DNA from: a virus
DNA length: 64,000 bases
Virus record (IMG/VR): IMGVR_UViG_3300042330_000875
Location: 32,001 to 96,000 of that record
Direction: 5' to 3' (one strand)
The notes under the pieces are model-generated. The model was not told where the DNA came from and searched no databases. It saw only the letters and a program-made list of their open reading frames with translations. Shown here piece by piece: positions 1-64,000 of the stretch (its first letter is position 1; every line of letters starts with the position of its first letter). The translations under genes and the position numbers were made by a program.

Positions 1-165
1 AATATTTTTAGGATATTGACCTAATTTCAATTTTTTAAATTCATTATTTGATAAATTAGCATATTCGATACTATGCATAGATTTATCTTTTGTATTAGGT
101 TTAATAGCATTTATAATATTACCTATTATAACTTCTTGTAATGTTGAATATTCGTTTTTAATCAT
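1..165 (-). CDS. Amidinotransferase-like protein, N-terminus only (runs off window)
   Basis: Manual translation from ATG at 165 gives MIKNEYSTLQEVIIGD...SMHSIEYA...GQYP, resembling the NEWxxLxEVIVG start of glycine/inosamine-phosphate amidinotransferases. Confidence 0.55.
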   Translation of the reverse strand, partial: MIKNEYSTLQEVIIGNIINAIKPNTKDKSMHSIEYANLSNNEFKKLKLGQYPKNI

Positions 166-755
166 TTATAGATGCTCTTTCTTGGTATTACATTTTCAGT
201 ATCAGACGTATAATATATAAATCTCAATGCTTCTGCATTATTAGAATTTTTACTAACTGAATGCCAAGAATTTTCAGTATTTTCAAATATAACAAAATTA
301 TTTTTAATCCAATCGTATGTAACTTTATTATTATCATTTTCTAAAATTAATTGACAATCGCTATTATTTAAAAAATAAATTCCAGTTAAAAATCTTTTTA
401 AACCTAGATAGCTATTAATTGTATAATCTATATGTGCTTCAACCATATGATTTTCAGGTATTCGCATAAAACCCCCGCCCCAAAAATTCATATCAACAAT
501 TATTCCTTTTTTATTAAAATAATTTTCTAATTTTTTTATAAATTTATGATTATAAAAATAATTTACGGGTATATTAGTAATATTTTCATCTAAATCATAA
601 ATCCAAGTATACTCGTGTAATAATGTGTTTTTATTTTGATAAATTTTGCATTCTTTTTCTGTTAATTTATTAAAATAAATTTCTAATGTATTTGTAATTT
701 CATTAGAAAAAACATTTGTTAATAATAAATGATTATAAGGTTTATTTTTAAACAT
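162..755 (-). CDS. 2OG-Fe(II) oxygenase superfamily protein
   Basis: WGGG..HID (HxD) and distal SWHSV His, followed by Arg; prolyl-hydroxylase-like layout. Confidence 0.75.
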   Translation of the reverse strand: MFKNKPYNHLLLTNVFSNEITNTLEIYFNKLTEKECKIYQNKNTLLHEYTWIYDLDENITNIPVNYFYNHKFIKKLENYFNKKGIIVDMNFWGGGFMRIPENHMVEAHIDYTINSYLGLKRFLTGIYFLNNSDCQLILENDNNKVTYDWIKNNFVIFENTENSWHSVSKNSNNAEALRFIYYTSDTENVIPRKSIYK

Positions 756-770
756 ATAAATATTTATATG
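753..770. promoter_or_regulatory. Bidirectional T4-type late promoter (TATAAATA on both strands) between back-to-back start codons
   Basis: Perfect palindrome CATATAAATATTTATATG. Confidence 0.55.
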
Positions 771-1409
771 AAAATATTATTATTATCTTCTGAAAGAAGT
801 GGAAGTACCGCATTTCAAGAATTTTTAGCTAATAAAAATAATATTAAAAATTATTTAGAACCTTTTGAAAATACTCAAAATAAAAGATTTACAAAAAGTA
901 ATGAATATTCAATAATTAATGCTATAAATATATTATGTAACGATAATAATTATATTATAAAAATACAAATGAATCAAATGAATGATAATAAAATAAAATT
1001 TATAATTAATGAGTTACAAATTGATAATATAATAGTATTATTGAGAAAAAATTTTATTGAACAATGTTTAAGTAATCAATTATCAAATTATACGGATAAA
1101 TGGCACAATTCAGATTTAAAACCAAAAGATAACATAATACATCATGAAATGATAAAAAATAAAACATTTAAGGCAAATGAAAAATATTTTATAAATCAAG
1201 AAACTTACAATAAAAGATTATTAAATTGGGGGTTAAAAAATCCTATTTATTTTCATGAAGATAATATTGTTAATTTTAATTGTACACGTTATAAAAAATT
1301 AAATAACAATATTATCACTAATTTTACTAATCAAAATGAAATATTTCATTTTAATACTAATTATAATGTTAGTTTGAGAAAATATTTAAATGAAAATTTA
1401 TATTATTAA
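768..1409 (+). CDS. Sulfotransferase (Stf0-like) family protein
   Basis: N-terminal PAPS-loop RSGST and LLRKNFIEQCLS..WH motif; start reassigned to ATG 768. Confidence 0.65.
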   Translation: MKILLLSSERSGSTAFQEFLANKNNIKNYLEPFENTQNKRFTKSNEYSIINAINILCNDNNYIIKIQMNQMNDNKIKFIINELQIDNIIVLLRKNFIEQCLSNQLSNYTDKWHNSDLKPKDNIIHHEMIKNKTFKANEKYFINQETYNKRLLNWGLKNPIYFHEDNIVNFNCTRYKKLNNNIITNFTNQNEIFHFNTNYNVSLRKYLNENLYY

Positions 1410-2430
1410 AGAACCAACAGAAAATGATTTTTTTTATATAGAAGATTTAATTTCTTATTTTAATTTAGAAATAGTCGAAGATATTAAACAAGCAGATATT
1501 TTGTTTTTTCAACCTTATTATGATTATGGTAATTATAATAATGCACATACGATTTAATCGTATGTGCATTATTATAAACCTATTGTTTATTTTGATATTT
1601 GTGATTATAGCCCATTATATGAAAATAAAGAACTATTTAATTTTTTAAAAGAAAACAATATAAAATTAGTAACCTTTGATAAAGAAAATATTAAAATTAT
1701 AAATGATGAATTTATAATGAATTATTGGGAATTAAAAAGTTATCTAACAACATTAACAATAAAAAATGAAATTAATAAAAGATTTTTATGTTTAAATCGC
1801 AGGATTCATGAATTTAGAAATACATTAATTGGTGAATTATATAATCAAAATTTATTAGATAATTTTTTATTAGGTTTTGGGCGCGAACGATCAGGTAAAA
1901 AACAACATTTTGATTATAATAATTTAAAATATATAACAAATAACAATTATAAAAATTTTGAAAAACAATTACCAATTATATTACAAAACAAAGTTAACAA
2001 TTTAACTGTTGAAGATATATTTTTATTAAAACAAGATTTGTTCTCTAAAACCCAAATGAGTATAGTAACAGAAACAAACTTTAATTTTCCCATTTTAACA
2101 GAAAAAACATATTTAGAATTAAGTAATAATCGACCTTTTATAATAGCTGGCGGCGCTTATTCATTAAAAAAATTACACAATAAAGGTTTCAAAACTTTTT
2201 CTTTATTATGGGATGAAAATTATGATTTAATAGAAGATCATACAAAAAGGTTAAATGCTATCGTAGAAGTAATTAGATTTCTAAATAATTTAGATAGTAA
2301 AGAGTTTAATAATATTATTGAGAAATCAAAAATAATATCAGAATATAATAAACAAATATGTAATGAAATTTTACAAAAAACTAAAAATAACTTTAATCAA
2401 TATATTAGGAATATAAATGAAAATATTTGA
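1390..2430 (+). pseudogene. Glycosyltransferase-like (GT-B-type) phage protein interrupted by in-frame TAA at 1555-1557
   Basis: Frame from ATG 1390 continues in frame into ORF 1564..2430; N-terminal EIVEDIKQAD matches EITENIEQAD of the neighbouring paralog; C-terminal TEKTY..PFIIAG..GFKTF..WDENYD motif. Confidence 0.6.
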
Positions 2431-3397
2431 TCCAAACTATAAAAATAATATTGAAATAAAAAATAATTGGAATTGGTATGGATTACTTGGTTTAAAAAGA
2501 TTAATTCCTGAAATAGAAATAACTGAAAATATCGAACAAGCAGATTTTGTTTGGATTGAAAACTCACCTAATAAAAGAGTTAGTAAAAGAAAAGATTTTC
2601 CTGTTTATTCAAATAAAACACATATTTTAAATGCAGGTTTAGAATATGAAAATACTAAATATGATTTACCAAAAAATTATATTGTGTTTGATTGTAATGA
2701 AAAAAACAATCAAATAGATTTTAACTTATGTAAATTAACAAGTTGGTTAGATGGTCAATTAGTCACAGGAAATAAAGAAATAAAATTTAATTTTGGATTT
2801 CGTCGCCCTGATATTCATAGAAACTCATTGGAAAAATTAATAAATAATTTTTCTGTTTATCATTATCGTTGTGAAATTCCCGAAAAAATAAACGATGATA
2901 TTTTTTTAAATTCAAAATATGCCGATTTATTTCAAGAAAATATATCGGATAATATCTTTACAGATATTGCTGGTGTTCACAATCAAGTTCCTGAATCTTT
3001 TGTTAACATGTATAAAGAAACAAATATATCAATTGTAATGGAAACAATGTTTTGGCATGATTTATGCTTTGATAGTGAAAAAGTTCATCGAGAGTTAGCT
3101 TGTGGAATGATACCAATTATTTTTGGACCTATTGGTATTGTTGAAAAATTAAAAAATCAAGGATTTATTTTTCCTGAACATTTATGGGATCATAGTTATG
3201 ATAAGATTATTGATCCATTAAAACGATTTGATTTTCTCGTTGACCAATTATTTGAAATAGAAAAAACATCTAATAGAGAATTTGATTTATGGAAAAAAGA
3301 ATTTGAAATAATTGGTTTTAAAAATCATCAAACAGCTAAACGGAATTTAAAAAATGATATTGATAATCTTAGAAAAATTTTTCATAATTTTCTGTAA
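2417..3397 (+). CDS. Glycosyltransferase-like phage protein, paralog of upstream gene
   Basis: SIVMET..SEKV..PIIFG..GFIF..WDHSYD motif shared with upstream ORF. Confidence 0.55.
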   Translation: MKIFDPNYKNNIEIKNNWNWYGLLGLKRLIPEIEITENIEQADFVWIENSPNKRVSKRKDFPVYSNKTHILNAGLEYENTKYDLPKNYIVFDCNEKNNQIDFNLCKLTSWLDGQLVTGNKEIKFNFGFRRPDIHRNSLEKLINNFSVYHYRCEIPEKINDDIFLNSKYADLFQENISDNIFTDIAGVHNQVPESFVNMYKETNISIVMETMFWHDLCFDSEKVHRELACGMIPIIFGPIGIVEKLKNQGFIFPEHLWDHSYDKIIDPLKRFDFLVDQLFEIEKTSNREFDLWKKEFEIIGFKNHQTAKRNLKNDIDNLRKIFHNFL

Positions 3398-3746
3398 TAT
3401 CGTTTTTTAACAAAAATAAAACTTCATCTGTTTCATTAAAAAAGCTAAATGATAAGTAGAATGTATATATTATTTTACCATCTTCACAATCATCAATTAT
3501 ATTTGTATGTTCTATGTGATAGTTTACGTTCATGTGCCCAATTAACGAATTAATATCAATTAAAAATTTATTAATTAATTTATTATTTAATATTGGGAGT
3601 TTGTTGTTGAGTTGATAAAAACCGTGATTGGAATTAATAACTATTGAGCATAAACCTGATCCATCTTTATCTAATTTTCCCATAGCCGAAACGGGATAAA
3701 TTTTTTCATCACCGATAAAGAATTTTAATCTTGTTTGAGAAACCAC
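3369..3746 (-). CDS. Hypothetical protein with C-terminal NETDEVLFLLKN helix
   Basis: ORF; tail shared with the next two ORFs and with type-P HRLTGPA proteins. Confidence 0.7.
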   Translation of the reverse strand: MVSQTRLKFFIGDEKIYPVSAMGKLDKDGSGLCSIVINSNHGFYQLNNKLPILNNKLINKFLIDINSLIGHMNVNYHIEHTNIIDDCEDGKIIYTFYLSFSFFNETDEVLFLLKNDITENYEKFF

Positions 3747-4003
3747 AATATTTCATCCAAATTGTTTTTAAATTCGATTGTTATTCTTATTTTATTAAAC
3801 CATTCATTATCATAATTTATTGTACCATATTTTTCAATGTTAATATTGATATTTTCCGGCAAAGTATCAATATCATCAACAATTATTTGATTTATTTCTT
3901 TATCTGTATGATAAATTGGTAACATATAAGCTAATTGGTTTAATTTTTTGTCTGAAGTTAAGATTAATTCTGGATAACATTCAATTATGTAATATTTTGT
4001 CAT
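3725..4003 (-). CDS. Hypothetical protein with C-terminal NNLDEILWFLKQ helix
   Basis: ORF (likely start ATG 4003). Confidence 0.65.
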   Translation of the reverse strand: MTKYYIIECYPELILTSDKKLNQLAYMLPIYHTDKEINQIIVDDIDTLPENININIEKYGTINYDNEWFNKIRITIEFKNNLDEILWFLKQD

Positions 4004-4283
4004 TATAAATTCTTTCATTTTGTAATAGCCATAATATTTCATCTACTTCATTATTAAATTTAAAAGAAATACTAATAAATTTCAAAGAAATACAGTCATA
4101 TTCTATTTTTAATAGACTATATATTATATTTTTAGGATAATTAATTTTAAAAATATGGTTAAGTTTTTTTATATGATCTTGATCACTTGTATTATCATTT
4201 AACTCAATGAAATACCCAAAAGCATATTCTTTGTTTTTTGTAAAAGTTACAGGGTTTATAGAATATATAAAATATTCATTCAT
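3981..4283 (-). CDS. Hypothetical protein with C-terminal NEVDEILWLLQN helix
   Basis: ORF coupled to the dNMP kinase stop. Confidence 0.7.
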   Translation of the reverse strand: MNEYFIYSINPVTFTKNKEYAFGYFIELNDNTSDQDHIKKLNHIFKINYPKNIIYSLLKIEYDCISLKFISISFKFNNEVDEILWLLQNERIYNDKILHN

Positions 4284-4903
4284 CAGTTATTCCATAATTT
4301 CACTAAATTTTCAACTTGGCTTTCTAATTGATCGATTGATCCATTATTATAAATGATATGGTCAAACGCGCAGTTCAACCAATTCCATTCTGAAATATGT
4401 ATTTTAAGCTCGTTTAAGCGTTCTACAGCAATTTTGTCGCCTCTTGCGGCTTTCACCCCATCTAATATCCAAGAGGGTTCTGGATCGCGCCTAATCCAGA
4501 TTGTAGGGTACTTATTTTTCTTTAACCAATCAAATTCATTTGGGAATCTACAGTCGGTTACAACAACATCCTTGCCATCAAATTTTTTAGCTAAACTTAA
4601 CAACCAAATGTCAGGATGAAAATGTTCACGCATAACATCAGTTCCGATAAATTGCAAAGCAAAACGTGGAGTAAAATTATTAATACCCAATCGGTTACTC
4701 CACCAAACATCAATAGTTTCTCTCCAAACTCTACTTTCAGTTGTTTTGCCTTCTAATAATTCTCTATCCCAAGAAAAAATATTAGCACAAGCATCTTTTA
4801 ACGTGCCAGCAAAACTGGCTTTTTCAAAATGATAATTTTCAATTAAGATACTTCCTAGCGTATCTTTTCCTGCGCCAGCAAATCCACCTATTCCTACAAT
4901 CAT
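4283..4903 (-). CDS. Deoxynucleoside monophosphate kinase (T4 gp1-like)
   Basis: GFAGAGKDT P-loop, SFAGTLK, TPRFALQFIGTD, DCRFPNE. Confidence 0.9.
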   Translation of the reverse strand: MIVGIGGFAGAGKDTLGSILIENYHFEKASFAGTLKDACANIFSWDRELLEGKTTESRVWRETIDVWWSNRLGINNFTPRFALQFIGTDVMREHFHPDIWLLSLAKKFDGKDVVVTDCRFPNEFDWLKKNKYPTIWIRRDPEPSWILDGVKAARGDKIAVERLNELKIHISEWNWLNCAFDHIIYNNGSIDQLESQVENLVKLWNN

Positions 4904-4904
4904 A

Positions 4905-5213
4905 TTAGCTCCATTTTAAAATCATTTCTACTTGAAAAGCGTTATCTTGAATTGGGTGATCTTTTAACCAATCATGGACATTATCATATATTTTGTTATT
5001 TAAACAAAAAGAATATTTCTCATTGGGCCAAATAACTGCTGGTCCAGTTAATCGATGCCAAATATAATCTTTTTCACACCAAACTTTATGACTGCTTTCT
5101 AAATCTTCAAAAGCAGGTGTATTTTCATCAGGTGAAGAAATTTCATATAATGGCATATCATTAGGATCATCAGTAGTAAATTTTTCACCATTTACATAAT
5201 AACGGTATGTCAT
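4905..5213 (-). CDS. HRLTGPA family protein copy 1 (tail type Q)
   Basis: YYVNGEKF..ISSPDENTPA..WHRLTGPA..QDNAFQVEMILKWS. Confidence 0.85.
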   Translation of the reverse strand: MTYRYYVNGEKFTTDDPNDMPLYEISSPDENTPAFEDLESSHKVWCEKDYIWHRLTGPAVIWPNEKYSFCLNNKIYDNVHDWLKDHPIQDNAFQVEMILKWS

Positions 5214-5677
5214 CTCATTAAATCAAATTGAGAAAATAATGGTCCGATTTCATCTTTATTACCAAAATAATAAAATACAGTCATTTCTTCACGCAAACAA
5301 AGACGAACGATTTTTCCACTTTCAATTTTAAAATTTTCTGTAACTGTAATATCATTATCTAAACATTTTACAATTTCTTCATCAGCCCAAAATGGATAAG
5401 TTGGATCGATAACAACATCTTTAAAAAATGTATAATTTTTATTAAAATCTTCAATTTGTTTATAAGATGCAGTTAAAGCAATTGTTGTACCAAATCCATT
5501 GCCTGAACGAATCCAAAGATCAAATAATTCATTATTGATTAAACTTGATGGATTGGTAAGATAATCATAAACAAATTTTGTCCCAGCATGATTTGCTTGA
5601 GCACAGGCTTTACCAGGATTCATACTATATAAATCACTTGGGATTAAAAGATAAAGAATAGGGGTTGTTGTAGTCAT
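5210..5677 (-). CDS. Peptidyl-tRNA hydrolase 2 (PTH2)-like protein
   Basis: MNPGKACAQANHAG motif. Confidence 0.7.
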   Translation of the reverse strand: MTTTTPILYLLIPSDLYSMNPGKACAQANHAGTKFVYDYLTNPSSLINNELFDLWIRSGNGFGTTIALTASYKQIEDFNKNYTFFKDVVIDPTYPFWADEEIVKCLDNDITVTENFKIESGKIVRLCLREEMTVFYYFGNKDEIGPLFSQFDLMR

Positions 5678-5732
5678 TAATTTTTCCTCTTAAATTTTTA
5701 TCATTATAAATTAATATCAATTATTAGTCAAG

Positions 5733-5761
5733 AAAAAAGGGGAAATTTAAATTTCCCCTTT
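5733..5761. terminator. Bidirectional intrinsic terminator
   Basis: AAAGGGGAAATTTAAATTTCCCCTTT palindrome. Confidence 0.7.
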
Positions 5762-5778
5762 ACACATTTATATGTAAT

Positions 5779-6234
5779 TTAAAATAATTGTTTTAGTAAC
5801 TTAATTTGTTCTAATGTAATATTTTCCCAATCAACAACATTATTATCAATTGTAATTTTAAGAATTTCTTTTTTAGAAAATGGTTCGTTAAAATTAATAG
5901 TTACTTTATGGGGAATTTGTTCAGTTTTTCGTTTAGTTGGTATAAGAATTTCCCAAGGGTCTTTTCCCCTATTATCATTTGGTACTTCAATATTTTTATA
6001 TGTATAAACAGTTCCAGAAATATTTTTATGCGTAACATCTTCAACATCCAAATAGTTTACATTTGGATATTTATCAGCATTACCATTGATTTGATTTAAA
6101 ACCATTAGTGCTTGTTTATATTCATATAATTTATGATATTTATAAAATAGATGTTTGTTTGAATTATAAAGAATTTTTTCTTCTTTATTATTTTCTATAA
6201 AATCATTTATTGCCATATGTAATGTTGTTTTCAT
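5779..6234 (-). CDS. Hypothetical protein
   Basis: 151-aa ORF with AGGA RBS. Confidence 0.7.
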   Translation of the reverse strand: MKTTLHMAINDFIENNKEEKILYNSNKHLFYKYHKLYEYKQALMVLNQINGNADKYPNVNYLDVEDVTHKNISGTVYTYKNIEVPNDNRGKDPWEILIPTKRKTEQIPHKVTINFNEPFSKKEILKITIDNNVVDWENITLEQIKLLKQLF

Positions 6235-6244
6235 AATTTTTCCT

Positions 6245-6550
6245 TTATGAATATTTTAATAACATTTCTACTTGAAATGCATTAACTTGATTTGGGTGTT
6301 CTTTCAACCAATTATGAATATTTTCATAAAATTTACCAATTAACCAAAAATATTCTTTTCCATCATTGTCAATAAACGCAGGGCCAGTTAATCGATGCCA
6401 ACAATTTTTTTCTTTACACCAAAGTTTTTCGCCTGTTATCAAATCTTCCCAAGCTGGTGTTTCTTCATTTAATGAACAAATTTTATCATGTGGAATTTTA
6501 TAATAATCTTTAGTTGTAAATTTCTTACCATCAATATAATAAACAATCAT
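6245..6550 (-). CDS. HRLTGPA family protein copy 2 (tail Q)
   Basis: Family motifs. Confidence 0.85.
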   Translation of the reverse strand: MIVYYIDGKKFTTKDYYKIPHDKICSLNEETPAWEDLITGEKLWCKEKNCWHRLTGPAFIDNDGKEYFWLIGKFYENIHNWLKEHPNQVNAFQVEMLLKYS

Positions 6551-6552
6551 TT

Positions 6553-6855
6553 TTATTCTCGTAATTTAAAAATAGTCAAATTTGCACTATTAAGTTCTTG
6601 TTCAAAATGATCAAAAACATCTTCATAATGAACAAATAGATGAACTTCTTTTTCAGCAGCAAATTTCATAATTACAGGAAGATTATCTTCTTTTCCAATA
6701 GTTAATTGATAAGCAGTAATTTTTTCTTGAAAATCTTTTGGATATTGAGGAAAAGCTAACGTATCCAAGGCGCGCATAACAGCATCTTCAATTTTAAAAA
6801 TAATAACATAACCTTGCCCACCAACCCATTTATCTGTAAAAGCATATTTATTCAT
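6553..6855 (-). CDS. Hypothetical protein
   Basis: Likely start ATG 6855 after GGAGA RBS. Confidence 0.65.
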   Translation of the reverse strand: MNKYAFTDKWVGGQGYVIIFKIEDAVMRALDTLAFPQYPKDFQEKITAYQLTIGKEDNLPVIMKFAAEKEVHLFVHYEDVFDHFEQELNSANLTIFKLRE

Positions 6856-7711
6856 AACTAATCTCCAATTTTGTTTTGTTTTGTTTAAAAGAATATTTTC
6901 CAAACTTAAATGAAATTTTTGTATTTTCATTTTTTAAGTTTAGTTGTTTTAAGTATGTTTCAACTGAACGATATTTGACATTTTGAATATTATTTCTATT
7001 AAGAAATCCCATCCAAGCATTTTTTTGTCGAACGAAGGATAATTGAAACATTGCAGTTAAGTCAATAACATTATTTTGAAAAAATTTATTCCAATCTTCT
7101 AACGCCAATTCATCAATTAATTGTTCTTGTTCACTTAAAACATTAACTGTTTGTGAAACAATTTGTTTCACATCTTTATAATGTGTTTCAATGTTTGGAA
7201 TTAAAGTATTTCTAATAAAAACACGATTTCTATTATTGTCAAAATTAGTTGGATCATTGATCCAATCAAGAAAATTTTCTCGGCAATAATTTAAAATATC
7301 TTTTTTAAAAAGATTTAGCAATGGTCGATAAATTGTAAAATTTTCAAATTCAACAATTTCTTTAATTCCAGTTAATCCACGCAAGCCTGATCCACGAAAC
7401 AATCTTAGAAAAAATGTTTCGATATTATCATCTTTATGATGCCCAACTAAAATTTTATCACCATGTTTTGCTAAAGCAGAATATCGTTGATTTCTTGCTG
7501 TGTTTTCAAAATTACCCTTTTTACAAAAAACATTTTCTACAATTAAATGAAAATTGTGTTTTTTAGCAAAATTTTTACAAAATTCTTCTTCAAGTTTATC
7601 TTGATTGGATTGGTTATGATTTACATAAACAATTTTAGGATTTAAATGTTGTGTTTTATGCCAAAGACAAACCGAATCTGCCCCGCCCGAAAATCCTAAA
7701 ACCCAATTCAT
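6848..7711 (-). CDS. tilS: tRNA(Ile)-lysidine synthetase
   Basis: PP-loop SGGADS, ENTARNQRY, GHHKDDNIET, RGSGLRGL, RPLL, DPTN..RVFIRN. Confidence 0.92.
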   Translation of the reverse strand: MNWVLGFSGGADSVCLWHKTQHLNPKIVYVNHNQSNQDKLEEEFCKNFAKKHNFHLIVENVFCKKGNFENTARNQRYSALAKHGDKILVGHHKDDNIETFFLRLFRGSGLRGLTGIKEIVEFENFTIYRPLLNLFKKDILNYCRENFLDWINDPTNFDNNRNRVFIRNTLIPNIETHYKDVKQIVSQTVNVLSEQEQLIDELALEDWNKFFQNNVIDLTAMFQLSFVRQKNAWMGFLNRNNIQNVKYRSVETYLKQLNLKNENTKISFKFGKYSFKQNKTKLEISYE

Positions 7712-7723
7712 AATAATCTCCTT

Positions 7724-7942
7724 TTATTTTAATTTACATTGAATTAATTCATTATCTTTTTCTTTTCTTTCTGTACGTCTATCAAAGTCTCTAGTTTGTC
7801 CATAATAAACATAACGGTTTTCAATAATAAATTGTCTTGCCGCCATACATGTATCGTATGAAGAAAATTCTTGCATACTAACATTATTAGCTGGTCCTGA
7901 TAAATTACCAATAACAATTAAAACATATGCAATATTATTCAT
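7724..7942 (-). CDS. Small hypothetical, possibly exported protein
   Basis: Hydrophobic N-terminus, FSSYDTC..C. Confidence 0.6.
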   Translation of the reverse strand: MNNIAYVLIVIGNLSGPANNVSMQEFSSYDTCMAARQFIIENRYVYYGQTRDFDRRTERKEKDNELIQCKLK

Positions 7943-8144
7943 AATTTCTTCCTTATCTTATAAAAATCGATTAATATATTAGAAAATTTTTTATTATTTG
8001 TCAAGATAATTTACTTCAAGATTTATTAAATCCCAATAACATCCAACAATAAAACCTATTGCAAATAAATGATGTACATAAAAAGTTAAAAAAGCGCTTG
8101 CACATAATACAAGTATAATTAAATTTTCTAAATTAAAAATCGTC

Positions 8145-8339
8145 TTAATCATCATTTTTGTAAAATCCTATAATAGAAATTGCATTTTCCATAAATTCCA
8201 TACCTTGTTCAATTAAAGAATCATTTTGATAACAATCTTCTTCACATGAAATTTTATTTTCATCTCTAAACTCTTTAACCATTTCGTAAAGTTTAATCAT
8301 TTTTTCTTGTTCGTCAATAGAATATTTTTTAAATTTCAT
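8145..8339 (-). CDS. Hypothetical protein
   Basis: ORF with AGGAG RBS. Confidence 0.65.
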   Translation of the reverse strand: MKFKKYSIDEQEKMIKLYEMVKEFRDENKISCEEDCYQNDSLIEQGMEFMENAISIIGFYKNDD

Positions 8340-8354
8340 AATTTACTCCTTTTG

Positions 8355-8436
8355 TAATTTTTGTTAAGTTGCAGTTGTATGAACTAGTCGGAAATAGTGA
8401 GGTTTTCTGCGGCTCTTCATGAATAGAAAATTTATT
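8355..8436. repeat. Intergenic repeat R2, copy 1
   Basis: TAATTTTTGTTAAGTTGyAGTTGTA...TTTTCTGCGGCTCTTCrTGAATAGAAAATTTATT also at 21404-21485. Confidence 0.85.
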
Positions 8437-8449
8437 AGAAATGATAAAA

Positions 8450-8755
8450 TTATGTGTATTTTAACAACATTTCCACTTGAAAGGCATTGTCTTTATTAGG
8501 ATGATGTTTTAACCAATCATTTACATTTTCATATTTTTTTCCATTTAACCAATATTCCAAATATCCATCAGGCCAAATTGATGATGGTCCAGTTAATCGA
8601 TGATTAATATCTCCTTTTTTACACCAAAATTTATATCCTGATTCTAAATTTTCATAAGCAGGCGTATTTTCATTGGGTGAAGAAATTTTATATATAGGAA
8701 TATTTTCATATTTTTTAGCTATATATTTTTCACCATCGATATAATAAATAATCAT
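8450..8755 (-). CDS. HRLTGPA family protein copy 3 (tail Q)
   Basis: Family motifs; start ATG 8755. Confidence 0.85.
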   Translation of the reverse strand: MIIYYIDGEKYIAKKYENIPIYKISSPNENTPAYENLESGYKFWCKKGDINHRLTGPSSIWPDGYLEYWLNGKKYENVNDWLKHHPNKDNAFQVEMLLKYT

Positions 8756-8761
8756 TTTAAT

Positions 8762-8871
8762 TTCTTTCAAATAACGGTTTAATCGCGTTTAGAAGCATGT
8801 TACAGGGGTTTTGAATTGATTTGTGTAATTGAGTAAGTAATTAGCTTAAACGGCTTTAAATCGCTTTAAAA
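8762..8871. repeat. Intergenic repeat R1, copy 1 (between paired family genes)
   Basis: Similar ~110-bp sequence at 22196-22307 and, inverted, at 33277-33388. Confidence 0.85.
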
Positions 8872-9204
8872 TTAATTTTGCAAATACCAAAGAATTTTAT
8901 CTGTTTCAGTAAAAATACCAATGGCATCAAAATACAGATCGGGATTTGGATGATCTTTAAGCCAATCATGAATATTTTCATAATATTTTCCATTAAGATA
9001 AAATTCTTTTGTTCCATCTGACCAAATTCTAGCTGGTCCCGTTAATCTATGATAATTTATTTCTTTTTCACACCAAAATTTAAAACCATCAGCTAAACCT
9101 TCAATTGCTGGCGTTTGTTCATTTAAAGATGATACATTAATAAATAGAATTTTTGAATAATATTTCGTTTTAAACTTTTCACCATCAATATAATAAACAT
9201 ACAT
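8872..9204 (-). CDS. HRLTGPA family protein copy 4 (tail P)
   Basis: Family motifs, HPNPDLYFDAIG..ETDKILWYLQN; start ATG 9204. Confidence 0.85.
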   Translation of the reverse strand: MYVYYIDGEKFKTKYYSKILFINVSSLNEQTPAIEGLADGFKFWCEKEINYHRLTGPARIWSDGTKEFYLNGKYYENIHDWLKDHPNPDLYFDAIGIFTETDKILWYLQN

Positions 9205-9232
9205 TATTTTATTCCTTATAAAAGATTTGCAG

Positions 9233-11344
9233 CTAATTAGCTGCAAATCCAAATTGTTTAGTAAATTCTTTTTTATTTTCCGATTCAATTTTCAAAAGAA
9301 TTTCTGGTGTTTCTGTTGCACCAAAATCAATAAATTCTTTTACTGTTTCAAAATCGCCAGGAGCTAAAACATATTGATCATTAAGAATAAATTCATCGGG
9401 TTCTCGATCCCAATACATTTTAAACATTTTTAATTTTTGATCTTTGTTCATATAATTAAATTTAATCTTAATTTGAAACCGTCTTAAAAATGCTTGTTCT
9501 AAAGATTTTTCATAATTGGTTGTAATTGCAAAATCGCATTTACGCAATTGTGTTTGAACTAAAAATTCATTTGCAATACTTTTCATATATTCGGCGCTTT
9601 TACCTTCTTTATTTGTTAAGAAAGTTTCAGCTTCATCAATTAATAAAATTGAATCTTCTTGATAAGCTTGTTCAAAACTTTCGGCAATATTTTGTTCAGT
9701 TTCTCCATAATAAGCAGAAATTAAGTCACTTGGTTTTTTAACCAAAACATTTTTGTTAAATTTTTCACCTAAATAATGAACTAATTGACTTTTACCTGTT
9801 CCACTTGGGCCTGATAAAAGCATATTCCATTTTTTATCAACTGATTTTAATTGATCAACAATTGAATTAACATTAACGTTTGTATTCAATAAACTAAGAT
9901 CATAAACTTTTGAAGCTTCGGTTAATTTAAATTCTCGTTTACGCCCCCAACGATTCATACGGTCGATTTGTTGAACAACATCAATTACGTTTTCTTTTGG
10001 GTTTAAAGCGATAATTTCACAAACTCGTTGAATATCCCAAGGAGTAATGTCGAATGTTTTTGCAAATTGTTTCTTTTGTGTTTCATTAAAGATTTTTTCA
10101 CCGTATTTATTCCAAGTTTTAATGCGTGTTTTTGCACTATGAACTTTAAATTCGGCTGTATATTTCATTCTTCTTAAAAATGAAGTTTCCATATAAACAT
10201 GATTGGCAGTAAAGATTGTTGGGATTGTTGCTTTTTCTAATAAATTATTAACAAACAATTTACTAAATTCTTTATCTTCTCTTGTTAAATCTTCTAATTC
10301 ATCAAAAAGCAAAATAGTATTTTTTTTATTTTTAAAGAATTTTTGAGCTAACACAAAATCACCCAAGCGCTGATCTCTTTTCTTTTCACCCAATGAACTT
10401 TCGCCAACTCGAATTAATTTATATCCAAGAGAGTTTGCTAATGCGCCTGCATATTCGGTTTTACCTGTTCCTGGTTTTCCCCATAATAAAAAGTTTGTTC
10501 CGCGATCATTTTTCTTAATTAAATTTTTAAAAATATTATGAGGAATTGTATCATCATAATCATCTAAACTTAATACTGATTTTTGATCAGTTGGGAAGAA
10601 AATATTTTCAATATCTTTTTTATTGATTTCAGGTGTATCTAAAATTTGTTTTAAACGGTCATCAAATTCAAATGATAAACAACTAAACATCATATCAGAT
10701 TGTTGATAAGTTTTTTTGAAAAACCCAAAACGAAACAAATCAGTATTGCCTAAAAGAATATTTTTTATTTTTTGTTGATCAACTTCAAGAACAATTGATA
10801 ATGCGCGATAATCGCTACCAATTTTCTTAATAAAATAATCAAGATATTCTTTTACGTACCAAAGAGTTGTTTGTTCATTTTCATACATTAAATAAAGTAT
10901 TTTCATTTCTAATTGGTCAAGTGAAATACTTTTACCAAATTTTTTAATATTTTTTGGTAATTTAAAGTTTTCAACAAGCCAATTGTCTTTAATTGTATTA
11001 ACATAAAATTCTAAATCGAAATTTTGAATAAATTGTTCATTTCTACTTTTAATAAAAATATTTTTTTGTTTACCTTCGCGCTCGCCAACTGGATTTTCTT
11101 TTTCATGTTTCATTAATTCATCTTGAAAATTTTGAAACGCTGTTTGTCCTAAAAGTTTTTCATCTCCATGTTCGAATATAAATTCTCTAATAGCAAATGG
11201 TTGTTGAACATAAAGATGATCGAATAATTTATAAAAAATATTTTTTAATAATGTGGATACAATATTCACGTCTGGTTGTCCTTTACCTAAAATTAATTGT
11301 CTTATCCTGTGACCATGTAATTCTTCTATTCGCATTACTTGCAT
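9233..11344 (-). CDS. AAA+ ATPase with two ATPase domains
   Basis: Walker A GKPGTGKT and GPSGTGKS, Walker B LLFDE and LLIDE, arginine fingers FLRR; exact start uncertain. Confidence 0.85.
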   Translation of the reverse strand: MQVMRIEELHGHRIRQLILGKGQPDVNIVSTLLKNIFYKLFDHLYVQQPFAIREFIFEHGDEKLLGQTAFQNFQDELMKHEKENPVGEREGKQKNIFIKSRNEQFIQNFDLEFYVNTIKDNWLVENFKLPKNIKKFGKSISLDQLEMKILYLMYENEQTTLWYVKEYLDYFIKKIGSDYRALSIVLEVDQQKIKNILLGNTDLFRFGFFKKTYQQSDMMFSCLSFEFDDRLKQILDTPEINKKDIENIFFPTDQKSVLSLDDYDDTIPHNIFKNLIKKNDRGTNFLLWGKPGTGKTEYAGALANSLGYKLIRVGESSLGEKKRDQRLGDFVLAQKFFKNKKNTILLFDELEDLTREDKEFSKLFVNNLLEKATIPTIFTANHVYMETSFLRRMKYTAEFKVHSAKTRIKTWNKYGEKIFNETQKKQFAKTFDITPWDIQRVCEIIALNPKENVIDVVQQIDRMNRWGRKREFKLTEASKVYDLSLLNTNVNVNSIVDQLKSVDKKWNMLLSGPSGTGKSQLVHYLGEKFNKNVLVKKPSDLISAYYGETEQNIAESFEQAYQEDSILLIDEAETFLTNKEGKSAEYMKSIANEFLVQTQLRKCDFAITTNYEKSLEQAFLRRFQIKIKFNYMNKDQKLKMFKMYWDREPDEFILNDQYVLAPGDFETVKEFIDFGATETPEILLKIESENKKEFTKQFGFAAN

Positions 11345-11690
11345 CTAAATTTTTAAACCTTTCATAATCTTCACCACTATCAATTAAAATATAACACCAT
11401 GCTTTATTAGCATGTTTATTATCTAAAATGTTGATTTCTTCTCTTTGGTAAAATTTACCATTACTTTCCAAATAATCTAAATCTTCTAAAGTTAATATAT
11501 CAACTTGATAAATTTCTCCTTCAACTGAATTATTTCCTTTAATCATACCAGGAAAACTTCCTAAGTTAATTAAATCAAAATTAAATTCAGTTCTTGCATT
11601 TCCTAAAAATTTATTATTTGGATTATTAATAATTAAATCATTATTATGAAAATTTTTCTTTAAACTTCCATAAACAAAAACATTATACAT
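11283..11690 (-). CDS. Gamma-glutamylcyclotransferase (AIG2-like)
   Basis: VFVYGSLK, VEGEIY, LDYLE..YQR; RBS AAGGAG. Confidence 0.85.
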   Translation of the reverse strand: MYNVFVYGSLKKNFHNNDLIINNPNNKFLGNARTEFNFDLINLGSFPGMIKGNNSVEGEIYQVDILTLEDLDYLESNGKFYQREEINILDNKHANKAWCYILIDSGEDYERFKNLDASNANRRITWSQDKTINFR

Positions 11691-11826
11691 ATTTTTACTC
11701 CTTTTAACAAAGATTAACTTATTTTTTGGTTTTGTCAAGCTAAACATTTTAAAGAATTTTATATTCTAAAAAATTAACAATTTCTTTTAAATAATTAAAA
11801 TATCTATGTTTTCTGAGGATTTTTAA

Positions 11827-14634
11827 ATGCCAGTTGTATCAAATGCAAGAATTACGCCATTAACCGGAGAAGTAACATTTTTACCTGATGATCCAAATCA
11901 AGCAGCAAGTGGTAATTCAAATGCTGATGCTGGTGCAACCGCGCCTATTTATGTAAAAACCGTTCAAGGAGAAAATCTTGGTAGTGGTGAAGAATTATTT
12001 AAATCTTCATTAGGTAGTCAAGATATTGTTTTTACTTTTAAAACATTAAAAGCCGGTACTGGTGTTGTTTTACAATCTGATGGTGAAGAAATTACAATTA
12101 ATAATACTGGAACCAGTAGTTTTATTGGATTATCAGATGGTCCTGGTTCTATTGTTTCAAATGGTATTTTAGTTGGTAATCAAAGTGCTGATCAATTAGT
12201 TTATATTACTCCACCTGCACAATCAAATTTATTTTTATCATTTAATGGAACAGATTTTGTTTGGGATACAATACCTGTTAATGTTGGTGAAATTAATACA
12301 GGTAATAATTTAGGTTCAATTGGTGAAGGTGTTTATGCTAGTAAAACTGGAACAGTATTAAACTTTAAAAAAATTCGTGCTGGTTCTGGAATTACAGTAA
12401 CTTCATCATTAAATGATATAACAATTACTGGTTCTGGTGAAGCAAATAGTGGAAGTAATTTAGGAAGTGGATTAAGCGTTTATGCTGGAAAATCAGGAAC
12501 AACTTTAAATTTTAAAACCTTAAAGGTAACAGGTGATTTAACTTCAAATTTTACAGCAAATGATATAACAATTAATTCCAATTTACAAGCAGAAAATATT
12601 GGTTTAACTGGAACTGGTTTGTTTGCACAAAAAAATAATAATTTTTTGCAATTTAAAAAATTATTAAGTGGTGGCAATATTACAATTTCAGAAACAGCAG
12701 AAAATGTAACATTAACTGTTCCTGCCGGTGAAATTGCAGAAATGACAAATTTAGGTGTAGGTGGTGCAGGAACAGGACAAATTTTCCGTGATAAAACTGC
12801 ATCAACATTTAATATGCGTCGTTTAGTTGCTGGTTCAAACGTTTCTATTGTTCAAACAGGCAATGATATTACTATAAATTCAACTACAGGTGGTGGAACA
12901 GTAACAAGTGTTACAGCAGTTGGAGCAAATGGAATTGTTGTTACAGGTGGACCAATTACAACATCTGGTTCATTAACTGTTGGTTTAAATCCAAGTGGTG
13001 CTTCGGCTGGTTCTTATGTAAATCCAACATTAACAGTAAATGATCGTGGATTAATTACATCAATTACAAGCAATCCTAGTGGTGGTGAAGCTAATACCGC
13101 AAGTAATTTGGGTGTAGTTGGACCAGGAACCGCACAAATTTTTTCTAATAAAACAGGTGTTGATTTACAATTTAGACGTTTGGTTGCTGGTGCTGGTATT
13201 AATTTATCTCAAAACTCAACTGACATACAAATTTCAAATAGTACATTAGGAACCGTAACATCAGTTGGTTTAACCGGCTCAAGTAGTATTTCAATAACTG
13301 GCGCATCACCTATTACTTCTTCTGGAACATTTGCTTTAGATTTAACTAATACAGGTGTTGCTGCTGGAACTTATTCTTATCCAACAATGCAAATTGATGC
13401 AAAAGGAAGAATTTTAGCAATTAGTAACAATATAGTTTCAGGTGGAACTGTAACAAGTGTTACTTTAAATCCATTAAGTAATAAAATTTCAATTTCAGGA
13501 AGTCCAATTACAACATCTGGAACTATCAATTTAGATGTAAATGAAAATAATTTAAACATTGCTAATATGACTGGTACTTTAAGTTATACTCGTGGTGGTA
13601 CTGGATTAACAACAACAACATTAGGAAGTTTATTAGTTCAAACTGCAACTGGTTATAATTCATTACCAATAGGTACACAAGATCAAGTATTAACCGTTGA
13701 TAGTGGAAACATTATTTGGTCAACTATTTCTGCAATGACCGATCCAACAACTACGGCAGGTGATTTAATTTATCGCAATACAAGTAATGCGATTGATCGT
13801 TTACCCGTTGGTTCAAACAATCAAGTATTAACAGTAGTTTCAGGAACATTACAATGGGCGAATAGTCCAAGTGGTTTTGCTGATCCAATGACAACAAGTG
13901 GTGATATTATCATTCGTAATAATTCAAATATTACAAGCAGATTACCAGTTGGAACAAATAATCAAATTTTAACTGTTATTGGTGGGAATGTTGTTTGGAG
14001 CAATCCTGCTTTTACAAATCCATTAACAACTGCTGGCGATTTAATGTATCAAAATTCTTCAGCAACGAGATTACCAATTGGTACCAATGGTCAAGTATTA
14101 ACTGTTGATGCTGGATTACCTAAATGGATGAACAATGCAAGTGGTTTTTCTGATCCAATGACCAATGCAGGCGATATTATTATTAGAAATGGTTCAAATA
14201 CAACTACAAGATTACCAATTGGTACAACTAATCAAGTATTATCTGTAGGTGTATCAGGTGTTCCAGAATGGGCAACTACCACAGCCGCACAAACCACTTA
14301 TACGTTTAAAGTAAATTTTGATGGTTCAGGAAACATTGATATAACAACACCATTTTCTGATGTTCCTGTTGGTTGGTCAATTAGTCGAGATAATACCAAT
14401 CAATTTACAGTAACACACAATTTAGGTAATGGTGCAACACCAAAAACAGCGTTGATTGGTTATGCTTTACATACAACTTATGGTTTTATTCAAAAAATTG
14501 TAACAGGTAATCCACCTACTCAATATTCTTGCACATTTAGTCCTACTAATAAAACATTTACTGTTTATAGTGCAAGTTTATCAAATGCACAAGTAAGTAT
14601 TAATTCATACATTTTATATAAAATAACTTTCTGA
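11827..14634 (+). CDS. Long repetitive Gly/Thr-rich virion fibre-like protein
   Basis: About 6 NLG..G..K.G..L.F(K/R).L.AG repeats, GTVTSV repeats, and 4-5 DPMTT.GD(I/L)..R..TRLP(V/I)GT.NQVL repeats. Confidence 0.7.
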   Translation: MPVVSNARITPLTGEVTFLPDDPNQAASGNSNADAGATAPIYVKTVQGENLGSGEELFKSSLGSQDIVFTFKTLKAGTGVVLQSDGEEITINNTGTSSFIGLSDGPGSIVSNGILVGNQSADQLVYITPPAQSNLFLSFNGTDFVWDTIPVNVGEINTGNNLGSIGEGVYASKTGTVLNFKKIRAGSGITVTSSLNDITITGSGEANSGSNLGSGLSVYAGKSGTTLNFKTLKVTGDLTSNFTANDITINSNLQAENIGLTGTGLFAQKNNNFLQFKKLLSGGNITISETAENVTLTVPAGEIAEMTNLGVGGAGTGQIFRDKTASTFNMRRLVAGSNVSIVQTGNDITINSTTGGGTVTSVTAVGANGIVVTGGPITTSGSLTVGLNPSGASAGSYVNPTLTVNDRGLITSITSNPSGGEANTASNLGVVGPGTAQIFSNKTGVDLQFRRLVAGAGINLSQNSTDIQISNSTLGTVTSVGLTGSSSISITGASPITSSGTFALDLTNTGVAAGTYSYPTMQIDAKGRILAISNNIVSGGTVTSVTLNPLSNKISISGSPITTSGTINLDVNENNLNIANMTGTLSYTRGGTGLTTTTLGSLLVQTATGYNSLPIGTQDQVLTVDSGNIIWSTISAMTDPTTTAGDLIYRNTSNAIDRLPVGSNNQVLTVVSGTLQWANSPSGFADPMTTSGDIIIRNNSNITSRLPVGTNNQILTVIGGNVVWSNPAFTNPLTTAGDLMYQNSSATRLPIGTNGQVLTVDAGLPKWMNNASGFSDPMTNAGDIIIRNGSNTTTRLPIGTTNQVLSVGVSGVPEWATTTAAQTTYTFKVNFDGSGNIDITTPFSDVPVGWSISRDNTNQFTVTHNLGNGATPKTALIGYALHTTYGFIQKIVTGNPPTQYSCTFSPTNKTFTVYSASLSNAQVSINSYILYKITF

Positions 14635-14643
14635 GGTAATTAA

Positions 14644-16008
14644 ATGCCAATTTTTCCTTCTAAACTATTACCTTTGGATATTTTAACAATTGTGCCACAA
14701 GCCAATTGGATAGAAAATGATGGAACTGGTGATCCTTGGATTGGTAATCCTTATCGTTGGACTTTAACGGCCAATGTTTCTGCACAAACCCATTCTTGTC
14801 ATTTAACTCCAACTCCTTTTTTATATGACGGAAATGATATTTTTGTAGGTATGTGGTTAGCTGATATATTAAGTGGGTTATCAGTAAAAATTGTTACTAT
14901 AAATTCACAAAATGCAAATCAAATAAATTGTATTGTTGAAGATGTTGATCGTTTTAATACATTTTCTGATCCTTCACAAAACGGAATTGGAATTGGAAAT
15001 ACCGGAACTGGTTTTTGTTTTCAATTAGGGGAAGATGGTTTACCAGTTTTAGGAAATATGACTTCAAGTGGCCCAATTTTAAAACAAAATCCAGCTTGGC
15101 AAGAAGATTTAGTTGGTAGATTTCGTTCAAGAAACTTTACAAAAGATTATATTAATGTTTTACAACCTTCACACGGTTTACAACCCGACGATTTAATTAG
15201 ATTAAATGGTTCTGGTAATTTTGTTAAAGCGCAAGCAACAAGTTTATTGGCTGCAAACGTAATTGGTAAAGTAGTTGATGTTGGAATTCCCGGTATTAAT
15301 TATTTTAGTTATAAACCATTTGGTGATATTCGTTCAACTTCTACTGTATTACCTGGAACACCTGGAAATTTATTATATTTAAATCCAACTACTCCTGGAA
15401 CATTTACTTTATCTAAGCCTTCTATTTGGAGTAAATCAGTTGCAATTAAAATGTCAGATACAAAAGCAATGTTTTTTGCTAGTAATTTTGATGCTATTAC
15501 AAGTGCAGGATATACAAATAATGCTTATCAAGTTAACACTATTGCAGAACGTGATGCTTTAATTGGGGTTAATATTGGTGATCAAGTACGAGTTAATAAT
15601 GTTGGAAATAATCGTTGGGGATTATACAGTTATTCAACTGGTAATGTTTGGAGTTTAATATCAACACAAGAAGCAGTTGCAACTGATGCACAAACAATTA
15701 ATTTAATTGTTAATTTTGATTCAATTTCGCCAACTCAAATAGCACAAGTATTAAGTGGAACTAAAATTATTGAGGCAACTATTAGAGTAATTACGCCATT
15801 TAATGGAACTACACCAACAATAACAATTGGTGGTCCTTCAAGTAATGATTCAATAATGAAAATAAATCATAGTGATTTAAAAGCAATTGGTTTTTATGAA
15901 AAATCTTCAGAATTTGTATATCCGGTTGATTCAATTGTTAATTATTATTTAAATACTTCAGGTTCTACCGCAGGTTCACTTGAATTAACATTAACTTATG
16001 TTCGATGA
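14644..16008 (+). CDS. Putative virion structural protein
   Basis: In operon with fibre genes; C-terminal half paralogous to 56448..57506. Confidence 0.6.
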   Translation: MPIFPSKLLPLDILTIVPQANWIENDGTGDPWIGNPYRWTLTANVSAQTHSCHLTPTPFLYDGNDIFVGMWLADILSGLSVKIVTINSQNANQINCIVEDVDRFNTFSDPSQNGIGIGNTGTGFCFQLGEDGLPVLGNMTSSGPILKQNPAWQEDLVGRFRSRNFTKDYINVLQPSHGLQPDDLIRLNGSGNFVKAQATSLLAANVIGKVVDVGIPGINYFSYKPFGDIRSTSTVLPGTPGNLLYLNPTTPGTFTLSKPSIWSKSVAIKMSDTKAMFFASNFDAITSAGYTNNAYQVNTIAERDALIGVNIGDQVRVNNVGNNRWGLYSYSTGNVWSLISTQEAVATDAQTINLIVNFDSISPTQIAQVLSGTKIIEATIRVITPFNGTTPTITIGGPSSNDSIMKINHSDLKAIGFYEKSSEFVYPVDSIVNYYLNTSGSTAGSLELTLTYVR

Positions 16009-16018
16009 GGAAAAATAA

Positions 16019-17656
16019 ATGACTACTAAAAATTTTGGTTTAATTGGTGTAGGTTCTACACTTCAACTTGGGAAAAATGGCGGTGTTTTTGATTTTAACA
16101 CTGGCAAATTACGTGCTAGAAATGCTGCCAATTCAGCATTTATTAATTTTCAAGCAGCAAGTCCAGTAGCAAATGATGATGTAGCAACTAAACAATATGT
16201 TGATGGCTTAGTTGCAGGTGGCGTAAGATATCGTGGTACAGTTGATGCAAGTGCAGCCAACCCTGCTGCTGCTGGTGTTATTGGTATTCCCGCAAATGGC
16301 GATCAATATAAAGCAACAACAGCCGGTAATACTGCATTTGGTTTTCAATTAAATGTTGGTGATTTTGTCATTTATAATGGTACAATTTGGGATAAAATCG
16401 ATGCAACTGATCCAAGTATAACTGGTACGTCAAATCGTATTACTGTAACTGCAACTGGTGATACATCTTATCAAGTTGATATTGCTTCAACTTATGTTGG
16501 TCAAACTTCTATTACTACATTGGGTACAATTACAACTGGTACTTGGAATGGTACAGTAATTGGAACAACTTATGGTGGTACTGGATTAGGGTCATTAGGT
16601 ACAGCCAATCAACAATTACGTGTTAATGCTGGCGGAACTGCTTTAGAATATTTTACACCTACTGCAATTGATTCAACAAGAATTACAAACTTAGGTGGCA
16701 CAACTTTTGTTGATACAGATGAGGTTGCTAATACTGTTGTAGCAAACGTAAATGGTGATCGTGTATTTGAAATTAAAAATACTGGCGGAACTGCTGATAG
16801 CATTTTTGAAATTGAAGCTGGAACCGCTGGTGAAATTTCTATTAATGTTACTTCTGGTACTGCAACTGATAGTGATCTTCGTTTAAATCCGCTTGGTAAT
16901 GGTCGTGTTATTGTTGGTGGAACAGGCGCAGCAGTAGTTCAAGCTAATACAGATGAAGATTTGCAATTATTTGCTGGTGATGGCGTAAATGGTGGCGATT
17001 TAGTTCTTAAAGCTGGTAATGGTTCTACAACTTCAGGCACAATTCGTTTCTTAGATAATTCAGCTTCAGAAAATCTTATTTTTGAAGTTGGTGCTGGTAA
17101 TGCTGCAACCAATCTTGAATTAACTTCAAGTGCAACTGGTGTAACATTGTCTGCAAAAGGTTCAGCAACTAATATCGATTTAATTCTTGGTTCAAAAACC
17201 CCAGGTAATAACGTTGGTTTAGTAAAAGCTGTTGCTGGTTATGATGCTGCTTTAACAACCAATTATGCAACTGATTCTAATGAAACTTTTGTAACATTAG
17301 GTACAGTAAAAGCTAAATTAGCTGAAGTTGCTGCTGGTGTTGATCCAGAAGTTCGTCGTGGTTCATTTACAACAACTGCTTCAACCAATATTGGTACAGT
17401 ATTACCAACTGTTGCATATATCGGTCGTGCAATTGTAAGAGTTACAAGTGCTTATACAAGTGGTGGCACATTTACATTAAAAGCTGGTGCGACTACAATT
17501 GCCGGTGATTCTGATGTTGATTTACAAGCAACTGGTACTTATTTGATTGACATTTATGATGGTGCAAATTATGGGGCAACACAACTTGCAGTTGAAATTG
17601 GTGGTTCACCTGCTGCTGGTGCTGCAATAATTTCGGTTGAATATAAAATTGCTTAA
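16019..17656 (+). CDS. Putative virion fibre/structural protein
   Basis: DDVATKQYVD, YVGQTSITTLGTITTGTWNG, GGTG motifs; N-terminus paralogous to 54580..56433. Confidence 0.65.
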   Translation: MTTKNFGLIGVGSTLQLGKNGGVFDFNTGKLRARNAANSAFINFQAASPVANDDVATKQYVDGLVAGGVRYRGTVDASAANPAAAGVIGIPANGDQYKATTAGNTAFGFQLNVGDFVIYNGTIWDKIDATDPSITGTSNRITVTATGDTSYQVDIASTYVGQTSITTLGTITTGTWNGTVIGTTYGGTGLGSLGTANQQLRVNAGGTALEYFTPTAIDSTRITNLGGTTFVDTDEVANTVVANVNGDRVFEIKNTGGTADSIFEIEAGTAGEISINVTSGTATDSDLRLNPLGNGRVIVGGTGAAVVQANTDEDLQLFAGDGVNGGDLVLKAGNGSTTSGTIRFLDNSASENLIFEVGAGNAATNLELTSSATGVTLSAKGSATNIDLILGSKTPGNNVGLVKAVAGYDAALTTNYATDSNETFVTLGTVKAKLAEVAAGVDPEVRRGSFTTTASTNIGTVLPTVAYIGRAIVRVTSAYTSGGTFTLKAGATTIAGDSDVDLQATGTYLIDIYDGANYGATQLAVEIGGSPAAGAAIISVEYKIA

Positions 17657-17675
17657 TAATTAAAATATTAAAATA

Positions 17676-17707
17676 AAAAGGGGGAGAAATAATTCTCCCC
17701 CTTTTTT
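17676..17707 (+). terminator. Intrinsic terminator
   Basis: GGGGGAGAA/TTCTCCCCC stem plus T-run. Confidence 0.75.
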
Positions 17708-17832
17708 GTTCTGATAAAAGAAACTAAACTCAGAACTAACTTGCTTTTTTTAATCTACTGTACAATCAGGAGTGATAGGTTTCTTTATATTCTAAATATA
17801 TCTTTTATTGATCGAATTGTCAATCTTTATTT

Positions 17833-18171
17833 TTATTCTTTTGAAATATTTTCTACATTATATTCCATAAAATCGCTTAGAACAAAAAACAGATATACTA
17901 AAGCAGGAGCGCCGTTAAACAATAAAATCGCAAATAAAACAATAATATTTAGTTTACCACCAGAAGTATTAAGAAAGTAATCAGCAAGTGATTTGGAATT
18001 AAAAACTTTTTGTCCATACGTATTATACATTTTTTTCATATTATGCAATGAGTAAAATAGATAAGCAAAAATAAGAAAAACAATTGCAAAATAAATAATC
18101 GAACCTGTTGTAATAGCCAAAGTTGAATTTACAATTACATCTTGTGATGGGAAAAAAGTAGTAGTAGGCAT
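17833..18171 (-). CDS. Hypothetical membrane protein
   Basis: Two hydrophobic segments; start ATG 18171 after AAGGAG. Confidence 0.65.
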   Translation of the reverse strand: MPTTTFFPSQDVIVNSTLAITTGSIIYFAIVFLIFAYLFYSLHNMKKMYNTYGQKVFNSKSLADYFLNTSGGKLNIIVLFAILLFNGAPALVYLFFVLSDFMEYNVENISKE

Positions 18172-18264
18172 ATTGATTTCTCCTTGTGTTTGGCGATATT
18201 GCCGTGTTGATAAAATGATATTAGTATATTTGTTATTAGTTGTCAATACCTTTTTTATTATTGT

Positions 18265-18558
18265 TTAAGAAAAAATAATAAAAACCATACCGACACCAAT
18301 CATAAAAATAGGTCGAAAATAGGCCATAAATTTGAAAAATTTTTTATTTATTTGTCCTTCTTTTCCGGTAAGTTTTAAAATTAAAGCATCATTTGCTTTA
18401 ATCCAAGCATCCCAATTAACTTGTGTCGTTTTTAGGTCAATGTCCGCAAACCCAAGAGGAATAGTAATTGTTTTACCATTTAAAACATAGATAAACAATC
18501 GGCGTCCATAAACAAGCATTAAAAATACACCAAAAATTTGCAATGCATACGTAATCAT
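18265..18558 (-). CDS. Hypothetical membrane protein
   Basis: Two hydrophobic segments; AAGGAG RBS. Confidence 0.7.
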   Translation of the reverse strand: MITYALQIFGVFLMLVYGRRLFIYVLNGKTITIPLGFADIDLKTTQVNWDAWIKANDALILKLTGKEGQINKKFFKFMAYFRPIFMIGVGMVFIIFS

Positions 18559-18561
18559 TTG

Positions 18562-18640
18562 ATTTCTCCTTGGTTGTGTTTTGACGTTTCCGTCTTGATG
18601 TACCGATAATAGAAAATTTTCTGGTTTGTGTCAAGCATAT
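18562..18640 (-). promoter_or_regulatory. Conserved sigma70-type early promoter/leader cassette
   Basis: TTGACA-17-TATTAT with AGAAAATTTTC spacer, ATCAAGACGGAAACGTC leader hairpin, AAGGAG; repeated at 21318 and 57741. Confidence 0.8.
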
Positions 18641-18664
18641 TTTTTGAAAATGTTTTGAAAAATT

Positions 18665-18690
18665 AAAAGGCGGGAAATTTCCCGCCTTTT
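18665..18690. terminator. Bidirectional terminator
   Basis: AAAAGGCGGGAAATTTCCCGCCTTTT; identical at 20625, near-identical at 40285. Confidence 0.8.
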
Positions 18691-18811
18691 ATGATAATGT
18701 TTTGTTTTCCTCACCATGAAACGCATTAACTTAACAAAGGAACAAAACTTGGTATGCTTGGTTTTATCACGAAACCCCTGGAGGTAGTTAAGTTTTTACT
18801 ACGTGCGCCAT
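18665..18811 (-). ncRNA. Candidate small structured RNA
   Basis: TTGACA (18841-46) and TAATAT promoter, no credible ORF, internal complementarity, ends at a terminator. Confidence 0.4.
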
Positions 18812-18857
18812 AATTGAATATTATTATTTTTAATGGTAGTTGTCAAGAAGTTTTATT

Positions 18858-19028
18858 TTAAAGTTTAAAATATTCTGATTTAAATTCATAAGAATTAATT
18901 TGTTTCATACGAGCAAAAATTCTTGCTAAACTTTTTATAGAATATTCTTTTTGACAAACACCAGCAAACATCCAAGAAGAATTTTCTGGTTTTATGTAAA
19001 CTTCATAACAATAAGAATTTTTATTCAT
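18858..19028 (-). CDS. Small hypothetical protein (56 aa)
   Basis: Manual translation MNKNSYCYEVYIKPENSSWMFAG...; fills the gap after clpP. Confidence 0.45.
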   Translation of the reverse strand: MNKNSYCYEVYIKPENSSWMFAGVCQKEYSIKSLARIFARMKQINSYEFKSEYFKL

Positions 19029-19089
19029 AGTTTATTTATTTTGAATTTTATAAGAAGAGAATTAATTCTCTTCTTATTAAAAATTGCTA

Positions 19090-19698
19090 TTATCGAAGAG
19101 CGGGTGTAATTTGGTCAATTAAACCAATTTCAAGTGCCTGTTCTGGCGTCATCCAATAATCATGGCGCATTGTTTCTTTAAAATAATTATAATCTTTGCC
19201 TTTAAATCCACAATGTTTAACATATTTTTGTGTAAGAAGATCGTTTAAACGTCGCATTTCTTCAAGATTAATTTCCATATCATTTAATTTGCCGCCGCCC
19301 CCGCCATGTTGTGCAATTTGATGAATCATTATAGTTGAATTGGGAAGTGCGTATCTGTGATTTGGCTCCCCGGACATAAGCAGGAACGATCCCATGCTGG
19401 CACACAAAGATACGCCATAGGTATAAATTGGGCTTTTGCTGGCTAAAATACAGTCGTATAATCCCAGGCCCGCCAGAACTGAGCCGCCTTGAGAATTAAT
19501 ATAAAAATGAATAGGTTTTGTATCATTTTCATAGTTTAAATAAAAAATTTGTGCAATCAAAGATGATACAGCCTGATCTGTTACTTGTCCATTTAAAAAA
19601 ATAGTGCGATTACGTAATAACATTGAAAAAATATCCATAGCTCGCTCTCCGCGAGAATCGCTTTCAATTACCATAGGTACTAAACTATTCACATTCAT
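19090..19698 (-). CDS. clpP: ATP-dependent Clp protease proteolytic subunit
   Basis: LVPMVIE..GERAMDIFS, YINSQGGSV, CASMGSFL (Ser), MIHQ (His), RHDYWM (Asp). Confidence 0.95.
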   Translation of the reverse strand: MNVNSLVPMVIESDSRGERAMDIFSMLLRNRTIFLNGQVTDQAVSSLIAQIFYLNYENDTKPIHFYINSQGGSVLAGLGLYDCILASKSPIYTYGVSLCASMGSFLLMSGEPNHRYALPNSTIMIHQIAQHGGGGGKLNDMEINLEEMRRLNDLLTQKYVKHCGFKGKDYNYFKETMRHDYWMTPEQALEIGLIDQITPALR

Positions 19699-19712
19699 TT
19701 ATTTTGTTTCTC

Positions 19713-20006
19713 CTAAATATAAATTTTACTTTGTAATAATAACATAACTTCATCGGTTGAATCTTCCAACCAGATATAAACTTTTTCATTCCATCGTTGA
19801 CAATGAAACTTTCCTTTACATTTATTGTCTAAATGTTTTTTAATTAAATTATCTAAAATATATTCTGATTGATAATCTCCTTGATAATCTATACTAATAA
19901 AATAATAATTATTTTTTACATTATCATTAAATGCTTGAAATTTGGTTTCTTCAAATGCTTGAATAGGTAATTCAATTTTTCTCAATCTATTTGCAGATTT
20001 AATCAT
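19713..20006 (-). CDS. Hypothetical protein with C-terminal DSTDEVMLLLQ helix
   Basis: ORF between the Nudix gene and clpP. Confidence 0.7.
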   Translation of the reverse strand: MIKSANRLRKIELPIQAFEETKFQAFNDNVKNNYYFISIDYQGDYQSEYILDNLIKKHLDNKCKGKFHCQRWNEKVYIWLEDSTDEVMLLLQSKIYI

Positions 20007-20568
20007 CTAAACTCCCATTAAAAATTTTCATAATTCCAATGCTTGCAGTTGGCGCATTAAAAGTTTTACCAATCATACCAATTACATCATTTACATTGAA
20101 AATGCAAATTTCAATATCTTCATTTTCTTCAACCAAACCTTTGAATTTTGCGGTAGGCAATTGATTAATTTCAGCAACCAACAAATGTACCTTTTCAGAA
20201 CATGCTCCTGCGCTTGGATAATAATAACCCAAGTTATGCATTTTTACAACATGTTCTTTTTTAATGTCAACTTCTTCGTCAAGTTCATTATATGCAGTTT
20301 GTAAAACATCATCGTTTTCAACAACGCCAGCAGGTGCATCAAGAACAAGCCCGTTGCCATGCGAAAATTCAATTGGCACACGCATTTGTTTAACCAAAAC
20401 GATTTGATTTGTTTCTTTATGCCAAGGCACAATAACAACTGCATCTTTACGCACGATAACTTCTCGTGTATATTGTAAAGTTGTTTTATTATCCAATGAT
20501 TGATGCTTTACATCGACTTTGAAAATTTTAAGAAAACCATTGTAAATTTTTTCTGCATTGATTTCCAT
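19999..20568 (-). CDS. Nudix hydrolase, ADP-ribose/GDP-mannose pyrophosphatase-like
   Basis: REV..DAVVIVP..VKQMR, PAG..TAYNELDEE Nudix box, YPSAGACSE, EENEDIE. Confidence 0.85.
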   Translation of the reverse strand: MEINAEKIYNGFLKIFKVDVKHQSLDNKTTLQYTREVIVRKDAVVIVPWHKETNQIVLVKQMRVPIEFSHGNGLVLDAPAGVVENDDVLQTAYNELDEEVDIKKEHVVKMHNLGYYYPSAGACSEKVHLLVAEINQLPTAKFKGLVEENEDIEICIFNVNDVIGMIGKTFNAPTASIGIMKIFNGSLDD

Positions 20569-20623
20569 GATTTTCTCCTTGTTAGATTTTGAGAATATCT
20601 TATGAATGATTTTTTGTCAATAG

Positions 20624-20652
20624 AAAAAGGCGGGAAATTTCCCGCCTTTTTT
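20624..20652. terminator. Bidirectional terminator
   Basis: Perfect palindrome GGCGGGAAATTTCCCGCC with A/T runs. Confidence 0.8.
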
Positions 20653-20959
20653 ATCCCCAACGTTCAATCATTTCTTTCTTAAAAGTTTCATCTTGATTAG
20701 GATGGTCTTTTAACCAATCTTGAATATTTTCATAAAGTTTATCATTTAACCTAAAAGAATAACTTCCATCAGGCCAAATTCTTGCAGGTCCAGTTAATCG
20801 ATGAAATTGCCAACCTTTTTTGCACCAAAGCTTTTCGCCTGTTTCTAAATTTTCATAAGCAGGAATTTCTTCATCTGGTGAAGAAATATCCAGCCAAGGA
20901 ATGTCATCTTCATTATCAGTTGTGTATTTTTTACCATCAACGTAATAAATATAATTCAT
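20651..20959 (-). CDS. HRLTGPA family protein copy 5 (tail K)
   Basis: Family motifs, QDETFKKEMIERWG. Confidence 0.85.
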   Translation of the reverse strand: MNYIYYVDGKKYTTDNEDDIPWLDISSPDEEIPAYENLETGEKLWCKKGWQFHRLTGPARIWPDGSYSFRLNDKLYENIQDWLKDHPNQDETFKKEMIERWG

Positions 20960-21002
20960 AATTCATTCTCCTTTGTTCGGTTGCGTCATTCCCGCCTTTT
21001 GT

Positions 21003-21311
21003 TTATCCCCAACGTTCAATCATTTCTTTCTTAAAAGTTTCATCTTGATTAGGATGGTCTTTTAACCAATCATGGATGTTTTGGTATTTTTTATCATTTA
21101 AATAAAAATCATAACTTCCATCGGGCCAAATAATAGCTGGTCCAGTTAATCGATGCCAAATTCTACCTTTTTCAGTCCAAATTTTTTCACCTGATTCTAA
21201 ATCTTCATAAGCAGGTGTATTTTCGTCTGGTGATGAAATTTTATCAAACGGAATTTTATAACCTTCTTTTGTTTTGTATTTTTTACCATCAACGTAATAA
21301 ATATAATTCAT
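21003..21311 (-). CDS. HRLTGPA family protein copy 6 (tail K), tandem duplicate of copy 5
   Basis: Identical 5' and 3' ends to copy 5. Confidence 0.85.
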   Translation of the reverse strand: MNYIYYVDGKKYKTKEGYKIPFDKISSPDENTPAYEDLESGEKIWTEKGRIWHRLTGPAIIWPDGSYDFYLNDKKYQNIHDWLKDHPNQDETFKKEMIERWG

Positions 21312-21317
21312 AATTCA

Positions 21318-21392
21318 TTCTCCTTTGTTCGGTTGCGACGTTTCCGTCTTGATAAATTGATAATAGAAAATTTTTCGTTTTCTGTCAAGTGA
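21318..21392 (-). promoter_or_regulatory. Conserved early promoter/leader cassette
   Basis: TTGACA-17-TATTAT, GACG-GAAA-CGTC hairpin, AAGGAG. Confidence 0.8.
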
Positions 21393-21403
21393 TTTTTTAA
21401 ATT

Positions 21404-21485
21404 TAATTTTTGTTAAGTTGTAGTTGTAGAAACTCATTCAAAAAACCTATATTTTCTGCGGCTCTTCGTGAATAGAAAATTTATT
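21404..21485. repeat. Intergenic repeat R2, copy 2
   Basis: Matches 8355-8436. Confidence 0.85.
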
Positions 21486-21519
21486 GATATAATCAAATTA
21501 TAGGTATTGGATACGTATT

Positions 21520-21891
21520 TTAGTTATTAATTTCTGATATTTCAAAATAGTTTTTATTTTTTAAATTAAAATAATCTTTATAAACTCCCTTAACTATTTC
21601 ATAAATTAATTTTGTTAATCGATAGGTTTCTTTATTAGAGATAAATTTATCATTTACAATTAATAAATGTTCGTTCTTTTGAAAAACATGTTCGATTGCA
21701 ATAGTTAATTTTAAATTTTTATCGATAAATTTATTATTAGATAAATCAACTAAGTAAACAGTAAAATCTTTAATATAAATTGATGATATTATTTTTTTAT
21801 TATTTTGCATACAATTTTGATTTATTTCAGCAATTAATTTTTTAATTTTAGAAAAATAATATTTTATTAATAATCGATAAATTATGACCAT
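21520..21891 (-). CDS. Hypothetical protein
   Basis: 123-aa ORF. Confidence 0.55.
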   Translation of the reverse strand: MVIIYRLLIKYYFSKIKKLIAEINQNCMQNNKKIISSIYIKDFTVYLVDLSNNKFIDKNLKLTIAIEHVFQKNEHLLIVNDKFISNKETYRLTKLIYEIVKGVYKDYFNLKNKNYFEISEINN

Positions 21892-22190
21892 TTTAGTAAC
21901 ATTTCAATTTGAAAGGTATTATCTTGATTTGGATGAAATGATAACCAATATTTAATATCATTATAATAACAAACGGAGTTTAAATAAAAATATTTTTTAC
22001 CATCAGGAAAAATTTCTGCGGGTCCAGTTAATCGATGATAAGCTCTTAATTTTTTACACCAAATTTTTTCACCTGTTAAAGTATCTTCATACGCAGGTAT
22101 TTGTTCATTTGGTGAAGAAATATAATCCCAAGGTACTTTTTTCTTTTTTGATTTTATAATTTTTTTACCATCAATATAATAAATTTCCAT
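21882..22190 (-). CDS. HRLTGPA family protein copy 7 (tail Q)
   Basis: Family motifs. Confidence 0.85.
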   Translation of the reverse strand: MEIYYIDGKKIIKSKKKKVPWDYISSPNEQIPAYEDTLTGEKIWCKKLRAYHRLTGPAEIFPDGKKYFYLNSVCYYNDIKYWLSFHPNQDNTFQIEMLLKWS

Positions 22191-22195
22191 TTATC

Positions 22196-22307
22196 ATTCT
22201 TTCAAATAGCGGTTTAATCGCGTTTAGAGGCACATTGCAGAGGTTTTAGATTGATTTAGGTAATTTGGATAACCAATTAAGACAATAGGCTTTAAATCGC
22301 TTTAAAA
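22196..22307. repeat. Intergenic repeat R1, copy 2
   Basis: Matches 8762-8871. Confidence 0.85.
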
Positions 22308-22640
22308 CTAATTTTGTAAAAACCATAAAATTCTATCGGCTTCATTCATACCTAATGTATCAAAATAAAGATCGGGATTTGGATGATCTTTAAGCCAATC
22401 ATTTACATTTTCATATTTTTTTCCATTTAAATAAAATTCTTTAAATACATCAGAACAAATCCTGGCAGGACCAGTTAAACGATGTAAAACTTTATCTATT
22501 TGATACCAAAGTTTATATCCAGTTTCTAAGTTTTGACAAGCAGGCGTATTTTCATCTGGTGACGAAATATAATACTGAGGTATTTCTTTATAATTATAAG
22601 TTTTAAATTTTTCACCATCTATATAATAAATATATTTCAT
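22308..22640 (-). CDS. HRLTGPA family protein copy 8 (tail P)
   Basis: Family motifs. Confidence 0.85.
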   Translation of the reverse strand: MKYIYYIDGEKFKTYNYKEIPQYYISSPDENTPACQNLETGYKLWYQIDKVLHRLTGPARICSDVFKEFYLNGKKYENVNDWLKDHPNPDLYFDTLGMNEADRILWFLQN

Positions 22641-22846
22641 TTTATTTTTCCATTATAAATTAAATTTACCATTTCAATTAATGAATACTTAGTAACTTTA
22701 GTATCAGTTAAAAATATACCAATATCGTTAATAGTTATACTAGATGTTTTTAATAAAATATAATTTTCATTATTACTGTATAACATACGGCAAGTTCCAA
22801 TTAATTCTATTAGTAATTTTGTTTGTAATTTTATTTTATTCATCAA
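22637..22846 (-). CDS. Hypothetical protein
   Basis: Coupled ORF. Confidence 0.55.
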   Translation of the reverse strand: MMNKIKLQTKLLIELIGTCRMLYSNNENYILLKTSSITINDIGIFLTDTKVTKYSLIEMVNLIYNGKIK

Positions 22847-23021
22847 TTAAATCATTTATTGTTTTTACAAAAGATTCGTATTTTTGTTTTGAAACAATCA
22901 AGCCAAAAAAATTATTATATTTTTTTCTTATTTCTATTTGTAATTCAAATCTTAATTGATCACCAATTGTATCATAAAAATTATCATATAATATTTTATT
23001 GGGTAAAAATTTTTCATACAT
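22836..23021 (-). CDS. Hypothetical protein
   Basis: ORF with AAGGA upstream. Confidence 0.55.
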   Translation of the reverse strand: MYEKFLPNKILYDNFYDTIGDQLRFELQIEIRKKYNNFFGLIVSKQKYESFVKTINDLIDE

Positions 23022-23079
23022 TTTTATAAAATTTTCCTTTATTTTTAATTTTAATTTTGAAAAAAGAGAACAAAAGCGG

Positions 23080-23195
23080 TATAAATATATTTGTAAGCGC
23101 GAAAGTTCTTACAATGTACAAATTAGCAAAGTTTAATAGAACAAATTTTACAAGCAAAGTACAAATAACTTACAAATTATAGGACAAATAAAAAA
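23080..23195 (+). promoter_or_regulatory. Late promoter TATAAATA plus ACAAA-repeat leader of the SSB gene
   Basis: TATAAATA at 23080-87, hairpin TTGTAAG/CTTACAA, repeated ACAAA units. Confidence 0.6.
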
Positions 23196-24173
23196 ATGAC
23201 ATTCGATCTAAACAAAATCCGTGAAGCTTTAAATCAATCAAAACCCGCTTACGAAAATCAATCAACAGGCGATAATGCATCTTATCCTTTTTGGAATGCA
23301 AAAGAAAAAGAAACTGTATTTCTTCGTTTCTTACCTGATGGGGATACAAATAATCCTTTTTTCTGGCGTCATCGTCAAGTAATTAAATTACCTTTTGCTG
23401 GCGTAGTTGGTGAAAGTGATCAACCAGTAGAAGTACAAGTTCCTTGTATTAAAATGTGGGATGATAAAGCAGTTTGCCCAATCACACAAAAAATGAACGT
23501 TCTTTGGAAAGGTTCAGAAAGTGACCAAGCAATTGCTAGAATTTACAAACGTCATCACACTTACATTTATCAAGGTTTCGTGATTCAATCACCAATTGAA
23601 GAAGAAACTGTTCCTGAAAATCCAATTCGTCGTTTTGTAATTAATAAAACAATTCATGATATTATTGAAAAATCACTTCATGATACTGATCTGGAATATG
23701 TTCCAATTGATTATGAAAATGGTCTTGAATTTAAAATTTCAAAAGAAAAATCTCCTGGTCAACAATTTGCAAAATACATTTGTTCTTGGCGTCAAAAAAC
23801 AACTCCATTAACTGATGAACAATTAGTTGCAATTGAAACTTTTGGTTTATTCAATCTTGGAGAATTTCTTGGTCGTCGTCCAGATGCAGATGAATTAGCT
23901 GTTCAAGAAGCAATGTTAATGGATTCTCGTGCTGGTAAACAATTCGACAAAGCAAGTTATGGTCATCTTTATCGTGCTTATCCAACTCGTTCTGGTGGTT
24001 TTGTTCCACAAACACAAGCCACAACTAATACTCCTGTTTTTAATGGTTATACACCAAATCAAGCAGCAAGTCAAGTGCCAGTTCAAGAAGCACAAGAAAC
24101 TGCATCACAAAGTTCAGCAAGTGCATTGCTTCAACGTTTGAAAGCAAATCAAGCTGCACAAGCTGGCGGCTAA
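23196..24173 (+). CDS. Single-stranded DNA-binding protein (T4 gp32-like)
   Basis: LRFLPDGD..PFFW, VPC..W..CPI, ENPIRRF. Confidence 0.85.
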   Translation: MTFDLNKIREALNQSKPAYENQSTGDNASYPFWNAKEKETVFLRFLPDGDTNNPFFWRHRQVIKLPFAGVVGESDQPVEVQVPCIKMWDDKAVCPITQKMNVLWKGSESDQAIARIYKRHHTYIYQGFVIQSPIEEETVPENPIRRFVINKTIHDIIEKSLHDTDLEYVPIDYENGLEFKISKEKSPGQQFAKYICSWRQKTTPLTDEQLVAIETFGLFNLGEFLGRRPDADELAVQEAMLMDSRAGKQFDKASYGHLYRAYPTRSGGFVPQTQATTNTPVFNGYTPNQAASQVPVQEAQETASQSSASALLQRLKANQAAQAGG

Positions 24174-24230
24174 AAATTGGGGAATTTAATTCCCCAATTT
24201 TATCTTTTAATTTTAATTAAGGAAAATGTG

Positions 24231-25745
24231 ATGAAACCTTTTGATCCAAGTAAGCTTATAAAAGCTGTTAATAAATCTGTACCCAATGTTAGCATTGGTT
24301 TTAATGATCCTCAAATTTGGCTTAGTACAGGCTGTTATCTTTTAAATTATCTGATATCAGGTGATTATAAAAAAGGTATTCCTTTAGAGGGCAAAATTAC
24401 CTGTGTAGGTGGTGAAAGTGGTTGTTTACCTTCAACTGCCGAAGTTATTTTAAGATCGAATTTTACCAATAATGAAAATTTAGATTATAAAACAATAACA
24501 GTTGGTGAATTAAAAAATATTTATTTTGAAAATAAAAGTAAACAATTGCCTACATTTATTGAAACTCCTGATGGTTCACAAACAATTGTCAATTGGTTTA
24601 ACAAAGGTCAATTACCTTGTGTTAAAGTAATTACTGAAAGTGGTAAAATAACAATTTGTGCAACCAATCATATGTTAGAAACTGCAAAGGGTTGGGTATT
24701 AGCTGAAAATTCTTTAAATGAAAATGTTATTATTCTTAATAACAATCAATCATTTGAAGATAAAGTTGTAGAAGTAATTCCTTACGATACAATTGAATGT
24801 TTTGATTTTGAAATCAATCATCAAAATCATCGTTATTGGGGTGATGGATTTAGTTCACATAATAGTGGCAAATCTTATATTGTTTCGGGCAACTTAGTAA
24901 AAGACGCACAAGAAAAAGGTATTTTCGTAGTTATGTTTGATACTGAAAATGCTTTAGATGAAGAATGGTTGCATAATTTGGGCGTTGATACTGATCCTAG
25001 TAAATTAATGCGAATTAATGTTGCTATGATTGATGATGTTGCCAAAACTACTACTAAAATTTTAGATGAATATAAAGAAACATTTGATGGTGTTCCTTAT
25101 AATGAACAAGCTCCTATTCTTTTTATTATTGACAGTTTAGGAATGCTTATTACACCAAACAATGAACGGCAATTCGAAGAAGGTGACATGAAAGGCGATA
25201 TGGGCATTAAAGCAAAACAATTAACTGCTTTAATGCGTGGTATAAGTGCAAAAATTGCAAATAAAAGAATTGGTATGATTTGTACCAATCACGTTTACGC
25301 TGCACATGATCAATATTCACCTGATACATTAGCTGGCGGTAAAATGGTTGAGTATGCTACTAGCATTATTATCCAAATGAATAAACTTTTATTAAAAGAA
25401 GATGAATTTGGTAATAAATTAACTGATGGCGCGGTAGCTGGTATTCGTAGTAGTGTTGTAGTTAGAAAAACACGTTATAACAAACCATTTGAAAAAATGA
25501 AAATTGAAATTCCATATGAACAAGGCATGAATCCTTATTCTGGATTATTTGATTTCTTATTTAGTAGAAATATTTTAGTTAAAGAAGGTAATCGATATTC
25601 TTATACTTCACCAGTAACAGGTGAAATTTTAAAAGATTTTCGTAAGAATTTCAAATATGAATGGTTAGATCAAATTATGGAAGAATGGTCTCATTGGACA
25701 AAACATGTTGAACAAGTAGCACCAGTTGAAATAGTAGAAGATTAA
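24231..25745 (+). CDS. uvsX: UvsX/RecA-like recombinase containing an intein
   Basis: STGCYLLNYLISG, split P-loop GESG|SGKS, FDTENALD, IIDSLGML, KGDMG. Confidence 0.92.
   Translation: MKPFDPSKLIKAVNKSVPNVSIGFNDPQIWLSTGCYLLNYLISGDYKKGIPLEGKITCVGGESGCLPSTAEVILRSNFTNNENLDYKTITVGELKNIYFENKSKQLPTFIETPDGSQTIVNWFNKGQLPCVKVITESGKITICATNHMLETAKGWVLAENSLNENVIILNNNQSFEDKVVEVIPYDTIECFDFEINHQNHRYWGDGFSSHNSGKSYIVSGNLVKDAQEKGIFVVMFDTENALDEEWLHNLGVDTDPSKLMRINVAMIDDVAKTTTKILDEYKETFDGVPYNEQAPILFIIDSLGMLITPNNERQFEEGDMKGDMGIKAKQLTALMRGISAKIANKRIGMICTNHVYAAHDQYSPDTLAGGKMVEYATSIIIQMNKLLLKEDEFGNKLTDGAVAGIRSSVVVRKTRYNKPFEKMKIEIPYEQGMNPYSGLFDFLFSRNILVKEGNRYSYTSPVTGEILKDFRKNFKYEWLDQIMEEWSHWTKHVEQVAPVEIVED
24423..24863 (+). 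mobile_element. Mini-intein (147 aa, no endonuclease) in the UvsX Walker A motif
   Basis: Starts CLP, block B ATNH, block F CFDFEI, ends SSHN followed by Ser. Confidence 0.9.
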
Positions 25746-25760
25746 TCTTCTACTATTTTT
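25728..25760 (+). terminator. Terminator formed by mirror of the gene end
   Basis: AAATAGTAGAAGATT/AATCTTCTACTATTT perfect palindrome across the stop codon. Confidence 0.65.
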
Positions 25761-25783
25761 CTTATAAAGAACTAAGGAAAAAT

Positions 25784-26077
25784 ATGTTTGATAAAAATTT
25801 AGAATTTTTAATAAAATTTATACCTAATAAATCATTTAGAGAATTTATTAATGATGAAATTATTATTGTTAGAATACAAAACCATTCAATACAAATTTTT
25901 AATTATCCAAACGGAGAAGAAAATATAATTTTTAAATCATATATTAAAGATGATAATTTAATAAAAGAAATTAATACAAATATTGATATTGAAAAATTAA
26001 TTAATGATATTACGGGTTTGCTTATAGCATCGGATTTGTCATGGTGGAAAATCTATAGCGCTTATATAAGATTATGA
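25784..26077 (+). CDS. Hypothetical protein
   Basis: ORF with AAGGA RBS. Confidence 0.6.
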   Translation: MFDKNLEFLIKFIPNKSFREFINDEIIIVRIQNHSIQIFNYPNGEENIIFKSYIKDDNLIKEINTNIDIEKLINDITGLLIASDLSWWKIYSAYIRL

Positions 26078-26380
26078 ATATTTTAAAAGCATTTCAATTT
26101 GAAAGGAATTGTCTTGATTTGGATGTATTGATAACCATTTATGAATATTATCATAAAAATAATCATCTATCCAAAATTGAATTTTTCCGTTAAAACAAAT
26201 TCTTGCTGGTCCTGTTAAGCGATGCCATCGCCATCCTTTTTCACACCAAAGTTTTTCACCTGTTTCTAAAACTTCATAAGCAGGTGTATTTTCATCAGGA
26301 GAGGAAATTTCATCAAAAGGAATTGTATTGTAATTATCGGTTGTAAATTTTTTATTATCAATATAATAAATATATCTCAT
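26072..26380 (-). CDS. HRLTGPA family protein copy 9 (tail Q)
   Basis: Family motifs. Confidence 0.85.
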   Translation of the reverse strand: MRYIYYIDNKKFTTDNYNTIPFDEISSPDENTPAYEVLETGEKLWCEKGWRWHRLTGPARICFNGKIQFWIDDYFYDNIHKWLSIHPNQDNSFQIEMLLKYS

Positions 26381-26452
26381 AACATTTTATCCTTTTTTAT
26401 TGTAATTGTTTGTTAAATAGATTAAATTTAATTTTTAAAGAGGAAAGAAAAA

Positions 26453-26686
26453 ATGACACCAGAAAGTATTTTAATTGAAGAATTGTGGGAAACCATTAAA
26501 GGTTTTACGCCTGCAAAACAAAAAACAGAAGTTCTTTATCAATTATTTCGTTTATTACAAGAATATGGAATTGAACAAGAAGATTTTGAAGATTTATTAG
26601 ACCATGATGACCTTGCATTAAAAAAAGCATTTATTCATGTTTATGAATTAGATTTAGATGAAAAGGATGATGAAGAGGAAGATTAA
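26453..26686 (+). CDS. Small acidic hypothetical protein
   Basis: ORF with GAGG RBS, acidic tail. Confidence 0.7.
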   Translation: MTPESILIEELWETIKGFTPAKQKTEVLYQLFRLLQEYGIEQEDFEDLLDHDDLALKKAFIHVYELDLDEKDDEEED

Positions 26687-26699
26687 TCTTCCTCTTTTT

Positions 26700-27008
26700 T
26701 TATGTGTATTTTAACAGCATTTCCACTTGAAAGGCGTTATCTTGATTTGGGTGATCTTTTAACCAATCATGTACGTTTTTATAAGCGTTATCATTTAGCC
26801 AAAAGTGTTCTTGTCCATCAGAATTAATTACTGCGGGTCCAGTTAAGCGATGCAAAATTAATCCTTTATTACACCAATATTTTTTACCTGTTGATAAATT
26901 TTCCCAAGCAGGTGTATTTTCATCGGGTGATGAAATTTTTGACAAAGGGATTTCATGAGTTTTATCAGTTGTAAATTTTTCACCATCAACATAGTAAACA
27001 TATGTCAT
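26700..27008 (-). CDS. HRLTGPA family protein copy 10 (tail Q)
   Basis: Family motifs. Confidence 0.85.
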   Translation of the reverse strand: MTYVYYVDGEKFTTDKTHEIPLSKISSPDENTPAWENLSTGKKYWCNKGLILHRLTGPAVINSDGQEHFWLNDNAYKNVHDWLKDHPNQDNAFQVEMLLKYT

Positions 27009-27027
27009 ATTATTTTTCTTTCATATT

Positions 27028-27333
27028 TTATGTGTATTTTAATATCATTTCTACCTGAAAGGCATTGTCTTGATTTGGGTGTACTTTTAACCAATCATTT
27101 ACATTGTCATATCTTTTATCATTTAAATAAAATCGTACTCTTCCATCATCCCAAATAAAAGCAGGTCCGGTTAATCGATGATGAATACCGCCATTTAAAC
27201 ACCAAAATTTAAATCCTGATTCTAAATTTTCAAAAGCGGGTGTTCGTTCATTAGGTGAAGAAATTTCTAACAAAGGAATTACACTATTATCTTCAGTTAG
27301 AAATTTTTCACCATCAATATAATAAATAATCAT
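27028..27333 (-). CDS. HRLTGPA family protein copy 11 (tail Q)
   Basis: Family motifs. Confidence 0.85.
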   Translation of the reverse strand: MIIYYIDGEKFLTEDNSVIPLLEISSPNERTPAFENLESGFKFWCLNGGIHHRLTGPAFIWDDGRVRFYLNDKRYDNVNDWLKVHPNQDNAFQVEMILKYT

Positions 27334-27335
27334 TT

Positions 27336-29000
27336 TTATTCCTTGAATTTGTTAGTTACTGGAAAACGTCTATCTAAGCCAAATTGCAAACCAGTAATTT
27401 TTGGTCCAACTGATTTACAAAATTGTCGTTTGTATTCATTATTCATTACTTTTTTTGCAATATCACGATACAATTCAACCGTACATTTTTCAGCAATTTC
27501 AACAGGAACATTTTTTAAACACTCTTTTTGATTTAATTCAAAAAAACTAGCAGAAATGTTTTGATTGATAATTAAATCAAGTAACTGATCTAATACTGGA
27601 TATTCAGGAAGTGATTGGTTGTCTTGTTGATCTTCACGTAATTCAGCACTAGGCGGTTTAACAATGATATTTGTTGGTATTGCATTATTTTTATGTTGAT
27701 TAATCCAATGGCATAATTCAAAAACTTTTGTTTTAGGAATGTTAGATAAAACATTAATACCATTCGCACTATCACCAAAAATTGTACAGTACCCAACTGA
27801 TAATTCACTTTTATTGCCGGTTCCTAAAACCACATGACCAAATTGATTGCTTAATGCCATAAGCACAATCATTCTTGCACGACTTTGAACATTTTCATCT
27901 GCTACACCAGTTAAAGAAACAATTGGAGAAATTTGACCACGAATTGCATTAACAATAGGTTCAATTTCAACAGTTGATAAATTAATTTTTAAATTTTTTG
28001 CTAATTGTTCGGCATCGCTTAAACTATGACTGCTGCTAAATTTACTTGGTAATCGAACAGCAAAAACATTTTCTGTTCCTAAAGCTTCGGCTGCAATAAC
28101 TGCAACCAATGCACTATCAACGCCGCCACTTAATCCTAAAACAGCAGTTTTGAAATTTTGTTTTTTAAAATAATCACGCAAGTTTACAACCATTGCATTA
28201 TACATTTGCCAATTTTCATTGTATTCAGGTAAAATAAAACCTGTAAATTTTTTAATCATATCAAAATTAACATAACGAATTGGATTTGGGTTACAATCAA
28301 AAATTTCAAATGGGCGTTCATGCATCGTGTCAAAACTTCCACCATCAAAAACAAGATCATCTTGTGCAGATGTTCCAATATTAACATAAAATGCATGTTT
28401 AATATTTTTTGCAAATTTCAAATGAGTTTCAACGATTTGCATACGAATTTGTTGTTTATTAATTTCAAAAGGACTGCCATTAATTGCAATTAACAATTCG
28501 GCACCTAAATTATCAAGATGAGTTACAACATTGTCTTTCCAAATATCTTCACAAATTGCAAAACCAATTTTTACATTATCAATTAAAATTGGGTGAATTT
28601 TTTTAATATTTCCTGGAACAAAATTGCGTTTTTCATCAAACACGCCATAATTGGGTAGATGAATTTTATTTTGTTCATAAACGACTTTGCCGTTTTTAAC
28701 AACTTTTAACGTGTTGTAAATGTTACGTTTTTCAAAATTTTCAACTGTAACTGTGCCATAAACGATAAAAGCAGAAATTGTTTTAGAAAATTCTAAAATA
28801 CGATTTTCTTCTAAGGTTGCTTTTTCAATAAAACCTTTACGTTCAATTAAATCTCCTAAAGGATAGCCAACTGTTGAACATTCAGGAAACACAATAATTT
28901 GTGTATTACTATCTACGTCTTTCATTCGTTCAATCATTTTTGAAATATTATTTTCAATATCTCCAACAGTAGGGTTGAATTCAATTCCAGCTACTAACAT
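27336..29000 (-). CDS. nadE: Glutamine-dependent NAD+ synthetase
   Basis: Nitrilase domain (FPE, K..LPNYGVFDEKR, ICEDIW) fused to synthetase (LGLSGGVDS, ENVQSR, TGNKSE, KPPSAELR). Confidence 0.95.
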   Translation of the reverse strand: MLVAGIEFNPTVGDIENNISKMIERMKDVDSNTQIIVFPECSTVGYPLGDLIERKGFIEKATLEENRILEFSKTISAFIVYGTVTVENFEKRNIYNTLKVVKNGKVVYEQNKIHLPNYGVFDEKRNFVPGNIKKIHPILIDNVKIGFAICEDIWKDNVVTHLDNLGAELLIAINGSPFEINKQQIRMQIVETHLKFAKNIKHAFYVNIGTSAQDDLVFDGGSFDTMHERPFEIFDCNPNPIRYVNFDMIKKFTGFILPEYNENWQMYNAMVVNLRDYFKKQNFKTAVLGLSGGVDSALVAVIAAEALGTENVFAVRLPSKFSSSHSLSDAEQLAKNLKINLSTVEIEPIVNAIRGQISPIVSLTGVADENVQSRARMIVLMALSNQFGHVVLGTGNKSELSVGYCTIFGDSANGINVLSNIPKTKVFELCHWINQHKNNAIPTNIIVKPPSAELREDQQDNQSLPEYPVLDQLLDLIINQNISASFFELNQKECLKNVPVEIAEKCTVELYRDIAKKVMNNEYKRQFCKSVGPKITGLQFGLDRRFPVTNKFKE

Positions 29001-29077
29001 TTTATTCTCCTAAAAATTTATTAATTGACATTTTGAATATATTTGCATAAATACCTTCTTTTGTCAAAGAGGAAATT

Positions 29078-29608
29078 ATGAAAAATATTTTATTAATTTT
29101 AATGGTTGTGTGTTTTGCATCAACGGCCAATGCTCAAATTTCCCACTGGAAAAACAAAGTTGAATTTGAAGAAAATTTAATTTCTGCCAGTTCAAACGTA
29201 AAAGATTTTAAATGTTTATCGGTTGCATTATATATAGAATGTCGTGCATGTTCAGGAAAAGAAATTCATACATTAGCTCAAACATTTATCAACCGAAAAT
29301 CCAATGAAAATTTTCCTGATTCAATTTGTAAAATTTTAGATCAAAAAGATCGTTTTAAAAATAAATTGGTTAAACAATTTCCTTGGGTTTATAACAAACG
29401 AATTTTAACCAAATTTTCTATTAAAGAGGAAAATAATTGGGAAACTGTTCAAAAATACGCTTATATGGTTTTAGAAAGCACAGATTCTATCGACATTTCA
29501 AATGGTGGAATTTATTTTACGCTTCCTCATGAAGTTCAAAGTTGGACTAAAAAATTAGAAATGGTTGTAAAATTGCCTTACCATAATGTTTACAAAAACA
29601 GAGAATAG
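29078..29608 (+). CDS. Cell wall hydrolase (SleB/Hydrolase_2-like) with signal peptide
   Basis: CLSVALYIECR, INR..FPDSIC, QFPW, GGIYF. Confidence 0.75.
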   Translation: MKNILLILMVVCFASTANAQISHWKNKVEFEENLISASSNVKDFKCLSVALYIECRACSGKEIHTLAQTFINRKSNENFPDSICKILDQKDRFKNKLVKQFPWVYNKRILTKFSIKEENNWETVQKYAYMVLESTDSIDISNGGIYFTLPHEVQSWTKKLEMVVKLPYHNVYKNRE

Positions 29609-29854
29609 AAAATTTTCCATATTTATCTTGCCAAAAAGCACTTTTAGGAATAGCTTGTGTTTGTCGCTGAAAACAAATCGGCAAAATTCAAAAAATCAAG
29701 TTAAAAAGGATTGAAATTTAAAAATGCTAAAAACTAATCGTAAACATCAAAAGGATGATAACAATCAATTAACAGTTTTTAAGTGGGCTAAACCGGGTTT
29801 CGGTTTTAAAAGTTAATAAAATCTTTACACAATTTACAGGAGAAAGTATTTAAT

Positions 29855-31036
29855 ATGGCTAAAAAAACATCAATGAGCGCTACATCACTAACACAAGTTA
29901 AACCAAGTCAACTTGTAAAATTTTTACAAAATCAGCGCCGTTCAAAAACTACAGTTATGATTTGGGGTGCCCCAGGCATTGGTAAAAGTTCACTTGTACG
30001 TGATTATGCTGATTCAATTTATGGTATTCGTAACGGCAAACAAGTACAATATCGATTAGTTGATATTCGCCTTGCACAAATGGAACCTACCGATCTTCGT
30101 GGTATTCCAATTCCAGTTACCATTAGTGATCCTGATCTTGCTAAAATGGCTGGTGTTAAAGAAGGCACTACTGTTATGGTTAAATGGGCTTCACCTGAAA
30201 TGTGGCCTACTGAAAACGACGCACCAACAGTTATTTTCTTGGATGAAATGAATTCTGCACAGCAAACAATTCAAGCTGCTGCTTATCAAATTCTTCTTGA
30301 TCGTGGGATTGGTGAACTTCGTTTCCCTGAAGATACTATCATCGTCGCTGCTGGTAATCGTGAAACTGACCGTGGCGTAACATTCTCTCTTCCAACTCCG
30401 GTTCGTAATCGTGTTGCTCACGTTGAATTAATTTTTGACTTTGAAGAATGGCGTACAATTGCAACTAATAAGAATTATCATGCTCTTGTAATTGGTTATC
30501 TTTCAAAGTTTACCGATGCAACCGATGAGTTTGACCCTACTTCTTCAGAAAACGCATTTGCTACGCCCCGTACATGGCAATTCGTTTCTGATTCATTAAA
30601 TGCAAATCCTGATTTGCTTGATGATCCAATTAGTTTAGGAATTGACGTTGCTTCAAAAGTTGGCACTAAACACGCTATTCCTTTCGTTGCACACGTAAAA
30701 GATGCAAATCGAATTCCTGCACCAGAAGATATTTTCACTGGTAAAATTAAGAAAATTGGTGAAAAACTCGACGTGGGCATTCAATGGACTCTTGTTACCA
30801 TGCTTATTCAAGCATTGCGTAAAATTCCTGATAATGAAAAAATTGATGCAAAAACAAAAAACAAATACGGGGAAAATTTCCTACAATTTGTTACAGTTAA
30901 TTTCTCTAAAGAATACAACATTTTAGTTGCACGTACTGCAATGAAAGACAAAATTATTGCAGACGGCTTTGTTTGGCGTGATATGCAAATCATGACTGAT
31001 TGGGCGAATGAATACGGTCCTTACATTCGTGGTTAA
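29855..31036 (+). CDS. MoxR-like AAA+ ATPase
   Basis: WGAPGIGKS, EPTDLRGIP, FLDEMN, AAGNRETD, ATPRTW. Confidence 0.9.
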   Translation: MAKKTSMSATSLTQVKPSQLVKFLQNQRRSKTTVMIWGAPGIGKSSLVRDYADSIYGIRNGKQVQYRLVDIRLAQMEPTDLRGIPIPVTISDPDLAKMAGVKEGTTVMVKWASPEMWPTENDAPTVIFLDEMNSAQQTIQAAAYQILLDRGIGELRFPEDTIIVAAGNRETDRGVTFSLPTPVRNRVAHVELIFDFEEWRTIATNKNYHALVIGYLSKFTDATDEFDPTSSENAFATPRTWQFVSDSLNANPDLLDDPISLGIDVASKVGTKHAIPFVAHVKDANRIPAPEDIFTGKIKKIGEKLDVGIQWTLVTMLIQALRKIPDNEKIDAKTKNKYGENFLQFVTVNFSKEYNILVARTAMKDKIIADGFVWRDMQIMTDWANEYGPYIRG

Positions 31037-31084
31037 AAATTAGGAGAGATTTAATCTCTCCTAATTTATTCATAGGAGTTTTTA

Positions 31085-31636
31085 ATGGAAGAAATGTTAT
31101 TAAAAATTAAAACATCGATTATTTTATTTAAAAATCCAGAATATAGATTTTTTGTTTCTAATTTAAAAAATGTTGGTAATTCTATGGTTGATAATTTTAA
31201 AATTGAAAATAATATTTTGTTTTATAATCAAAATATTAAACAAAAATCATTTTCTGAATTAATCGATTTATTATTAGAAGAAATTAAAATTAAATTTGTT
31301 GAACCAGATTTAACTTTAAAAGATAGTATCTCAGCAATTGATGTATTTTCTGGTAATATTAAAAATTTTAATTCAAAAAATCCTTTAGGATTAATTTCAT
31401 TTCTTCTTAAAGAATTTGAAACAATTATTCAAAATAATGAAATTGACAAACAAGTGAAACAAGAATATGCTAATAATTATTTAGAATTTATTATGAATAA
31501 TTTTTCTTATGAACATAATATATTAAATTCGCGTTTAATAATGTCAAATAAAACATTATGTTATGGCGTTGATTATAGGGATTTAACTTCTATGAAAAAA
31601 CTTGCAGAAAAAGTTGGAAAATATTTACGTAATTAA
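31085..31636 (+). CDS. Chimeric protein: VWA-peptidase N-terminus fused to MoxR C-terminus
   Basis: Residues ~1-67 align to the start of 31664..32908; ~80-183 align to the end of 29855..31036. Confidence 0.75.
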   Translation: MEEMLLKIKTSIILFKNPEYRFFVSNLKNVGNSMVDNFKIENNILFYNQNIKQKSFSELIDLLLEEIKIKFVEPDLTLKDSISAIDVFSGNIKNFNSKNPLGLISFLLKEFETIIQNNEIDKQVKQEYANNYLEFIMNNFSYEHNILNSRLIMSNKTLCYGVDYRDLTSMKKLAEKVGKYLRN

Positions 31637-31663
31637 ATTTAAAAAAGAAAAGAGGTAATTTAT

Positions 31664-32908
31664 ATGGCAAATGATCCAGTTGAAGTTATGATTATGAAAG
31701 CTAAAAGCTTTATCATGATGCATAACCCTTTTATGGCCCCACTTATTGCTAGTTTAATTTCTGTTGATGCTTCTACTTGGCTTCAAACGATGGCAACCGA
31801 TGGTTTAAGATTATATTACAATCGAGACTTTGTTTTAAAACGTCCAATTGGCGAATTGATCTTTATTTGTGCTCATGAAGTTTTACATTGTGCATATGAT
31901 CACATTGGGCGCGGGTATGGTAGTTATGATCGTAATATTATGAATATGGCGATGGATTATCGTATCAATTACGATATTGTTGCATGGAATGAAAAACTCA
32001 GTAAAGACAAAGTATTAGGAGTTTGTCCTAAAGATGCACTTTACGATAAAAAATACGATGAAGATTGGGTTTCTGAAGCAATTTATCATGACCTTATGAA
32101 AAATTCAGTTTCATTTAAAGTTGGTTTTGATGAACACCTTGATTTAGAAGGTGGTGAAGGTGAAGATGAAAACGATGGTGATGGTAAAGAAGGCGCAACC
32201 GTTACAGTTTTGGGGAAAAATGGTCCACCAAAATTAAGTGCAGAAGAAATTGAAAAAATGCGACAAGAAGTTCGTAATCGTGTTATTTCTGCTGCTGTTG
32301 CCGCTGGTGCAGGCAATGTTCCTGCTGGTATCCAACGAGCATTAGGTGAATTACTTGATCCTAAATTAGATTGGCGTAGCTTACTTGAATGCTTTGTAAA
32401 ATCAATGCTAAAAAGCGACTATACATTTACACGCCCAAATCGCCGTAGTTGGAGTATGCCCGGTGGTATTATTTTACCAGGACAAAAAAACGATACTACA
32501 GTAAAAGTGCATTGTTGCATTGATACATCTGGTTCTATGACTGATGAAATGCTTCGTGAATTTTTATCAGAAGTAAAAGGCATTATGACGCAGTTTAAAG
32601 ATTTTGAACTTTATCTTTGGACTTTCGACACTCGTGTTTATAACTTCCAAAAATTCACTATGGCAAATGCTAATGATATTGATTCATATGTTCCTGGTGG
32701 CGGCGGTGGTACAAGTTTTGAAGTTAATTTTGATTTTATGAAAGAAAATCAAATTGTTCCTGATCGATTTGTAATGTTTACTGATGGTTATCCAAATGAT
32801 AGCTGGGGTGATCCAAATTATTGCGATAGCTTGTTTATTGTTTATGGACAAGGGGCACCAAAATCACCATATGGACAAACTGTTCCTTATGAACGTTTAG
32901 GGAAATAA
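31664..32908 (+). CDS. Metallopeptidase-VWA domain protein (DUF2201-like), MoxR partner
   Basis: TMATDG, HEVLH (HExxH), MIDAS DTSGSM, GGGGTSF, FTDG. Confidence 0.9.
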   Translation: MANDPVEVMIMKAKSFIMMHNPFMAPLIASLISVDASTWLQTMATDGLRLYYNRDFVLKRPIGELIFICAHEVLHCAYDHIGRGYGSYDRNIMNMAMDYRINYDIVAWNEKLSKDKVLGVCPKDALYDKKYDEDWVSEAIYHDLMKNSVSFKVGFDEHLDLEGGEGEDENDGDGKEGATVTVLGKNGPPKLSAEEIEKMRQEVRNRVISAAVAAGAGNVPAGIQRALGELLDPKLDWRSLLECFVKSMLKSDYTFTRPNRRSWSMPGGIILPGQKNDTTVKVHCCIDTSGSMTDEMLREFLSEVKGIMTQFKDFELYLWTFDTRVYNFQKFTMANANDIDSYVPGGGGGTSFEVNFDFMKENQIVPDRFVMFTDGYPNDSWGDPNYCDSLFIVYGQGAPKSPYGQTVPYERLGK

Positions 32909-32938
32909 AATGGGGAGAAATCCCCATTTTTTATTGAT

Positions 32939-33276
32939 ATGAGTTACGTTTATTACATTGATGGTAAAAAACATCTAAGTGAAAATAGAAATGAAAAAAA
33001 TTCCTTGGCTTAGAATTTCTTCACCAGATGACAATACGCCAGCATTAGAAGACTTATCTGATGGATATAAGTTTTGGTGTTTAAAAGGATATGTTTGGCA
33101 TCGCTTAACTGGTCCTGCTGAAATTTATCCAAACGGAAATTTATTATATGGTTTGAATGGAAGAATATTTAGAAACATAAAAGGGTGGATTAAAAAATCA
33201 TCCAAATCCAGAACTTTATTTTGATGCAATTGATTTGAATGAAACCGATAGAGTTCTTTGGTATTTGAAAAATTAG
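32939..33276 (+). pseudogene. HRLTGPA family copy 12 (tail P), two +1 frameshifts in poly-A runs
   Basis: MSYVYYIDGKK from ATG 32939; shifts at A7 (32994-33000) and A6 (33192-33197); tail ETDRVLWYLKN in a third frame. Confidence 0.8.
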
Positions 33277-33388
33277 TTTTAAAGCGATTTAAAGCCTATT
33301 AAGTTAATTAAGCACCCAACTACCTAACTCAATCCAACCCCCTCTGTAATGTGCCTCTAATCGCATTTAAACAGCTATTTGAAAGAAA
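33277..33388. repeat. Intergenic repeat R1, copy 3 (inverted)
   Basis: TTTTAAAGCGATTTAAAGCC...GTGCCTCTAATCGCATTTAAACAGCTATTTGAAAGAA. Confidence 0.85.
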
Positions 33389-33393
33389 ACTAA

Positions 33394-33726
33394 ATGACAC
33401 ATGTTTATTATATTGATGGAAAGAAATTTACAACAAATAATTATGGTGATATTCCTCGGTATGAAATTTCATCACCAAATGAAGAAACACCAGCTTATGA
33501 AGACACAATTGCTGGTTATAAAGAATGGCACGAAAAAGATTGGATTATTCATAGATTAACCGGACCTGCGAGAATTTGGCCTGATGGAAAAGAAGATTTT
33601 TATTTAAATGATAAAAGATATGAAAATGTAAAAGAATGGTTAAAGGATCATCCAAATCCCGATTTGTATTTTGATGCCTTGGGTATGAATGAAACTGATA
33701 AGGTTCTTTGGTATTTGAAAAATTAA
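33394..33726 (+). CDS. HRLTGPA family protein copy 13 (tail P)
   Basis: Family motifs. Confidence 0.85.
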   Translation: MTHVYYIDGKKFTTNNYGDIPRYEISSPNEETPAYEDTIAGYKEWHEKDWIIHRLTGPARIWPDGKEDFYLNDKRYENVKEWLKDHPNPDLYFDALGMNETDKVLWYLKN

Positions 33727-33754
33727 AAAGAGGGAAAGTTAACTTTCCCTCTTT
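33725..33754. terminator. Bidirectional terminator between convergent genes
   Basis: AAAAGAGGGAAAGTTAACTTTCCCTCTTTT. Confidence 0.8.
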
Positions 33755-33758
33755 TCTT

Positions 33759-34067
33759 TTAGATAATAAATTTATTTGGATTTGTTATAATCCCACTAAA
33801 TTGTTCCAAGTAAGGTTGTGATAATTCAGCATCAGCTAAAATAGGTCCAAAAAGAATATTGGAATACCCAATTGGAACTAATGGTTTTTTTTCTTTAGTA
33901 ATTATAACAGGCATAAATCCCATTTGAGTTTCAGTAACCGCTAACATTTGTGGATTTTCCATTACTAATTTTTGATTTTCCACATAGTCGTGACATTTAC
34001 CAATAATCATTTGCCCATTGCTCATAACTACTTGAATAATTTTATCTTTTAAATTTGATTGTAACAT
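33759..34067 (-). CDS. Conserved phage protein, possible Sm-like fold
   Basis: IIQVVMSNGQMIIGK..LVMENP pattern. Confidence 0.55.
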   Translation of the reverse strand: MLQSNLKDKIIQVVMSNGQMIIGKCHDYVENQKLVMENPQMLAVTETQMGFMPVIITKEKKPLVPIGYSNILFGPILADAELSQPYLEQFSGIITNPNKFII

Positions 34068-34120
34068 TGTTTTTTCCTCTATTTTTTATAGAATAGATAA
34101 AAGTTTAATAAAATTCAATA

Positions 34121-34732
34121 TTAAAAAGATATTTTTTTATTTCTTAAAAAATGATTATAATATTCATTTATATCATGATTTTTTTGATTATCATTATAAT
34201 TTAATAACCATTTGATTATATTAGGTTTTTTTAATTTTTCATTTTGTAAATTAAAAATATCTGTTTTAAAAAACGGTAATATTGTTTTACAATCATCTTC
34301 ATGTGAAAAATATTCTACAAAATCTTTTTTAATAATAGGCATACTTCCGTATGCTCTAATTTTCACATTAAAACCAATAGAGTTTAATCTTTCAGCTAAT
34401 AAGATAGCTAAAATAATACTATTGCCCCAACAAACAATAGTAAATTCTTTATAAGATAATTTTGTTAACTCATTAAAGATTTTATTTATTTCTTTATCTT
34501 TGTTTGTGTTTTTTGGTAATTTTAAAAAATGTTTTTTAACAATTGAAATTATATTATCTTTATTTGTGAAATTTTCACTTATAGCCAAAACCGAATCAGC
34601 TTGGGTAAACATTGATATTTTTAAGTTATCATAAATGTGAAAAGGTATTACACGAATTTCTTGTTCATAAAACAAGTTCGTATAATACCCAAATGGTAAA
34701 CTTAAAGAGTGTAAAAATAATAAATCGTTCAC
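34121..34732 (-). CDS. Hypothetical protein, degenerate class-3 lipase-like
   Basis: GNSIILAILLA..AYGSMP..HDINEY echo the lipase_3 layout without a canonical GxSxG. Confidence 0.35.
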   Translation of the reverse strand: MNDLLFLHSLSLPFGYYTNLFYEQEIRVIPFHIYDNLKISMFTQADSVLAISENFTNKDNIISIVKKHFLKLPKNTNKDKEINKIFNELTKLSYKEFTIVCWGNSIILAILLAERLNSIGFNVKIRAYGSMPIIKKDFVEYFSHEDDCKTILPFFKTDIFNLQNEKLKKPNIIKWLLNYNDNQKNHDINEYYNHFLRNKKISF

Positions 34733-34740
34733 ATGACTAT

Positions 34741-34986
34741 TTAAAAACTATAGGAATAATTCCACTTTTCCCAAATTTGTTCGTATTTTGGATAAGCATA
34801 AACGCAGCGTAAAGTCCAATCTTGATTAAGATTGTCAATTTCTTTTGATTTATTATCCATTTGTTTCATACAATGATCAGAAGAAATTTCAACTGAAACA
34901 ATTTCATGTGAAAGATTCTTATTGCTAAGTGCATTGCCAGGAACAGTGGCAAAACTTGCAAGAAGAAACCAAACGCCAATTTCCAT
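34741..34986 (-). CDS. Small exported hypothetical protein
   Basis: Hydrophobic N-terminus, two Cys; RBS AAGGAG. Confidence 0.6.
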   Translation of the reverse strand: MEIGVWFLLASFATVPGNALSNKNLSHEIVSVEISSDHCMKQMDNKSKEIDNLNQDWTLRCVYAYPKYEQIWEKWNYSYSF

Positions 34987-35061
34987 AATTTTTCTCCTTT
35001 TGTTAGATTATTAAAATAATAGATTTTGCATTTTTGTCAATGTTTTTGTTAAGATAAATTT

Positions 35062-35394
35062 ATGAGATACATTTATTACATTGATGGTGAAAAATTTACA
35101 ACCGATAGAGAAGATATTCCTTGGGAAGATATATATTCACCTAATGATAATACATCCGCTTTTGAAAATTTATTAACTGGTCATAAAATTTGGTGTAAAA
35201 GAGGATTTATTCGTCATTGTTTAATCGGACCAGCAACAATTTGGCCTGATGGATCAGAATATTTTTTTATAAATGGTGAACCATATGAAAATATTCATGA
35301 TTGGTTAAAAGATCACCCAAATCCAACATTATATTTTCATAAAATTGGAGTTTTTACAGAAACCGATAAAGTTCTTTGGTACTTACAAAATTAA
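35062..35394 (+). CDS. HRLTGPA family protein copy 14 (tail P, motif variant HCLIGPA)
   Basis: Family motifs. Confidence 0.85.
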   Translation: MRYIYYIDGEKFTTDREDIPWEDIYSPNDNTSAFENLLTGHKIWCKRGFIRHCLIGPATIWPDGSEYFFINGEPYENIHDWLKDHPNPTLYFHKIGVFTETDKVLWYLQN

Positions 35395-35411
35395 AAAGAG
35401 GAAATTAAAAA

Positions 35412-35876
35412 ATGTTTTATTATAAAATTACAACAGAAGAAAATGGTTTAAGTGTTATAGCCGATGCTATTGAATTTTATGAAAAGGAAATTCAAGACGC
35501 TAAAACAACATTAAATTTAAAAAATAAAAATTTAAAAGATGTTTCACGAGATTTAGGAAGTTGGACAGAATATTATTATGGACAATTCCAAGATTTAGAA
35601 ATGATAATTAAATGGTTAGAACTTCAACTTGAACGCGCAAGAAGCAATCATTATAGAAATTATACTAATTTGAAAAATCGTGCTTATACCGACCGTCAAA
35701 TTGAAAAATTAATTGATGGTGAACAAGATGTTTATGATTTTAATTTATTAGTTAATCAAGTTGCATTGACAAGAAATAAATTGTCTGGTATAATGAAAGC
35801 GTTAGAAGCGATGAATTATCAACTTAGTAACATAACAAAACTTATAACCGCTGGTATGGAAGATGCGAGGCTTTAA
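35412..35876 (+). CDS. uvsY: Recombination mediator UvsY-like
   Basis: Helical protein with RAYTDRQIEKLIDGE..IMKALE..QLSNITKL; lies near uvsW. Confidence 0.7.
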   Translation: MFYYKITTEENGLSVIADAIEFYEKEIQDAKTTLNLKNKNLKDVSRDLGSWTEYYYGQFQDLEMIIKWLELQLERARSNHYRNYTNLKNRAYTDRQIEKLIDGEQDVYDFNLLVNQVALTRNKLSGIMKALEAMNYQLSNITKLITAGMEDARL

Positions 35877-36955
35877 TGCAAAATTTTAATTCAATGACTG
35901 ATTTAGCCATTTTAGTTAATTACATTATTACAAATGGTATTTATTGGGATAAAACGAATTTTGATGAAAACCAAATTTTAAAAAACTTTAATTCTTTAGG
36001 AACTTGGGATAGTAATTTTCTTAAAGATCGGTTAAAAAATTTTCATCAATCAACGATGTTAACCGATAAACAAATCGCTAATTTAACTAGAATTTTAAAT
36101 AATCTTTTAAATGATCAATCTTGTTTTCAATCAATTCTTAATAAAAATGAATGGGAAAATCCTGTTTATGAAAGTAAACCAATTGAATTAAAGGCAAGAT
36201 TTGAAAATAATTCTATTATTTTTCAATGTAAACCTTATCAAGCAAAAACAATTGCTGAACAAGTTTTAGTTTATCAATTACAAGATAATCTTTTTATGAT
36301 GCCTTTAAATTCAAGAAATGTTGAAGTAGTTGATAAAATTTTTATGAATAGTTTTGAGTTTGAAGTTTCTCAAGAATTAATTGATTATGTAGAAAACATT
36401 CCTAATCCAAATGAAATAAGATTTTACATTAAAAACGATAATTTATTTGGATATGAAACTGATTTAAGGTTAAATCATGGATGGTTTGAAAATGCTAATA
36501 TTTATTTAAGAACTAATTTTTTAAGAAATGAAATTAAAAAATATGATATAGTTACAAACATAAATGATTTTTCAGATTATTTTATTGATCCTTTTGAAAA
36601 AGCAAAAAATCGTTTTGATAAAATGAAATATATTATCATTAATTATGATGATTCACATTCGAGAAAATTGGTTGATTTTATTGAAAATTTAAATGAAAAT
36701 GAATACATTTGTTATGATGATGAAATTTACAATGCACTAAAACCAAATTTAATTAATATGATTGAATGGAATAAGAAAAGTGATCGTTGGAATTTTGCAG
36801 ATTATCATAAGCGTTCTTTTATAACCAAAGGTTATTATGATAATTCATTTAGAATGCTTCATGGGATTATTGGTAAATTAACAACCAGTACAATTGTTTT
36901 ACGCCCATTTAATAATTTTACTGAAACTCAGCGATTTGCACAATGTTCAATATAA
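35876..36955 (+). CDS. Hypothetical protein
   Basis: 359-aa coupled ORF. Confidence 0.75.
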   Translation: MQNFNSMTDLAILVNYIITNGIYWDKTNFDENQILKNFNSLGTWDSNFLKDRLKNFHQSTMLTDKQIANLTRILNNLLNDQSCFQSILNKNEWENPVYESKPIELKARFENNSIIFQCKPYQAKTIAEQVLVYQLQDNLFMMPLNSRNVEVVDKIFMNSFEFEVSQELIDYVENIPNPNEIRFYIKNDNLFGYETDLRLNHGWFENANIYLRTNFLRNEIKKYDIVTNINDFSDYFIDPFEKAKNRFDKMKYIIINYDDSHSRKLVDFIENLNENEYICYDDEIYNALKPNLINMIEWNKKSDRWNFADYHKRSFITKGYYDNSFRMLHGIIGKLTTSTIVLRPFNNFTETQRFAQCSI

Positions 36956-36980
36956 AAGGGGAAAATTAATTTTCCCCTTT
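36954..36980. terminator. Bidirectional terminator
   Basis: AAAAGGGGAAAATTAATTTTCCCCTTTT. Confidence 0.8.
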
Positions 36981-36984
36981 TCTT

Positions 36985-37287
36985 TTAGTTCCAAAGTTTA
37001 AGCATTTCTTTCTTGAAAGCTTCGTCTTGATTTGGATGGTATTTTAGCCATTCATCAACATTTTCATATGGTTGATCATTTAACCAAAATTCTTTCCCAT
37101 CTGACCAAATAATGGCAGGTCCAGTTAATCGATGCCAAATATTTCCTTTTTCACACCATCGTTTATAACCAGTTTCTAAATTTTCAAATGCTGGCGTATT
37201 TTCATCGAGTGATGAAATATCATGTCTAGGAATATTATTAAAATCATCGGTTAAAAATTCTTTTCCATCAATATAAAATTTATACAT
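36985..37287 (-). CDS. HRLTGPA family protein copy 15 (tail K)
   Basis: Family motifs; start ATG 37287 after AAGGAG. Confidence 0.85.
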   Translation of the reverse strand: MYKFYIDGKEFLTDDFNNIPRHDISSLDENTPAFENLETGYKRWCEKGNIWHRLTGPAIIWSDGKEFWLNDQPYENVDEWLKYHPNQDEAFKKEMLKLWN

Positions 37288-37410
37288 GTTATTTCTCCTT
37301 GTTAAAAACAATCAAGAATAAAATGAAATAATAAAAAAGTCAAACAATTAAAATTTAAATTTTGTATTTTTATTCATTAACTGTTATTTTTAAAAAATAA
37401 GAGGTAACAA

Positions 37411-38856
37411 ATGAATAAAACAACTTTAATAATAAAAGATCAAGTAAACATAAGATTTACCGATTTAGACCCTGCAACAAGAAGACAATTAAACGCAGCA
37501 GTAAAATATTTTATTCCATCAGCTAAACATGCTATGAGTTATAAACTTGGTCATTGGGATGGAGCTACTAGCTATTGTGATATTGCAGGCAATAGCTTTC
37601 TTAATTTACTTCCTAAATTACTTCCAATTGTAGAACAAAACAAGTACGAAGTTATTTTAGATGATCGCCGTAGAACAATTCCAGAACTAACAAAAAGAGT
37701 GGATGAAAATTATCTTTCTCATTTAACTTGGCCTATTGGTCATCCAGCAGAAAATCAACCTATTATTTTACGTTCTCATCAAGTAGAAATTATCAATGGT
37801 ATGCTTTCAACTCCACAAGGTATTTTTCTTGCTGCAACAGGGGCAGGAAAAACATTATGTTTAGCAACTTTATGTTCAATAGTTGAAACTTATGGAAAAA
37901 CATTAACCATCGTTCCTAACAGAGATTTGGTTACACAAACTGAAGAAGATTTTAAACTTCTTGGTTTAGATGTTGGCGTTTATTATGGCGGAAGAAAAGA
38001 AGTAGGTCATCAACATACTGTTGCAACTTGGCAAAGCTTTAGTAAATTAAGCAAAAAGAAAAAAGACATTGATTTTCCAATTGAAACTTATGCTGAAGAA
38101 TTAGCAGCAGTAATTGTTGATGAAACACATCTTGGTAAGTCAAATGAAATCAAAACTTTATTAACTGATTATTTAAGTGATGTTCCTTTACGTTGGGGAT
38201 TAACAGGTACATTACCAAAAGAAGAAATAGATCAAGTTTCTTTATTATGCAGTATTGGTGATGTTATCGGGCAAGTAACAGCCAAACAATTACAAGATAC
38301 AAAAGTATTAAGCACTTGTGAAATAAAAATTATTGAAACAAAAGAAAATAATAAATTTACTGATTATCATGAAGAATATAAATTTGCTACAACTGATAAA
38401 GCAAGATTAAATAAAGTATCAAAAATTATTAATGATGAAATTATTAATAATGGAAATACATTGATATTAGTTAATAATATTGAAACTGGTAAACAATTAG
38501 AACAATTAATACCAGGAAGTAAATTTATATCAGGTGGAACTAAAAACAAAGATCGTATGGCAGAATATTTGAGTTTTAAAACTGAAAATGAAAAACCTTT
38601 GATTGCAACATTTGGTATTGCTGCGGTTGGTTTAAATATTGCCAGACTTTTTAATGTGGTTTTATTTGAACCTGGAAAATCATATGTAAAAGTAATTCAA
38701 AGTATTGGTCGTGGGTTAAGAATGGCAAAAGATAAAACCCATGTTAGGATATTTGATATATGTTCTAATATGAAATATTCTAAACGTCATACTGAACAAA
38801 GAATTGCCTATTATAAAGAAGCTGAATATCCATTTGAGAGAACAAAACATGATTAA
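37411..38856 (+). CDS. uvsW: UvsW-like superfamily 2 DNA helicase
   Basis: ATGAGKT, VDETH, GLTGT, QSIGRGLR. Confidence 0.9.
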   Translation: MNKTTLIIKDQVNIRFTDLDPATRRQLNAAVKYFIPSAKHAMSYKLGHWDGATSYCDIAGNSFLNLLPKLLPIVEQNKYEVILDDRRRTIPELTKRVDENYLSHLTWPIGHPAENQPIILRSHQVEIINGMLSTPQGIFLAATGAGKTLCLATLCSIVETYGKTLTIVPNRDLVTQTEEDFKLLGLDVGVYYGGRKEVGHQHTVATWQSFSKLSKKKKDIDFPIETYAEELAAVIVDETHLGKSNEIKTLLTDYLSDVPLRWGLTGTLPKEEIDQVSLLCSIGDVIGQVTAKQLQDTKVLSTCEIKIIETKENNKFTDYHEEYKFATTDKARLNKVSKIINDEIINNGNTLILVNNIETGKQLEQLIPGSKFISGGTKNKDRMAEYLSFKTENEKPLIATFGIAAVGLNIARLFNVVLFEPGKSYVKVIQSIGRGLRMAKDKTHVRIFDICSNMKYSKRHTEQRIAYYKEAEYPFERTKHD

Positions 38857-39343
38857 ATTATTAGATAATACTGGCGCTCATATTGACATGAGCAATATAA
38901 ATGTAAAAGTAGAAAATTTTTATTGTATTTTAGATTGGAGTAATCAAAACGATGTTGATTTTAAATTCAATTTATTAGACATGTTAGTACAAGAATCTTG
39001 GCCGGTTGGAGTATTAAAAATAGGCGATGCTGTAATTCAGTTGCCGTTAAATTGGAAAATAGCAGTAGCAGACAGAAACTGTGAATATATTGAAATGATT
39101 GAAATTACTGAATTAAGAAAACGTCCATTTTGTGCTTTTGGTTTTGATCCTTTACGCGGTTTCTATCCTGAATTTTTACCGATTGAATTAATTGATCGTT
39201 ATCCAAATATGGATATATTATGGCCTTTATTAAAAAATGGTCATTTATTAAGTTACCCAATTAAGAAAAATTGTTGTATTTTTATTTGTCCACCAGAAGT
39301 AAAAATTCCAGATATGCTTGATATAGGAAAAATATTTCAATGA
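38849..39343 (+). CDS. Conserved phage hypothetical protein
   Basis: Coupled to uvsW; likely start ATG 38849. Confidence 0.7.
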   Translation: MIKLLDNTGAHIDMSNINVKVENFYCILDWSNQNDVDFKFNLLDMLVQESWPVGVLKIGDAVIQLPLNWKIAVADRNCEYIEMIEITELRKRPFCAFGFDPLRGFYPEFLPIELIDRYPNMDILWPLLKNGHLLSYPIKKNCCIFICPPEVKIPDMLDIGKIFQ

Positions 39344-40008
39344 AAACATTAAAAATTTGTAATGCCGGATTAAAAAATCAAATGGTATTTGAAGTAAAAA
39401 ATTTCATTTATTATAGAAATAATAAAGAATATGTTTTAGATCGTCAAATTGAACAAGGACGATTAAGATTTATAAAAGATGGCGAAATTGATTTTGAAAT
39501 ATCATTAAGTAAAATATTCCACATTATTTTTTCTGAACAACGATATATTGATAGTACAACGGTAAATGAATATTTTAGAAAAGAAAATACTAAATTTACA
39601 ATAAATCAATTTATGTGTAATCGTATTCATAAAAATTTATTCAATAAATTTTATGAAAATTTTAATGGTGAAAATTCTATTGAACTTGATATAAGTGATG
39701 ATTTATTTTTATCTCATAGTTATGGATTAACACATGTAAATTTATTACGTAAAAATAAAGTTAAAAAAGAAAAACCAAAAATTGTTCATTTAGATAAAAT
39801 TGGTACTGAAATAGAAATTGACGATTTAGTTATTGGATGTAGAGATAATAATCTTCATATTACTACTGTTAAAAAATTATGTCCTTTAATGTTATTATTA
39901 AGCAATAATGTTTATGTTTATAAAAAAGAAACAGTTGTTATAAAAAAGCATGATCCTAGTTATGAGCAATTTAACGCATTAAGTATTTTAATTGAATTAA
40001 GAAAATAA
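39340..40008 (+). CDS. Hypothetical protein
   Basis: Coupled ORF; DKIGTEIEIDD motif. Confidence 0.7.
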   Translation: MKTLKICNAGLKNQMVFEVKNFIYYRNNKEYVLDRQIEQGRLRFIKDGEIDFEISLSKIFHIIFSEQRYIDSTTVNEYFRKENTKFTINQFMCNRIHKNLFNKFYENFNGENSIELDISDDLFLSHSYGLTHVNLLRKNKVKKEKPKIVHLDKIGTEIEIDDLVIGCRDNNLHITTVKKLCPLMLLLSNNVYVYKKETVVIKKHDPSYEQFNALSILIELRK

Positions 40009-40077
40009 CTCTTGACATAACTTAGAAAATTTTCTATATTAGTTTCATCAACGAGACAGAATAAAGGATATATAATT

Positions 40078-40269
40078 ATGGAAAATAAAAAAATTTATGT
40101 TGTTTATACTGACTGGAATGGAAGTATGACCTCTGATCATCGCGCGGTTGAAATTAATAAAGCTTTTACTAATATTGAAAAAGCAAACGAGTATATTATC
40201 GATCAATTAGTTAATTATGAAATTATTCCTCGAAAATATATTTTTATTGAAGAAATTGAATTGGAATAG
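40078..40269 (+). CDS. Small hypothetical protein under a strong early promoter
   Basis: TTGACA-17-TATATT upstream (from 40012); terminator at 40285-40310. Confidence 0.7.
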   Translation: MENKKIYVVYTDWNGSMTSDHRAVEINKAFTNIEKANEYIIDQLVNYEIIPRKYIFIEEIELE

Positions 40270-40379
40270 TTTTAAACTTAAATTAAAAGCGGGAAATTTC
40301 CCGCTTTTTTCATATAAAATAAATTCTTGACAAAATCATCAATTAATGGCAAATTTGAAAACTAACAAGGAGATTTTTA

Positions 40380-40853
40380 ATGTCATTAACTGTTTTTTTA
40401 GATTCCGATGGTGTTTTGGCTGATTTTGATCGCAGGGCGCGCGAATTGCTTAATTGTGATCATCGTCGGTTGCCTGATGAAGAAATGTGGCGTCGTTTAA
40501 ATGAATTTGAAGATTTTTGGCATACTATCCCCAAGCGGTATGATGCTGATGAATTAGTTGCAGGCGTAAGGGAATTGGGTTATGAACCTGTAATCATTAC
40601 AGGTTGCCCTAAATCAAATTATGAAGTTGCTGATAAGGGCAAACGTGATTTCTTTAATCAGCATTGGCCTGAATTTACGGTTCACACTTGTTTGTCAAGA
40701 AATAAAGCATCATTTATGAGAAATCCTGGTGATATTCTCATTGATGATTTTAAAAGCAATTGCAAGCGGTGGGCAGCGGCAAATGGTGTGCCAATTTGGC
40801 ATAAAAATACCAAACAAACTTTAACTGAACTTAAAAACATTTTAGGAGTATAA
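40380..40853 (+). CDS. HAD-family 5'(3')-deoxyribonucleotidase-like
   Basis: FLDSDGVLADF, IITG, ILIDD. Confidence 0.85.
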   Translation: MSLTVFLDSDGVLADFDRRARELLNCDHRRLPDEEMWRRLNEFEDFWHTIPKRYDADELVAGVRELGYEPVIITGCPKSNYEVADKGKRDFFNQHWPEFTVHTCLSRNKASFMRNPGDILIDDFKSNCKRWAAANGVPIWHKNTKQTLTELKNILGV

Positions 40854-40854
40854 T

Positions 40855-41256
40855 ATGAGTAATGTAGTTTTTGATCCACACGCAAGAGAACAAAAAGAAG
40901 CAACTTTTGAACGAGTTATTGAAAATGTTAATCCATTTGAAAATGATAGCATTTGGACACAAAAGTTAGCTTTAAATTGGAGCGTGTTAGCGGTTTATGA
41001 TTGTAGTAAATTGGAAAATATGTTTGGCGTATTTCCTGAAACTGCAAAAATTGCTGATTATTTTAAACAACAAAACATCGATGTTTATGTTGAAAATCTT
41101 CCTTGGATTAATCGTTATGGTAAAAACGGCATGAAAATGAACAAACTTAAACCAGCCGATCATGTAATTAGAGTTTATGCTAATTCAAAAGAAGTTTTAG
41201 AAAATTCACCTTTTGAATGGGTTCAATTTCAAATTAAGGATGAAAAATATTCTTAA
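40855..41256 (+). CDS. Hypothetical protein
   Basis: ORF with AGGAG RBS. Confidence 0.7.
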   Translation: MSNVVFDPHAREQKEATFERVIENVNPFENDSIWTQKLALNWSVLAVYDCSKLENMFGVFPETAKIADYFKQQNIDVYVENLPWINRYGKNGMKMNKLKPADHVIRVYANSKEVLENSPFEWVQFQIKDEKYS

Positions 41257-41588
41257 TGTTTATTTATTATGTTGATGGAAATAAATTTACAACCGATAAT
41301 AAAGATGGAATTAATTTTTATGATATTTCATCCCCCAATGATGATATTCCTGCTTTTGAAGATTTATCTGATGGATATAAATCTTGGTTTGAAAAAAAAG
41401 TAATTTGGCATCGATTAACTGGGCCAGCTAGAATTTGGTTTGATGGGACAGAAGAATTTTATTTAAATGGAATTGGTTATCCTTCTATAAAAGAATGGAT
41501 TAATGATCATCCAAATCCCGATTTATACTTCGATGCAATTGGAATAAAAACAGAAACTGAACGAGTTTTGTGGTTTTTACAAAATTAA
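41256..41588 (+). CDS. HRLTGPA family protein copy 16 (tail P)
   Basis: Family motifs. Confidence 0.85.
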   Translation: MFIYYVDGNKFTTDNKDGINFYDISSPNDDIPAFEDLSDGYKSWFEKKVIWHRLTGPARIWFDGTEEFYLNGIGYPSIKEWINDHPNPDLYFDAIGIKTETERVLWFLQN

Positions 41589-41601
41589 AAAGGAATAAAT
41601 T

Positions 41602-41801
41602 ATGAAAAAAGGTGCCGGTATTGTTTTTATGGTTTTGTTTATTCAACTTATTTTGTTAAATGTAATAAAGAAGAGATTTTAAATCAATTTAAATTTACTA
41701 ATGAAATCAAAGACTTACAATTTTTCGATATTAATAATTTACCAAAAAATTGCTTATTTAATAATAAATTTATTGAAAATTTAAAATCACACATTCATTG
41801 A
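41602..41801 (+). pseudogene. Internally deleted, frameshifted Nudix-like remnant
   Basis: MKKGAGIVF, then in a shifted frame YSTYF..NEIKDLQFFDINNLP; no Nudix box. Confidence 0.4.
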
Positions 41802-42167
41802 TAATTGTTCTCGATTAAATTCTATTGTATAATTATCAATAACGTTTTCTGGAACATAGGTTAAAGTCATTTCTATTCTTACACCATATTCATAATTTAC
41901 AACATTAATATAATCCAATCTAACCCGACCTTTTTGTTCATCTACGATTCGCATTGCTTCCGCAACAATTGCATCTTTTGTACTTTGCACAAATGGTTCG
42001 GCTAAATAATTCCAAATTCTACAACCCCAATCAGGGCGCATAACACGTTCACCTATTCTTGTGTTAAAATGATTCATTAAACTCCTTTTAACTAAAGGAA
42101 TATCAACCAATTCAAAATTTTTATCTCTAGGATCGTTGGGCGCTTCCCAACCACGAAAATAAACCAT
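41787..42167 (-). CDS. Baseplate wedge subunit (T4 gp25-like)
   Basis: LMNHFNTRIGERVMRPDWGC. Confidence 0.9.
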   Translation of the reverse strand: MVYFRGWEAPNDPRDKNFELVDIPLVKRSLMNHFNTRIGERVMRPDWGCRIWNYLAEPFVQSTKDAIVAEAMRIVDEQKGRVRLDYINVVNYEYGVRIEMTLTYVPENVIDNYTIEFNREQLSMNV

Positions 42168-42189
42168 AAAAATATTTAAAGGATATTTA

Positions 42190-42501
42190 ATGACTTATAT
42201 TTATTATATTGATGGTGAAAAATTTACAACCGATACTAAAAATGAAATTCCTCGTAATGAAATTTCATCTCCTGATGAAATTACACCTGCACTTGAAAAT
42301 TTATCAACAGGAGTTAAAATTTGGTGTAAAAAAGGATTTATTTGGCATCGTTTAACTGGACCAGGGATTATTCTCTCAGATGGTAAAAAAGAGTTTTATT
42401 TAAATGATAAATGTTATTTTAGAAATGTAAAAGATTGGTTAGCAGATCACCCAAATCAAGATAACGCCTTTCAAGTAGAAATGCTTTTAAAATATTCTTG
42501 A
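42190..42501 (+). CDS. HRLTGPA family protein copy 17 (tail Q)
   Basis: Family motifs. Confidence 0.85.
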   Translation: MTYIYYIDGEKFTTDTKNEIPRNEISSPDEITPALENLSTGVKIWCKKGFIWHRLTGPGIILSDGKKEFYLNDKCYFRNVKDWLADHPNQDNAFQVEMLLKYS

Positions 42502-42559
42502 CAATGAATATTGTTTCTCATATAATCTATTATCATTTTTAGATTGGGGGAGTAAAAAA

Positions 42560-43009
42560 ATGTTTGATTTTCCGTTTAAATCTCGCGGTAAGTTAATTTA
42601 TGATCCTAATCGTCAAAATATGAAAAATCGCGTTAAGCGATGGGCAGTTTTACAAGTTGATCAAGAAATTTCAAATTATTATCGTTGGTGGGTTAATCAT
42701 CTTTATCATAAACATTTGCTTGTTCCTGCTTGGGGTGCCCACATTTCTGTAATTCGTGGTGAACGAGATTTTGTATCAAGCAATGTTGATATGGATACGT
42801 CGTTATGGAAAAAATACCATAATCAATGGTTTGAATTTGAATATTCCAATCAACCGTATTCTGTTAAAAATGGTAATTTTTGGGTTATTCGAGTTCGTTC
42901 CGATGATCTTATGGAAATTCGCAAAGAAATGGGATTGATTAATCGATTTGATGATCCTCTTCACATTACCATTGGTAAAGATCCACACAAAGACTTAAAG
43001 GAGTTTTAA
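42560..43009 (+). CDS. 2H phosphoesterase superfamily protein
   Basis: Two Hx(S/T) motifs: AHISV and LHITIG. Confidence 0.65.
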   Translation: MFDFPFKSRGKLIYDPNRQNMKNRVKRWAVLQVDQEISNYYRWWVNHLYHKHLLVPAWGAHISVIRGERDFVSSNVDMDTSLWKKYHNQWFEFEYSNQPYSVKNGNFWVIRVRSDDLMEIRKEMGLINRFDDPLHITIGKDPHKDLKEF

Positions 43010-43321
43010 ATGAAAGTTTTATTTTTATTATTTTGTTTGTTTAGTTTTAGCGCAAAGGCTGCTGTAACTCCAAAACAACAAAATTTTTGTGATACTGGAT
43101 TAGTTCATGTTTTATTAAATGATGATCCTCCCCAAGAATTTTATGTTGAATTAAGCAAAACCGAATATAAATATATTTGGTTTCATCAACTAAATACAGC
43201 ATTAATGATTTATTGGGAAAATAATATCGATTTAAATCAAATTGAATTATTTTTACGCAAACAACCATTTATTTCATCAGTACAATGTTTGGATACAAAG
43301 GATTTTAAACAAAGAAGATAA
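43010..43321 (+). CDS. Exported hypothetical protein
   Basis: Signal peptide ending FSAKA. Confidence 0.65.
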   Translation: MKVLFLLFCLFSFSAKAAVTPKQQNFCDTGLVHVLLNDDPPQEFYVELSKTEYKYIWFHQLNTALMIYWENNIDLNQIELFLRKQPFISSVQCLDTKDFKQRR

Positions 43322-43809
43322 TGATCGAGTTAGATAAAAAACAAAGATTAGCATTAGAATTATTAAGAGCCATTAGACAAGATGGTGGCTCTGATAATTC
43401 TTATTCAAAATCTGATAAAGAAAAATTAAATGAAGAAAAAACAATTGAAAATAAAAATGATCCTAAAAGAAATAATAAGCGTCATTATCATCCTGAATTA
43501 AAAGCTAAAATTAATAATAAAGAATATGATGTATTGGATTTTAGTATAAGTGGTGCTAAAATTAAAATTAATCTTTGGGATTTTTCAAGTAAAAATGCTA
43601 ATGAATTTTTTGCAGTATTTCAATTAAAAGATAAAACTACGTTTGTAAAATGTCGTGGTATGTGGATTGATCGACAAAATAAAGAAATGGGAATTAAATT
43701 CTTATCATTATCAGAATCATCTTGGTCATTTTTTAATGATATTTTATTTGATATGGTAAAATCACAACAAAAACCACAAACAAAAAAGAAATTTTGGGGG
43801 ATATTTTAA
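43321..43809 (+). CDS. PilZ-domain protein (putative c-di-GMP binding)
   Basis: RNNKR (RxxxR), DFSISG (DxSxxG), MGIKF..LS. Confidence 0.75.
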   Translation: MIELDKKQRLALELLRAIRQDGGSDNSYSKSDKEKLNEEKTIENKNDPKRNNKRHYHPELKAKINNKEYDVLDFSISGAKIKINLWDFSSKNANEFFAVFQLKDKTTFVKCRGMWIDRQNKEMGIKFLSLSESSWSFFNDILFDMVKSQQKPQTKKKFWGIF

Positions 43810-44138
43810 TGAGTGCAATTGTAATTACTGATAATGCTAAACAACATTTAATTGATTTAACAAAACAACATAATAAAAATAGTTTTATTCTTGGTTTAAG
43901 AGCAAAAGGTTGTTCTGGATTTCAATATAGTTTTGATTTTTATGATAATGAACAAAATGTAACTGAAATTGATTATAATGAATTTAAACTTTATGTTGAA
44001 AATGAAAGTTTAATTTATATCATTGGTACTGTTATAGATTTAGAAAAAACAATGTTTTCTTCAGGATTAACTTTTACTAATCCAAATGCATCAGGTGGCT
44101 GTGGGTGCGGAGAAAGTTTTAATTTAGATATGGAATAA
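43809..44138 (+). CDS. iscA: Fe-S cluster A-type carrier (IscA/HesB)
   Basis: ITDNA, KGCSGFQY, NPNA..CGCGESF. Confidence 0.92.
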   Translation: MSAIVITDNAKQHLIDLTKQHNKNSFILGLRAKGCSGFQYSFDFYDNEQNVTEIDYNEFKLYVENESLIYIIGTVIDLEKTMFSSGLTFTNPNASGGCGCGESFNLDME

Positions 44139-44163
44139 AAAAGGAAGCTTTTAGCTTCCTTTT

Positions 44164-44286
44164 TTATTTCGATGTTTCGGTTTTCTTTACAATAATAACA
44201 GTTTTACGAACTGCTACTGATGTATCGCCTTTTGCATAAGCAACAGCTTGACGCATACCAGCAAGAATTTTATTAGGTTTAGACAT
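44164..44286 (-). CDS. 40-aa peptide resembling an antitoxin N-terminal helix
   Basis: MSKPNKILAGMRQAVAYAKGD...; own TTGACA promoter, AAGGA RBS and terminator 44137-44165. Confidence 0.55.
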   Translation of the reverse strand: MSKPNKILAGMRQAVAYAKGDTSVAVRKTVIIVKKTETSK

Positions 44287-44355
44287 TTTGTATTTTCCTT
44301 TCGTTTAATTGATATTGCAATTTAAAACATTTTTCTTTTTATGTCAACAACTTTT

Positions 44356-45021
44356 TTACATTATTTTTGTTAAAATCGGACGAATATTGGCTTTGCTATT
44401 ATCATCTGACCAAACACTTTGATCATATTCACCATCTTGTTTACCATGATATAAAATAACATCAGTTTCTAAAATTTCAGAATTATTTAAATCAACTAAA
44501 TCAACTTGGATATCAATTTGATTTGATAAATATGTCCATAATTTTCTGGCACCAAAATATTGATGTTTATCGCCTAAAATATTAAGTCCTAAATTATTAA
44601 CAATCCATTTATACATCATGGCTGCTAACCCTCGGTTTCTAAATTCATTACCAACATACACGCCTCTTACTGAAAATAAACTATTATAGCCTAATTGATT
44701 ACCAATAGAATTTCGATCTTCAAATGCAATCTGAAAAATAGTCCGAAAAACATTTTTTATTTCTGTACCAGATTTTGTTTCACGAGTTATTGTTGTTTCA
44801 AAACCGGCAATAAAAACATGATCGCTATGTAATCGCGCAATTATAAATTTATCTCCTTTATTCTCAATAACATCAACTTTTTTCCATAATGTATCAAAAT
44901 AGTCTAATGAAATATCCATTTCAAAATTTTCACCAAAACCCGACCAATCGCCAGGAACAGCAATTGGTTGTTCTTTTAATTTTCTTTTTTCATAGGCTTC
45001 TAATAATTCATCTAATGTCAT
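44356..45021 (-). CDS. GNAT-fold acetyltransferase-like protein
   Basis: VYVGNEFRNRGLA motif A; GARKLW. Confidence 0.55.
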   Translation of the reverse strand: MTLDELLEAYEKRKLKEQPIAVPGDWSGFGENFEMDISLDYFDTLWKKVDVIENKGDKFIIARLHSDHVFIAGFETTITRETKSGTEIKNVFRTIFQIAFEDRNSIGNQLGYNSLFSVRGVYVGNEFRNRGLAAMMYKWIVNNLGLNILGDKHQYFGARKLWTYLSNQIDIQVDLVDLNNSEILETDVILYHGKQDGEYDQSVWSDDNSKANIRPILTKIM

Positions 45022-45082
45022 TTTATTTTCCTTAACTATAATCGTTAATTTTATAATAATAAATTATTTTTGTCAATAGAAA

Positions 45083-47056
45083 TTATTCACCACTATTAAA
45101 AAGATCAATTAATGCATATCGATTTCCTTGAACACCAATTGCAGGCAAACAATCAGTTGTATTATTGGTAAAAGTCAAATTAGAATAAATTTTAGTTAAA
45201 CTCATATTTTCACATACGATTCCAGTAACATTATTTCTTATAATATTGGTTCCAGTATCCAAAAATGTCACAGTTGATGTATCTTTACATAATACACACA
45301 ATTGATTGTTTTCAAATAATGTTTCGTTTTCGCCCCCAATATAAATTATACTGGTACTTAAACCGATAACTTGTTCATTACCAACTGCACGAACGTTTTT
45401 AATTTCTAAATGTGATCCTCGCACACTTAATGCCTGATCTGAATCATAACATTCTAAATTTTTACTAATAAATCCAATATTAATTCCTTTATATCCTTGA
45501 GCACAACTATCAATAAATGTTTGATTAACATTTATAAAACTATTTCTTAAAAATCCAGCTTGCGCCATATTTGTTGCATAAAAATTTTGTGAATTAAATA
45601 AAGAATTAACTAATTTTAAACCTTCTTGAGTAAAAACATCTCGATAATCAGTTAAATTAAGTTGTGAATTTTTAGTCCAAACAGTTGTAGAATTACCGCT
45701 ACCTCTAATATATGTTACGTTTATATTTGCATTGATAGCATTTACACCCAAATCATTTCCAGATAATATTAATGTATTACCTCGTAAATTTTCAATTATA
45801 TCAATACCATTATTTGAATTTGATTCGATTAACGTATCGAACATTATATTTTTTACTTTGGAATAATTAATACCATAAAGACCAACATCGTTATTACAAA
45901 TTATATCATTTCCTGAAAAAAGTTGTGTAACAGTTTGTTGAACAAATAAAATATTTTCTAAAACTAAAGTTTTTTCAATATTAAAACATAAATTAGTTTG
46001 TGAAATTATTTTATTAGATGGTTTTTTAAAACTTCCTGTAACATTTAATAATGAAGGAATAATTGTAGTTTTCCAACTACAACGAACAACAATTAAATTA
46101 TTAATAGAATCTAATTGGATTATAGGCCATAATCCAATCAATACTTGAGAATTTTCTTGTCCAGAAACATTATTAATATAGATATAATCACCAATTGATA
46201 AACCAGTAGTCGTGCCTTGTAAAACAACATCATAGCTACCATAAGTTCCAGTAATTGTATTAACCGCAGTAAATGTTCCCGAAGTCCAAGGTAATCCACG
46301 TAAAATAATTTGAGAACTTTGTGGATGATTAATTTCAATTGTGTTTGTTATAGTTTGTTGACCAGTTATATCAATATAAATTTTTACATCAGGCGCTAAT
46401 GTATAATTTTTAATATAATTTAAAGCATCTTGTATTGTTGCATATTTCAATGGTACATTTAAAATAGTATCTTCAAGTAAATAAAAACTATCGATAGCAA
46501 TAACTCTACCATATTTATCAACAGTTAAATTTGGTTGAGAATAAAGACCTGGATTATTAATTACAGTTTCTAATCCAATTTCACCTTCTACGGTTATTAC
46601 TCCACCAGTTAAACCATTAGTTGCTGTTATTTTTTTAACTGTGCCTTCAAAGCCACCAGTTGATGTATCAATCCAAACCAAATTGTTATATATTTTTAAT
46701 TTTAAATTAGTAGTATCAAACCAAACATCGCCTTCAAATGGATTATTAGGTTGATTACCATAAAATACACCAACTGCTTTCCAATTAAAGCCATTCCATT
46801 GACGCAAATTATTATTTGTTGTATCATACCATAATTGGCCCGATACAGGTTTTGAAGGCGGTAAATCACCAGCAAAATTTTCCATTAAATACATAAAATT
46901 TTCCATAACCGCTTGGCCCCAATTGGGTTCTTCTGGACCGATAAAAGTTATATTAGTTGAAAAATTATCTCTTGTTTCAGCATTTAATCGCAATGGAAAA
47001 CGATTTTGCGGATCAGGTAAATTTGAAAAACGATTGATTAAAAACATATTTTGCAC
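45083..47056 (-). CDS. Tail/baseplate-associated structural protein with beta-helix C-terminus
   Basis: WGQAVMENFMYLMENFA..P..GQLWYD, VDKYGRV, YATIQDAL. Confidence 0.65.
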   Translation of the reverse strand: MQNMFLINRFSNLPDPQNRFPLRLNAETRDNFSTNITFIGPEEPNWGQAVMENFMYLMENFAGDLPPSKPVSGQLWYDTTNNNLRQWNGFNWKAVGVFYGNQPNNPFEGDVWFDTTNLKLKIYNNLVWIDTSTGGFEGTVKKITATNGLTGGVITVEGEIGLETVINNPGLYSQPNLTVDKYGRVIAIDSFYLLEDTILNVPLKYATIQDALNYIKNYTLAPDVKIYIDITGQQTITNTIEINHPQSSQIILRGLPWTSGTFTAVNTITGTYGSYDVVLQGTTTGLSIGDYIYINNVSGQENSQVLIGLWPIIQLDSINNLIVVRCSWKTTIIPSLLNVTGSFKKPSNKIISQTNLCFNIEKTLVLENILFVQQTVTQLFSGNDIICNNDVGLYGINYSKVKNIMFDTLIESNSNNGIDIIENLRGNTLILSGNDLGVNAINANINVTYIRGSGNSTTVWTKNSQLNLTDYRDVFTQEGLKLVNSLFNSQNFYATNMAQAGFLRNSFINVNQTFIDSCAQGYKGINIGFISKNLECYDSDQALSVRGSHLEIKNVRAVGNEQVIGLSTSIIYIGGENETLFENNQLCVLCKDTSTVTFLDTGTNIIRNNVTGIVCENMSLTKIYSNLTFTNNTTDCLPAIGVQGNRYALIDLFNSGE

Positions 47057-47143
47057 CTCTTATCTTATTTAAAAATTTAATTGTTGATATTAAATAATAT
47101 TCCAGGTAACATCTAATTTGTTGTTATTGGAAAGGAATTAAGA

Positions 47144-47392
47144 ATGGAAAATGTACTTTTTGTAAATTTGCTGGTTGAATATATTGCTTTTCTTGATAAG
47201 AAAGCAGTTAAAATTGCCGTTATCGATCTTCCAGATGAAGTTAAAAATGATTTTCAAATAAAACTTCGTCAATTTAATATTGATGGTAAGCTTTATCGTA
47301 TTGAAAATGAAAGCATTCCAAATTCATTATCTAATCGAGTAAAAGAAAATAATCTTGATCTTGAAGTTGGAAAAGTTATTTGTACTTGGTAA
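47144..47392 (+). CDS. Hypothetical protein
   Basis: ORF with AAGGA RBS. Confidence 0.6.
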   Translation: MENVLFVNLLVEYIAFLDKKAVKIAVIDLPDEVKNDFQIKLRQFNIDGKLYRIENESIPNSLSNRVKENNLDLEVGKVICTW

Positions 47393-47786
47393 CTATTTCT
47401 TGATCGAGTAAAAGAGGAAATGTTAATGGTGGAAGATTTTCAATTTTTTCTTCCACCATATAACTTAAAGTTATATGAGGATTGTATTTCTCATAATTTG
47501 TTTGAATTCCCAACAATTTCAACATATTAAATCGATTATTCAAATAATTGCTTTTTATTATAGCAACTAAAATAAGATTATCTTTACTATCTTTCCAATA
47601 TTCCCAACGATCAAAAATTAAATCATTAATTGGTTTTTGAATTGAAAAATTTACATCAACGGTACTATCACAAATTGTACAATGAAAAAATTCAGTAAAA
47701 TTTTTTATATTATTATCCAAACAAAATTTTTCTAAGCTTTTGTTTGTTTCTTCTTTAAAATCAACATAAAAATAAAATCCAGACAT
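47376..47786 (-). CDS. acb1: Anti-CBASS 2H phosphodiesterase (T4 gp57B-like)
   Basis: GFY..F.EET..L, HCTIC.S.V, S.YL..R..LG, YNPHITLSY, LLDQE follow the T4 Acb1 layout. Confidence 0.85.
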   Translation of the reverse strand: MSGFYFYVDFKEETNKSLEKFCLDNNIKNFTEFFHCTICDSTVDVNFSIQKPINDLIFDRWEYWKDSKDNLILVAIIKSNYLNNRFNMLKLLGIQTNYEKYNPHITLSYMVEEKIENLPPLTFPLLLDQEIVTKYK

Positions 47787-47814
47787 TAAATATTTAAAAC
47801 AAGTGGGTGAAAAA

Positions 47815-48180
47815 ATGTTTACTGGAATTACTGGATATTTAACTGTAGGTGTAGTTTTATTATTTTTAATGGTTGGTTTGGGTGCTTGGTATTATAAAAC
47901 AAGCTATGAAAGTTTATTAGCAAAAAATGCTGAAATTTCTCAACAATTAACAATAACAACAGAAACTTTAAAACAAACAAAAGAACAAATTGCGGAAATT
48001 GCCGAACAGCAAAAAATCCTTAATAACTCATTAGATGCAATTAGAAAAAAATCTATTACAGATAAAAGAACAATCAATCAATTAAATTTAAGTAAAGAAA
48101 CAATTCCTGATAATAAAGAAGCTGAACAAAAAGCAAATGAAGAAATTTTAAAATCTTTACGATTAGGAGATGCTAAATGA
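47815..48180 (+). CDS. Inner-membrane spanin (Rz-like)
   Basis: N-terminal TM helix plus coiled coil; followed by a lipoprotein gene. Confidence 0.7.
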   Translation: MFTGITGYLTVGVVLLFLMVGLGAWYYKTSYESLLAKNAEISQQLTITTETLKQTKEQIAEIAEQQKILNNSLDAIRKKSITDKRTINQLNLSKETIPDNKEAEQKANEEILKSLRLGDAK

Positions 48181-48503
48181 AATTTTTAATTTTATTATTA
48201 CCATTATTTTTAGTTGGTTGTGGATATTTTACTAAACCAGAAGTTTATGTAAATGATCCTATTCCTGTAGTTGCTCCTTTAGTTCAACCTTTAGAATTAA
48301 AAAAAATTACAGTTAATATCGCCAACTCAAGTGATTTTTTTGATAAACCCAACCAAAGATTAATTATCTTAACTGAAGATAATTTCAAAATTTATTTGGA
48401 AAACAATGTTGAGTTTTTTCGATATATTTCTGAACAAGAAAAAATAATCGAATTTTACGAAACTTTACAAAAAAGAAATTTACCAAAACCCGTTGACAAA
48501 TAA
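48177..48503 (+). CDS. Outer-membrane spanin (Rz1-like) lipoprotein
   Basis: Lipobox LVGC, Pro-rich segment. Confidence 0.7.
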   Translation: MKFLILLLPLFLVGCGYFTKPEVYVNDPIPVVAPLVQPLELKKITVNIANSSDFFDKPNQRLIILTEDNFKIYLENNVEFFRYISEQEKIIEFYETLQKRNLPKPVDK

Positions 48504-48553
48504 CAAAAAATTTATTATCCTTAAAGTCTAAAAAATATTTTAAGGAGATATAA

Positions 48554-48862
48554 ATGAGTTTTGTTTTTTACATTGAGGGTAATGAATTTACAACTCAAAA
48601 TTTTTGGAAAGTTCCTATTAATCAAGTTTCTTCACCAAATGATGAAACGCCAGCAATCGAAAATTTACGTACAGGGCACAAGTTTTGGTGCGAAAAAGGA
48701 TGGAAATTTCATCGATTAACAGGTCCAGCCGTAATTACGGGTGATGGATATAAAAAATTTTGTTTAAATGGAGAATATTACGAAAATGTAAGAGATTGGC
48801 TAAAAGAACATCCAAATCAAGATGAAACATTTCAAAAAGAAATGTTAGAAAAATACACTTAA
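48554..48862 (+). CDS. HRLTGPA family protein copy 18 (tail K/Q hybrid)
   Basis: Family motifs; own TTGACA promoter and terminator 48866-48895. Confidence 0.85.
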   Translation: MSFVFYIEGNEFTTQNFWKVPINQVSSPNDETPAIENLRTGHKFWCEKGWKFHRLTGPAVITGDGYKKFCLNGEYYENVRDWLKEHPNQDETFQKEMLEKYT

Positions 48863-48948
48863 ACAAAAGAGGAAGAATTAGTTCTTCCTCTTTTTCTCTA
48901 TTGACAATTAACTAAAATAGTTTATATTAATTGTAAAGGAGATTTAAT

Positions 48949-49251
48949 ATGAAAAAATATATTTTTCTATTTTTGTTAATTAGTTTTTCAGCAAAAGCAA
49001 ACAATCTTTGCTTTCAAATGGAACATCAAATTAAAGAAGATATGAATTATGTTATTGGTCAAGCTTGGTTAAGGAATCCTGATGATTATATGTTTCATAA
49101 TTCCATTAAAGTTCAGCTTGACAATTTAACATATATCACGTTAAATCGTATGCATGAAAAGGCGCGAACACAAAAAGATTGTTCGCAAGAATATTATCAA
49201 ATTCAAAAAATTTTAAAAAACATGATGAATGTAATTCAAGGAGTTAATTAA
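48949..49251 (+). CDS. Exported hypothetical protein
   Basis: Signal peptide ending FSAKA. Confidence 0.65.
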   Translation: MKKYIFLFLLISFSAKANNLCFQMEHQIKEDMNYVIGQAWLRNPDDYMFHNSIKVQLDNLTYITLNRMHEKARTQKDCSQEYYQIQKILKNMMNVIQGVN

Positions 49252-51470
49252 TGAATAAACTAGCGTATCAAAACCTTTATCAAACTGCTTTAATTTATGC
49301 TGAACAAAATAATCACGATTATATTACCGTTGATCAAATTGTTGCAGCAATGTTACTCGATAAAGATTTTTCTGAAATTTTAAAATTTGCAAGTGTTGAT
49401 CTTGAACTTGCGTTAACAACAATTACAACTGTATGTAATCAAAGTTATGCGCGCATTGATAAACATCAAGACGATGTTGCAAGGATTCTTGAAAATGTTT
49501 TAAAAACTCGCGGTGGTTATAAACAAGGCTTTTTAGCTGATCAAAGCTTTGATCAAATTTGTAAAAAACTTGCACAACATAATCAAGATTATGAAACAAA
49601 TTTTACAAAAGTAGATTTTATTCAATATATTATCGACACCTTTCCTACAACTTCATCAATTATTATTCTTGAAAAATGTGGCTTAAATAAAGAAAAATTA
49701 AAAGAATATAAACAGATTGCTAAAGAAGGCTATGTAAATCAATTTGGCGTTGATCTTACTAATTTAGCAAAAAACGGAAAAATTGATCAAATTATTGGAC
49801 GTGATGAAGAAACATTAAAAATTCTTCTAGGACTTTTACGTAAACGCAAATCTAATGTTATTTTAACTGGCGATGCTGGTGTTGGTAAAACCGCAATTGC
49901 TGAAGGCTTGGCTTTAAAAATTGCAAATAACGAAGTTCCTGAAAATCTTCAAAATAAACGAGTGTTTAATCTTGATTTAAATTCTGTTATCGCTGGTACA
50001 AAGTATCGCGGCGAATTTGAAGAACGTATGAAAAAAATCATTGATGAATTATCCCAAGATGAAAATACAATTCTTTTTATTGATGAAATTCATCAACTTA
50101 TGGGAATGAACAATGGTGAAAATTCAGCTATGAATGCTGCACAAATTTTAAAACCCGCATTAGCTCGTGGAACTTTAAAATTAATTGGCGCAACCGATAC
50201 GGAGAATTATCGTAAAATTCTACAAAAAGATAAACCATTAATGCGCCGATTCCAAGAAATTGTTATTGATGAACCTTCTGCTGTTTATACAAAACAAATT
50301 CTCTATGGTTTAAAAGAAAGTTTTGAAAATTTTCATAATGTAAAATTCTCAAATTTGGCTTTAGATGCAGCAGTTGATTTATCTGGTCTTTATATTACAA
50401 ATCGTAAATGGCCTGATAAAGCTATCGATTTAATCGATGCAGCGGGCGCTAGAGCATTGTTTCATAAAAAAGAATCAGTTGAAGAAAGTGATATTGAATT
50501 TGAATTAACTCAAATCACAAAAATTCGCCCACAAAAAGCTAAAAAAGAAGAATCAAGCATTTATGATTTAGCAAAAAATATTAAACAACGTATTTTTGAA
50601 CAAGATCAAGCAATTGAAACATTAGTTGATAGTGTTGCTATTGCAAAATGCGGAATGCGCGATACAAATAAACCTTTAGGTCGTTATCTTTTTGTTGGCC
50701 CAAGTGGAACAGGCAAAACAGAAGTTTGTCGTGAATTAGCTAAAGAATTAAACATTCCCTTGCTCAAATATGATATGAGTGAATATATGGAAGGGCACTC
50801 AATTAGTAAATTAATTGGTTCACCTCCTGGTTATGTTGGATATTCTGATGGTTCAAGTGGTTCAGGAAAATTAATCAATGATATTGAAACCAATCCAAAT
50901 GCCATTTTACTATTAGATGAATTTGAAAAAGCGCACCCAAGTATTTTTAATGCATTCTTGCAAGTTTTAGATGATGCTAAATTAACTTCAAGCGATGGTA
51001 AAACAGTAAAATTTAATAATGTTATTATCATTATGACAAGTAATGCTGGTGCTGCTAAATCTGAAAAAGCCTCAATTGGGTTTAATTCAAGTGAAAATAA
51101 TTTACAATCAAATGTTATGGAAGCAGTTGAAAAAACCTTTTCTCCTGAGTTTCGTAATCGGTTAGATGAAGTTGTTGTTTTCAATCGTCTTAGTGAAGCG
51201 GCAATCAAACAAGTTGCTAAAAAGTTTCTTGATCGTCTTAATAACCAATTAAGTGAAAATTTAAATCAATTAACGTATTCTGAAGCGGTTGTTGATTTTC
51301 TTGCTAAAAAAGGTTATAACCCAAAAATGGGAGCACGCCCAATGGAACGTGCAATTACTGATTTTGTTAAAAAGCAAATTTCAAAAAAGATGTTTGAAAA
51401 TCGTCATTTTGAAAATGTAAAAGTTTCATTAGACGTAATTGATGAAGAAATTAAAGTAGAGATTGCATAA
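49251..51470 (+). CDS. clpA: ClpA-like AAA+ unfoldase
   Basis: GDAGVGKT, AGTKYRGEFEER, PDKAIDLID, GPSGTGKT, LIGSPPGYVG, IGF ClpP-docking loop, FSPEFRNRLD; no middle coiled coil. Confidence 0.92.
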   Translation: MNKLAYQNLYQTALIYAEQNNHDYITVDQIVAAMLLDKDFSEILKFASVDLELALTTITTVCNQSYARIDKHQDDVARILENVLKTRGGYKQGFLADQSFDQICKKLAQHNQDYETNFTKVDFIQYIIDTFPTTSSIIILEKCGLNKEKLKEYKQIAKEGYVNQFGVDLTNLAKNGKIDQIIGRDEETLKILLGLLRKRKSNVILTGDAGVGKTAIAEGLALKIANNEVPENLQNKRVFNLDLNSVIAGTKYRGEFEERMKKIIDELSQDENTILFIDEIHQLMGMNNGENSAMNAAQILKPALARGTLKLIGATDTENYRKILQKDKPLMRRFQEIVIDEPSAVYTKQILYGLKESFENFHNVKFSNLALDAAVDLSGLYITNRKWPDKAIDLIDAAGARALFHKKESVEESDIEFELTQITKIRPQKAKKEESSIYDLAKNIKQRIFEQDQAIETLVDSVAIAKCGMRDTNKPLGRYLFVGPSGTGKTEVCRELAKELNIPLLKYDMSEYMEGHSISKLIGSPPGYVGYSDGSSGSGKLINDIETNPNAILLLDEFEKAHPSIFNAFLQVLDDAKLTSSDGKTVKFNNVIIIMTSNAGAAKSEKASIGFNSSENNLQSNVMEAVEKTFSPEFRNRLDEVVVFNRLSEAAIKQVAKKFLDRLNNQLSENLNQLTYSEAVVDFLAKKGYNPKMGARPMERAITDFVKKQISKKMFENRHFENVKVSLDVIDEEIKVEIA

Positions 51471-51496
51471 GGCAATCTCTTTTTTGGAGTTATAAC

Positions 51497-51853
51497 ATGG
51501 ATTTTAAATTAGCAAAAGTATTATATGAAAAAAACGAATTAACACAAGGCGTTATTATTAAAGCAAAATATACGGCAGTTGATATGGCAGGCAGGCATTC
51601 TTTTGAAACCATAGATGAATTTTTAGTAATTTATGCTTCTATTAAGGCAGAAATGTTAATTTTACATTGTAGTCATAAAAAATCAGGTATGCGAAGAAAT
51701 TTAACACATGATTGTATTTTAGAAATTAATGGCATGACACCTGATAGAATTGCTGATAGTATTGATTTAACAATTGATGGAAATGCTAAAAAAATAGGCA
51801 ATAAACGTGGAAGAAAAACAAATGAAGAGCGCGCAAGGTTAGCTAATTTATAA
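51497..51853 (+). CDS. Hypothetical protein
   Basis: ORF; basic KRGRK tail. Confidence 0.7.
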   Translation: MDFKLAKVLYEKNELTQGVIIKAKYTAVDMAGRHSFETIDEFLVIYASIKAEMLILHCSHKKSGMRRNLTHDCILEINGMTPDRIADSIDLTIDGNAKKIGNKRGRKTNEERARLANL

Positions 51854-52182
51854 TGTTAATTTATTATATTGATGGTGAAAAATTTTACACTGAAGATTTT
51901 GATGATATTCCTCTGCATGATATTTCTTCACCTGATGAACAAACACCCGCATTTCAAGACAGTTTAACAAGTGAAAAACTTTGGTGTGAAAAAAATTATC
52001 GTTGGCATCGATTAACTGGACCAACATTAATTCGTCCAGATGAAACTGTGGGATTTTGGTTAAACGATAAAAAATACCATAATGTCCGGGATTGGATTAA
52101 AGAACATCCAAATCCAGATTTATATTTCGATGCATTAGGTATGAATGAAACAGACAGAGTGTTATGGTTTTTACAAAATTAA
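51853..52182 (+). CDS. HRLTGPA family protein copy 19 (tail P)
   Basis: Family motifs. Confidence 0.85.
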   Translation: MLIYYIDGEKFYTEDFDDIPLHDISSPDEQTPAFQDSLTSEKLWCEKNYRWHRLTGPTLIRPDETVGFWLNDKKYHNVRDWIKEHPNPDLYFDALGMNETDRVLWFLQN

Positions 52183-52199
52183 TTTTTATAAAAAAGCAC

Positions 52200-52234
52200 T
52201 AGACAGAGTATAGAAAATTTTCTATACTCTGTCT
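52200..52234 (+). promoter_or_regulatory. Early promoter lying within a perfect 34-bp palindrome
   Basis: TAGACA-17-TATACT within AGACAGAGTATAGAAAA/TTTTCTATACTCTGTCT. Confidence 0.6.
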
Positions 52235-52258
52235 CTAATGTTGATGAAGGGAAATTAA

Positions 52259-52669
52259 ATGTCGAGAATTTTGGTTCGAGATGATCGTTGGATGGATTTC
52301 ATTGAACGCAATCTTGTAGATCATGAAGCCATTGCAAATGCGCGTGTTGGCGCATGTATTGTTTTTAAAAACGAAATTGTTTCTTTTCAAACCAATCAAC
52401 TTAAAACGCATCCGCTTCAAACTAAGTTTGGCCGTAATAAGGAAGCTATTTATCTTCATGCTGAAGTGGCAAGTATTGTTGCTGCCAGCAAGCGTATTAT
52501 TCATCCGAATGATTGGAAGAAAAGCACGATTTATGTTTTGCGTTTGACGAAAAACGAAGATCGTGCTATTGCCAAGCCTTGTAGTGGTTGTACTCAAGCA
52601 ATTGCTGCTTATGGAATTGGTCGTGTAGTTTATACTGGGTTTGATGGTGAGACTATTGTAGTTGATTAA
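52259..52669 (+). CDS. Zn-dependent cytidine/dCMP deaminase-like protein
   Basis: HAE and PCSGC. Confidence 0.8.
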   Translation: MSRILVRDDRWMDFIERNLVDHEAIANARVGACIVFKNEIVSFQTNQLKTHPLQTKFGRNKEAIYLHAEVASIVAASKRIIHPNDWKKSTIYVLRLTKNEDRAIAKPCSGCTQAIAAYGIGRVVYTGFDGETIVVD

Positions 52670-53187
52670 AAATCAACTGGAACGGTTTCACTCATTATAT
52701 CATTAATATATTGTGAAACAATTTGTTCTTCTGTTCCAACATAACCATTTAAACGAAGATATTCTATAAAATATTCATTCCAAATTAATTTTAATTGTAA
52801 TCCATCTAAGCCTTTTTTATTATCAAAATTACTATCTAACATTTTCATAAATGGTTCTTGTTTTAAATTAGCCAATTCTAATTCATAAGTATCTTGATCA
52901 ATATCTTCGTCTTCTAATTGCCAAAGTAATTGATATTCAAATAGTTTTTTATCGTTTTTAAGAAACAATTTTATTTTTTCACGATATTGTTCTTTTGTTA
53001 ATAAATTTAATTGTAAATCAAATTTTAAAATTTCTAAAGTATTATCAATAATACCCATATCATTGTTTAAAATAAACAATTCTTTTTCTAATTCAATTCC
53101 AGAATAATAATATTCTGCTTCGGCAATTTTTCTAGTTTTGCCTTTTAATCCCCAACTTCCAGGTAATAACCAAAATGGTAATTTCAT
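52666..53187 (-). CDS. Conserved phage hypothetical protein
   Basis: LPGSWGLKGK..AEAEYY; WNEYFI..L..GY.G. Confidence 0.7.
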   Translation of the reverse strand: MKLPFWLLPGSWGLKGKTRKIAEAEYYYSGIELEKELFILNNDMGIIDNTLEILKFDLQLNLLTKEQYREKIKLFLKNDKKLFEYQLLWQLEDEDIDQDTYELELANLKQEPFMKMLDSNFDNKKGLDGLQLKLIWNEYFIEYLRLNGYVGTEEQIVSQYINDIMSETVPVDF

Positions 53188-53197
53188 TTTTTATTCC

Positions 53198-53716
53198 TTA
53201 TAACTTATAACTATCAATAATTTTTTGTGTATTTTCGATAATTTTATTAGATTTTTCTATTAGATTATTATATCTCTTAATACGGTTATACATTTCTTCT
53301 TTATATTCTAAAACATGACATTTTTCTTGTTCTAATCTATTTTTGAATAGTTCTAAATCTAACCATTTACCAAGATTTATATCAGAGAATAAAATATCAT
53401 CATTATAGTTAATAACTATTTCTTTTTTACTCGTGGTTGACCAAGAAGAAACTTTTGGACCAGAACCGCCACCCTCATCGTTATCATACGAATCATAACT
53501 TGTATGTTGAAATTCAACAACAATGTTTTTATTAATTAGATCAATATTAAAAGAATATGGCACACCAAACGTTTCATCATATTCAAATTCATAACGATAT
53601 GATTTTAATTCTTTATTTTTAAGAGAAATTAAATTATTAATCTTTATTTTATTTTCTTCCAATAATTTCTCTGATAGTTCTATTTCATTTAATAAATTAA
53701 TTATTTCATTATTCAT
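53198..53716 (-). CDS. Hypothetical protein
   Basis: 172-aa coupled ORF. Confidence 0.7.
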   Translation of the reverse strand: MNNEIINLLNEIELSEKLLEENKIKINNLISLKNKELKSYRYEFEYDETFGVPYSFNIDLINKNIVVEFQHTSYDSYDNDEGGGSGPKVSSWSTTSKKEIVINYNDDILFSDINLGKWLDLELFKNRLEQEKCHVLEYKEEMYNRIKRYNNLIEKSNKIIENTQKIIDSYKL

Positions 53717-54141
53717 AATAATTCCTCACAAATTGTAACTTTTATATTTGAGTTGTTTAACATATGTTCTGCTGCATCAAAACTTTCTTGTAATGTTTTT
53801 CCTGTTGGTTTAGGTGGAACAACAATTTCTTTTATTTTGAATTTAATCATTACCTTTACACATTCCGAGCAAGGCCACCAATTAATATACATAATGCTAT
53901 CTTTAACATCAATATTGTTAATAATTGCAGAAAAAATAGCATTTCTTTCCGCATGTTCCAAATAAAAATATTTATGTGGTTTTTCAAGATATTTTGGATT
54001 TTTATCTTTTATATCCGCCCAATCATTAAAACCAGTTGAAATTATTTCGTTGTTTTTTACAATTAATGCTGCCACTTTTCTTGTTGGATCAGGACTTTTT
54101 TCTGCTAAGTTTTTTAAAATTTGAAAATATTCTTTGTTCAT
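53713..54141 (-). CDS. dCMP deaminase
   Basis: SPDPTRKVAA, TGFN, HAERNAI, PCSEC. Confidence 0.88.
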   Translation of the reverse strand: MNKEYFQILKNLAEKSPDPTRKVAALIVKNNEIISTGFNDWADIKDKNPKYLEKPHKYFYLEHAERNAIFSAIINNIDVKDSIMYINWWPCSECVKVMIKFKIKEIVVPPKPTGKTLQESFDAAEHMLNNSNIKVTICEELL

Positions 54142-54268
54142 TTTTAACCTCTTGATTAGAGTATAATCAAAAATGATAATTTAAACAAATAAAACTTGAC
54201 GAAATTGCAAAAATATTTTATTATTAATTTTAAATAGATTAAATTAAAAAACAATACAAGGAACAATT

Positions 54269-54520
54269 ATGATTTTTACAGCGGCATTGATGAATTTAAT
54301 TTTATCTTTTATTTCAATTGTTTATATTAAGTTTAAAAACTTTGATGTAATTTATTATTCTAAATTATCAAAAGAACAACAGGTAATTTATCTACAAAAT
54401 TATACTGATAATAGTTTGAAATTTCTTTCGCAAAATGAAATTGTTCAAATACAAACATATTCTCTTATGTTTATTGTTATGTTACTTTTATTACCTTATG
54501 CTTATTTTTTCGGGCTATAA
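54269..54520 (+). CDS. Small two-TM membrane protein
   Basis: Two hydrophobic segments. Confidence 0.6.
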   Translation: MIFTAALMNLILSFISIVYIKFKNFDVIYYSKLSKEQQVIYLQNYTDNSLKFLSQNEIVQIQTYSLMFIVMLLLLPYAYFFGL

Positions 54521-54547
54521 TTTCAATTTAAAAAATTGTTAATTTTA

Positions 54548-54555
54548 TATAAATA
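54548..54555 (+). promoter_or_regulatory. T4-type late promoter
   Basis: TATAAATA just upstream of a structural gene. Confidence 0.6.
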
Positions 54556-54579
54556 TTAGGTTATTAGAGGAGTTAAATA

Positions 54580-56433
54580 ATGTCATCAAATAATTTTTCA
54601 TTGGAAGGTGTAGCCAGTAAAGTTCGCTTAGGCAAAGCTGGTCCACAATTAAAAAACAATAATGGTGTTATCGAAGTTAAAAACGTAGATGATACCACTT
54701 TAGCTAAATTATCAGTTGCAGATGGAACCAATCCATCAGAAGCAACAAATTTATCTCAATTAGAAAGCGCAATTGCAGATGTACCAGTTACTTTTACTGG
54801 TTTTGATTTTCGTTTAGGCGATATCGCAAACGGCGATGGTAGTTGGACACCAGGAGCGGTTCCAATTGATGAAAATACCAAAATAAGTGCAGCAATTGAT
54901 GGTTTAAATGAAGTTCTTTCATTGCTTGTTCCTGCACAACCGCCAGCTTTTCCAAATGCTCAAGCATTAACTTTAACTTCAGTTGGTACATCACCATTAC
55001 AAGCTGCTGGTGCGGTTCCAAACAATACAGGAACAACTTCTCCTTGGAGTGCTGGACAAGCAGTTACACGCTTAACTTCAAACGCAACTACTAACACATT
55101 TAATGATATGGGTCCAGGCAACTCAGGAACCGTTACACTTATTAATAATGGCGCATCTTCTGGTTCTCGTGTTTTAACTGGAACTGGCGATAATGGAACT
55201 TATGGTAATCTTGTAATAGCAGATCAAAAAGATTTTCCAGTTATTACGCCCGGTTTTTGGAAATCCATTGATATTTCTGGTAGTGGTATAGTTGGAACAC
55301 AAGGAACAAATCGTATTTCAATCAATCATTCGGCTGCTGGTTCAACAGGGGATGTTTTTTATATTAGAGACAATATAACAGCAACCCCAGTTGTTAGCTC
55401 AGTTGGTTTATCTCAATCAGGTTCTCCTACATTTGCCTATAGTTCAAGTGTGCCTCATTATGGTGATTCAACCGCAACTTTAACTGGTTCAGCAAGTGTT
55501 AACAATTTATCAGGTGAAACGTATTATGGCGGTTCAACCCCATTTACGGTTTCTGGCACAAATTCTATTATAGCATCACAAAGTTATACTTATGCAACTT
55601 TAGGTATTACTACACCAATTACTCGACAAACTGTTGCTGCTACTCCAATTACACCAGTTTCTATTTTAGTTAATGGAACAAACATTCATAATTCTGGTTT
55701 AATTCAAGCAGTTTCAACAAACGTAAATGGTTCAAGTGCTGCAACCAATTTAAGTTCTTCAATTGTGTTAGTAAAACGTGGAACAGTTGGCAGTAGAATT
55801 GATGAAATGAATATTCCAATTACTATTGCTGGAACAACCGGAGATTCAGTTGCACAAAGAATTTCTTCTAATTCAAATGCTGATACACCAAATTATACTT
55901 TTACTGGAACATCAACAGATTGGGTACAAAATGCAGCTTTAAGCACTTATGAAACAGCAGTAGTTGCTGGTTTATTATCTCATAACCAAACAAATTATTC
56001 AACTGGTCATTTACCAGTTGGGCCAAATTTAAGTGTTGGTCGAACAGGCGCACAATATATTACATTTTGGTTTAGACGTACACCAGTTAGTAAATTTGAT
56101 CTTCAATTAACAACAGGTGTTAGTGGTATTGGTGGTTGCTGGATTAAATTAGTAGGTCAAGAAACAACAAGTACATTAAATGGTTGGTTTGATATGAGTT
56201 TAGCTTATTCTGGTTCTGGTGCTCCTGGTGCTGGCGCTGGTGGTAATGGAAGTAATGGTTGTGCATTAGGTGGTGTTTTAGCTACTAGCACACAATATAC
56301 CAATGCAAGAAGAACTGTTACTTTTGGTACATTAAGTTCAGCAAGTGCAACCAACAATTCAATTTTAGTTAGATTTAAATTAACTTCTGGACAATCAATT
56401 CCAGCATTAAGCATTTTAGCGGCAAGTAATTAA
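54580..56433 (+). CDS. Putative virion structural/fibre protein
   Basis: Gly/Thr/Ser-rich; N-terminus paralogous to 16019..17656. Confidence 0.65.
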   Translation: MSSNNFSLEGVASKVRLGKAGPQLKNNNGVIEVKNVDDTTLAKLSVADGTNPSEATNLSQLESAIADVPVTFTGFDFRLGDIANGDGSWTPGAVPIDENTKISAAIDGLNEVLSLLVPAQPPAFPNAQALTLTSVGTSPLQAAGAVPNNTGTTSPWSAGQAVTRLTSNATTNTFNDMGPGNSGTVTLINNGASSGSRVLTGTGDNGTYGNLVIADQKDFPVITPGFWKSIDISGSGIVGTQGTNRISINHSAAGSTGDVFYIRDNITATPVVSSVGLSQSGSPTFAYSSSVPHYGDSTATLTGSASVNNLSGETYYGGSTPFTVSGTNSIIASQSYTYATLGITTPITRQTVAATPITPVSILVNGTNIHNSGLIQAVSTNVNGSSAATNLSSSIVLVKRGTVGSRIDEMNIPITIAGTTGDSVAQRISSNSNADTPNYTFTGTSTDWVQNAALSTYETAVVAGLLSHNQTNYSTGHLPVGPNLSVGRTGAQYITFWFRRTPVSKFDLQLTTGVSGIGGCWIKLVGQETTSTLNGWFDMSLAYSGSGAPGAGAGGNGSNGCALGGVLATSTQYTNARRTVTFGTLSSASATNNSILVRFKLTSGQSIPALSILAASN

Positions 56434-56447
56434 TAGGAGAATAAAAA

Positions 56448-57506
56448 ATGGCTATTTCAGATACACAATTAATCGACCTATTAGTTAAAAAAGTTATTGG
56501 TGGCGTTGCTAAAACCGATACGGCAAGTGCAAAAAGTGTTAGCAATGAAACTATTGCTAGTCCTTTACCAGTTTATGCAAATCAAATTTGGGCTGAACCA
56601 GAAAATATTCCAAATACTCCACCAATTTCTAATACATCGGCAGTAAGTGTTCGCACGGTTGCCAATTCAAGTTCACAAATAAATTTAACAATGGACGCAA
56701 CATCAACAACCAATCGTACATTTTTAACTGGATTGGTTGATTGGATTTCTCCTACATTTGGAAGTAATTATGCGGTAAAGATTTATCGTGGAAATCCAGC
56801 ATTGGGCGGGGTTCAAATATTCCCAAATGGTTCTGGTAACTCTGATTCTTATATGTTTGATTATACTGCTGGTGTTTTAAATTTTGCTGATACAAATATT
56901 CCATCGGGCATAACATCAAGCAATGTTTGGATTGAAGGTTATCGATATATTGGAGCAAAAGGCGTAGCAAGTGCTGCTGGATCAACAAAAACATATATTG
57001 TTGCTAACATTGCTGCTAGAGATGCATTAACTGGATTAAAGGCTGGCGATGGTGCATTTGTGTTAGATGCAAGTGCCGATCCTCAAATAACAGATACAGG
57101 CGAATATGCAGAATATCGTTGGACTGGTTCTGCTTGGAAATTGATTTCAACTGAAGACGCAGTTAAAGTTGATGCTAGTTCAATTAAAATTACAGTTAAT
57201 TCTTCAACTACTGGGCCAATCGTTTTAGCAACTGCCGGAAATATTTATTCCACTTATAAAGTTTCAAGAATTATTGGAGCAGAAATTAAAGTTAATACTG
57301 TTTTTGATGGAAATAAATCTTTTAATGTTGGTACAGACGGTAATAATACTGCTGTTTTAACCGATACTGATTATGATTTAACACAAACTGGTAATTACGT
57401 TCGCAGCGGTGGTTTTGACTTCCCAAGTGGCAATACAGAAATTAAATTATTTACTTCTGGAAGTTCAACAGTAGGAAGCGCTACGATTTATTTGACTTAT
57501 GTTTAA
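56448..57506 (+). CDS. Putative virion structural protein
   Basis: FDYTAGVLNF; C-terminus paralogous to 14644..16008. Confidence 0.65.
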   Translation: MAISDTQLIDLLVKKVIGGVAKTDTASAKSVSNETIASPLPVYANQIWAEPENIPNTPPISNTSAVSVRTVANSSSQINLTMDATSTTNRTFLTGLVDWISPTFGSNYAVKIYRGNPALGGVQIFPNGSGNSDSYMFDYTAGVLNFADTNIPSGITSSNVWIEGYRYIGAKGVASAAGSTKTYIVANIAARDALTGLKAGDGAFVLDASADPQITDTGEYAEYRWTGSAWKLISTEDAVKVDASSIKITVNSSTTGPIVLATAGNIYSTYKVSRIIGAEIKVNTVFDGNKSFNVGTDGNNTAVLTDTDYDLTQTGNYVRSGGFDFPSGNTEIKLFTSGSSTVGSATIYLTYV

Positions 57507-57513
57507 TAATTAA

Positions 57514-57544
57514 TAAAGGGGAGATTTAAATCTCCCCTTTTTTT
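57514..57544. terminator. Bidirectional terminator
   Basis: AAAGGGGAGATTTAAATCTCCCCTTT. Confidence 0.8.
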
Positions 57545-57734
57545 AAAAGAAATTAGGAATGTTCATAATTCCATAACCAATTAAAAACAAAACAACGGAA
57601 ATAATAAAACAAAGTGTTTTTAAGCCACCAATTTTACGTTTATTTACCGTAACAGTACCAAATAAAGAAACAACTGCTAGGCCAATTGCAAAGGTGAAAA
57701 AGGGCGATGCAATAAGAATAAAAAGAAGTTCCAT
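57543..57734 (-). CDS. Small two-TM membrane protein
   Basis: Under the conserved early promoter cassette. Confidence 0.65.
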   Translation of the reverse strand: MELLFILIASPFFTFAIGLAVVSLFGTVTVNKRKIGGLKTLCFIISVVLFLIGYGIMNIPNFF

Positions 57735-57740
57735 AGTTCA

Positions 57741-57812
57741 ATCTCCTTTGTTCGTTGCGACGTTTCCGTCTTGATGAACCCAATATAGAAAATTTTCTGA
57801 TCTTTGTCAAGC
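57741..57812 (-). promoter_or_regulatory. Conserved early promoter/leader cassette
   Basis: TTGACA-17-TATATT, GACG-GAAA-CGTC hairpin, AAGGAG. Confidence 0.8.
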
Positions 57813-57932
57813 GCTTTTTTAAATTTAATTTTTCCGGTATTATGTAGCAAACGCCACTAACTTTCTCAGCAGAAGCCCGGCATTTTACAGTATATTGCAT
57901 ATCGAGATCAAAAATCAAAATTGGAATGAAAG

Positions 57933-58358
57933 ATGCCGTTCGCTGAAATTTTGAAACCGCTTCAGGAGAAGCACGCTGAATTAACGGCAGTTATAAAAAA
58001 TCTACAAATTCAGATTGATTTACATAAGGATAATTTACGACACTTAGAAGCGACGATGCGGTTATTCGATGGTAGCACACCCATTCTCACAAAGAAGGAA
58101 GAGAAGGCGAAGATTTTTTGGCATGGTGAATTATCACGCCTGATTATGGATGCGTTGCGCGGGAAGGAATCTGGTTTGAGTACGACAGATATAACGCATG
58201 CTGTTATGTTGACTAAAAATCTCGATTCGGAAGACAAGAATTTTGTGAAGGAGATAAAGGAGCAGGTAACGCGGTGTTTATCGCGTCAAAAGTCTATTGG
58301 GTTATTGAGTTCGAAAAAATCCGATGGGAAGGATTATATTTGGGATATTAAAGATTAA
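57933..58358 (+). CDS. IS1595-associated coiled-coil/winged-helix hypothetical protein
   Basis: HAEL..DNLRHLEATMRLF..FWHGELSRLIMDALR. Confidence 0.65.
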   Translation: MPFAEILKPLQEKHAELTAVIKNLQIQIDLHKDNLRHLEATMRLFDGSTPILTKKEEKAKIFWHGELSRLIMDALRGKESGLSTTDITHAVMLTKNLDSEDKNFVKEIKEQVTRCLSRQKSIGLLSSKKSDGKDYIWDIKD

Positions 58359-58394
58359 TATTATAAATATATATTAACATATTGGAGAATTTTT

Positions 58395-58625
58395 ATGGAA
58401 GATATTTTTAAAGATGCAGAAGTAGTGTATATGACTTCTGAGGAAATAAGAAATTTGAAAACCAATTTAGATGGTGTTTTGGAAAATATTAAAACCTTAA
58501 TTACGCCAGAATGGCTTGAAAATCATCCTCGCCAGATCGTGAACGGCAGAGAATATTATGATTTTAATAAAGAGGATTACGATTTATTAGGAATAAAATT
58601 AAGAACAATTATTTTGTCGTATTAA
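58395..58625 (+). CDS. Hypothetical protein
   Basis: ORF with GGAG RBS. Confidence 0.55.
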   Translation: MEDIFKDAEVVYMTSEEIRNLKTNLDGVLENIKTLITPEWLENHPRQIVNGREYYDFNKEDYDLLGIKLRTIILSY

Positions 58626-58818
58626 TAATATTTTTTTCTACAAACTCTAGATAATCATCGTAATTACTGAATTCCAAATCACCAAGAAGCTTATTTCCGT
58701 CATTTTGAATTATTCTAGCCACTATATATGGGGTAGTTGTTGCCGAATTTAATTTATAAGCTGGAATGATAGTGACGTAATTATTCTTGAATGTATCTAG
58801 CGTAAATGATATTGACAT
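58609..58818 (-). CDS. Hypothetical protein
   Basis: ORF with GAGG RBS. Confidence 0.45.
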   Translation of the reverse strand: MSISFTLDTFKNNYVTIIPAYKLNSATTTPYIVARIIQNDGNKLLGDLEFSNYDDYLEFVEKNIINTTK

Positions 58819-58891
58819 AATTCCTCACTCGCATTGATCCGGTAAATTTGGTACAACCAAATAGGCGCGCTTGCAACAGTTTTTCCCCTTT

Positions 58892-59869
58892 TTATTTTTG
58901 CTGATTACGTTGCCAATACCCGGAAAAATCAACCGAGGGGCGATTAACACAAACCAACCGAAGAACGCGGTCGAATTGAGCCACATTCCCGTCAGAACGA
59001 TGATCTTCACGAAAAGCCATCTCGCGCGCGTACCGATCAAGGTAAACGCCCGAAAGGTGATGATGATGCCCCAATTCAGCACGACGCAACCGCGAAAAGA
59101 AACTTTCAGCTTGATTCGTACATGCACCTTCAAAACTGTAAGCTTCGCTGTGATTGATCCGTTTCATGTCGAATTTGGCATGTAGATTATTCCAAGCCCG
59201 TGCTTCATCGGCATGAATTGTGGTTCCTTTTTCGACATTTTGTTTAATGAAATTTAGGCTTTGTTCTTCAGAAGCGAAAGTTTTGGTTTTCGTCTTGCCA
59301 TTGCGTTCGCGGATGACAACGACGCATTTGCGTTTGCCGGTTTGGTTTTCAGCCAAGCGCCGATCTTTGCGTTCGGTTTTGAGATTTTCAGGGCGCATGT
59401 GTCCGCCGAAGTAAGCCCCATCGATTTCAACCGTTTTATCGATACCGCCGATTTCGTTCTGATTGATTTCCGACGCCATCGCTTCGCGCAATTTATGCGT
59501 TAAGACGAAGGCCGTCTTATACTGAACATCCAGATCGCGGCTCAAAGCCAAAGCCGATTTGCCTTTGACTTCGTTGACGAAAATTGCAATAGCGGCAAGG
59601 TACATGTTCAAAGGGAGTTTATGCCAAGCGAACAAGGTGCCCGAAGTAAGGGTGAATTCTTTCCGGCAATCTTTGCAGCGCCAACGGCGCGTTCCTGATT
59701 TCCGGGGGCAGAAATAAAGCGTCAAGGAGCCGCAATCGGGGCAATGAGGCGTGCCATCGGCCCAACGGATTTTTTGAAAGGCATCGGCGCTTTCCTCGGC
59801 AGTCATGCGAAAAATTTTCGCCAGGGAAAGGCCGCGAGCATCTTTTGAAAGGAGAAAATGTTGTGTCAT
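58892..59869 (-). CDS. IS1595-family DDE transposase (Zn ribbon plus ISXO2-like domain)
   Basis: CPDC..CKDC, VEIDGAYFGG, IHADE, INHS, TNQAESFFSRLRR, YAREMAFR. Confidence 0.95.
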   Translation of the reverse strand: MTQHFLLSKDARGLSLAKIFRMTAEESADAFQKIRWADGTPHCPDCGSLTLYFCPRKSGTRRWRCKDCRKEFTLTSGTLFAWHKLPLNMYLAAIAIFVNEVKGKSALALSRDLDVQYKTAFVLTHKLREAMASEINQNEIGGIDKTVEIDGAYFGGHMRPENLKTERKDRRLAENQTGKRKCVVVIRERNGKTKTKTFASEEQSLNFIKQNVEKGTTIHADEARAWNNLHAKFDMKRINHSEAYSFEGACTNQAESFFSRLRRAELGHHHHLSGVYLDRYAREMAFREDHRSDGNVAQFDRVLRLVCVNRPSVDFSGYWQRNQQK

Positions 59870-59984
59870 TTCACGTATCCATTGTTTAACTAACGAATAC
59901 GTTATGTTTTTGAAATCGCCTTGTCAACAGAAAAGATAACGTATATGTTGTTTTTATAACTTTTATGTTTGGGGGAGTTGGGGA

Positions 59985-60212
59985 ATGAGTAAGGAAGTTT
60001 GGGAAGAACGAGCGAAGCGGTTTTTAAAGGCCGAATTGAAGCGGCAAGGCGTGACGTATGAGGATTTGGCACACCGATTAAGTGCGTTAGGCATTTCGGA
60101 AACTGAGGGATCGGTAGGGATGAAGATTTCTCGGGGCACTTACCCGGCTTGGTTTTTGTTTGCGGTTATGAGTGTGATTGGAATTAGTGTTTTAAGATTG
60201 GAAAATGAATAG
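59985..60212 (+). CDS. DUF6471-like HTH protein divergent from the transposase
   Basis: LKAELKRQGVTYEDLA..KISRGT. Confidence 0.7.
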   Translation: MSKEVWEERAKRFLKAELKRQGVTYEDLAHRLSALGISETEGSVGMKISRGTYPAWFLFAVMSVIGISVLRLENE

Positions 60213-60241
60213 GGGCTAATAGCCCCTATTTAAAATTGTTT

Positions 60242-60850
60242 TCACTTTATAAATTCTTGTTTAACAATAATCCATTCATCATCTCGCGGCATTGATCCAT
60301 CTATGTTACCAGAATACCTTATAATGGCACCAAATTTTTGTTTATACATTACCCCTTTATCCTCATACTCGAAATTGGATACAATTGAATATGTACAGTC
60401 TCCGTAAAAAGTCGCAGAAACATCATTAGTCGTGGGGTCGGCATAAATTTTCTTATTGCTTGGTAAGGGCACAAGCATTTTCCTTAGAGTAGTATAATAT
60501 GCATCCATAACGCTCCATCCATTTCCAGAACAATAATCTCTTTTTACGTTTTCGATTTTTGTTCTGCTATAGCTATCGTATATATTTTTCCTTCTTTCCA
60601 ATTCCCGCATAACTGCACTATCGTCTATGACATTATTTTGCTGTTGATTTTTCTCTTTCTCCTGTTTCTCTTTTTCTTTTTTCTCAAGCTCAATTTTTTC
60701 GGCTAAAATTTTACTCTGAGTTTCTTTTTCCTGCTGTACCTTTTTTTGTTCCTCGACCTTGACCTTTTCGGCTTTGTCCGATTCTTTATAAAGATAAATC
60801 ATAATCATAGCGACTATGACCAAAAACACATTTTTCAAGCTGAATTTCAT
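60242..60850 (-). CDS. Membrane-anchored hypothetical protein
   Basis: N-terminal TM, charged linker, C-terminal domain. Confidence 0.65.
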   Translation of the reverse strand: MKFSLKNVFLVIVAMIMIYLYKESDKAEKVKVEEQKKVQQEKETQSKILAEKIELEKKEKEKQEKEKNQQQNNVIDDSAVMRELERRKNIYDSYSRTKIENVKRDYCSGNGWSVMDAYYTTLRKMLVPLPSNKKIYADPTTNDVSATFYGDCTYSIVSNFEYEDKGVMYKQKFGAIIRYSGNIDGSMPRDDEWIIVKQEFIK

Positions 60851-60897
60851 AGTAAATTACTCCTGTGATTAGGATGTTGAAAGAGTTTTTCTAAATA

Positions 60898-62685
60898 TTA
60901 ACCGACATAATACGCCACTCCTTCATACTGGAAGTTACCAATCAATTTCACAGCATCGCGTTCAGAAACACTATCGGTATAAAAATGAGTTCCCGTTTTC
61001 GTGTTATAGAAACGGAATAACTCATGCGAACCTTCAATCTTGGTATCGCTTGCCATGTACGCCGTCCCTTCAAACTGGAACCCGGCTAATGCATTCACTG
61101 CATCGCGTTCTTTGGCATCGATTGTGTAGAAGTGGGTTCCGGTATTGGCATTGAAGAAGCGATAAACGGGATCATCGCCACCAGCTAAAGCCTTGAAGCC
61201 GACGCCTTCATAAAGGAACTGGTCGAGATTATTCAGAACGGTGTTTCGTTCGGTCTGGCTATTGGAATAGAAGTGCGTCCCTGTTTGGGTATTATAAAAC
61301 CGATAAATGTTCAATGGATCAGCCGAACCATTGAAAACTGATACATCCAATTTCAAATTATTGAATTGGACCGTTTCGACATTGGTTAATCGGTCGGTTC
61401 CGTCTTCGGATTTAACGATGACGGTTGACCCATCGATTTTTAAACGAACATTAGCGTTGTACGTAGCGTTGATAACAACCGTGTCGTTTCCGGCCCCAAG
61501 ATTGATTGTATCGCTGCCACGGCCACCAGAAACGCTATCGGCACCTGAAGAACCCGTAATCGTGTCGTTATTAAAGGAGCCGCTGTACGTGCCTGCAATG
61601 GTCTTTGTGAGGCCGTCTAGCTCACCATCGGTATAAGCAGTGCGAACAACGTTTTCTGCTTGTTTATCGATGACGGTCCAATCATTATTATTCCCATTGT
61701 TTTCGGCTGTAGAGGTATTTCTCCCATTCCAAACGGCAGTTCCCATAAATTTATCGCCTAATTCGCTACTCATGACCGAAAGAACAGCCTTATACCAATC
61801 AGCTTGTTCTTTTTGGTCCGAAGGGGCTAAGTTATAATCACTTGGTTCTTGCATCGTTCCAGAGCCGTCATAACTTTGAACGCCAATTTCAGTAAACATA
61901 ATTTTCTTACCGGTTGTTTCAGCAAGATTTTTTAGGTAATCAACCCAATTTACTTTTCTTGAGTTATCACCATATAAAGCGCGAACAAAATCATCATAAT
62001 TCGCGTTCTTACTGAGTGTTAATTGCGGATAAAAATCTACTCCGATGTAATCAAGTTTATCAAGCCACTTGATATTCGCCAATTCATTGGCTGGAACATA
62101 ATTAGGCTGAAAGCCCACAAATGCGGCATAGGTTAATTTGCCTGAATAAACTGAACGGATTTGTGAAATTAGGCTTTCCCAATATCCCTTTGTGTCGCCA
62201 GTTGTGAAATGAAGCATCTCATTCCCAATTGCAATGGCTTCAACTCCCTTTGATTGGCAAGCTTTCGCTAAATCAACCATATACGCGGTATATTGTTGAA
62301 AGAATGCAGCTTTATCACCAACATTTGAGTTGGTTGGTAAATTAAAATTTGTAAACTTATCCAGACCATTTTCTACATAGAAATCTACTACTTGTTGACG
62401 AATGGTAACAGCTAACCCTTGATTATGGAGATAATCGGCTTTGCTCATCAATTCATCAATGGTGTAACCGCCACGCACTGGAATCGTATTTTGGTAATAT
62501 GTTACTGCCAAAGGGTCAAAGTTATTCTTATCTTCTTCCCATTCAACGATGCTGCCAAGATAGGCGTGATTTGCCCCCATAGTTTTGTACTGATCGACAA
62601 TATAATTAAAATTAACTTCGCTATAGGTAATGTTTTTTGTTCCCATATATGTGAAGGCTTTTTGTTCGAAACGAGTGGTTTGCAT
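60898..62685 (-). CDS. GH113-like TIM-barrel glycoside hydrolase with RTX Ca-binding and YRFYN repeats
   Basis: IGNEM acid/base, YSGKLTYAA, DYIGVDFY, FTEIG nucleophile; GGRGSDTI repeats; three YRF(Y/F)N..TGTHFY repeats. Confidence 0.75.
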   Translation of the reverse strand: MQTTRFEQKAFTYMGTKNITYSEVNFNYIVDQYKTMGANHAYLGSIVEWEEDKNNFDPLAVTYYQNTIPVRGGYTIDELMSKADYLHNQGLAVTIRQQVVDFYVENGLDKFTNFNLPTNSNVGDKAAFFQQYTAYMVDLAKACQSKGVEAIAIGNEMLHFTTGDTKGYWESLISQIRSVYSGKLTYAAFVGFQPNYVPANELANIKWLDKLDYIGVDFYPQLTLSKNANYDDFVRALYGDNSRKVNWVDYLKNLAETTGKKIMFTEIGVQSYDGSGTMQEPSDYNLAPSDQKEQADWYKAVLSVMSSELGDKFMGTAVWNGRNTSTAENNGNNNDWTVIDKQAENVVRTAYTDGELDGLTKTIAGTYSGSFNNDTITGSSGADSVSGGRGSDTINLGAGNDTVVINATYNANVRLKIDGSTVIVKSEDGTDRLTNVETVQFNNLKLDVSVFNGSADPLNIYRFYNTQTGTHFYSNSQTERNTVLNNLDQFLYEGVGFKALAGGDDPVYRFFNANTGTHFYTIDAKERDAVNALAGFQFEGTAYMASDTKIEGSHELFRFYNTKTGTHFYTDSVSERDAVKLIGNFQYEGVAYYVG

Positions 62686-62808
62686 AACGGTAATCTCCTT
62701 CTGAAAAAAATAGCGTTACAGAAACTCAAAAGAATTTCTGTTTTTACCCAACTATTGATTTACGAAAAAAAGGTTTAGGCGCTTCTGAAACGCCTAAACC
62801 TTTTGGAT

Positions 62809-62961
62809 TTAAGCTTGGAAAGGTCCAGAAACAATCGAACCTTTGCCGTATTGCTGCTCAAGCATGGACCTTGCGTTTCCGGGATTACTCGCTTGGACGG
62901 TAACATCTTCATATGCCCCGTTCGGAAGCCTTACGCGCGCTTTATACGTCTTAGTTGACAT
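62809..62961 (-). CDS. Small hypothetical protein (50 aa)
   Basis: MSTKTYKARVRLPNG..VQASNPGNARSMLEQQYGKG; followed by terminator 62769-62804. Confidence 0.6.
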   Translation of the reverse strand: MSTKTYKARVRLPNGAYEDVTVQASNPGNARSMLEQQYGKGSIVSGPFQA

Positions 62962-63072
62962 TTTTCACTCCTGATTGACACCAAACCGCAGATCGAACCG
63001 CTTAACGGCTCAACCTTTTAATCTTTACTATAGTGAATGGTTTGAGGGCTGTAAAGTCCTCAGTGTGCCCGT

Positions 63073-63321
63073 ATGGACATTCGGGAACTGGTTGGATCAA
63101 ATCTTAAACGTTTGCGACTGGAGCGAGGCATAAGCCAAGAAACGCTTGCAGCAGAAGCAGGTATAGCCTCTAGCTTTCTCAGTCAGATCGAAAATGGAAA
63201 ACGCAGCGCAACCATAACAACGCTCGATATTTTGACTAAAACTCTTAATGTCAATATAATTGAATTATTCTCTGAACTCTCTGAAATCCCAAAGGGATTA
63301 CCAAGAGGTCGGCGAAAATAG
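63073..63321 (+). CDS. XRE-family HTH regulator
   Basis: NLKRLRLERGISQETLA..LSQIENG. Confidence 0.9.
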   Translation: MDIRELVGSNLKRLRLERGISQETLAAEAGIASSFLSQIENGKRSATITTLDILTKTLNVNIIELFSELSEIPKGLPRGRRK

Positions 63322-63377
63322 CTACCCAAATCCTTTATCCTCAAACCTGCCAATCCCGTTAGACGACATATGTTAAT

Positions 63378-63600
63378 ATGTTTTGAGGAGGTTTCGGGCT
63401 TCTTATGAGAAGCCTTAGCGGTCGATGCTGCGATTGATCGGCTCTATGTGTATCGATTGGAACGGAATCAGGAAAACCCTACCGTTGCCCTCTTAGATCG
63501 ACTCGCAAATGCACTCGGTTGTGACACACGGGATTTTTTCGATGAACCCAATGGCGAATCGCTTCCCGCCCTCAAAAGCGGCAGAAAGAAAAAATCTTAA
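63378..63600 (+). pseudogene. Degraded second XRE HTH gene
   Basis: EALAVDAAIDRLYVYRLERNQENPTVALLDRLANAL..LKSGRK preceded by an in-frame TGA. Confidence 0.6.
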
Positions 63601-63801
63601 ATTTTTACCATTAAAAGTAATTAATGCCTATGCAATTTCGGCCATATGTGTAAACGCCCATCTTGCTTTGATATAACCGTGCTAAATTTAACAGACAATT
63701 TAATTCACTAACCTTCATCAAAATTTGAGCTTCAATTTGTAAAATGTCATTTTGCATTGTTCGGCCTTTCAATAAATTATGATTGTATTTATATTTGATG
63801 A

Positions 63802-64000
63802 ATGAAATTTTATTTCGATATTGACATACCTCTCAGAATTGATAATGCTTTTTTGGAGAGCCATAGATATAAAGAGATTTCAGAAATGGACGAAAATCAG
63901 AAAAAAATCCTTAATGAGTTAAAATTCTTTGAACATAAAAGAGAAGAATTAAAAAGAGATTTTGATAAAAAAGAATATTTTCATTTTGAGTATCGTTTCG
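63802..64000 (+). CDS. Hypothetical protein, partial (runs off window)
   Basis: Open frame MKFYFDIDIPLRIDN... to the end. Confidence 0.5.
   Translation, partial: MKFYFDIDIPLRIDNAFLESHRYKEISEMDENQKKILNELKFFEHKREELKRDFDKKEYFHFEYRF

Follow-up and report, generated by a model that had tools for sequence, protein, structure and literature searches.

Why would a jumbo phage carry tens of diverged genes for one protein of about 100 residues? The question is raised by a 64,000-nucleotide stretch of DNA (the window), part of a 146-kb contig from an uncultured lake-water jumbo phage (27.6% GC, about 45% complete), in which an earlier note had listed 19 such genes sharing a scaffold motif. Fifteen copies in which HRLTGPA is unaltered were used to train a profile HMM, and its search of every stop-to-stop frame of the window recovered exactly 19 members at the same positions (E 1e-35 to 1e-55; next best frame E 0.19), and alignment of the copies bore out the shared motif. 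Each copy gives a single, full-length HMM match of ~100 residues; doubles were seen only at G000 139224-139688 and in metagenomic protein P0114. The 146-kb contig, which the earlier account did not cover, contains 43 profile matches corresponding to ~41 genes; 39 of the 43 were called as ORFs, and the family makes up about a sixth of all called ORFs. By extrapolation the full genome holds perhaps 80-90 family genes. The family's share of the DNA is 8.8% in the window and 8.7% in the contig, close to the 10% first estimated, and it is the only large paralogue family of the contig (39 members versus at most four in every other family). Family genes and the remaining genome have equal GC3 (0.164 versus 0.162), which marks the genes as long-resident. 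It is paralogues rather than alleles that vary, and predicted pI ranges from 4.4 to 9.8 across the copies. Diversity-generating retroelements rely on a reverse transcriptase and a template repeat close to their variable targets; in this contig, from a genome about 45% complete, RVT_1 had no match.

The copies fall into two sharply distinct C-terminal tail types, short and long, which had previously been missed. Copies 1 to 11 lie on the minus strand of the window (HMM E-values in brackets): short-tail copies 1 (4905-5213; 2.9e-54, and alignment), 2 (6245-6550; 2.1e-52) and 3 (8450-8755, refined ends, with its ATG at 8755 and an HRLTGPS variant; 1.2e-51); long-tail copy 4 (8872-9204, refined ends; 4.3e-51); short-tail copies 5 (20651-20959, an ERWG variant; 1.6e-55), 6 (21003-21311; 6.5e-55) and 7 (21882-22190; 1.3e-47); long-tail copy 8 (22308-22640; 4.8e-50); and short-tail copies 9 (26072-26380; 9.7e-54), 10 (26700-27008; 1.3e-55) and 11 (27028-27333; 2.8e-52), the last starting 2 nt past the NAD synthetase gene. 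Copy 6 is the closest paralogue of copy 5 (83.7% nucleotide identity), and a gene identical to copy 5 is present in other lake samples. On the plus strand are copy 12 (32939-33276, long-tail type; 1.1e-35 for the middle frame), long-tail copies 13 (33394-33726; 7.4e-51) and 14 (35062-35394, an HCLIGPA variant; 1.3e-42), long-tail copy 16 (41256-41588; 3e-49), short-tail copies 17 (42190-42501; 1.6e-51) and 18 (48554-48862; 2.5e-52) and long-tail copy 19 (51853-52182; 4.8e-46), whereas short-tail copy 15 (36985-37287, refined ends; 1.4e-51) is on the minus strand. Copies 16 and 19 each overlap the stop of the upstream gene by 1 nt. Translational coupling, described earlier as frequent, is plausible for one third of the family, with ~13 of 39 copies starting between -4 and +2 nt from the stop of the upstream gene. 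As had been claimed, 18 of the 19 copies are intact; the exception is copy 12, a pseudogene with two frameshifts, both at A-runs.

A two-gene cassette of ~1 kb, flanked by conserved non-coding DNA, is repeated at about 75% nucleotide identity. A conserved cassette spacer, in the first case between a long-tail and a short-tail copy, is found at 8756-8871 (~117 nt) and 22191-22307 (117 nt) on the minus strand and at 33277-33393 on the plus strand. A conserved ~110-nt non-coding 3' element follows a short-tail copy at 8340-8449 (minus strand; core TTCTATTCATGRAGAGCCGCAGAAAAY ... CAACTGCAACTTAACA), and the second such element in the window (21376-21519, minus strand) is followed by a TTGACA-type promoter. 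This element occurs at six places in the contig and eight in related contigs; 13 of these occurrences were aligned, no conserved RNA fold was seen, and there was no Rfam match. Tail type is distributed at random on a tree of the core (23 changes versus 24.5 when shuffled) and six pairs of copies have identical stretches in common that exceed the longest seen in any permutation; the copies are mosaics and therefore recombine.

Mosaicism, the cassette and the dispersal of copies singly or in pairs between core genes are also what would be expected of selfish or neutral cassettes, moron- or homing-like, that spread by recombination without benefit to the phage. We consider this highly improbable, as interrupted or partial segments number only five, at three places in the contig, among the 43 matches, the core of the protein is under strong constraint (see below) and GC3 is fully ameliorated. 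Moreover, the copies contain no transposase or reverse-transcriptase domain, RVT_1 had no match in the 146-kb contig (of a genome about 45% complete), and neither Pfam nor PHROG identified any domain, a nuclease one (HNH, GIY-YIG, LAGLIDADG or others) included, in a protein whose beta-hairpin sheet and two helices have no nuclease fold match. Nor do the family genes have promoters or terminators of their own in excess over other genes.

Alignment upheld the proposal of a fixed scaffold with variation at a defined set of positions. Conservation covers the N-terminal YYIDGxKF hairpin, the polar ISSPDENTPA loop, the strands with KxW and HRLTGPA, a WLxxHPN helix and one of the two C-terminal helical tails. 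Eighteen positions are hypervariable, differing in almost every copy (HMM columns 19-21, 24-26, 41, 44, 46, 52, 54, 62, 64, 65, 68, 70, 77 and 79), and lie near those originally named. Entropy alternates along the strands, from about 3.1-3.6 bits at hypervariable residues to 0.1-0.9 bits at their neighbours, and this alternation, rather than coordinates, implies that the variable residues would lie on one face of the sheet together with an adjacent loop. Compared with the phage's own proteome, these sites are enriched for Trp (5.0-fold), Tyr (2.5-fold) and Arg (2.2-fold) despite the 27.6% GC content, although the Trp/Tyr excess could in part be a remnant of aromatic positions in the ancestral repeat.

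The core is under purifying selection, with an omega of 0.03-0.05 in maximum likelihood codon models, and the hypervariable sites evolve 8-20 times faster; these models assume a single tree, an assumption that recombination among the copies violates. It had been suggested that the family is kept under selection as a diversified library. Maintenance is borne out by the intact copies and the constrained core, but the diversifying part is not, since omega at the hypervariable sites depends on the model, from 0.26 (F3X4) to 1.02 (F1X4). Because of this range, because synonymous sites are saturated (and AT-biased) and because the sites were themselves chosen by variability, relaxed constraint on an exposed face may account for them instead.

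An AlphaFold2 model of copy 10 (pLDDT 96.5) consists of beta-hairpins followed by two C-terminal helices, with the tail confidently helical. Foldseek found no solved structure in the PDB that matched this model; look-alikes in the ESM Atlas and BFVD are uncharacterised phage proteins of ~100 residues, one of which (BFVD) is annotated 'MORN repeat-containing protein'. A WD40 assignment was rejected: the E-value of 4.8e-25 to 2ymu is the sum of 14 identical repeats of 6-9 bits each (per-stretch i-Evalue 10-500), and no WD40 chain was among the fold matches. Profile searches placed the family among tandem HRxDGPA proteins, with 7224 representatives at E<=1e-3 and E-values down to 1e-59, in agreement with its earlier assignment to the HRxxGPA beta-hairpin repeats, which phage and giant-virus proteins usually carry in tandem. 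Many of these relatives have 5-22 repeats aligned to profile positions about 30-77, and the top matches 9-22 such stretches. The tandem proteins, from phages, giant viruses and bacteria, share with the family the unit G-x-K-x-W ... HR-x-x-GPA ... DG ... (F/W)-x-LNG-x-x-Y and likewise end in a WxLNGxxY-plus-helix cap. They differ from the family in having up to 22 repeats rather than a single capped module of fixed length (~100-110 amino acids; no family copy is an array of several ~23-residue units), and in having HRxDGPA where the family has HRLTGPA with one extra residue before the His. Pfam DUF6745 (PF20530) matches the tandem relatives (27-62 bits), whereas five family members gave no match at E<=1; DUF6745 has no assigned function and was not mentioned in the literature searched. 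The protein is one capped module of a widespread, uncharacterised, MORN-like HRxDGPA beta-hairpin repeat that DUF6745 covers in part. Domain and profile searches found no characterised family that accounts for its expansion, as the earlier note had supposed, but 'undescribed system' was too strong a description, the superfamily that has expanded in this lineage being widespread and already named, if uncharacterised.

MORN repeats, as in the SETD7 N-domain and in radial-spoke and central-pair proteins, are likewise short beta-hairpin repeats that form an antiparallel sheet, and MORN-type sheets are protein-binding surfaces. By sequence the eukaryotic repeats are distinct, with no match of Pfam MORN (PF02493) or MORN_2 (PF07661) to family members or tandem relatives. 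VIA-align to SETD7 and ciliary MORN-containing chains reached a Z of 2.4-2.9. The top PDB alignment was to 6u08_B, a chain of a deaminase toxin-immunity complex. This would fit immunity-type proteins that, like YwqK-class MORN-variant antitoxins, neutralise polymorphic or abortive-infection toxins, and the copies are indeed small proteins of the beta-hairpin repeat type whose surfaces are diversified. We regard that function as very unlikely, given that the Z of 3.2 is below the usual noise level, that neither the NCBIfam nor the Pfam models of YwqK and MORN_2 matched, and that no toxin genes adjoin the copies.

Conservation within the polar, mostly coil segment is unusually high (S29 97%, P35 99%, A36 96%), and this would fit an alternative in which every copy uses the ISSPDENTPA loop and the HRLTGPA/HPN surface to act on a single shared partner or ligand, such as a small molecule or the ClpA-like/ClpP protease that the phage encodes. 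The variable face would then either select targets, with the protein as an adaptor, or simply be unconstrained exposed surface on copies that are redundant or provide dosage. ClpP and two AAA+ proteins are encoded within the same window, the two tail types are discrete and conserved, and the codon models did not establish an omega above 1 for the variable sites, all of which would be compatible with a constant dock. On balance we think it unlikely, because the same Clp genes are present in PA5oct and Atu_ph07 without the expansion, because dosage alone from at least 40 copies requires no near-random residues rich in Trp, Tyr and Arg, and because the tail, helical in the model, may be a structural cap only.

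Most copies have genes of replication, recombination or metabolism as neighbours (gp32-like, RecA-like, helicase, NAD synthetase, NUDIX and ClpP), which argues against a set of small virion-associated proteins, whether decoration, internal or ejected, present as many paralogues. Some copies do adjoin tail-fibre-like and tail genes, and a loose parallel exists in the hyperplastic internal-protein loci of T4-type phages, but the copies lack signal and cleavage motifs, PHROG structural families gave no match, and a role in the virion seems quite improbable.

The expansion is confined to a narrow lineage among the sequences searched. The family's density is the same in four related contigs (28, 7, 10 and 12 matches), while it is absent or unexpanded in the nearest isolates, PA5oct, Atu_ph07 and SCTP-2 (for one tail gene the nearest is Caulobacter CcrSC), among 50,697 phage records, and in the genomes of 185,579 species covered by a pattern screen that reaches close relatives only. 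Between the few near-identical strains available, family genes were not hotspots of difference. A comparable lineage-specific expansion is that of about 35 zinc-ribbon genes in the jumbo phage Bacillus phage G (Iyer et al., 2021; PMC7824862), where one small domain is likewise present in tens of copies in a very large genome; the present family has another fold, a higher density (41 in 146 kb) and a defined hypervariable face.

Taken together, the best reading, in which we have moderate confidence, is a lineage-specific expansion of single-module proteins that serve as a diversified repertoire of binders. One small cytoplasmic protein would have expanded within the lineage to ~41 genes in 146 kb, each paralogue binding a different protein inside the infected cell, be it a host defence protein or another host or phage protein. 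The repertoire would grow by duplication, including that of the ~1-kb two-gene cassette, and be reshuffled by homologous recombination between copies. The fixed scaffold, varied positions and intact copies are consistent with the binder library originally proposed; binding itself, and the anti-defence and protease-adaptor roles suggested with it, are what we infer. A broader and more speculative proposal, which we put forward only tentatively, is that large phages repeatedly evolve germline 'binder repertoires'. In this lineage, ~80-90 single-module proteins per genome would share a constant scaffold, with a docking loop or tail that is conserved, and differ in a face rich in Trp, Tyr and Arg; reshuffled by recombination, they might neutralise shifting host defence proteins or deliver them to the phage's own Clp protease.

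If each of the proteins binds a specific target, nearly a tenth of the DNA in this lineage is devoted to a diversified repertoire that acts inside the cell. Such repertoires are known in giant viruses, as ankyrin, F-box and MORN expansions, and are barely documented in phages. A very common repeat to which no function has been assigned, HRxDGPA/DUF6745, would also gain a testable role. The module is in addition a candidate engineering scaffold, being small, confidently modelled, without a solved structural relative and naturally tolerant of near-random residues at ~18 positions. Were the germline-repertoire proposal true, the family would be a phage counterpart to the receptor families of innate immunity.

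An ORF listing and a six-frame motif scan of the window gave 15 frames with an exact HRLTGPA motif, and a family HMM built from these 15 was compared with every stop-to-stop frame of the window. Nineteen members were recovered with E values of 1e-35 to 1e-55; as the next best frame reached only E 0.19, the family is sharply delimited, far beyond chance. These members occupy the same positions as the 19 copies listed in the earlier note, and its count of 18 intact genes was confirmed. The exception is copy 12 (32939–33276, plus strand), which carries two disrupting frameshifts, each at an A-run (A7 near 32990 and A6 near 33193); these could represent true decay, slippage-prone sites or assembly errors. 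Alignment of the 19 copies showed a scaffold with a YYIDGxKF hairpin in its N-terminal part, followed by a polar ISSPDENTPA segment and the further shared motifs KxW, HRLTGPA, FxLN...Y and W..HPN. The C-termini fall into two discrete types: a short tail ending approximately in HPNQDxxFQxEMLLKY and a long tail ending approximately in HPNPDLYFDALG..ETDKVLWYLQN.

The small proteins have no match in Pfam, PHROGs or NCBIfam. When 1.84 billion representatives were searched exhaustively with the profile, 7224 matched at E ≤ 1e-3; among the matches listed, only a dozen or so were full-length relatives of about 100 residues, and most were long proteins in which 5–22 tandem units align to profile positions of about 30–77. 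The long relatives inspected carry the well-known WxxNGxxHRxDGPA unit, and their modules end in a WxLNGxxY-plus-helix cap resembling the end of the family's own proteins. The earlier statement that HRxxGPA beta-hairpin repeats usually occur as tandem arrays was therefore right, and the family is one capped module of the HRxDGPA repeat. The long tandem relatives match Pfam DUF6745, which has no known function and no mention in the literature searched; the only domain fusions seen in them were with other repeat domains (LRV and HEAT).

An AlphaFold2 model of copy 10 from the 19-row alignment (pLDDT 96.5) shows hairpins followed by two C-terminal helices. No solved structure matched it (Foldseek E > 1; VIA-align best Z 3.2), a repeat search also returned nothing, and MORN-containing chains scored only Z 2.4–2.9. 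Look-alikes with TM 0.6–0.7 were found in the ESM Atlas and BFVD; they comprise uncharacterised proteins of about 100 residues encoded by uncultured tailed phages, together with several from Atu_ph07 and others from giant viruses, among which one is annotated MORN. A model of P0129, a tandem-repeat HRxDGPA relative, was too poor for use (pLDDT 40). Kinship with WD40 proteins was rejected, the PDB sequence match being an artefact of summing 14 identical weak repeats. Residues 26–59 of the alignment (SSPDENTPA..L.TG.K.W..G...H.LTG) resemble a cyanobacterial WD40-repeat consensus at 6–9 bits per repeat, a curious similarity that was judged coincidental.

The window corresponds to bases 32001–96000 of an IMG/VR contig. 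This source contig is linear, with a length of 146,077 bp, a GC content of 27.6% and a CheckV completeness of about 45%. The profile matched it 43 times, corresponding to about 41 genes, few of them broken. In a crude call of 241 ORFs, 39 family members formed the only large paralogue group, all other groups having four members or fewer; the family takes up 8.7% of the contig DNA. Copies are co-oriented with a neighbour in 37 of 39 cases, and in about a third the start codon lies between −4 and +2 nt relative to the stop of the gene before. GC3 of the family equals that of the other genes (0.164 and 0.162 respectively), and the copies are therefore long-resident genes rather than recent imports. 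The idea that they are operon-end ('moron') genes was rejected, as their own promoters and terminators are no commoner than those of other genes: sigma-70-like promoters lie upstream of 14% of family genes versus 21% of others, and terminators within 70 nt downstream of 11% versus 13%. Neighbouring genes encode a gp32-like protein, a RecA/UvsX-like protein and a helicase; and NAD synthetase, a PP-loop ATPase, NUDIX, ClpP, two AAA+ proteins and tail-fibre-like products. One of the two AAA+ proteins encoded by the phage is ClpA-like.

The nearest isolated phages are the jumbo phages PA5oct, Atu_ph07 and SCTP-2, with a protein identity of only 40–51%. The RecA-like gene has 51% identity to PA5oct-type phages and 41% to Salicola phage SCTP-2, and the ClpA-like gene 41–46% to PA5oct and Atu_ph07. 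As only one tail gene is closest to Caulobacter phages (47–51% identity to CcrSC and CcrColossus), the label 'phiCbK-like' is too narrow. This uncultured lake-water jumbo phage is itself unusual in its base composition (27.6% GC; GC3 16%), and so low a GC content suggests a host among the low-GC freshwater bacteria. An IS1595-family (ISXO2-like DDE) transposase with a zinc ribbon is encoded at 58892–59869 (minus strand) in surroundings of 38–39% GC versus about 27% elsewhere, and is possibly an insertion sequence inside the phage genome.

The phage is present in several other samples at 99.9–100% nucleotide identity; the public runs in which the stretch occurs are metagenomes of lake water, drawn from eight or more studies. 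Seven strain SNPs were found in 11.5 kb, none of them inside family genes, which gave no sign of being strain-level hotspots. When contigs of four lake runs were compared at 80% likeness, paralogues from other loci or phages cross-mapped onto the family genes, so that the differences and joints seen in this mapping are unreadable as strain variation. Four further IMG/VR contigs (23–108 kb, GC about 26.5%) carry the family at equal density, with 28, 7, 10 and 12 matches; at the nucleotide level they have almost no non-family genes in common with this contig, and positional orthologues are therefore not comparable among them. Close relatives from a word-indexed search of 5.8 billion proteins formed 87 clusters, all metagenomic, and all but one of the named clusters were labelled 'hypothetical protein'. 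Searches that did not find the family covered 50,697 phage records (tblastn, E ≤ 1), the Atu_ph07 and SCTP-2 genomes (profile search) and 185,579 prokaryote species, one genome each (a pattern screen reaching close relatives only); the profile search of the PA5oct genome gave one weak single-repeat match. Given these absences from phage records, isolated relatives' genomes and the prokaryote screen, the expansion is specific to one uncultured lake-phage lineage.

Variation was analysed in 72 distinct near-full-length copies from five contigs. Two classes of column were apparent: roughly 30 positions hardly vary (among them Y7, Y8, S29, P35, A36, K45, W47, H55, R56, L57, G59, P60, Y78, W84, H88, P89, N90 and F95) and 18 have entropies of 2.8–3.6 bits. 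Variable and invariant residues alternate within the modelled strands, as at residues 42–45 (3.1, 0.2, 3.3 and 0.1 bits), and also at residues 60–62, 66–71 and 74–77. It is this alternation, not the coordinates, which implies that the predicted sheet would have one variable face and one conserved face packed against the helices. Relative to the phage's own proteome the variable sites are enriched in Trp (5.0-fold), Tyr (2.5-fold) and Arg (2.2-fold), yet codons for these residues are disfavoured by the base composition of the genome. The hypervariable positions are a defined set with an interface-like composition. Copies differ widely in pI (4.4 to 9.8), and a uniform DNA-mimic or DNA-binding role was rejected on this basis.

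Saturation and AT bias of the synonymous sites (median dS 0.79; GC3 16%) make the pairwise NG86 dN/dS ratios near 1 meaningless here, and parsimony counts overstate omega; values by site class were obtained from ML codon models on a fixed tree. Omega was 0.03–0.05 at core sites, 0.13 at intermediate sites and between 0.26 (F3X4) and 1.02 (F1X4) at hypervariable sites, the last being biased upward because the class was chosen by its variability. Purifying selection on the core is strong; change at the variable sites is 8–20 times faster. Omega above 1 at the variable sites was not demonstrated by these models. The genes are long resident and their fold is strongly constrained; given the intact frames and the core omega of 0.03–0.05, spread of the copies by purely selfish or neutral means is a poor explanation. 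No silent-site conservation was seen at the motif or gene ends, and the contig, about 45% complete, contains no reverse transcriptase of a diversity-generating retroelement (DGR).

Segments have been exchanged among copies. The core-region tree is nearly a star, on which tail types are distributed as if at random (23 changes versus 24.5 ± 2.2 with shuffled labels); its only strongly supported pair joins a short-tail with a long-tail gene, which agree over the N-terminal half as far as HRLTGP and diverge beyond that motif. In a GENECONV-like test, six pairs had identical runs (79, 50, 46, 41, 39 and 37 polymorphic sites) longer than any in 30 column permutations (maximum 36). Three adjacent family genes outside the window (138616–139688 of the whole contig), one of them TGA-interrupted and another encoding a 154-residue protein with two partial family modules, look like a place where copies fuse or degrade.

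At least four sites in this contig, and sites in three related contigs, carry a two-gene unit of about 1 kb, with about 70–80% nucleotide identity among them. Its parts are a long-tail gene, a conserved spacer of about 117 nt, a short-tail gene and a conserved 3' element of about 110 nt, followed by a TTGACA-N17-TATATT promoter. Such cassettes lie at 8340–9204 (minus strand), 21882–22640 (minus strand) and 32939–33726 (plus strand) of the window, at 13.3–14.5 kb of the whole contig (G000), and in the other sequences L013, L016, L017, L020 and L021. Conservation of their non-coding parts equals or exceeds that of the genes; neither an Rfam match nor a consensus RNA fold was obtained for the spacer and 3' element, which may act as promoter, leader or recombination site. 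Complex prediction for a long-tail/short-tail cassette pair as a candidate heterodimer gave scores of 0.37, 0.00 and 0.00, which weigh neither for nor against such pairing. A promoter-plus-leader module (TTGACA-N17-TATATT, then ...TCAAGACGGAAACGTCGCAACCGAACAAAGGAGAATGAATT-ATG) at 21376–21519 (minus strand) and in the leader of the copies at 20651 and 21003 stands upstream of different genes in this and the related contigs and looks like a shared regulatory cassette.

The earlier reading of the family was a diversified binder library kept under selection. We infer that the proteins may be intracellular binders with differing specificities, whose putative targets are proteins of the phage or of the host, defence proteins included. 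An adaptor with a constant dock and a variable face would also be compatible with the conserved polar loop and the two conserved tails, and might work with the Clp system that the phage encodes; however, the expansion is missing from relatives carrying the same Clp genes.

The closest known proteins are the uncharacterised DUF6745/HRxDGPA tandem-repeat proteins, with a looser likeness to eukaryotic MORN sheets. In the present lineage, an HRxDGPA-type protein of fixed single-module architecture and with a clear variable face has expanded very densely, to about one ORF in six. Another lineage-specific expansion in a jumbo phage is that of the roughly 35 zinc ribbons of phage G (PMC7824862), and in a marine study long-read viral data showed MORN-annotated repeat proteins at 37 times the frequency seen in assemblies (PMC9238414). 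The scale of the present expansion is striking, and the family offers a good starting point for work on a superfamily without known function.
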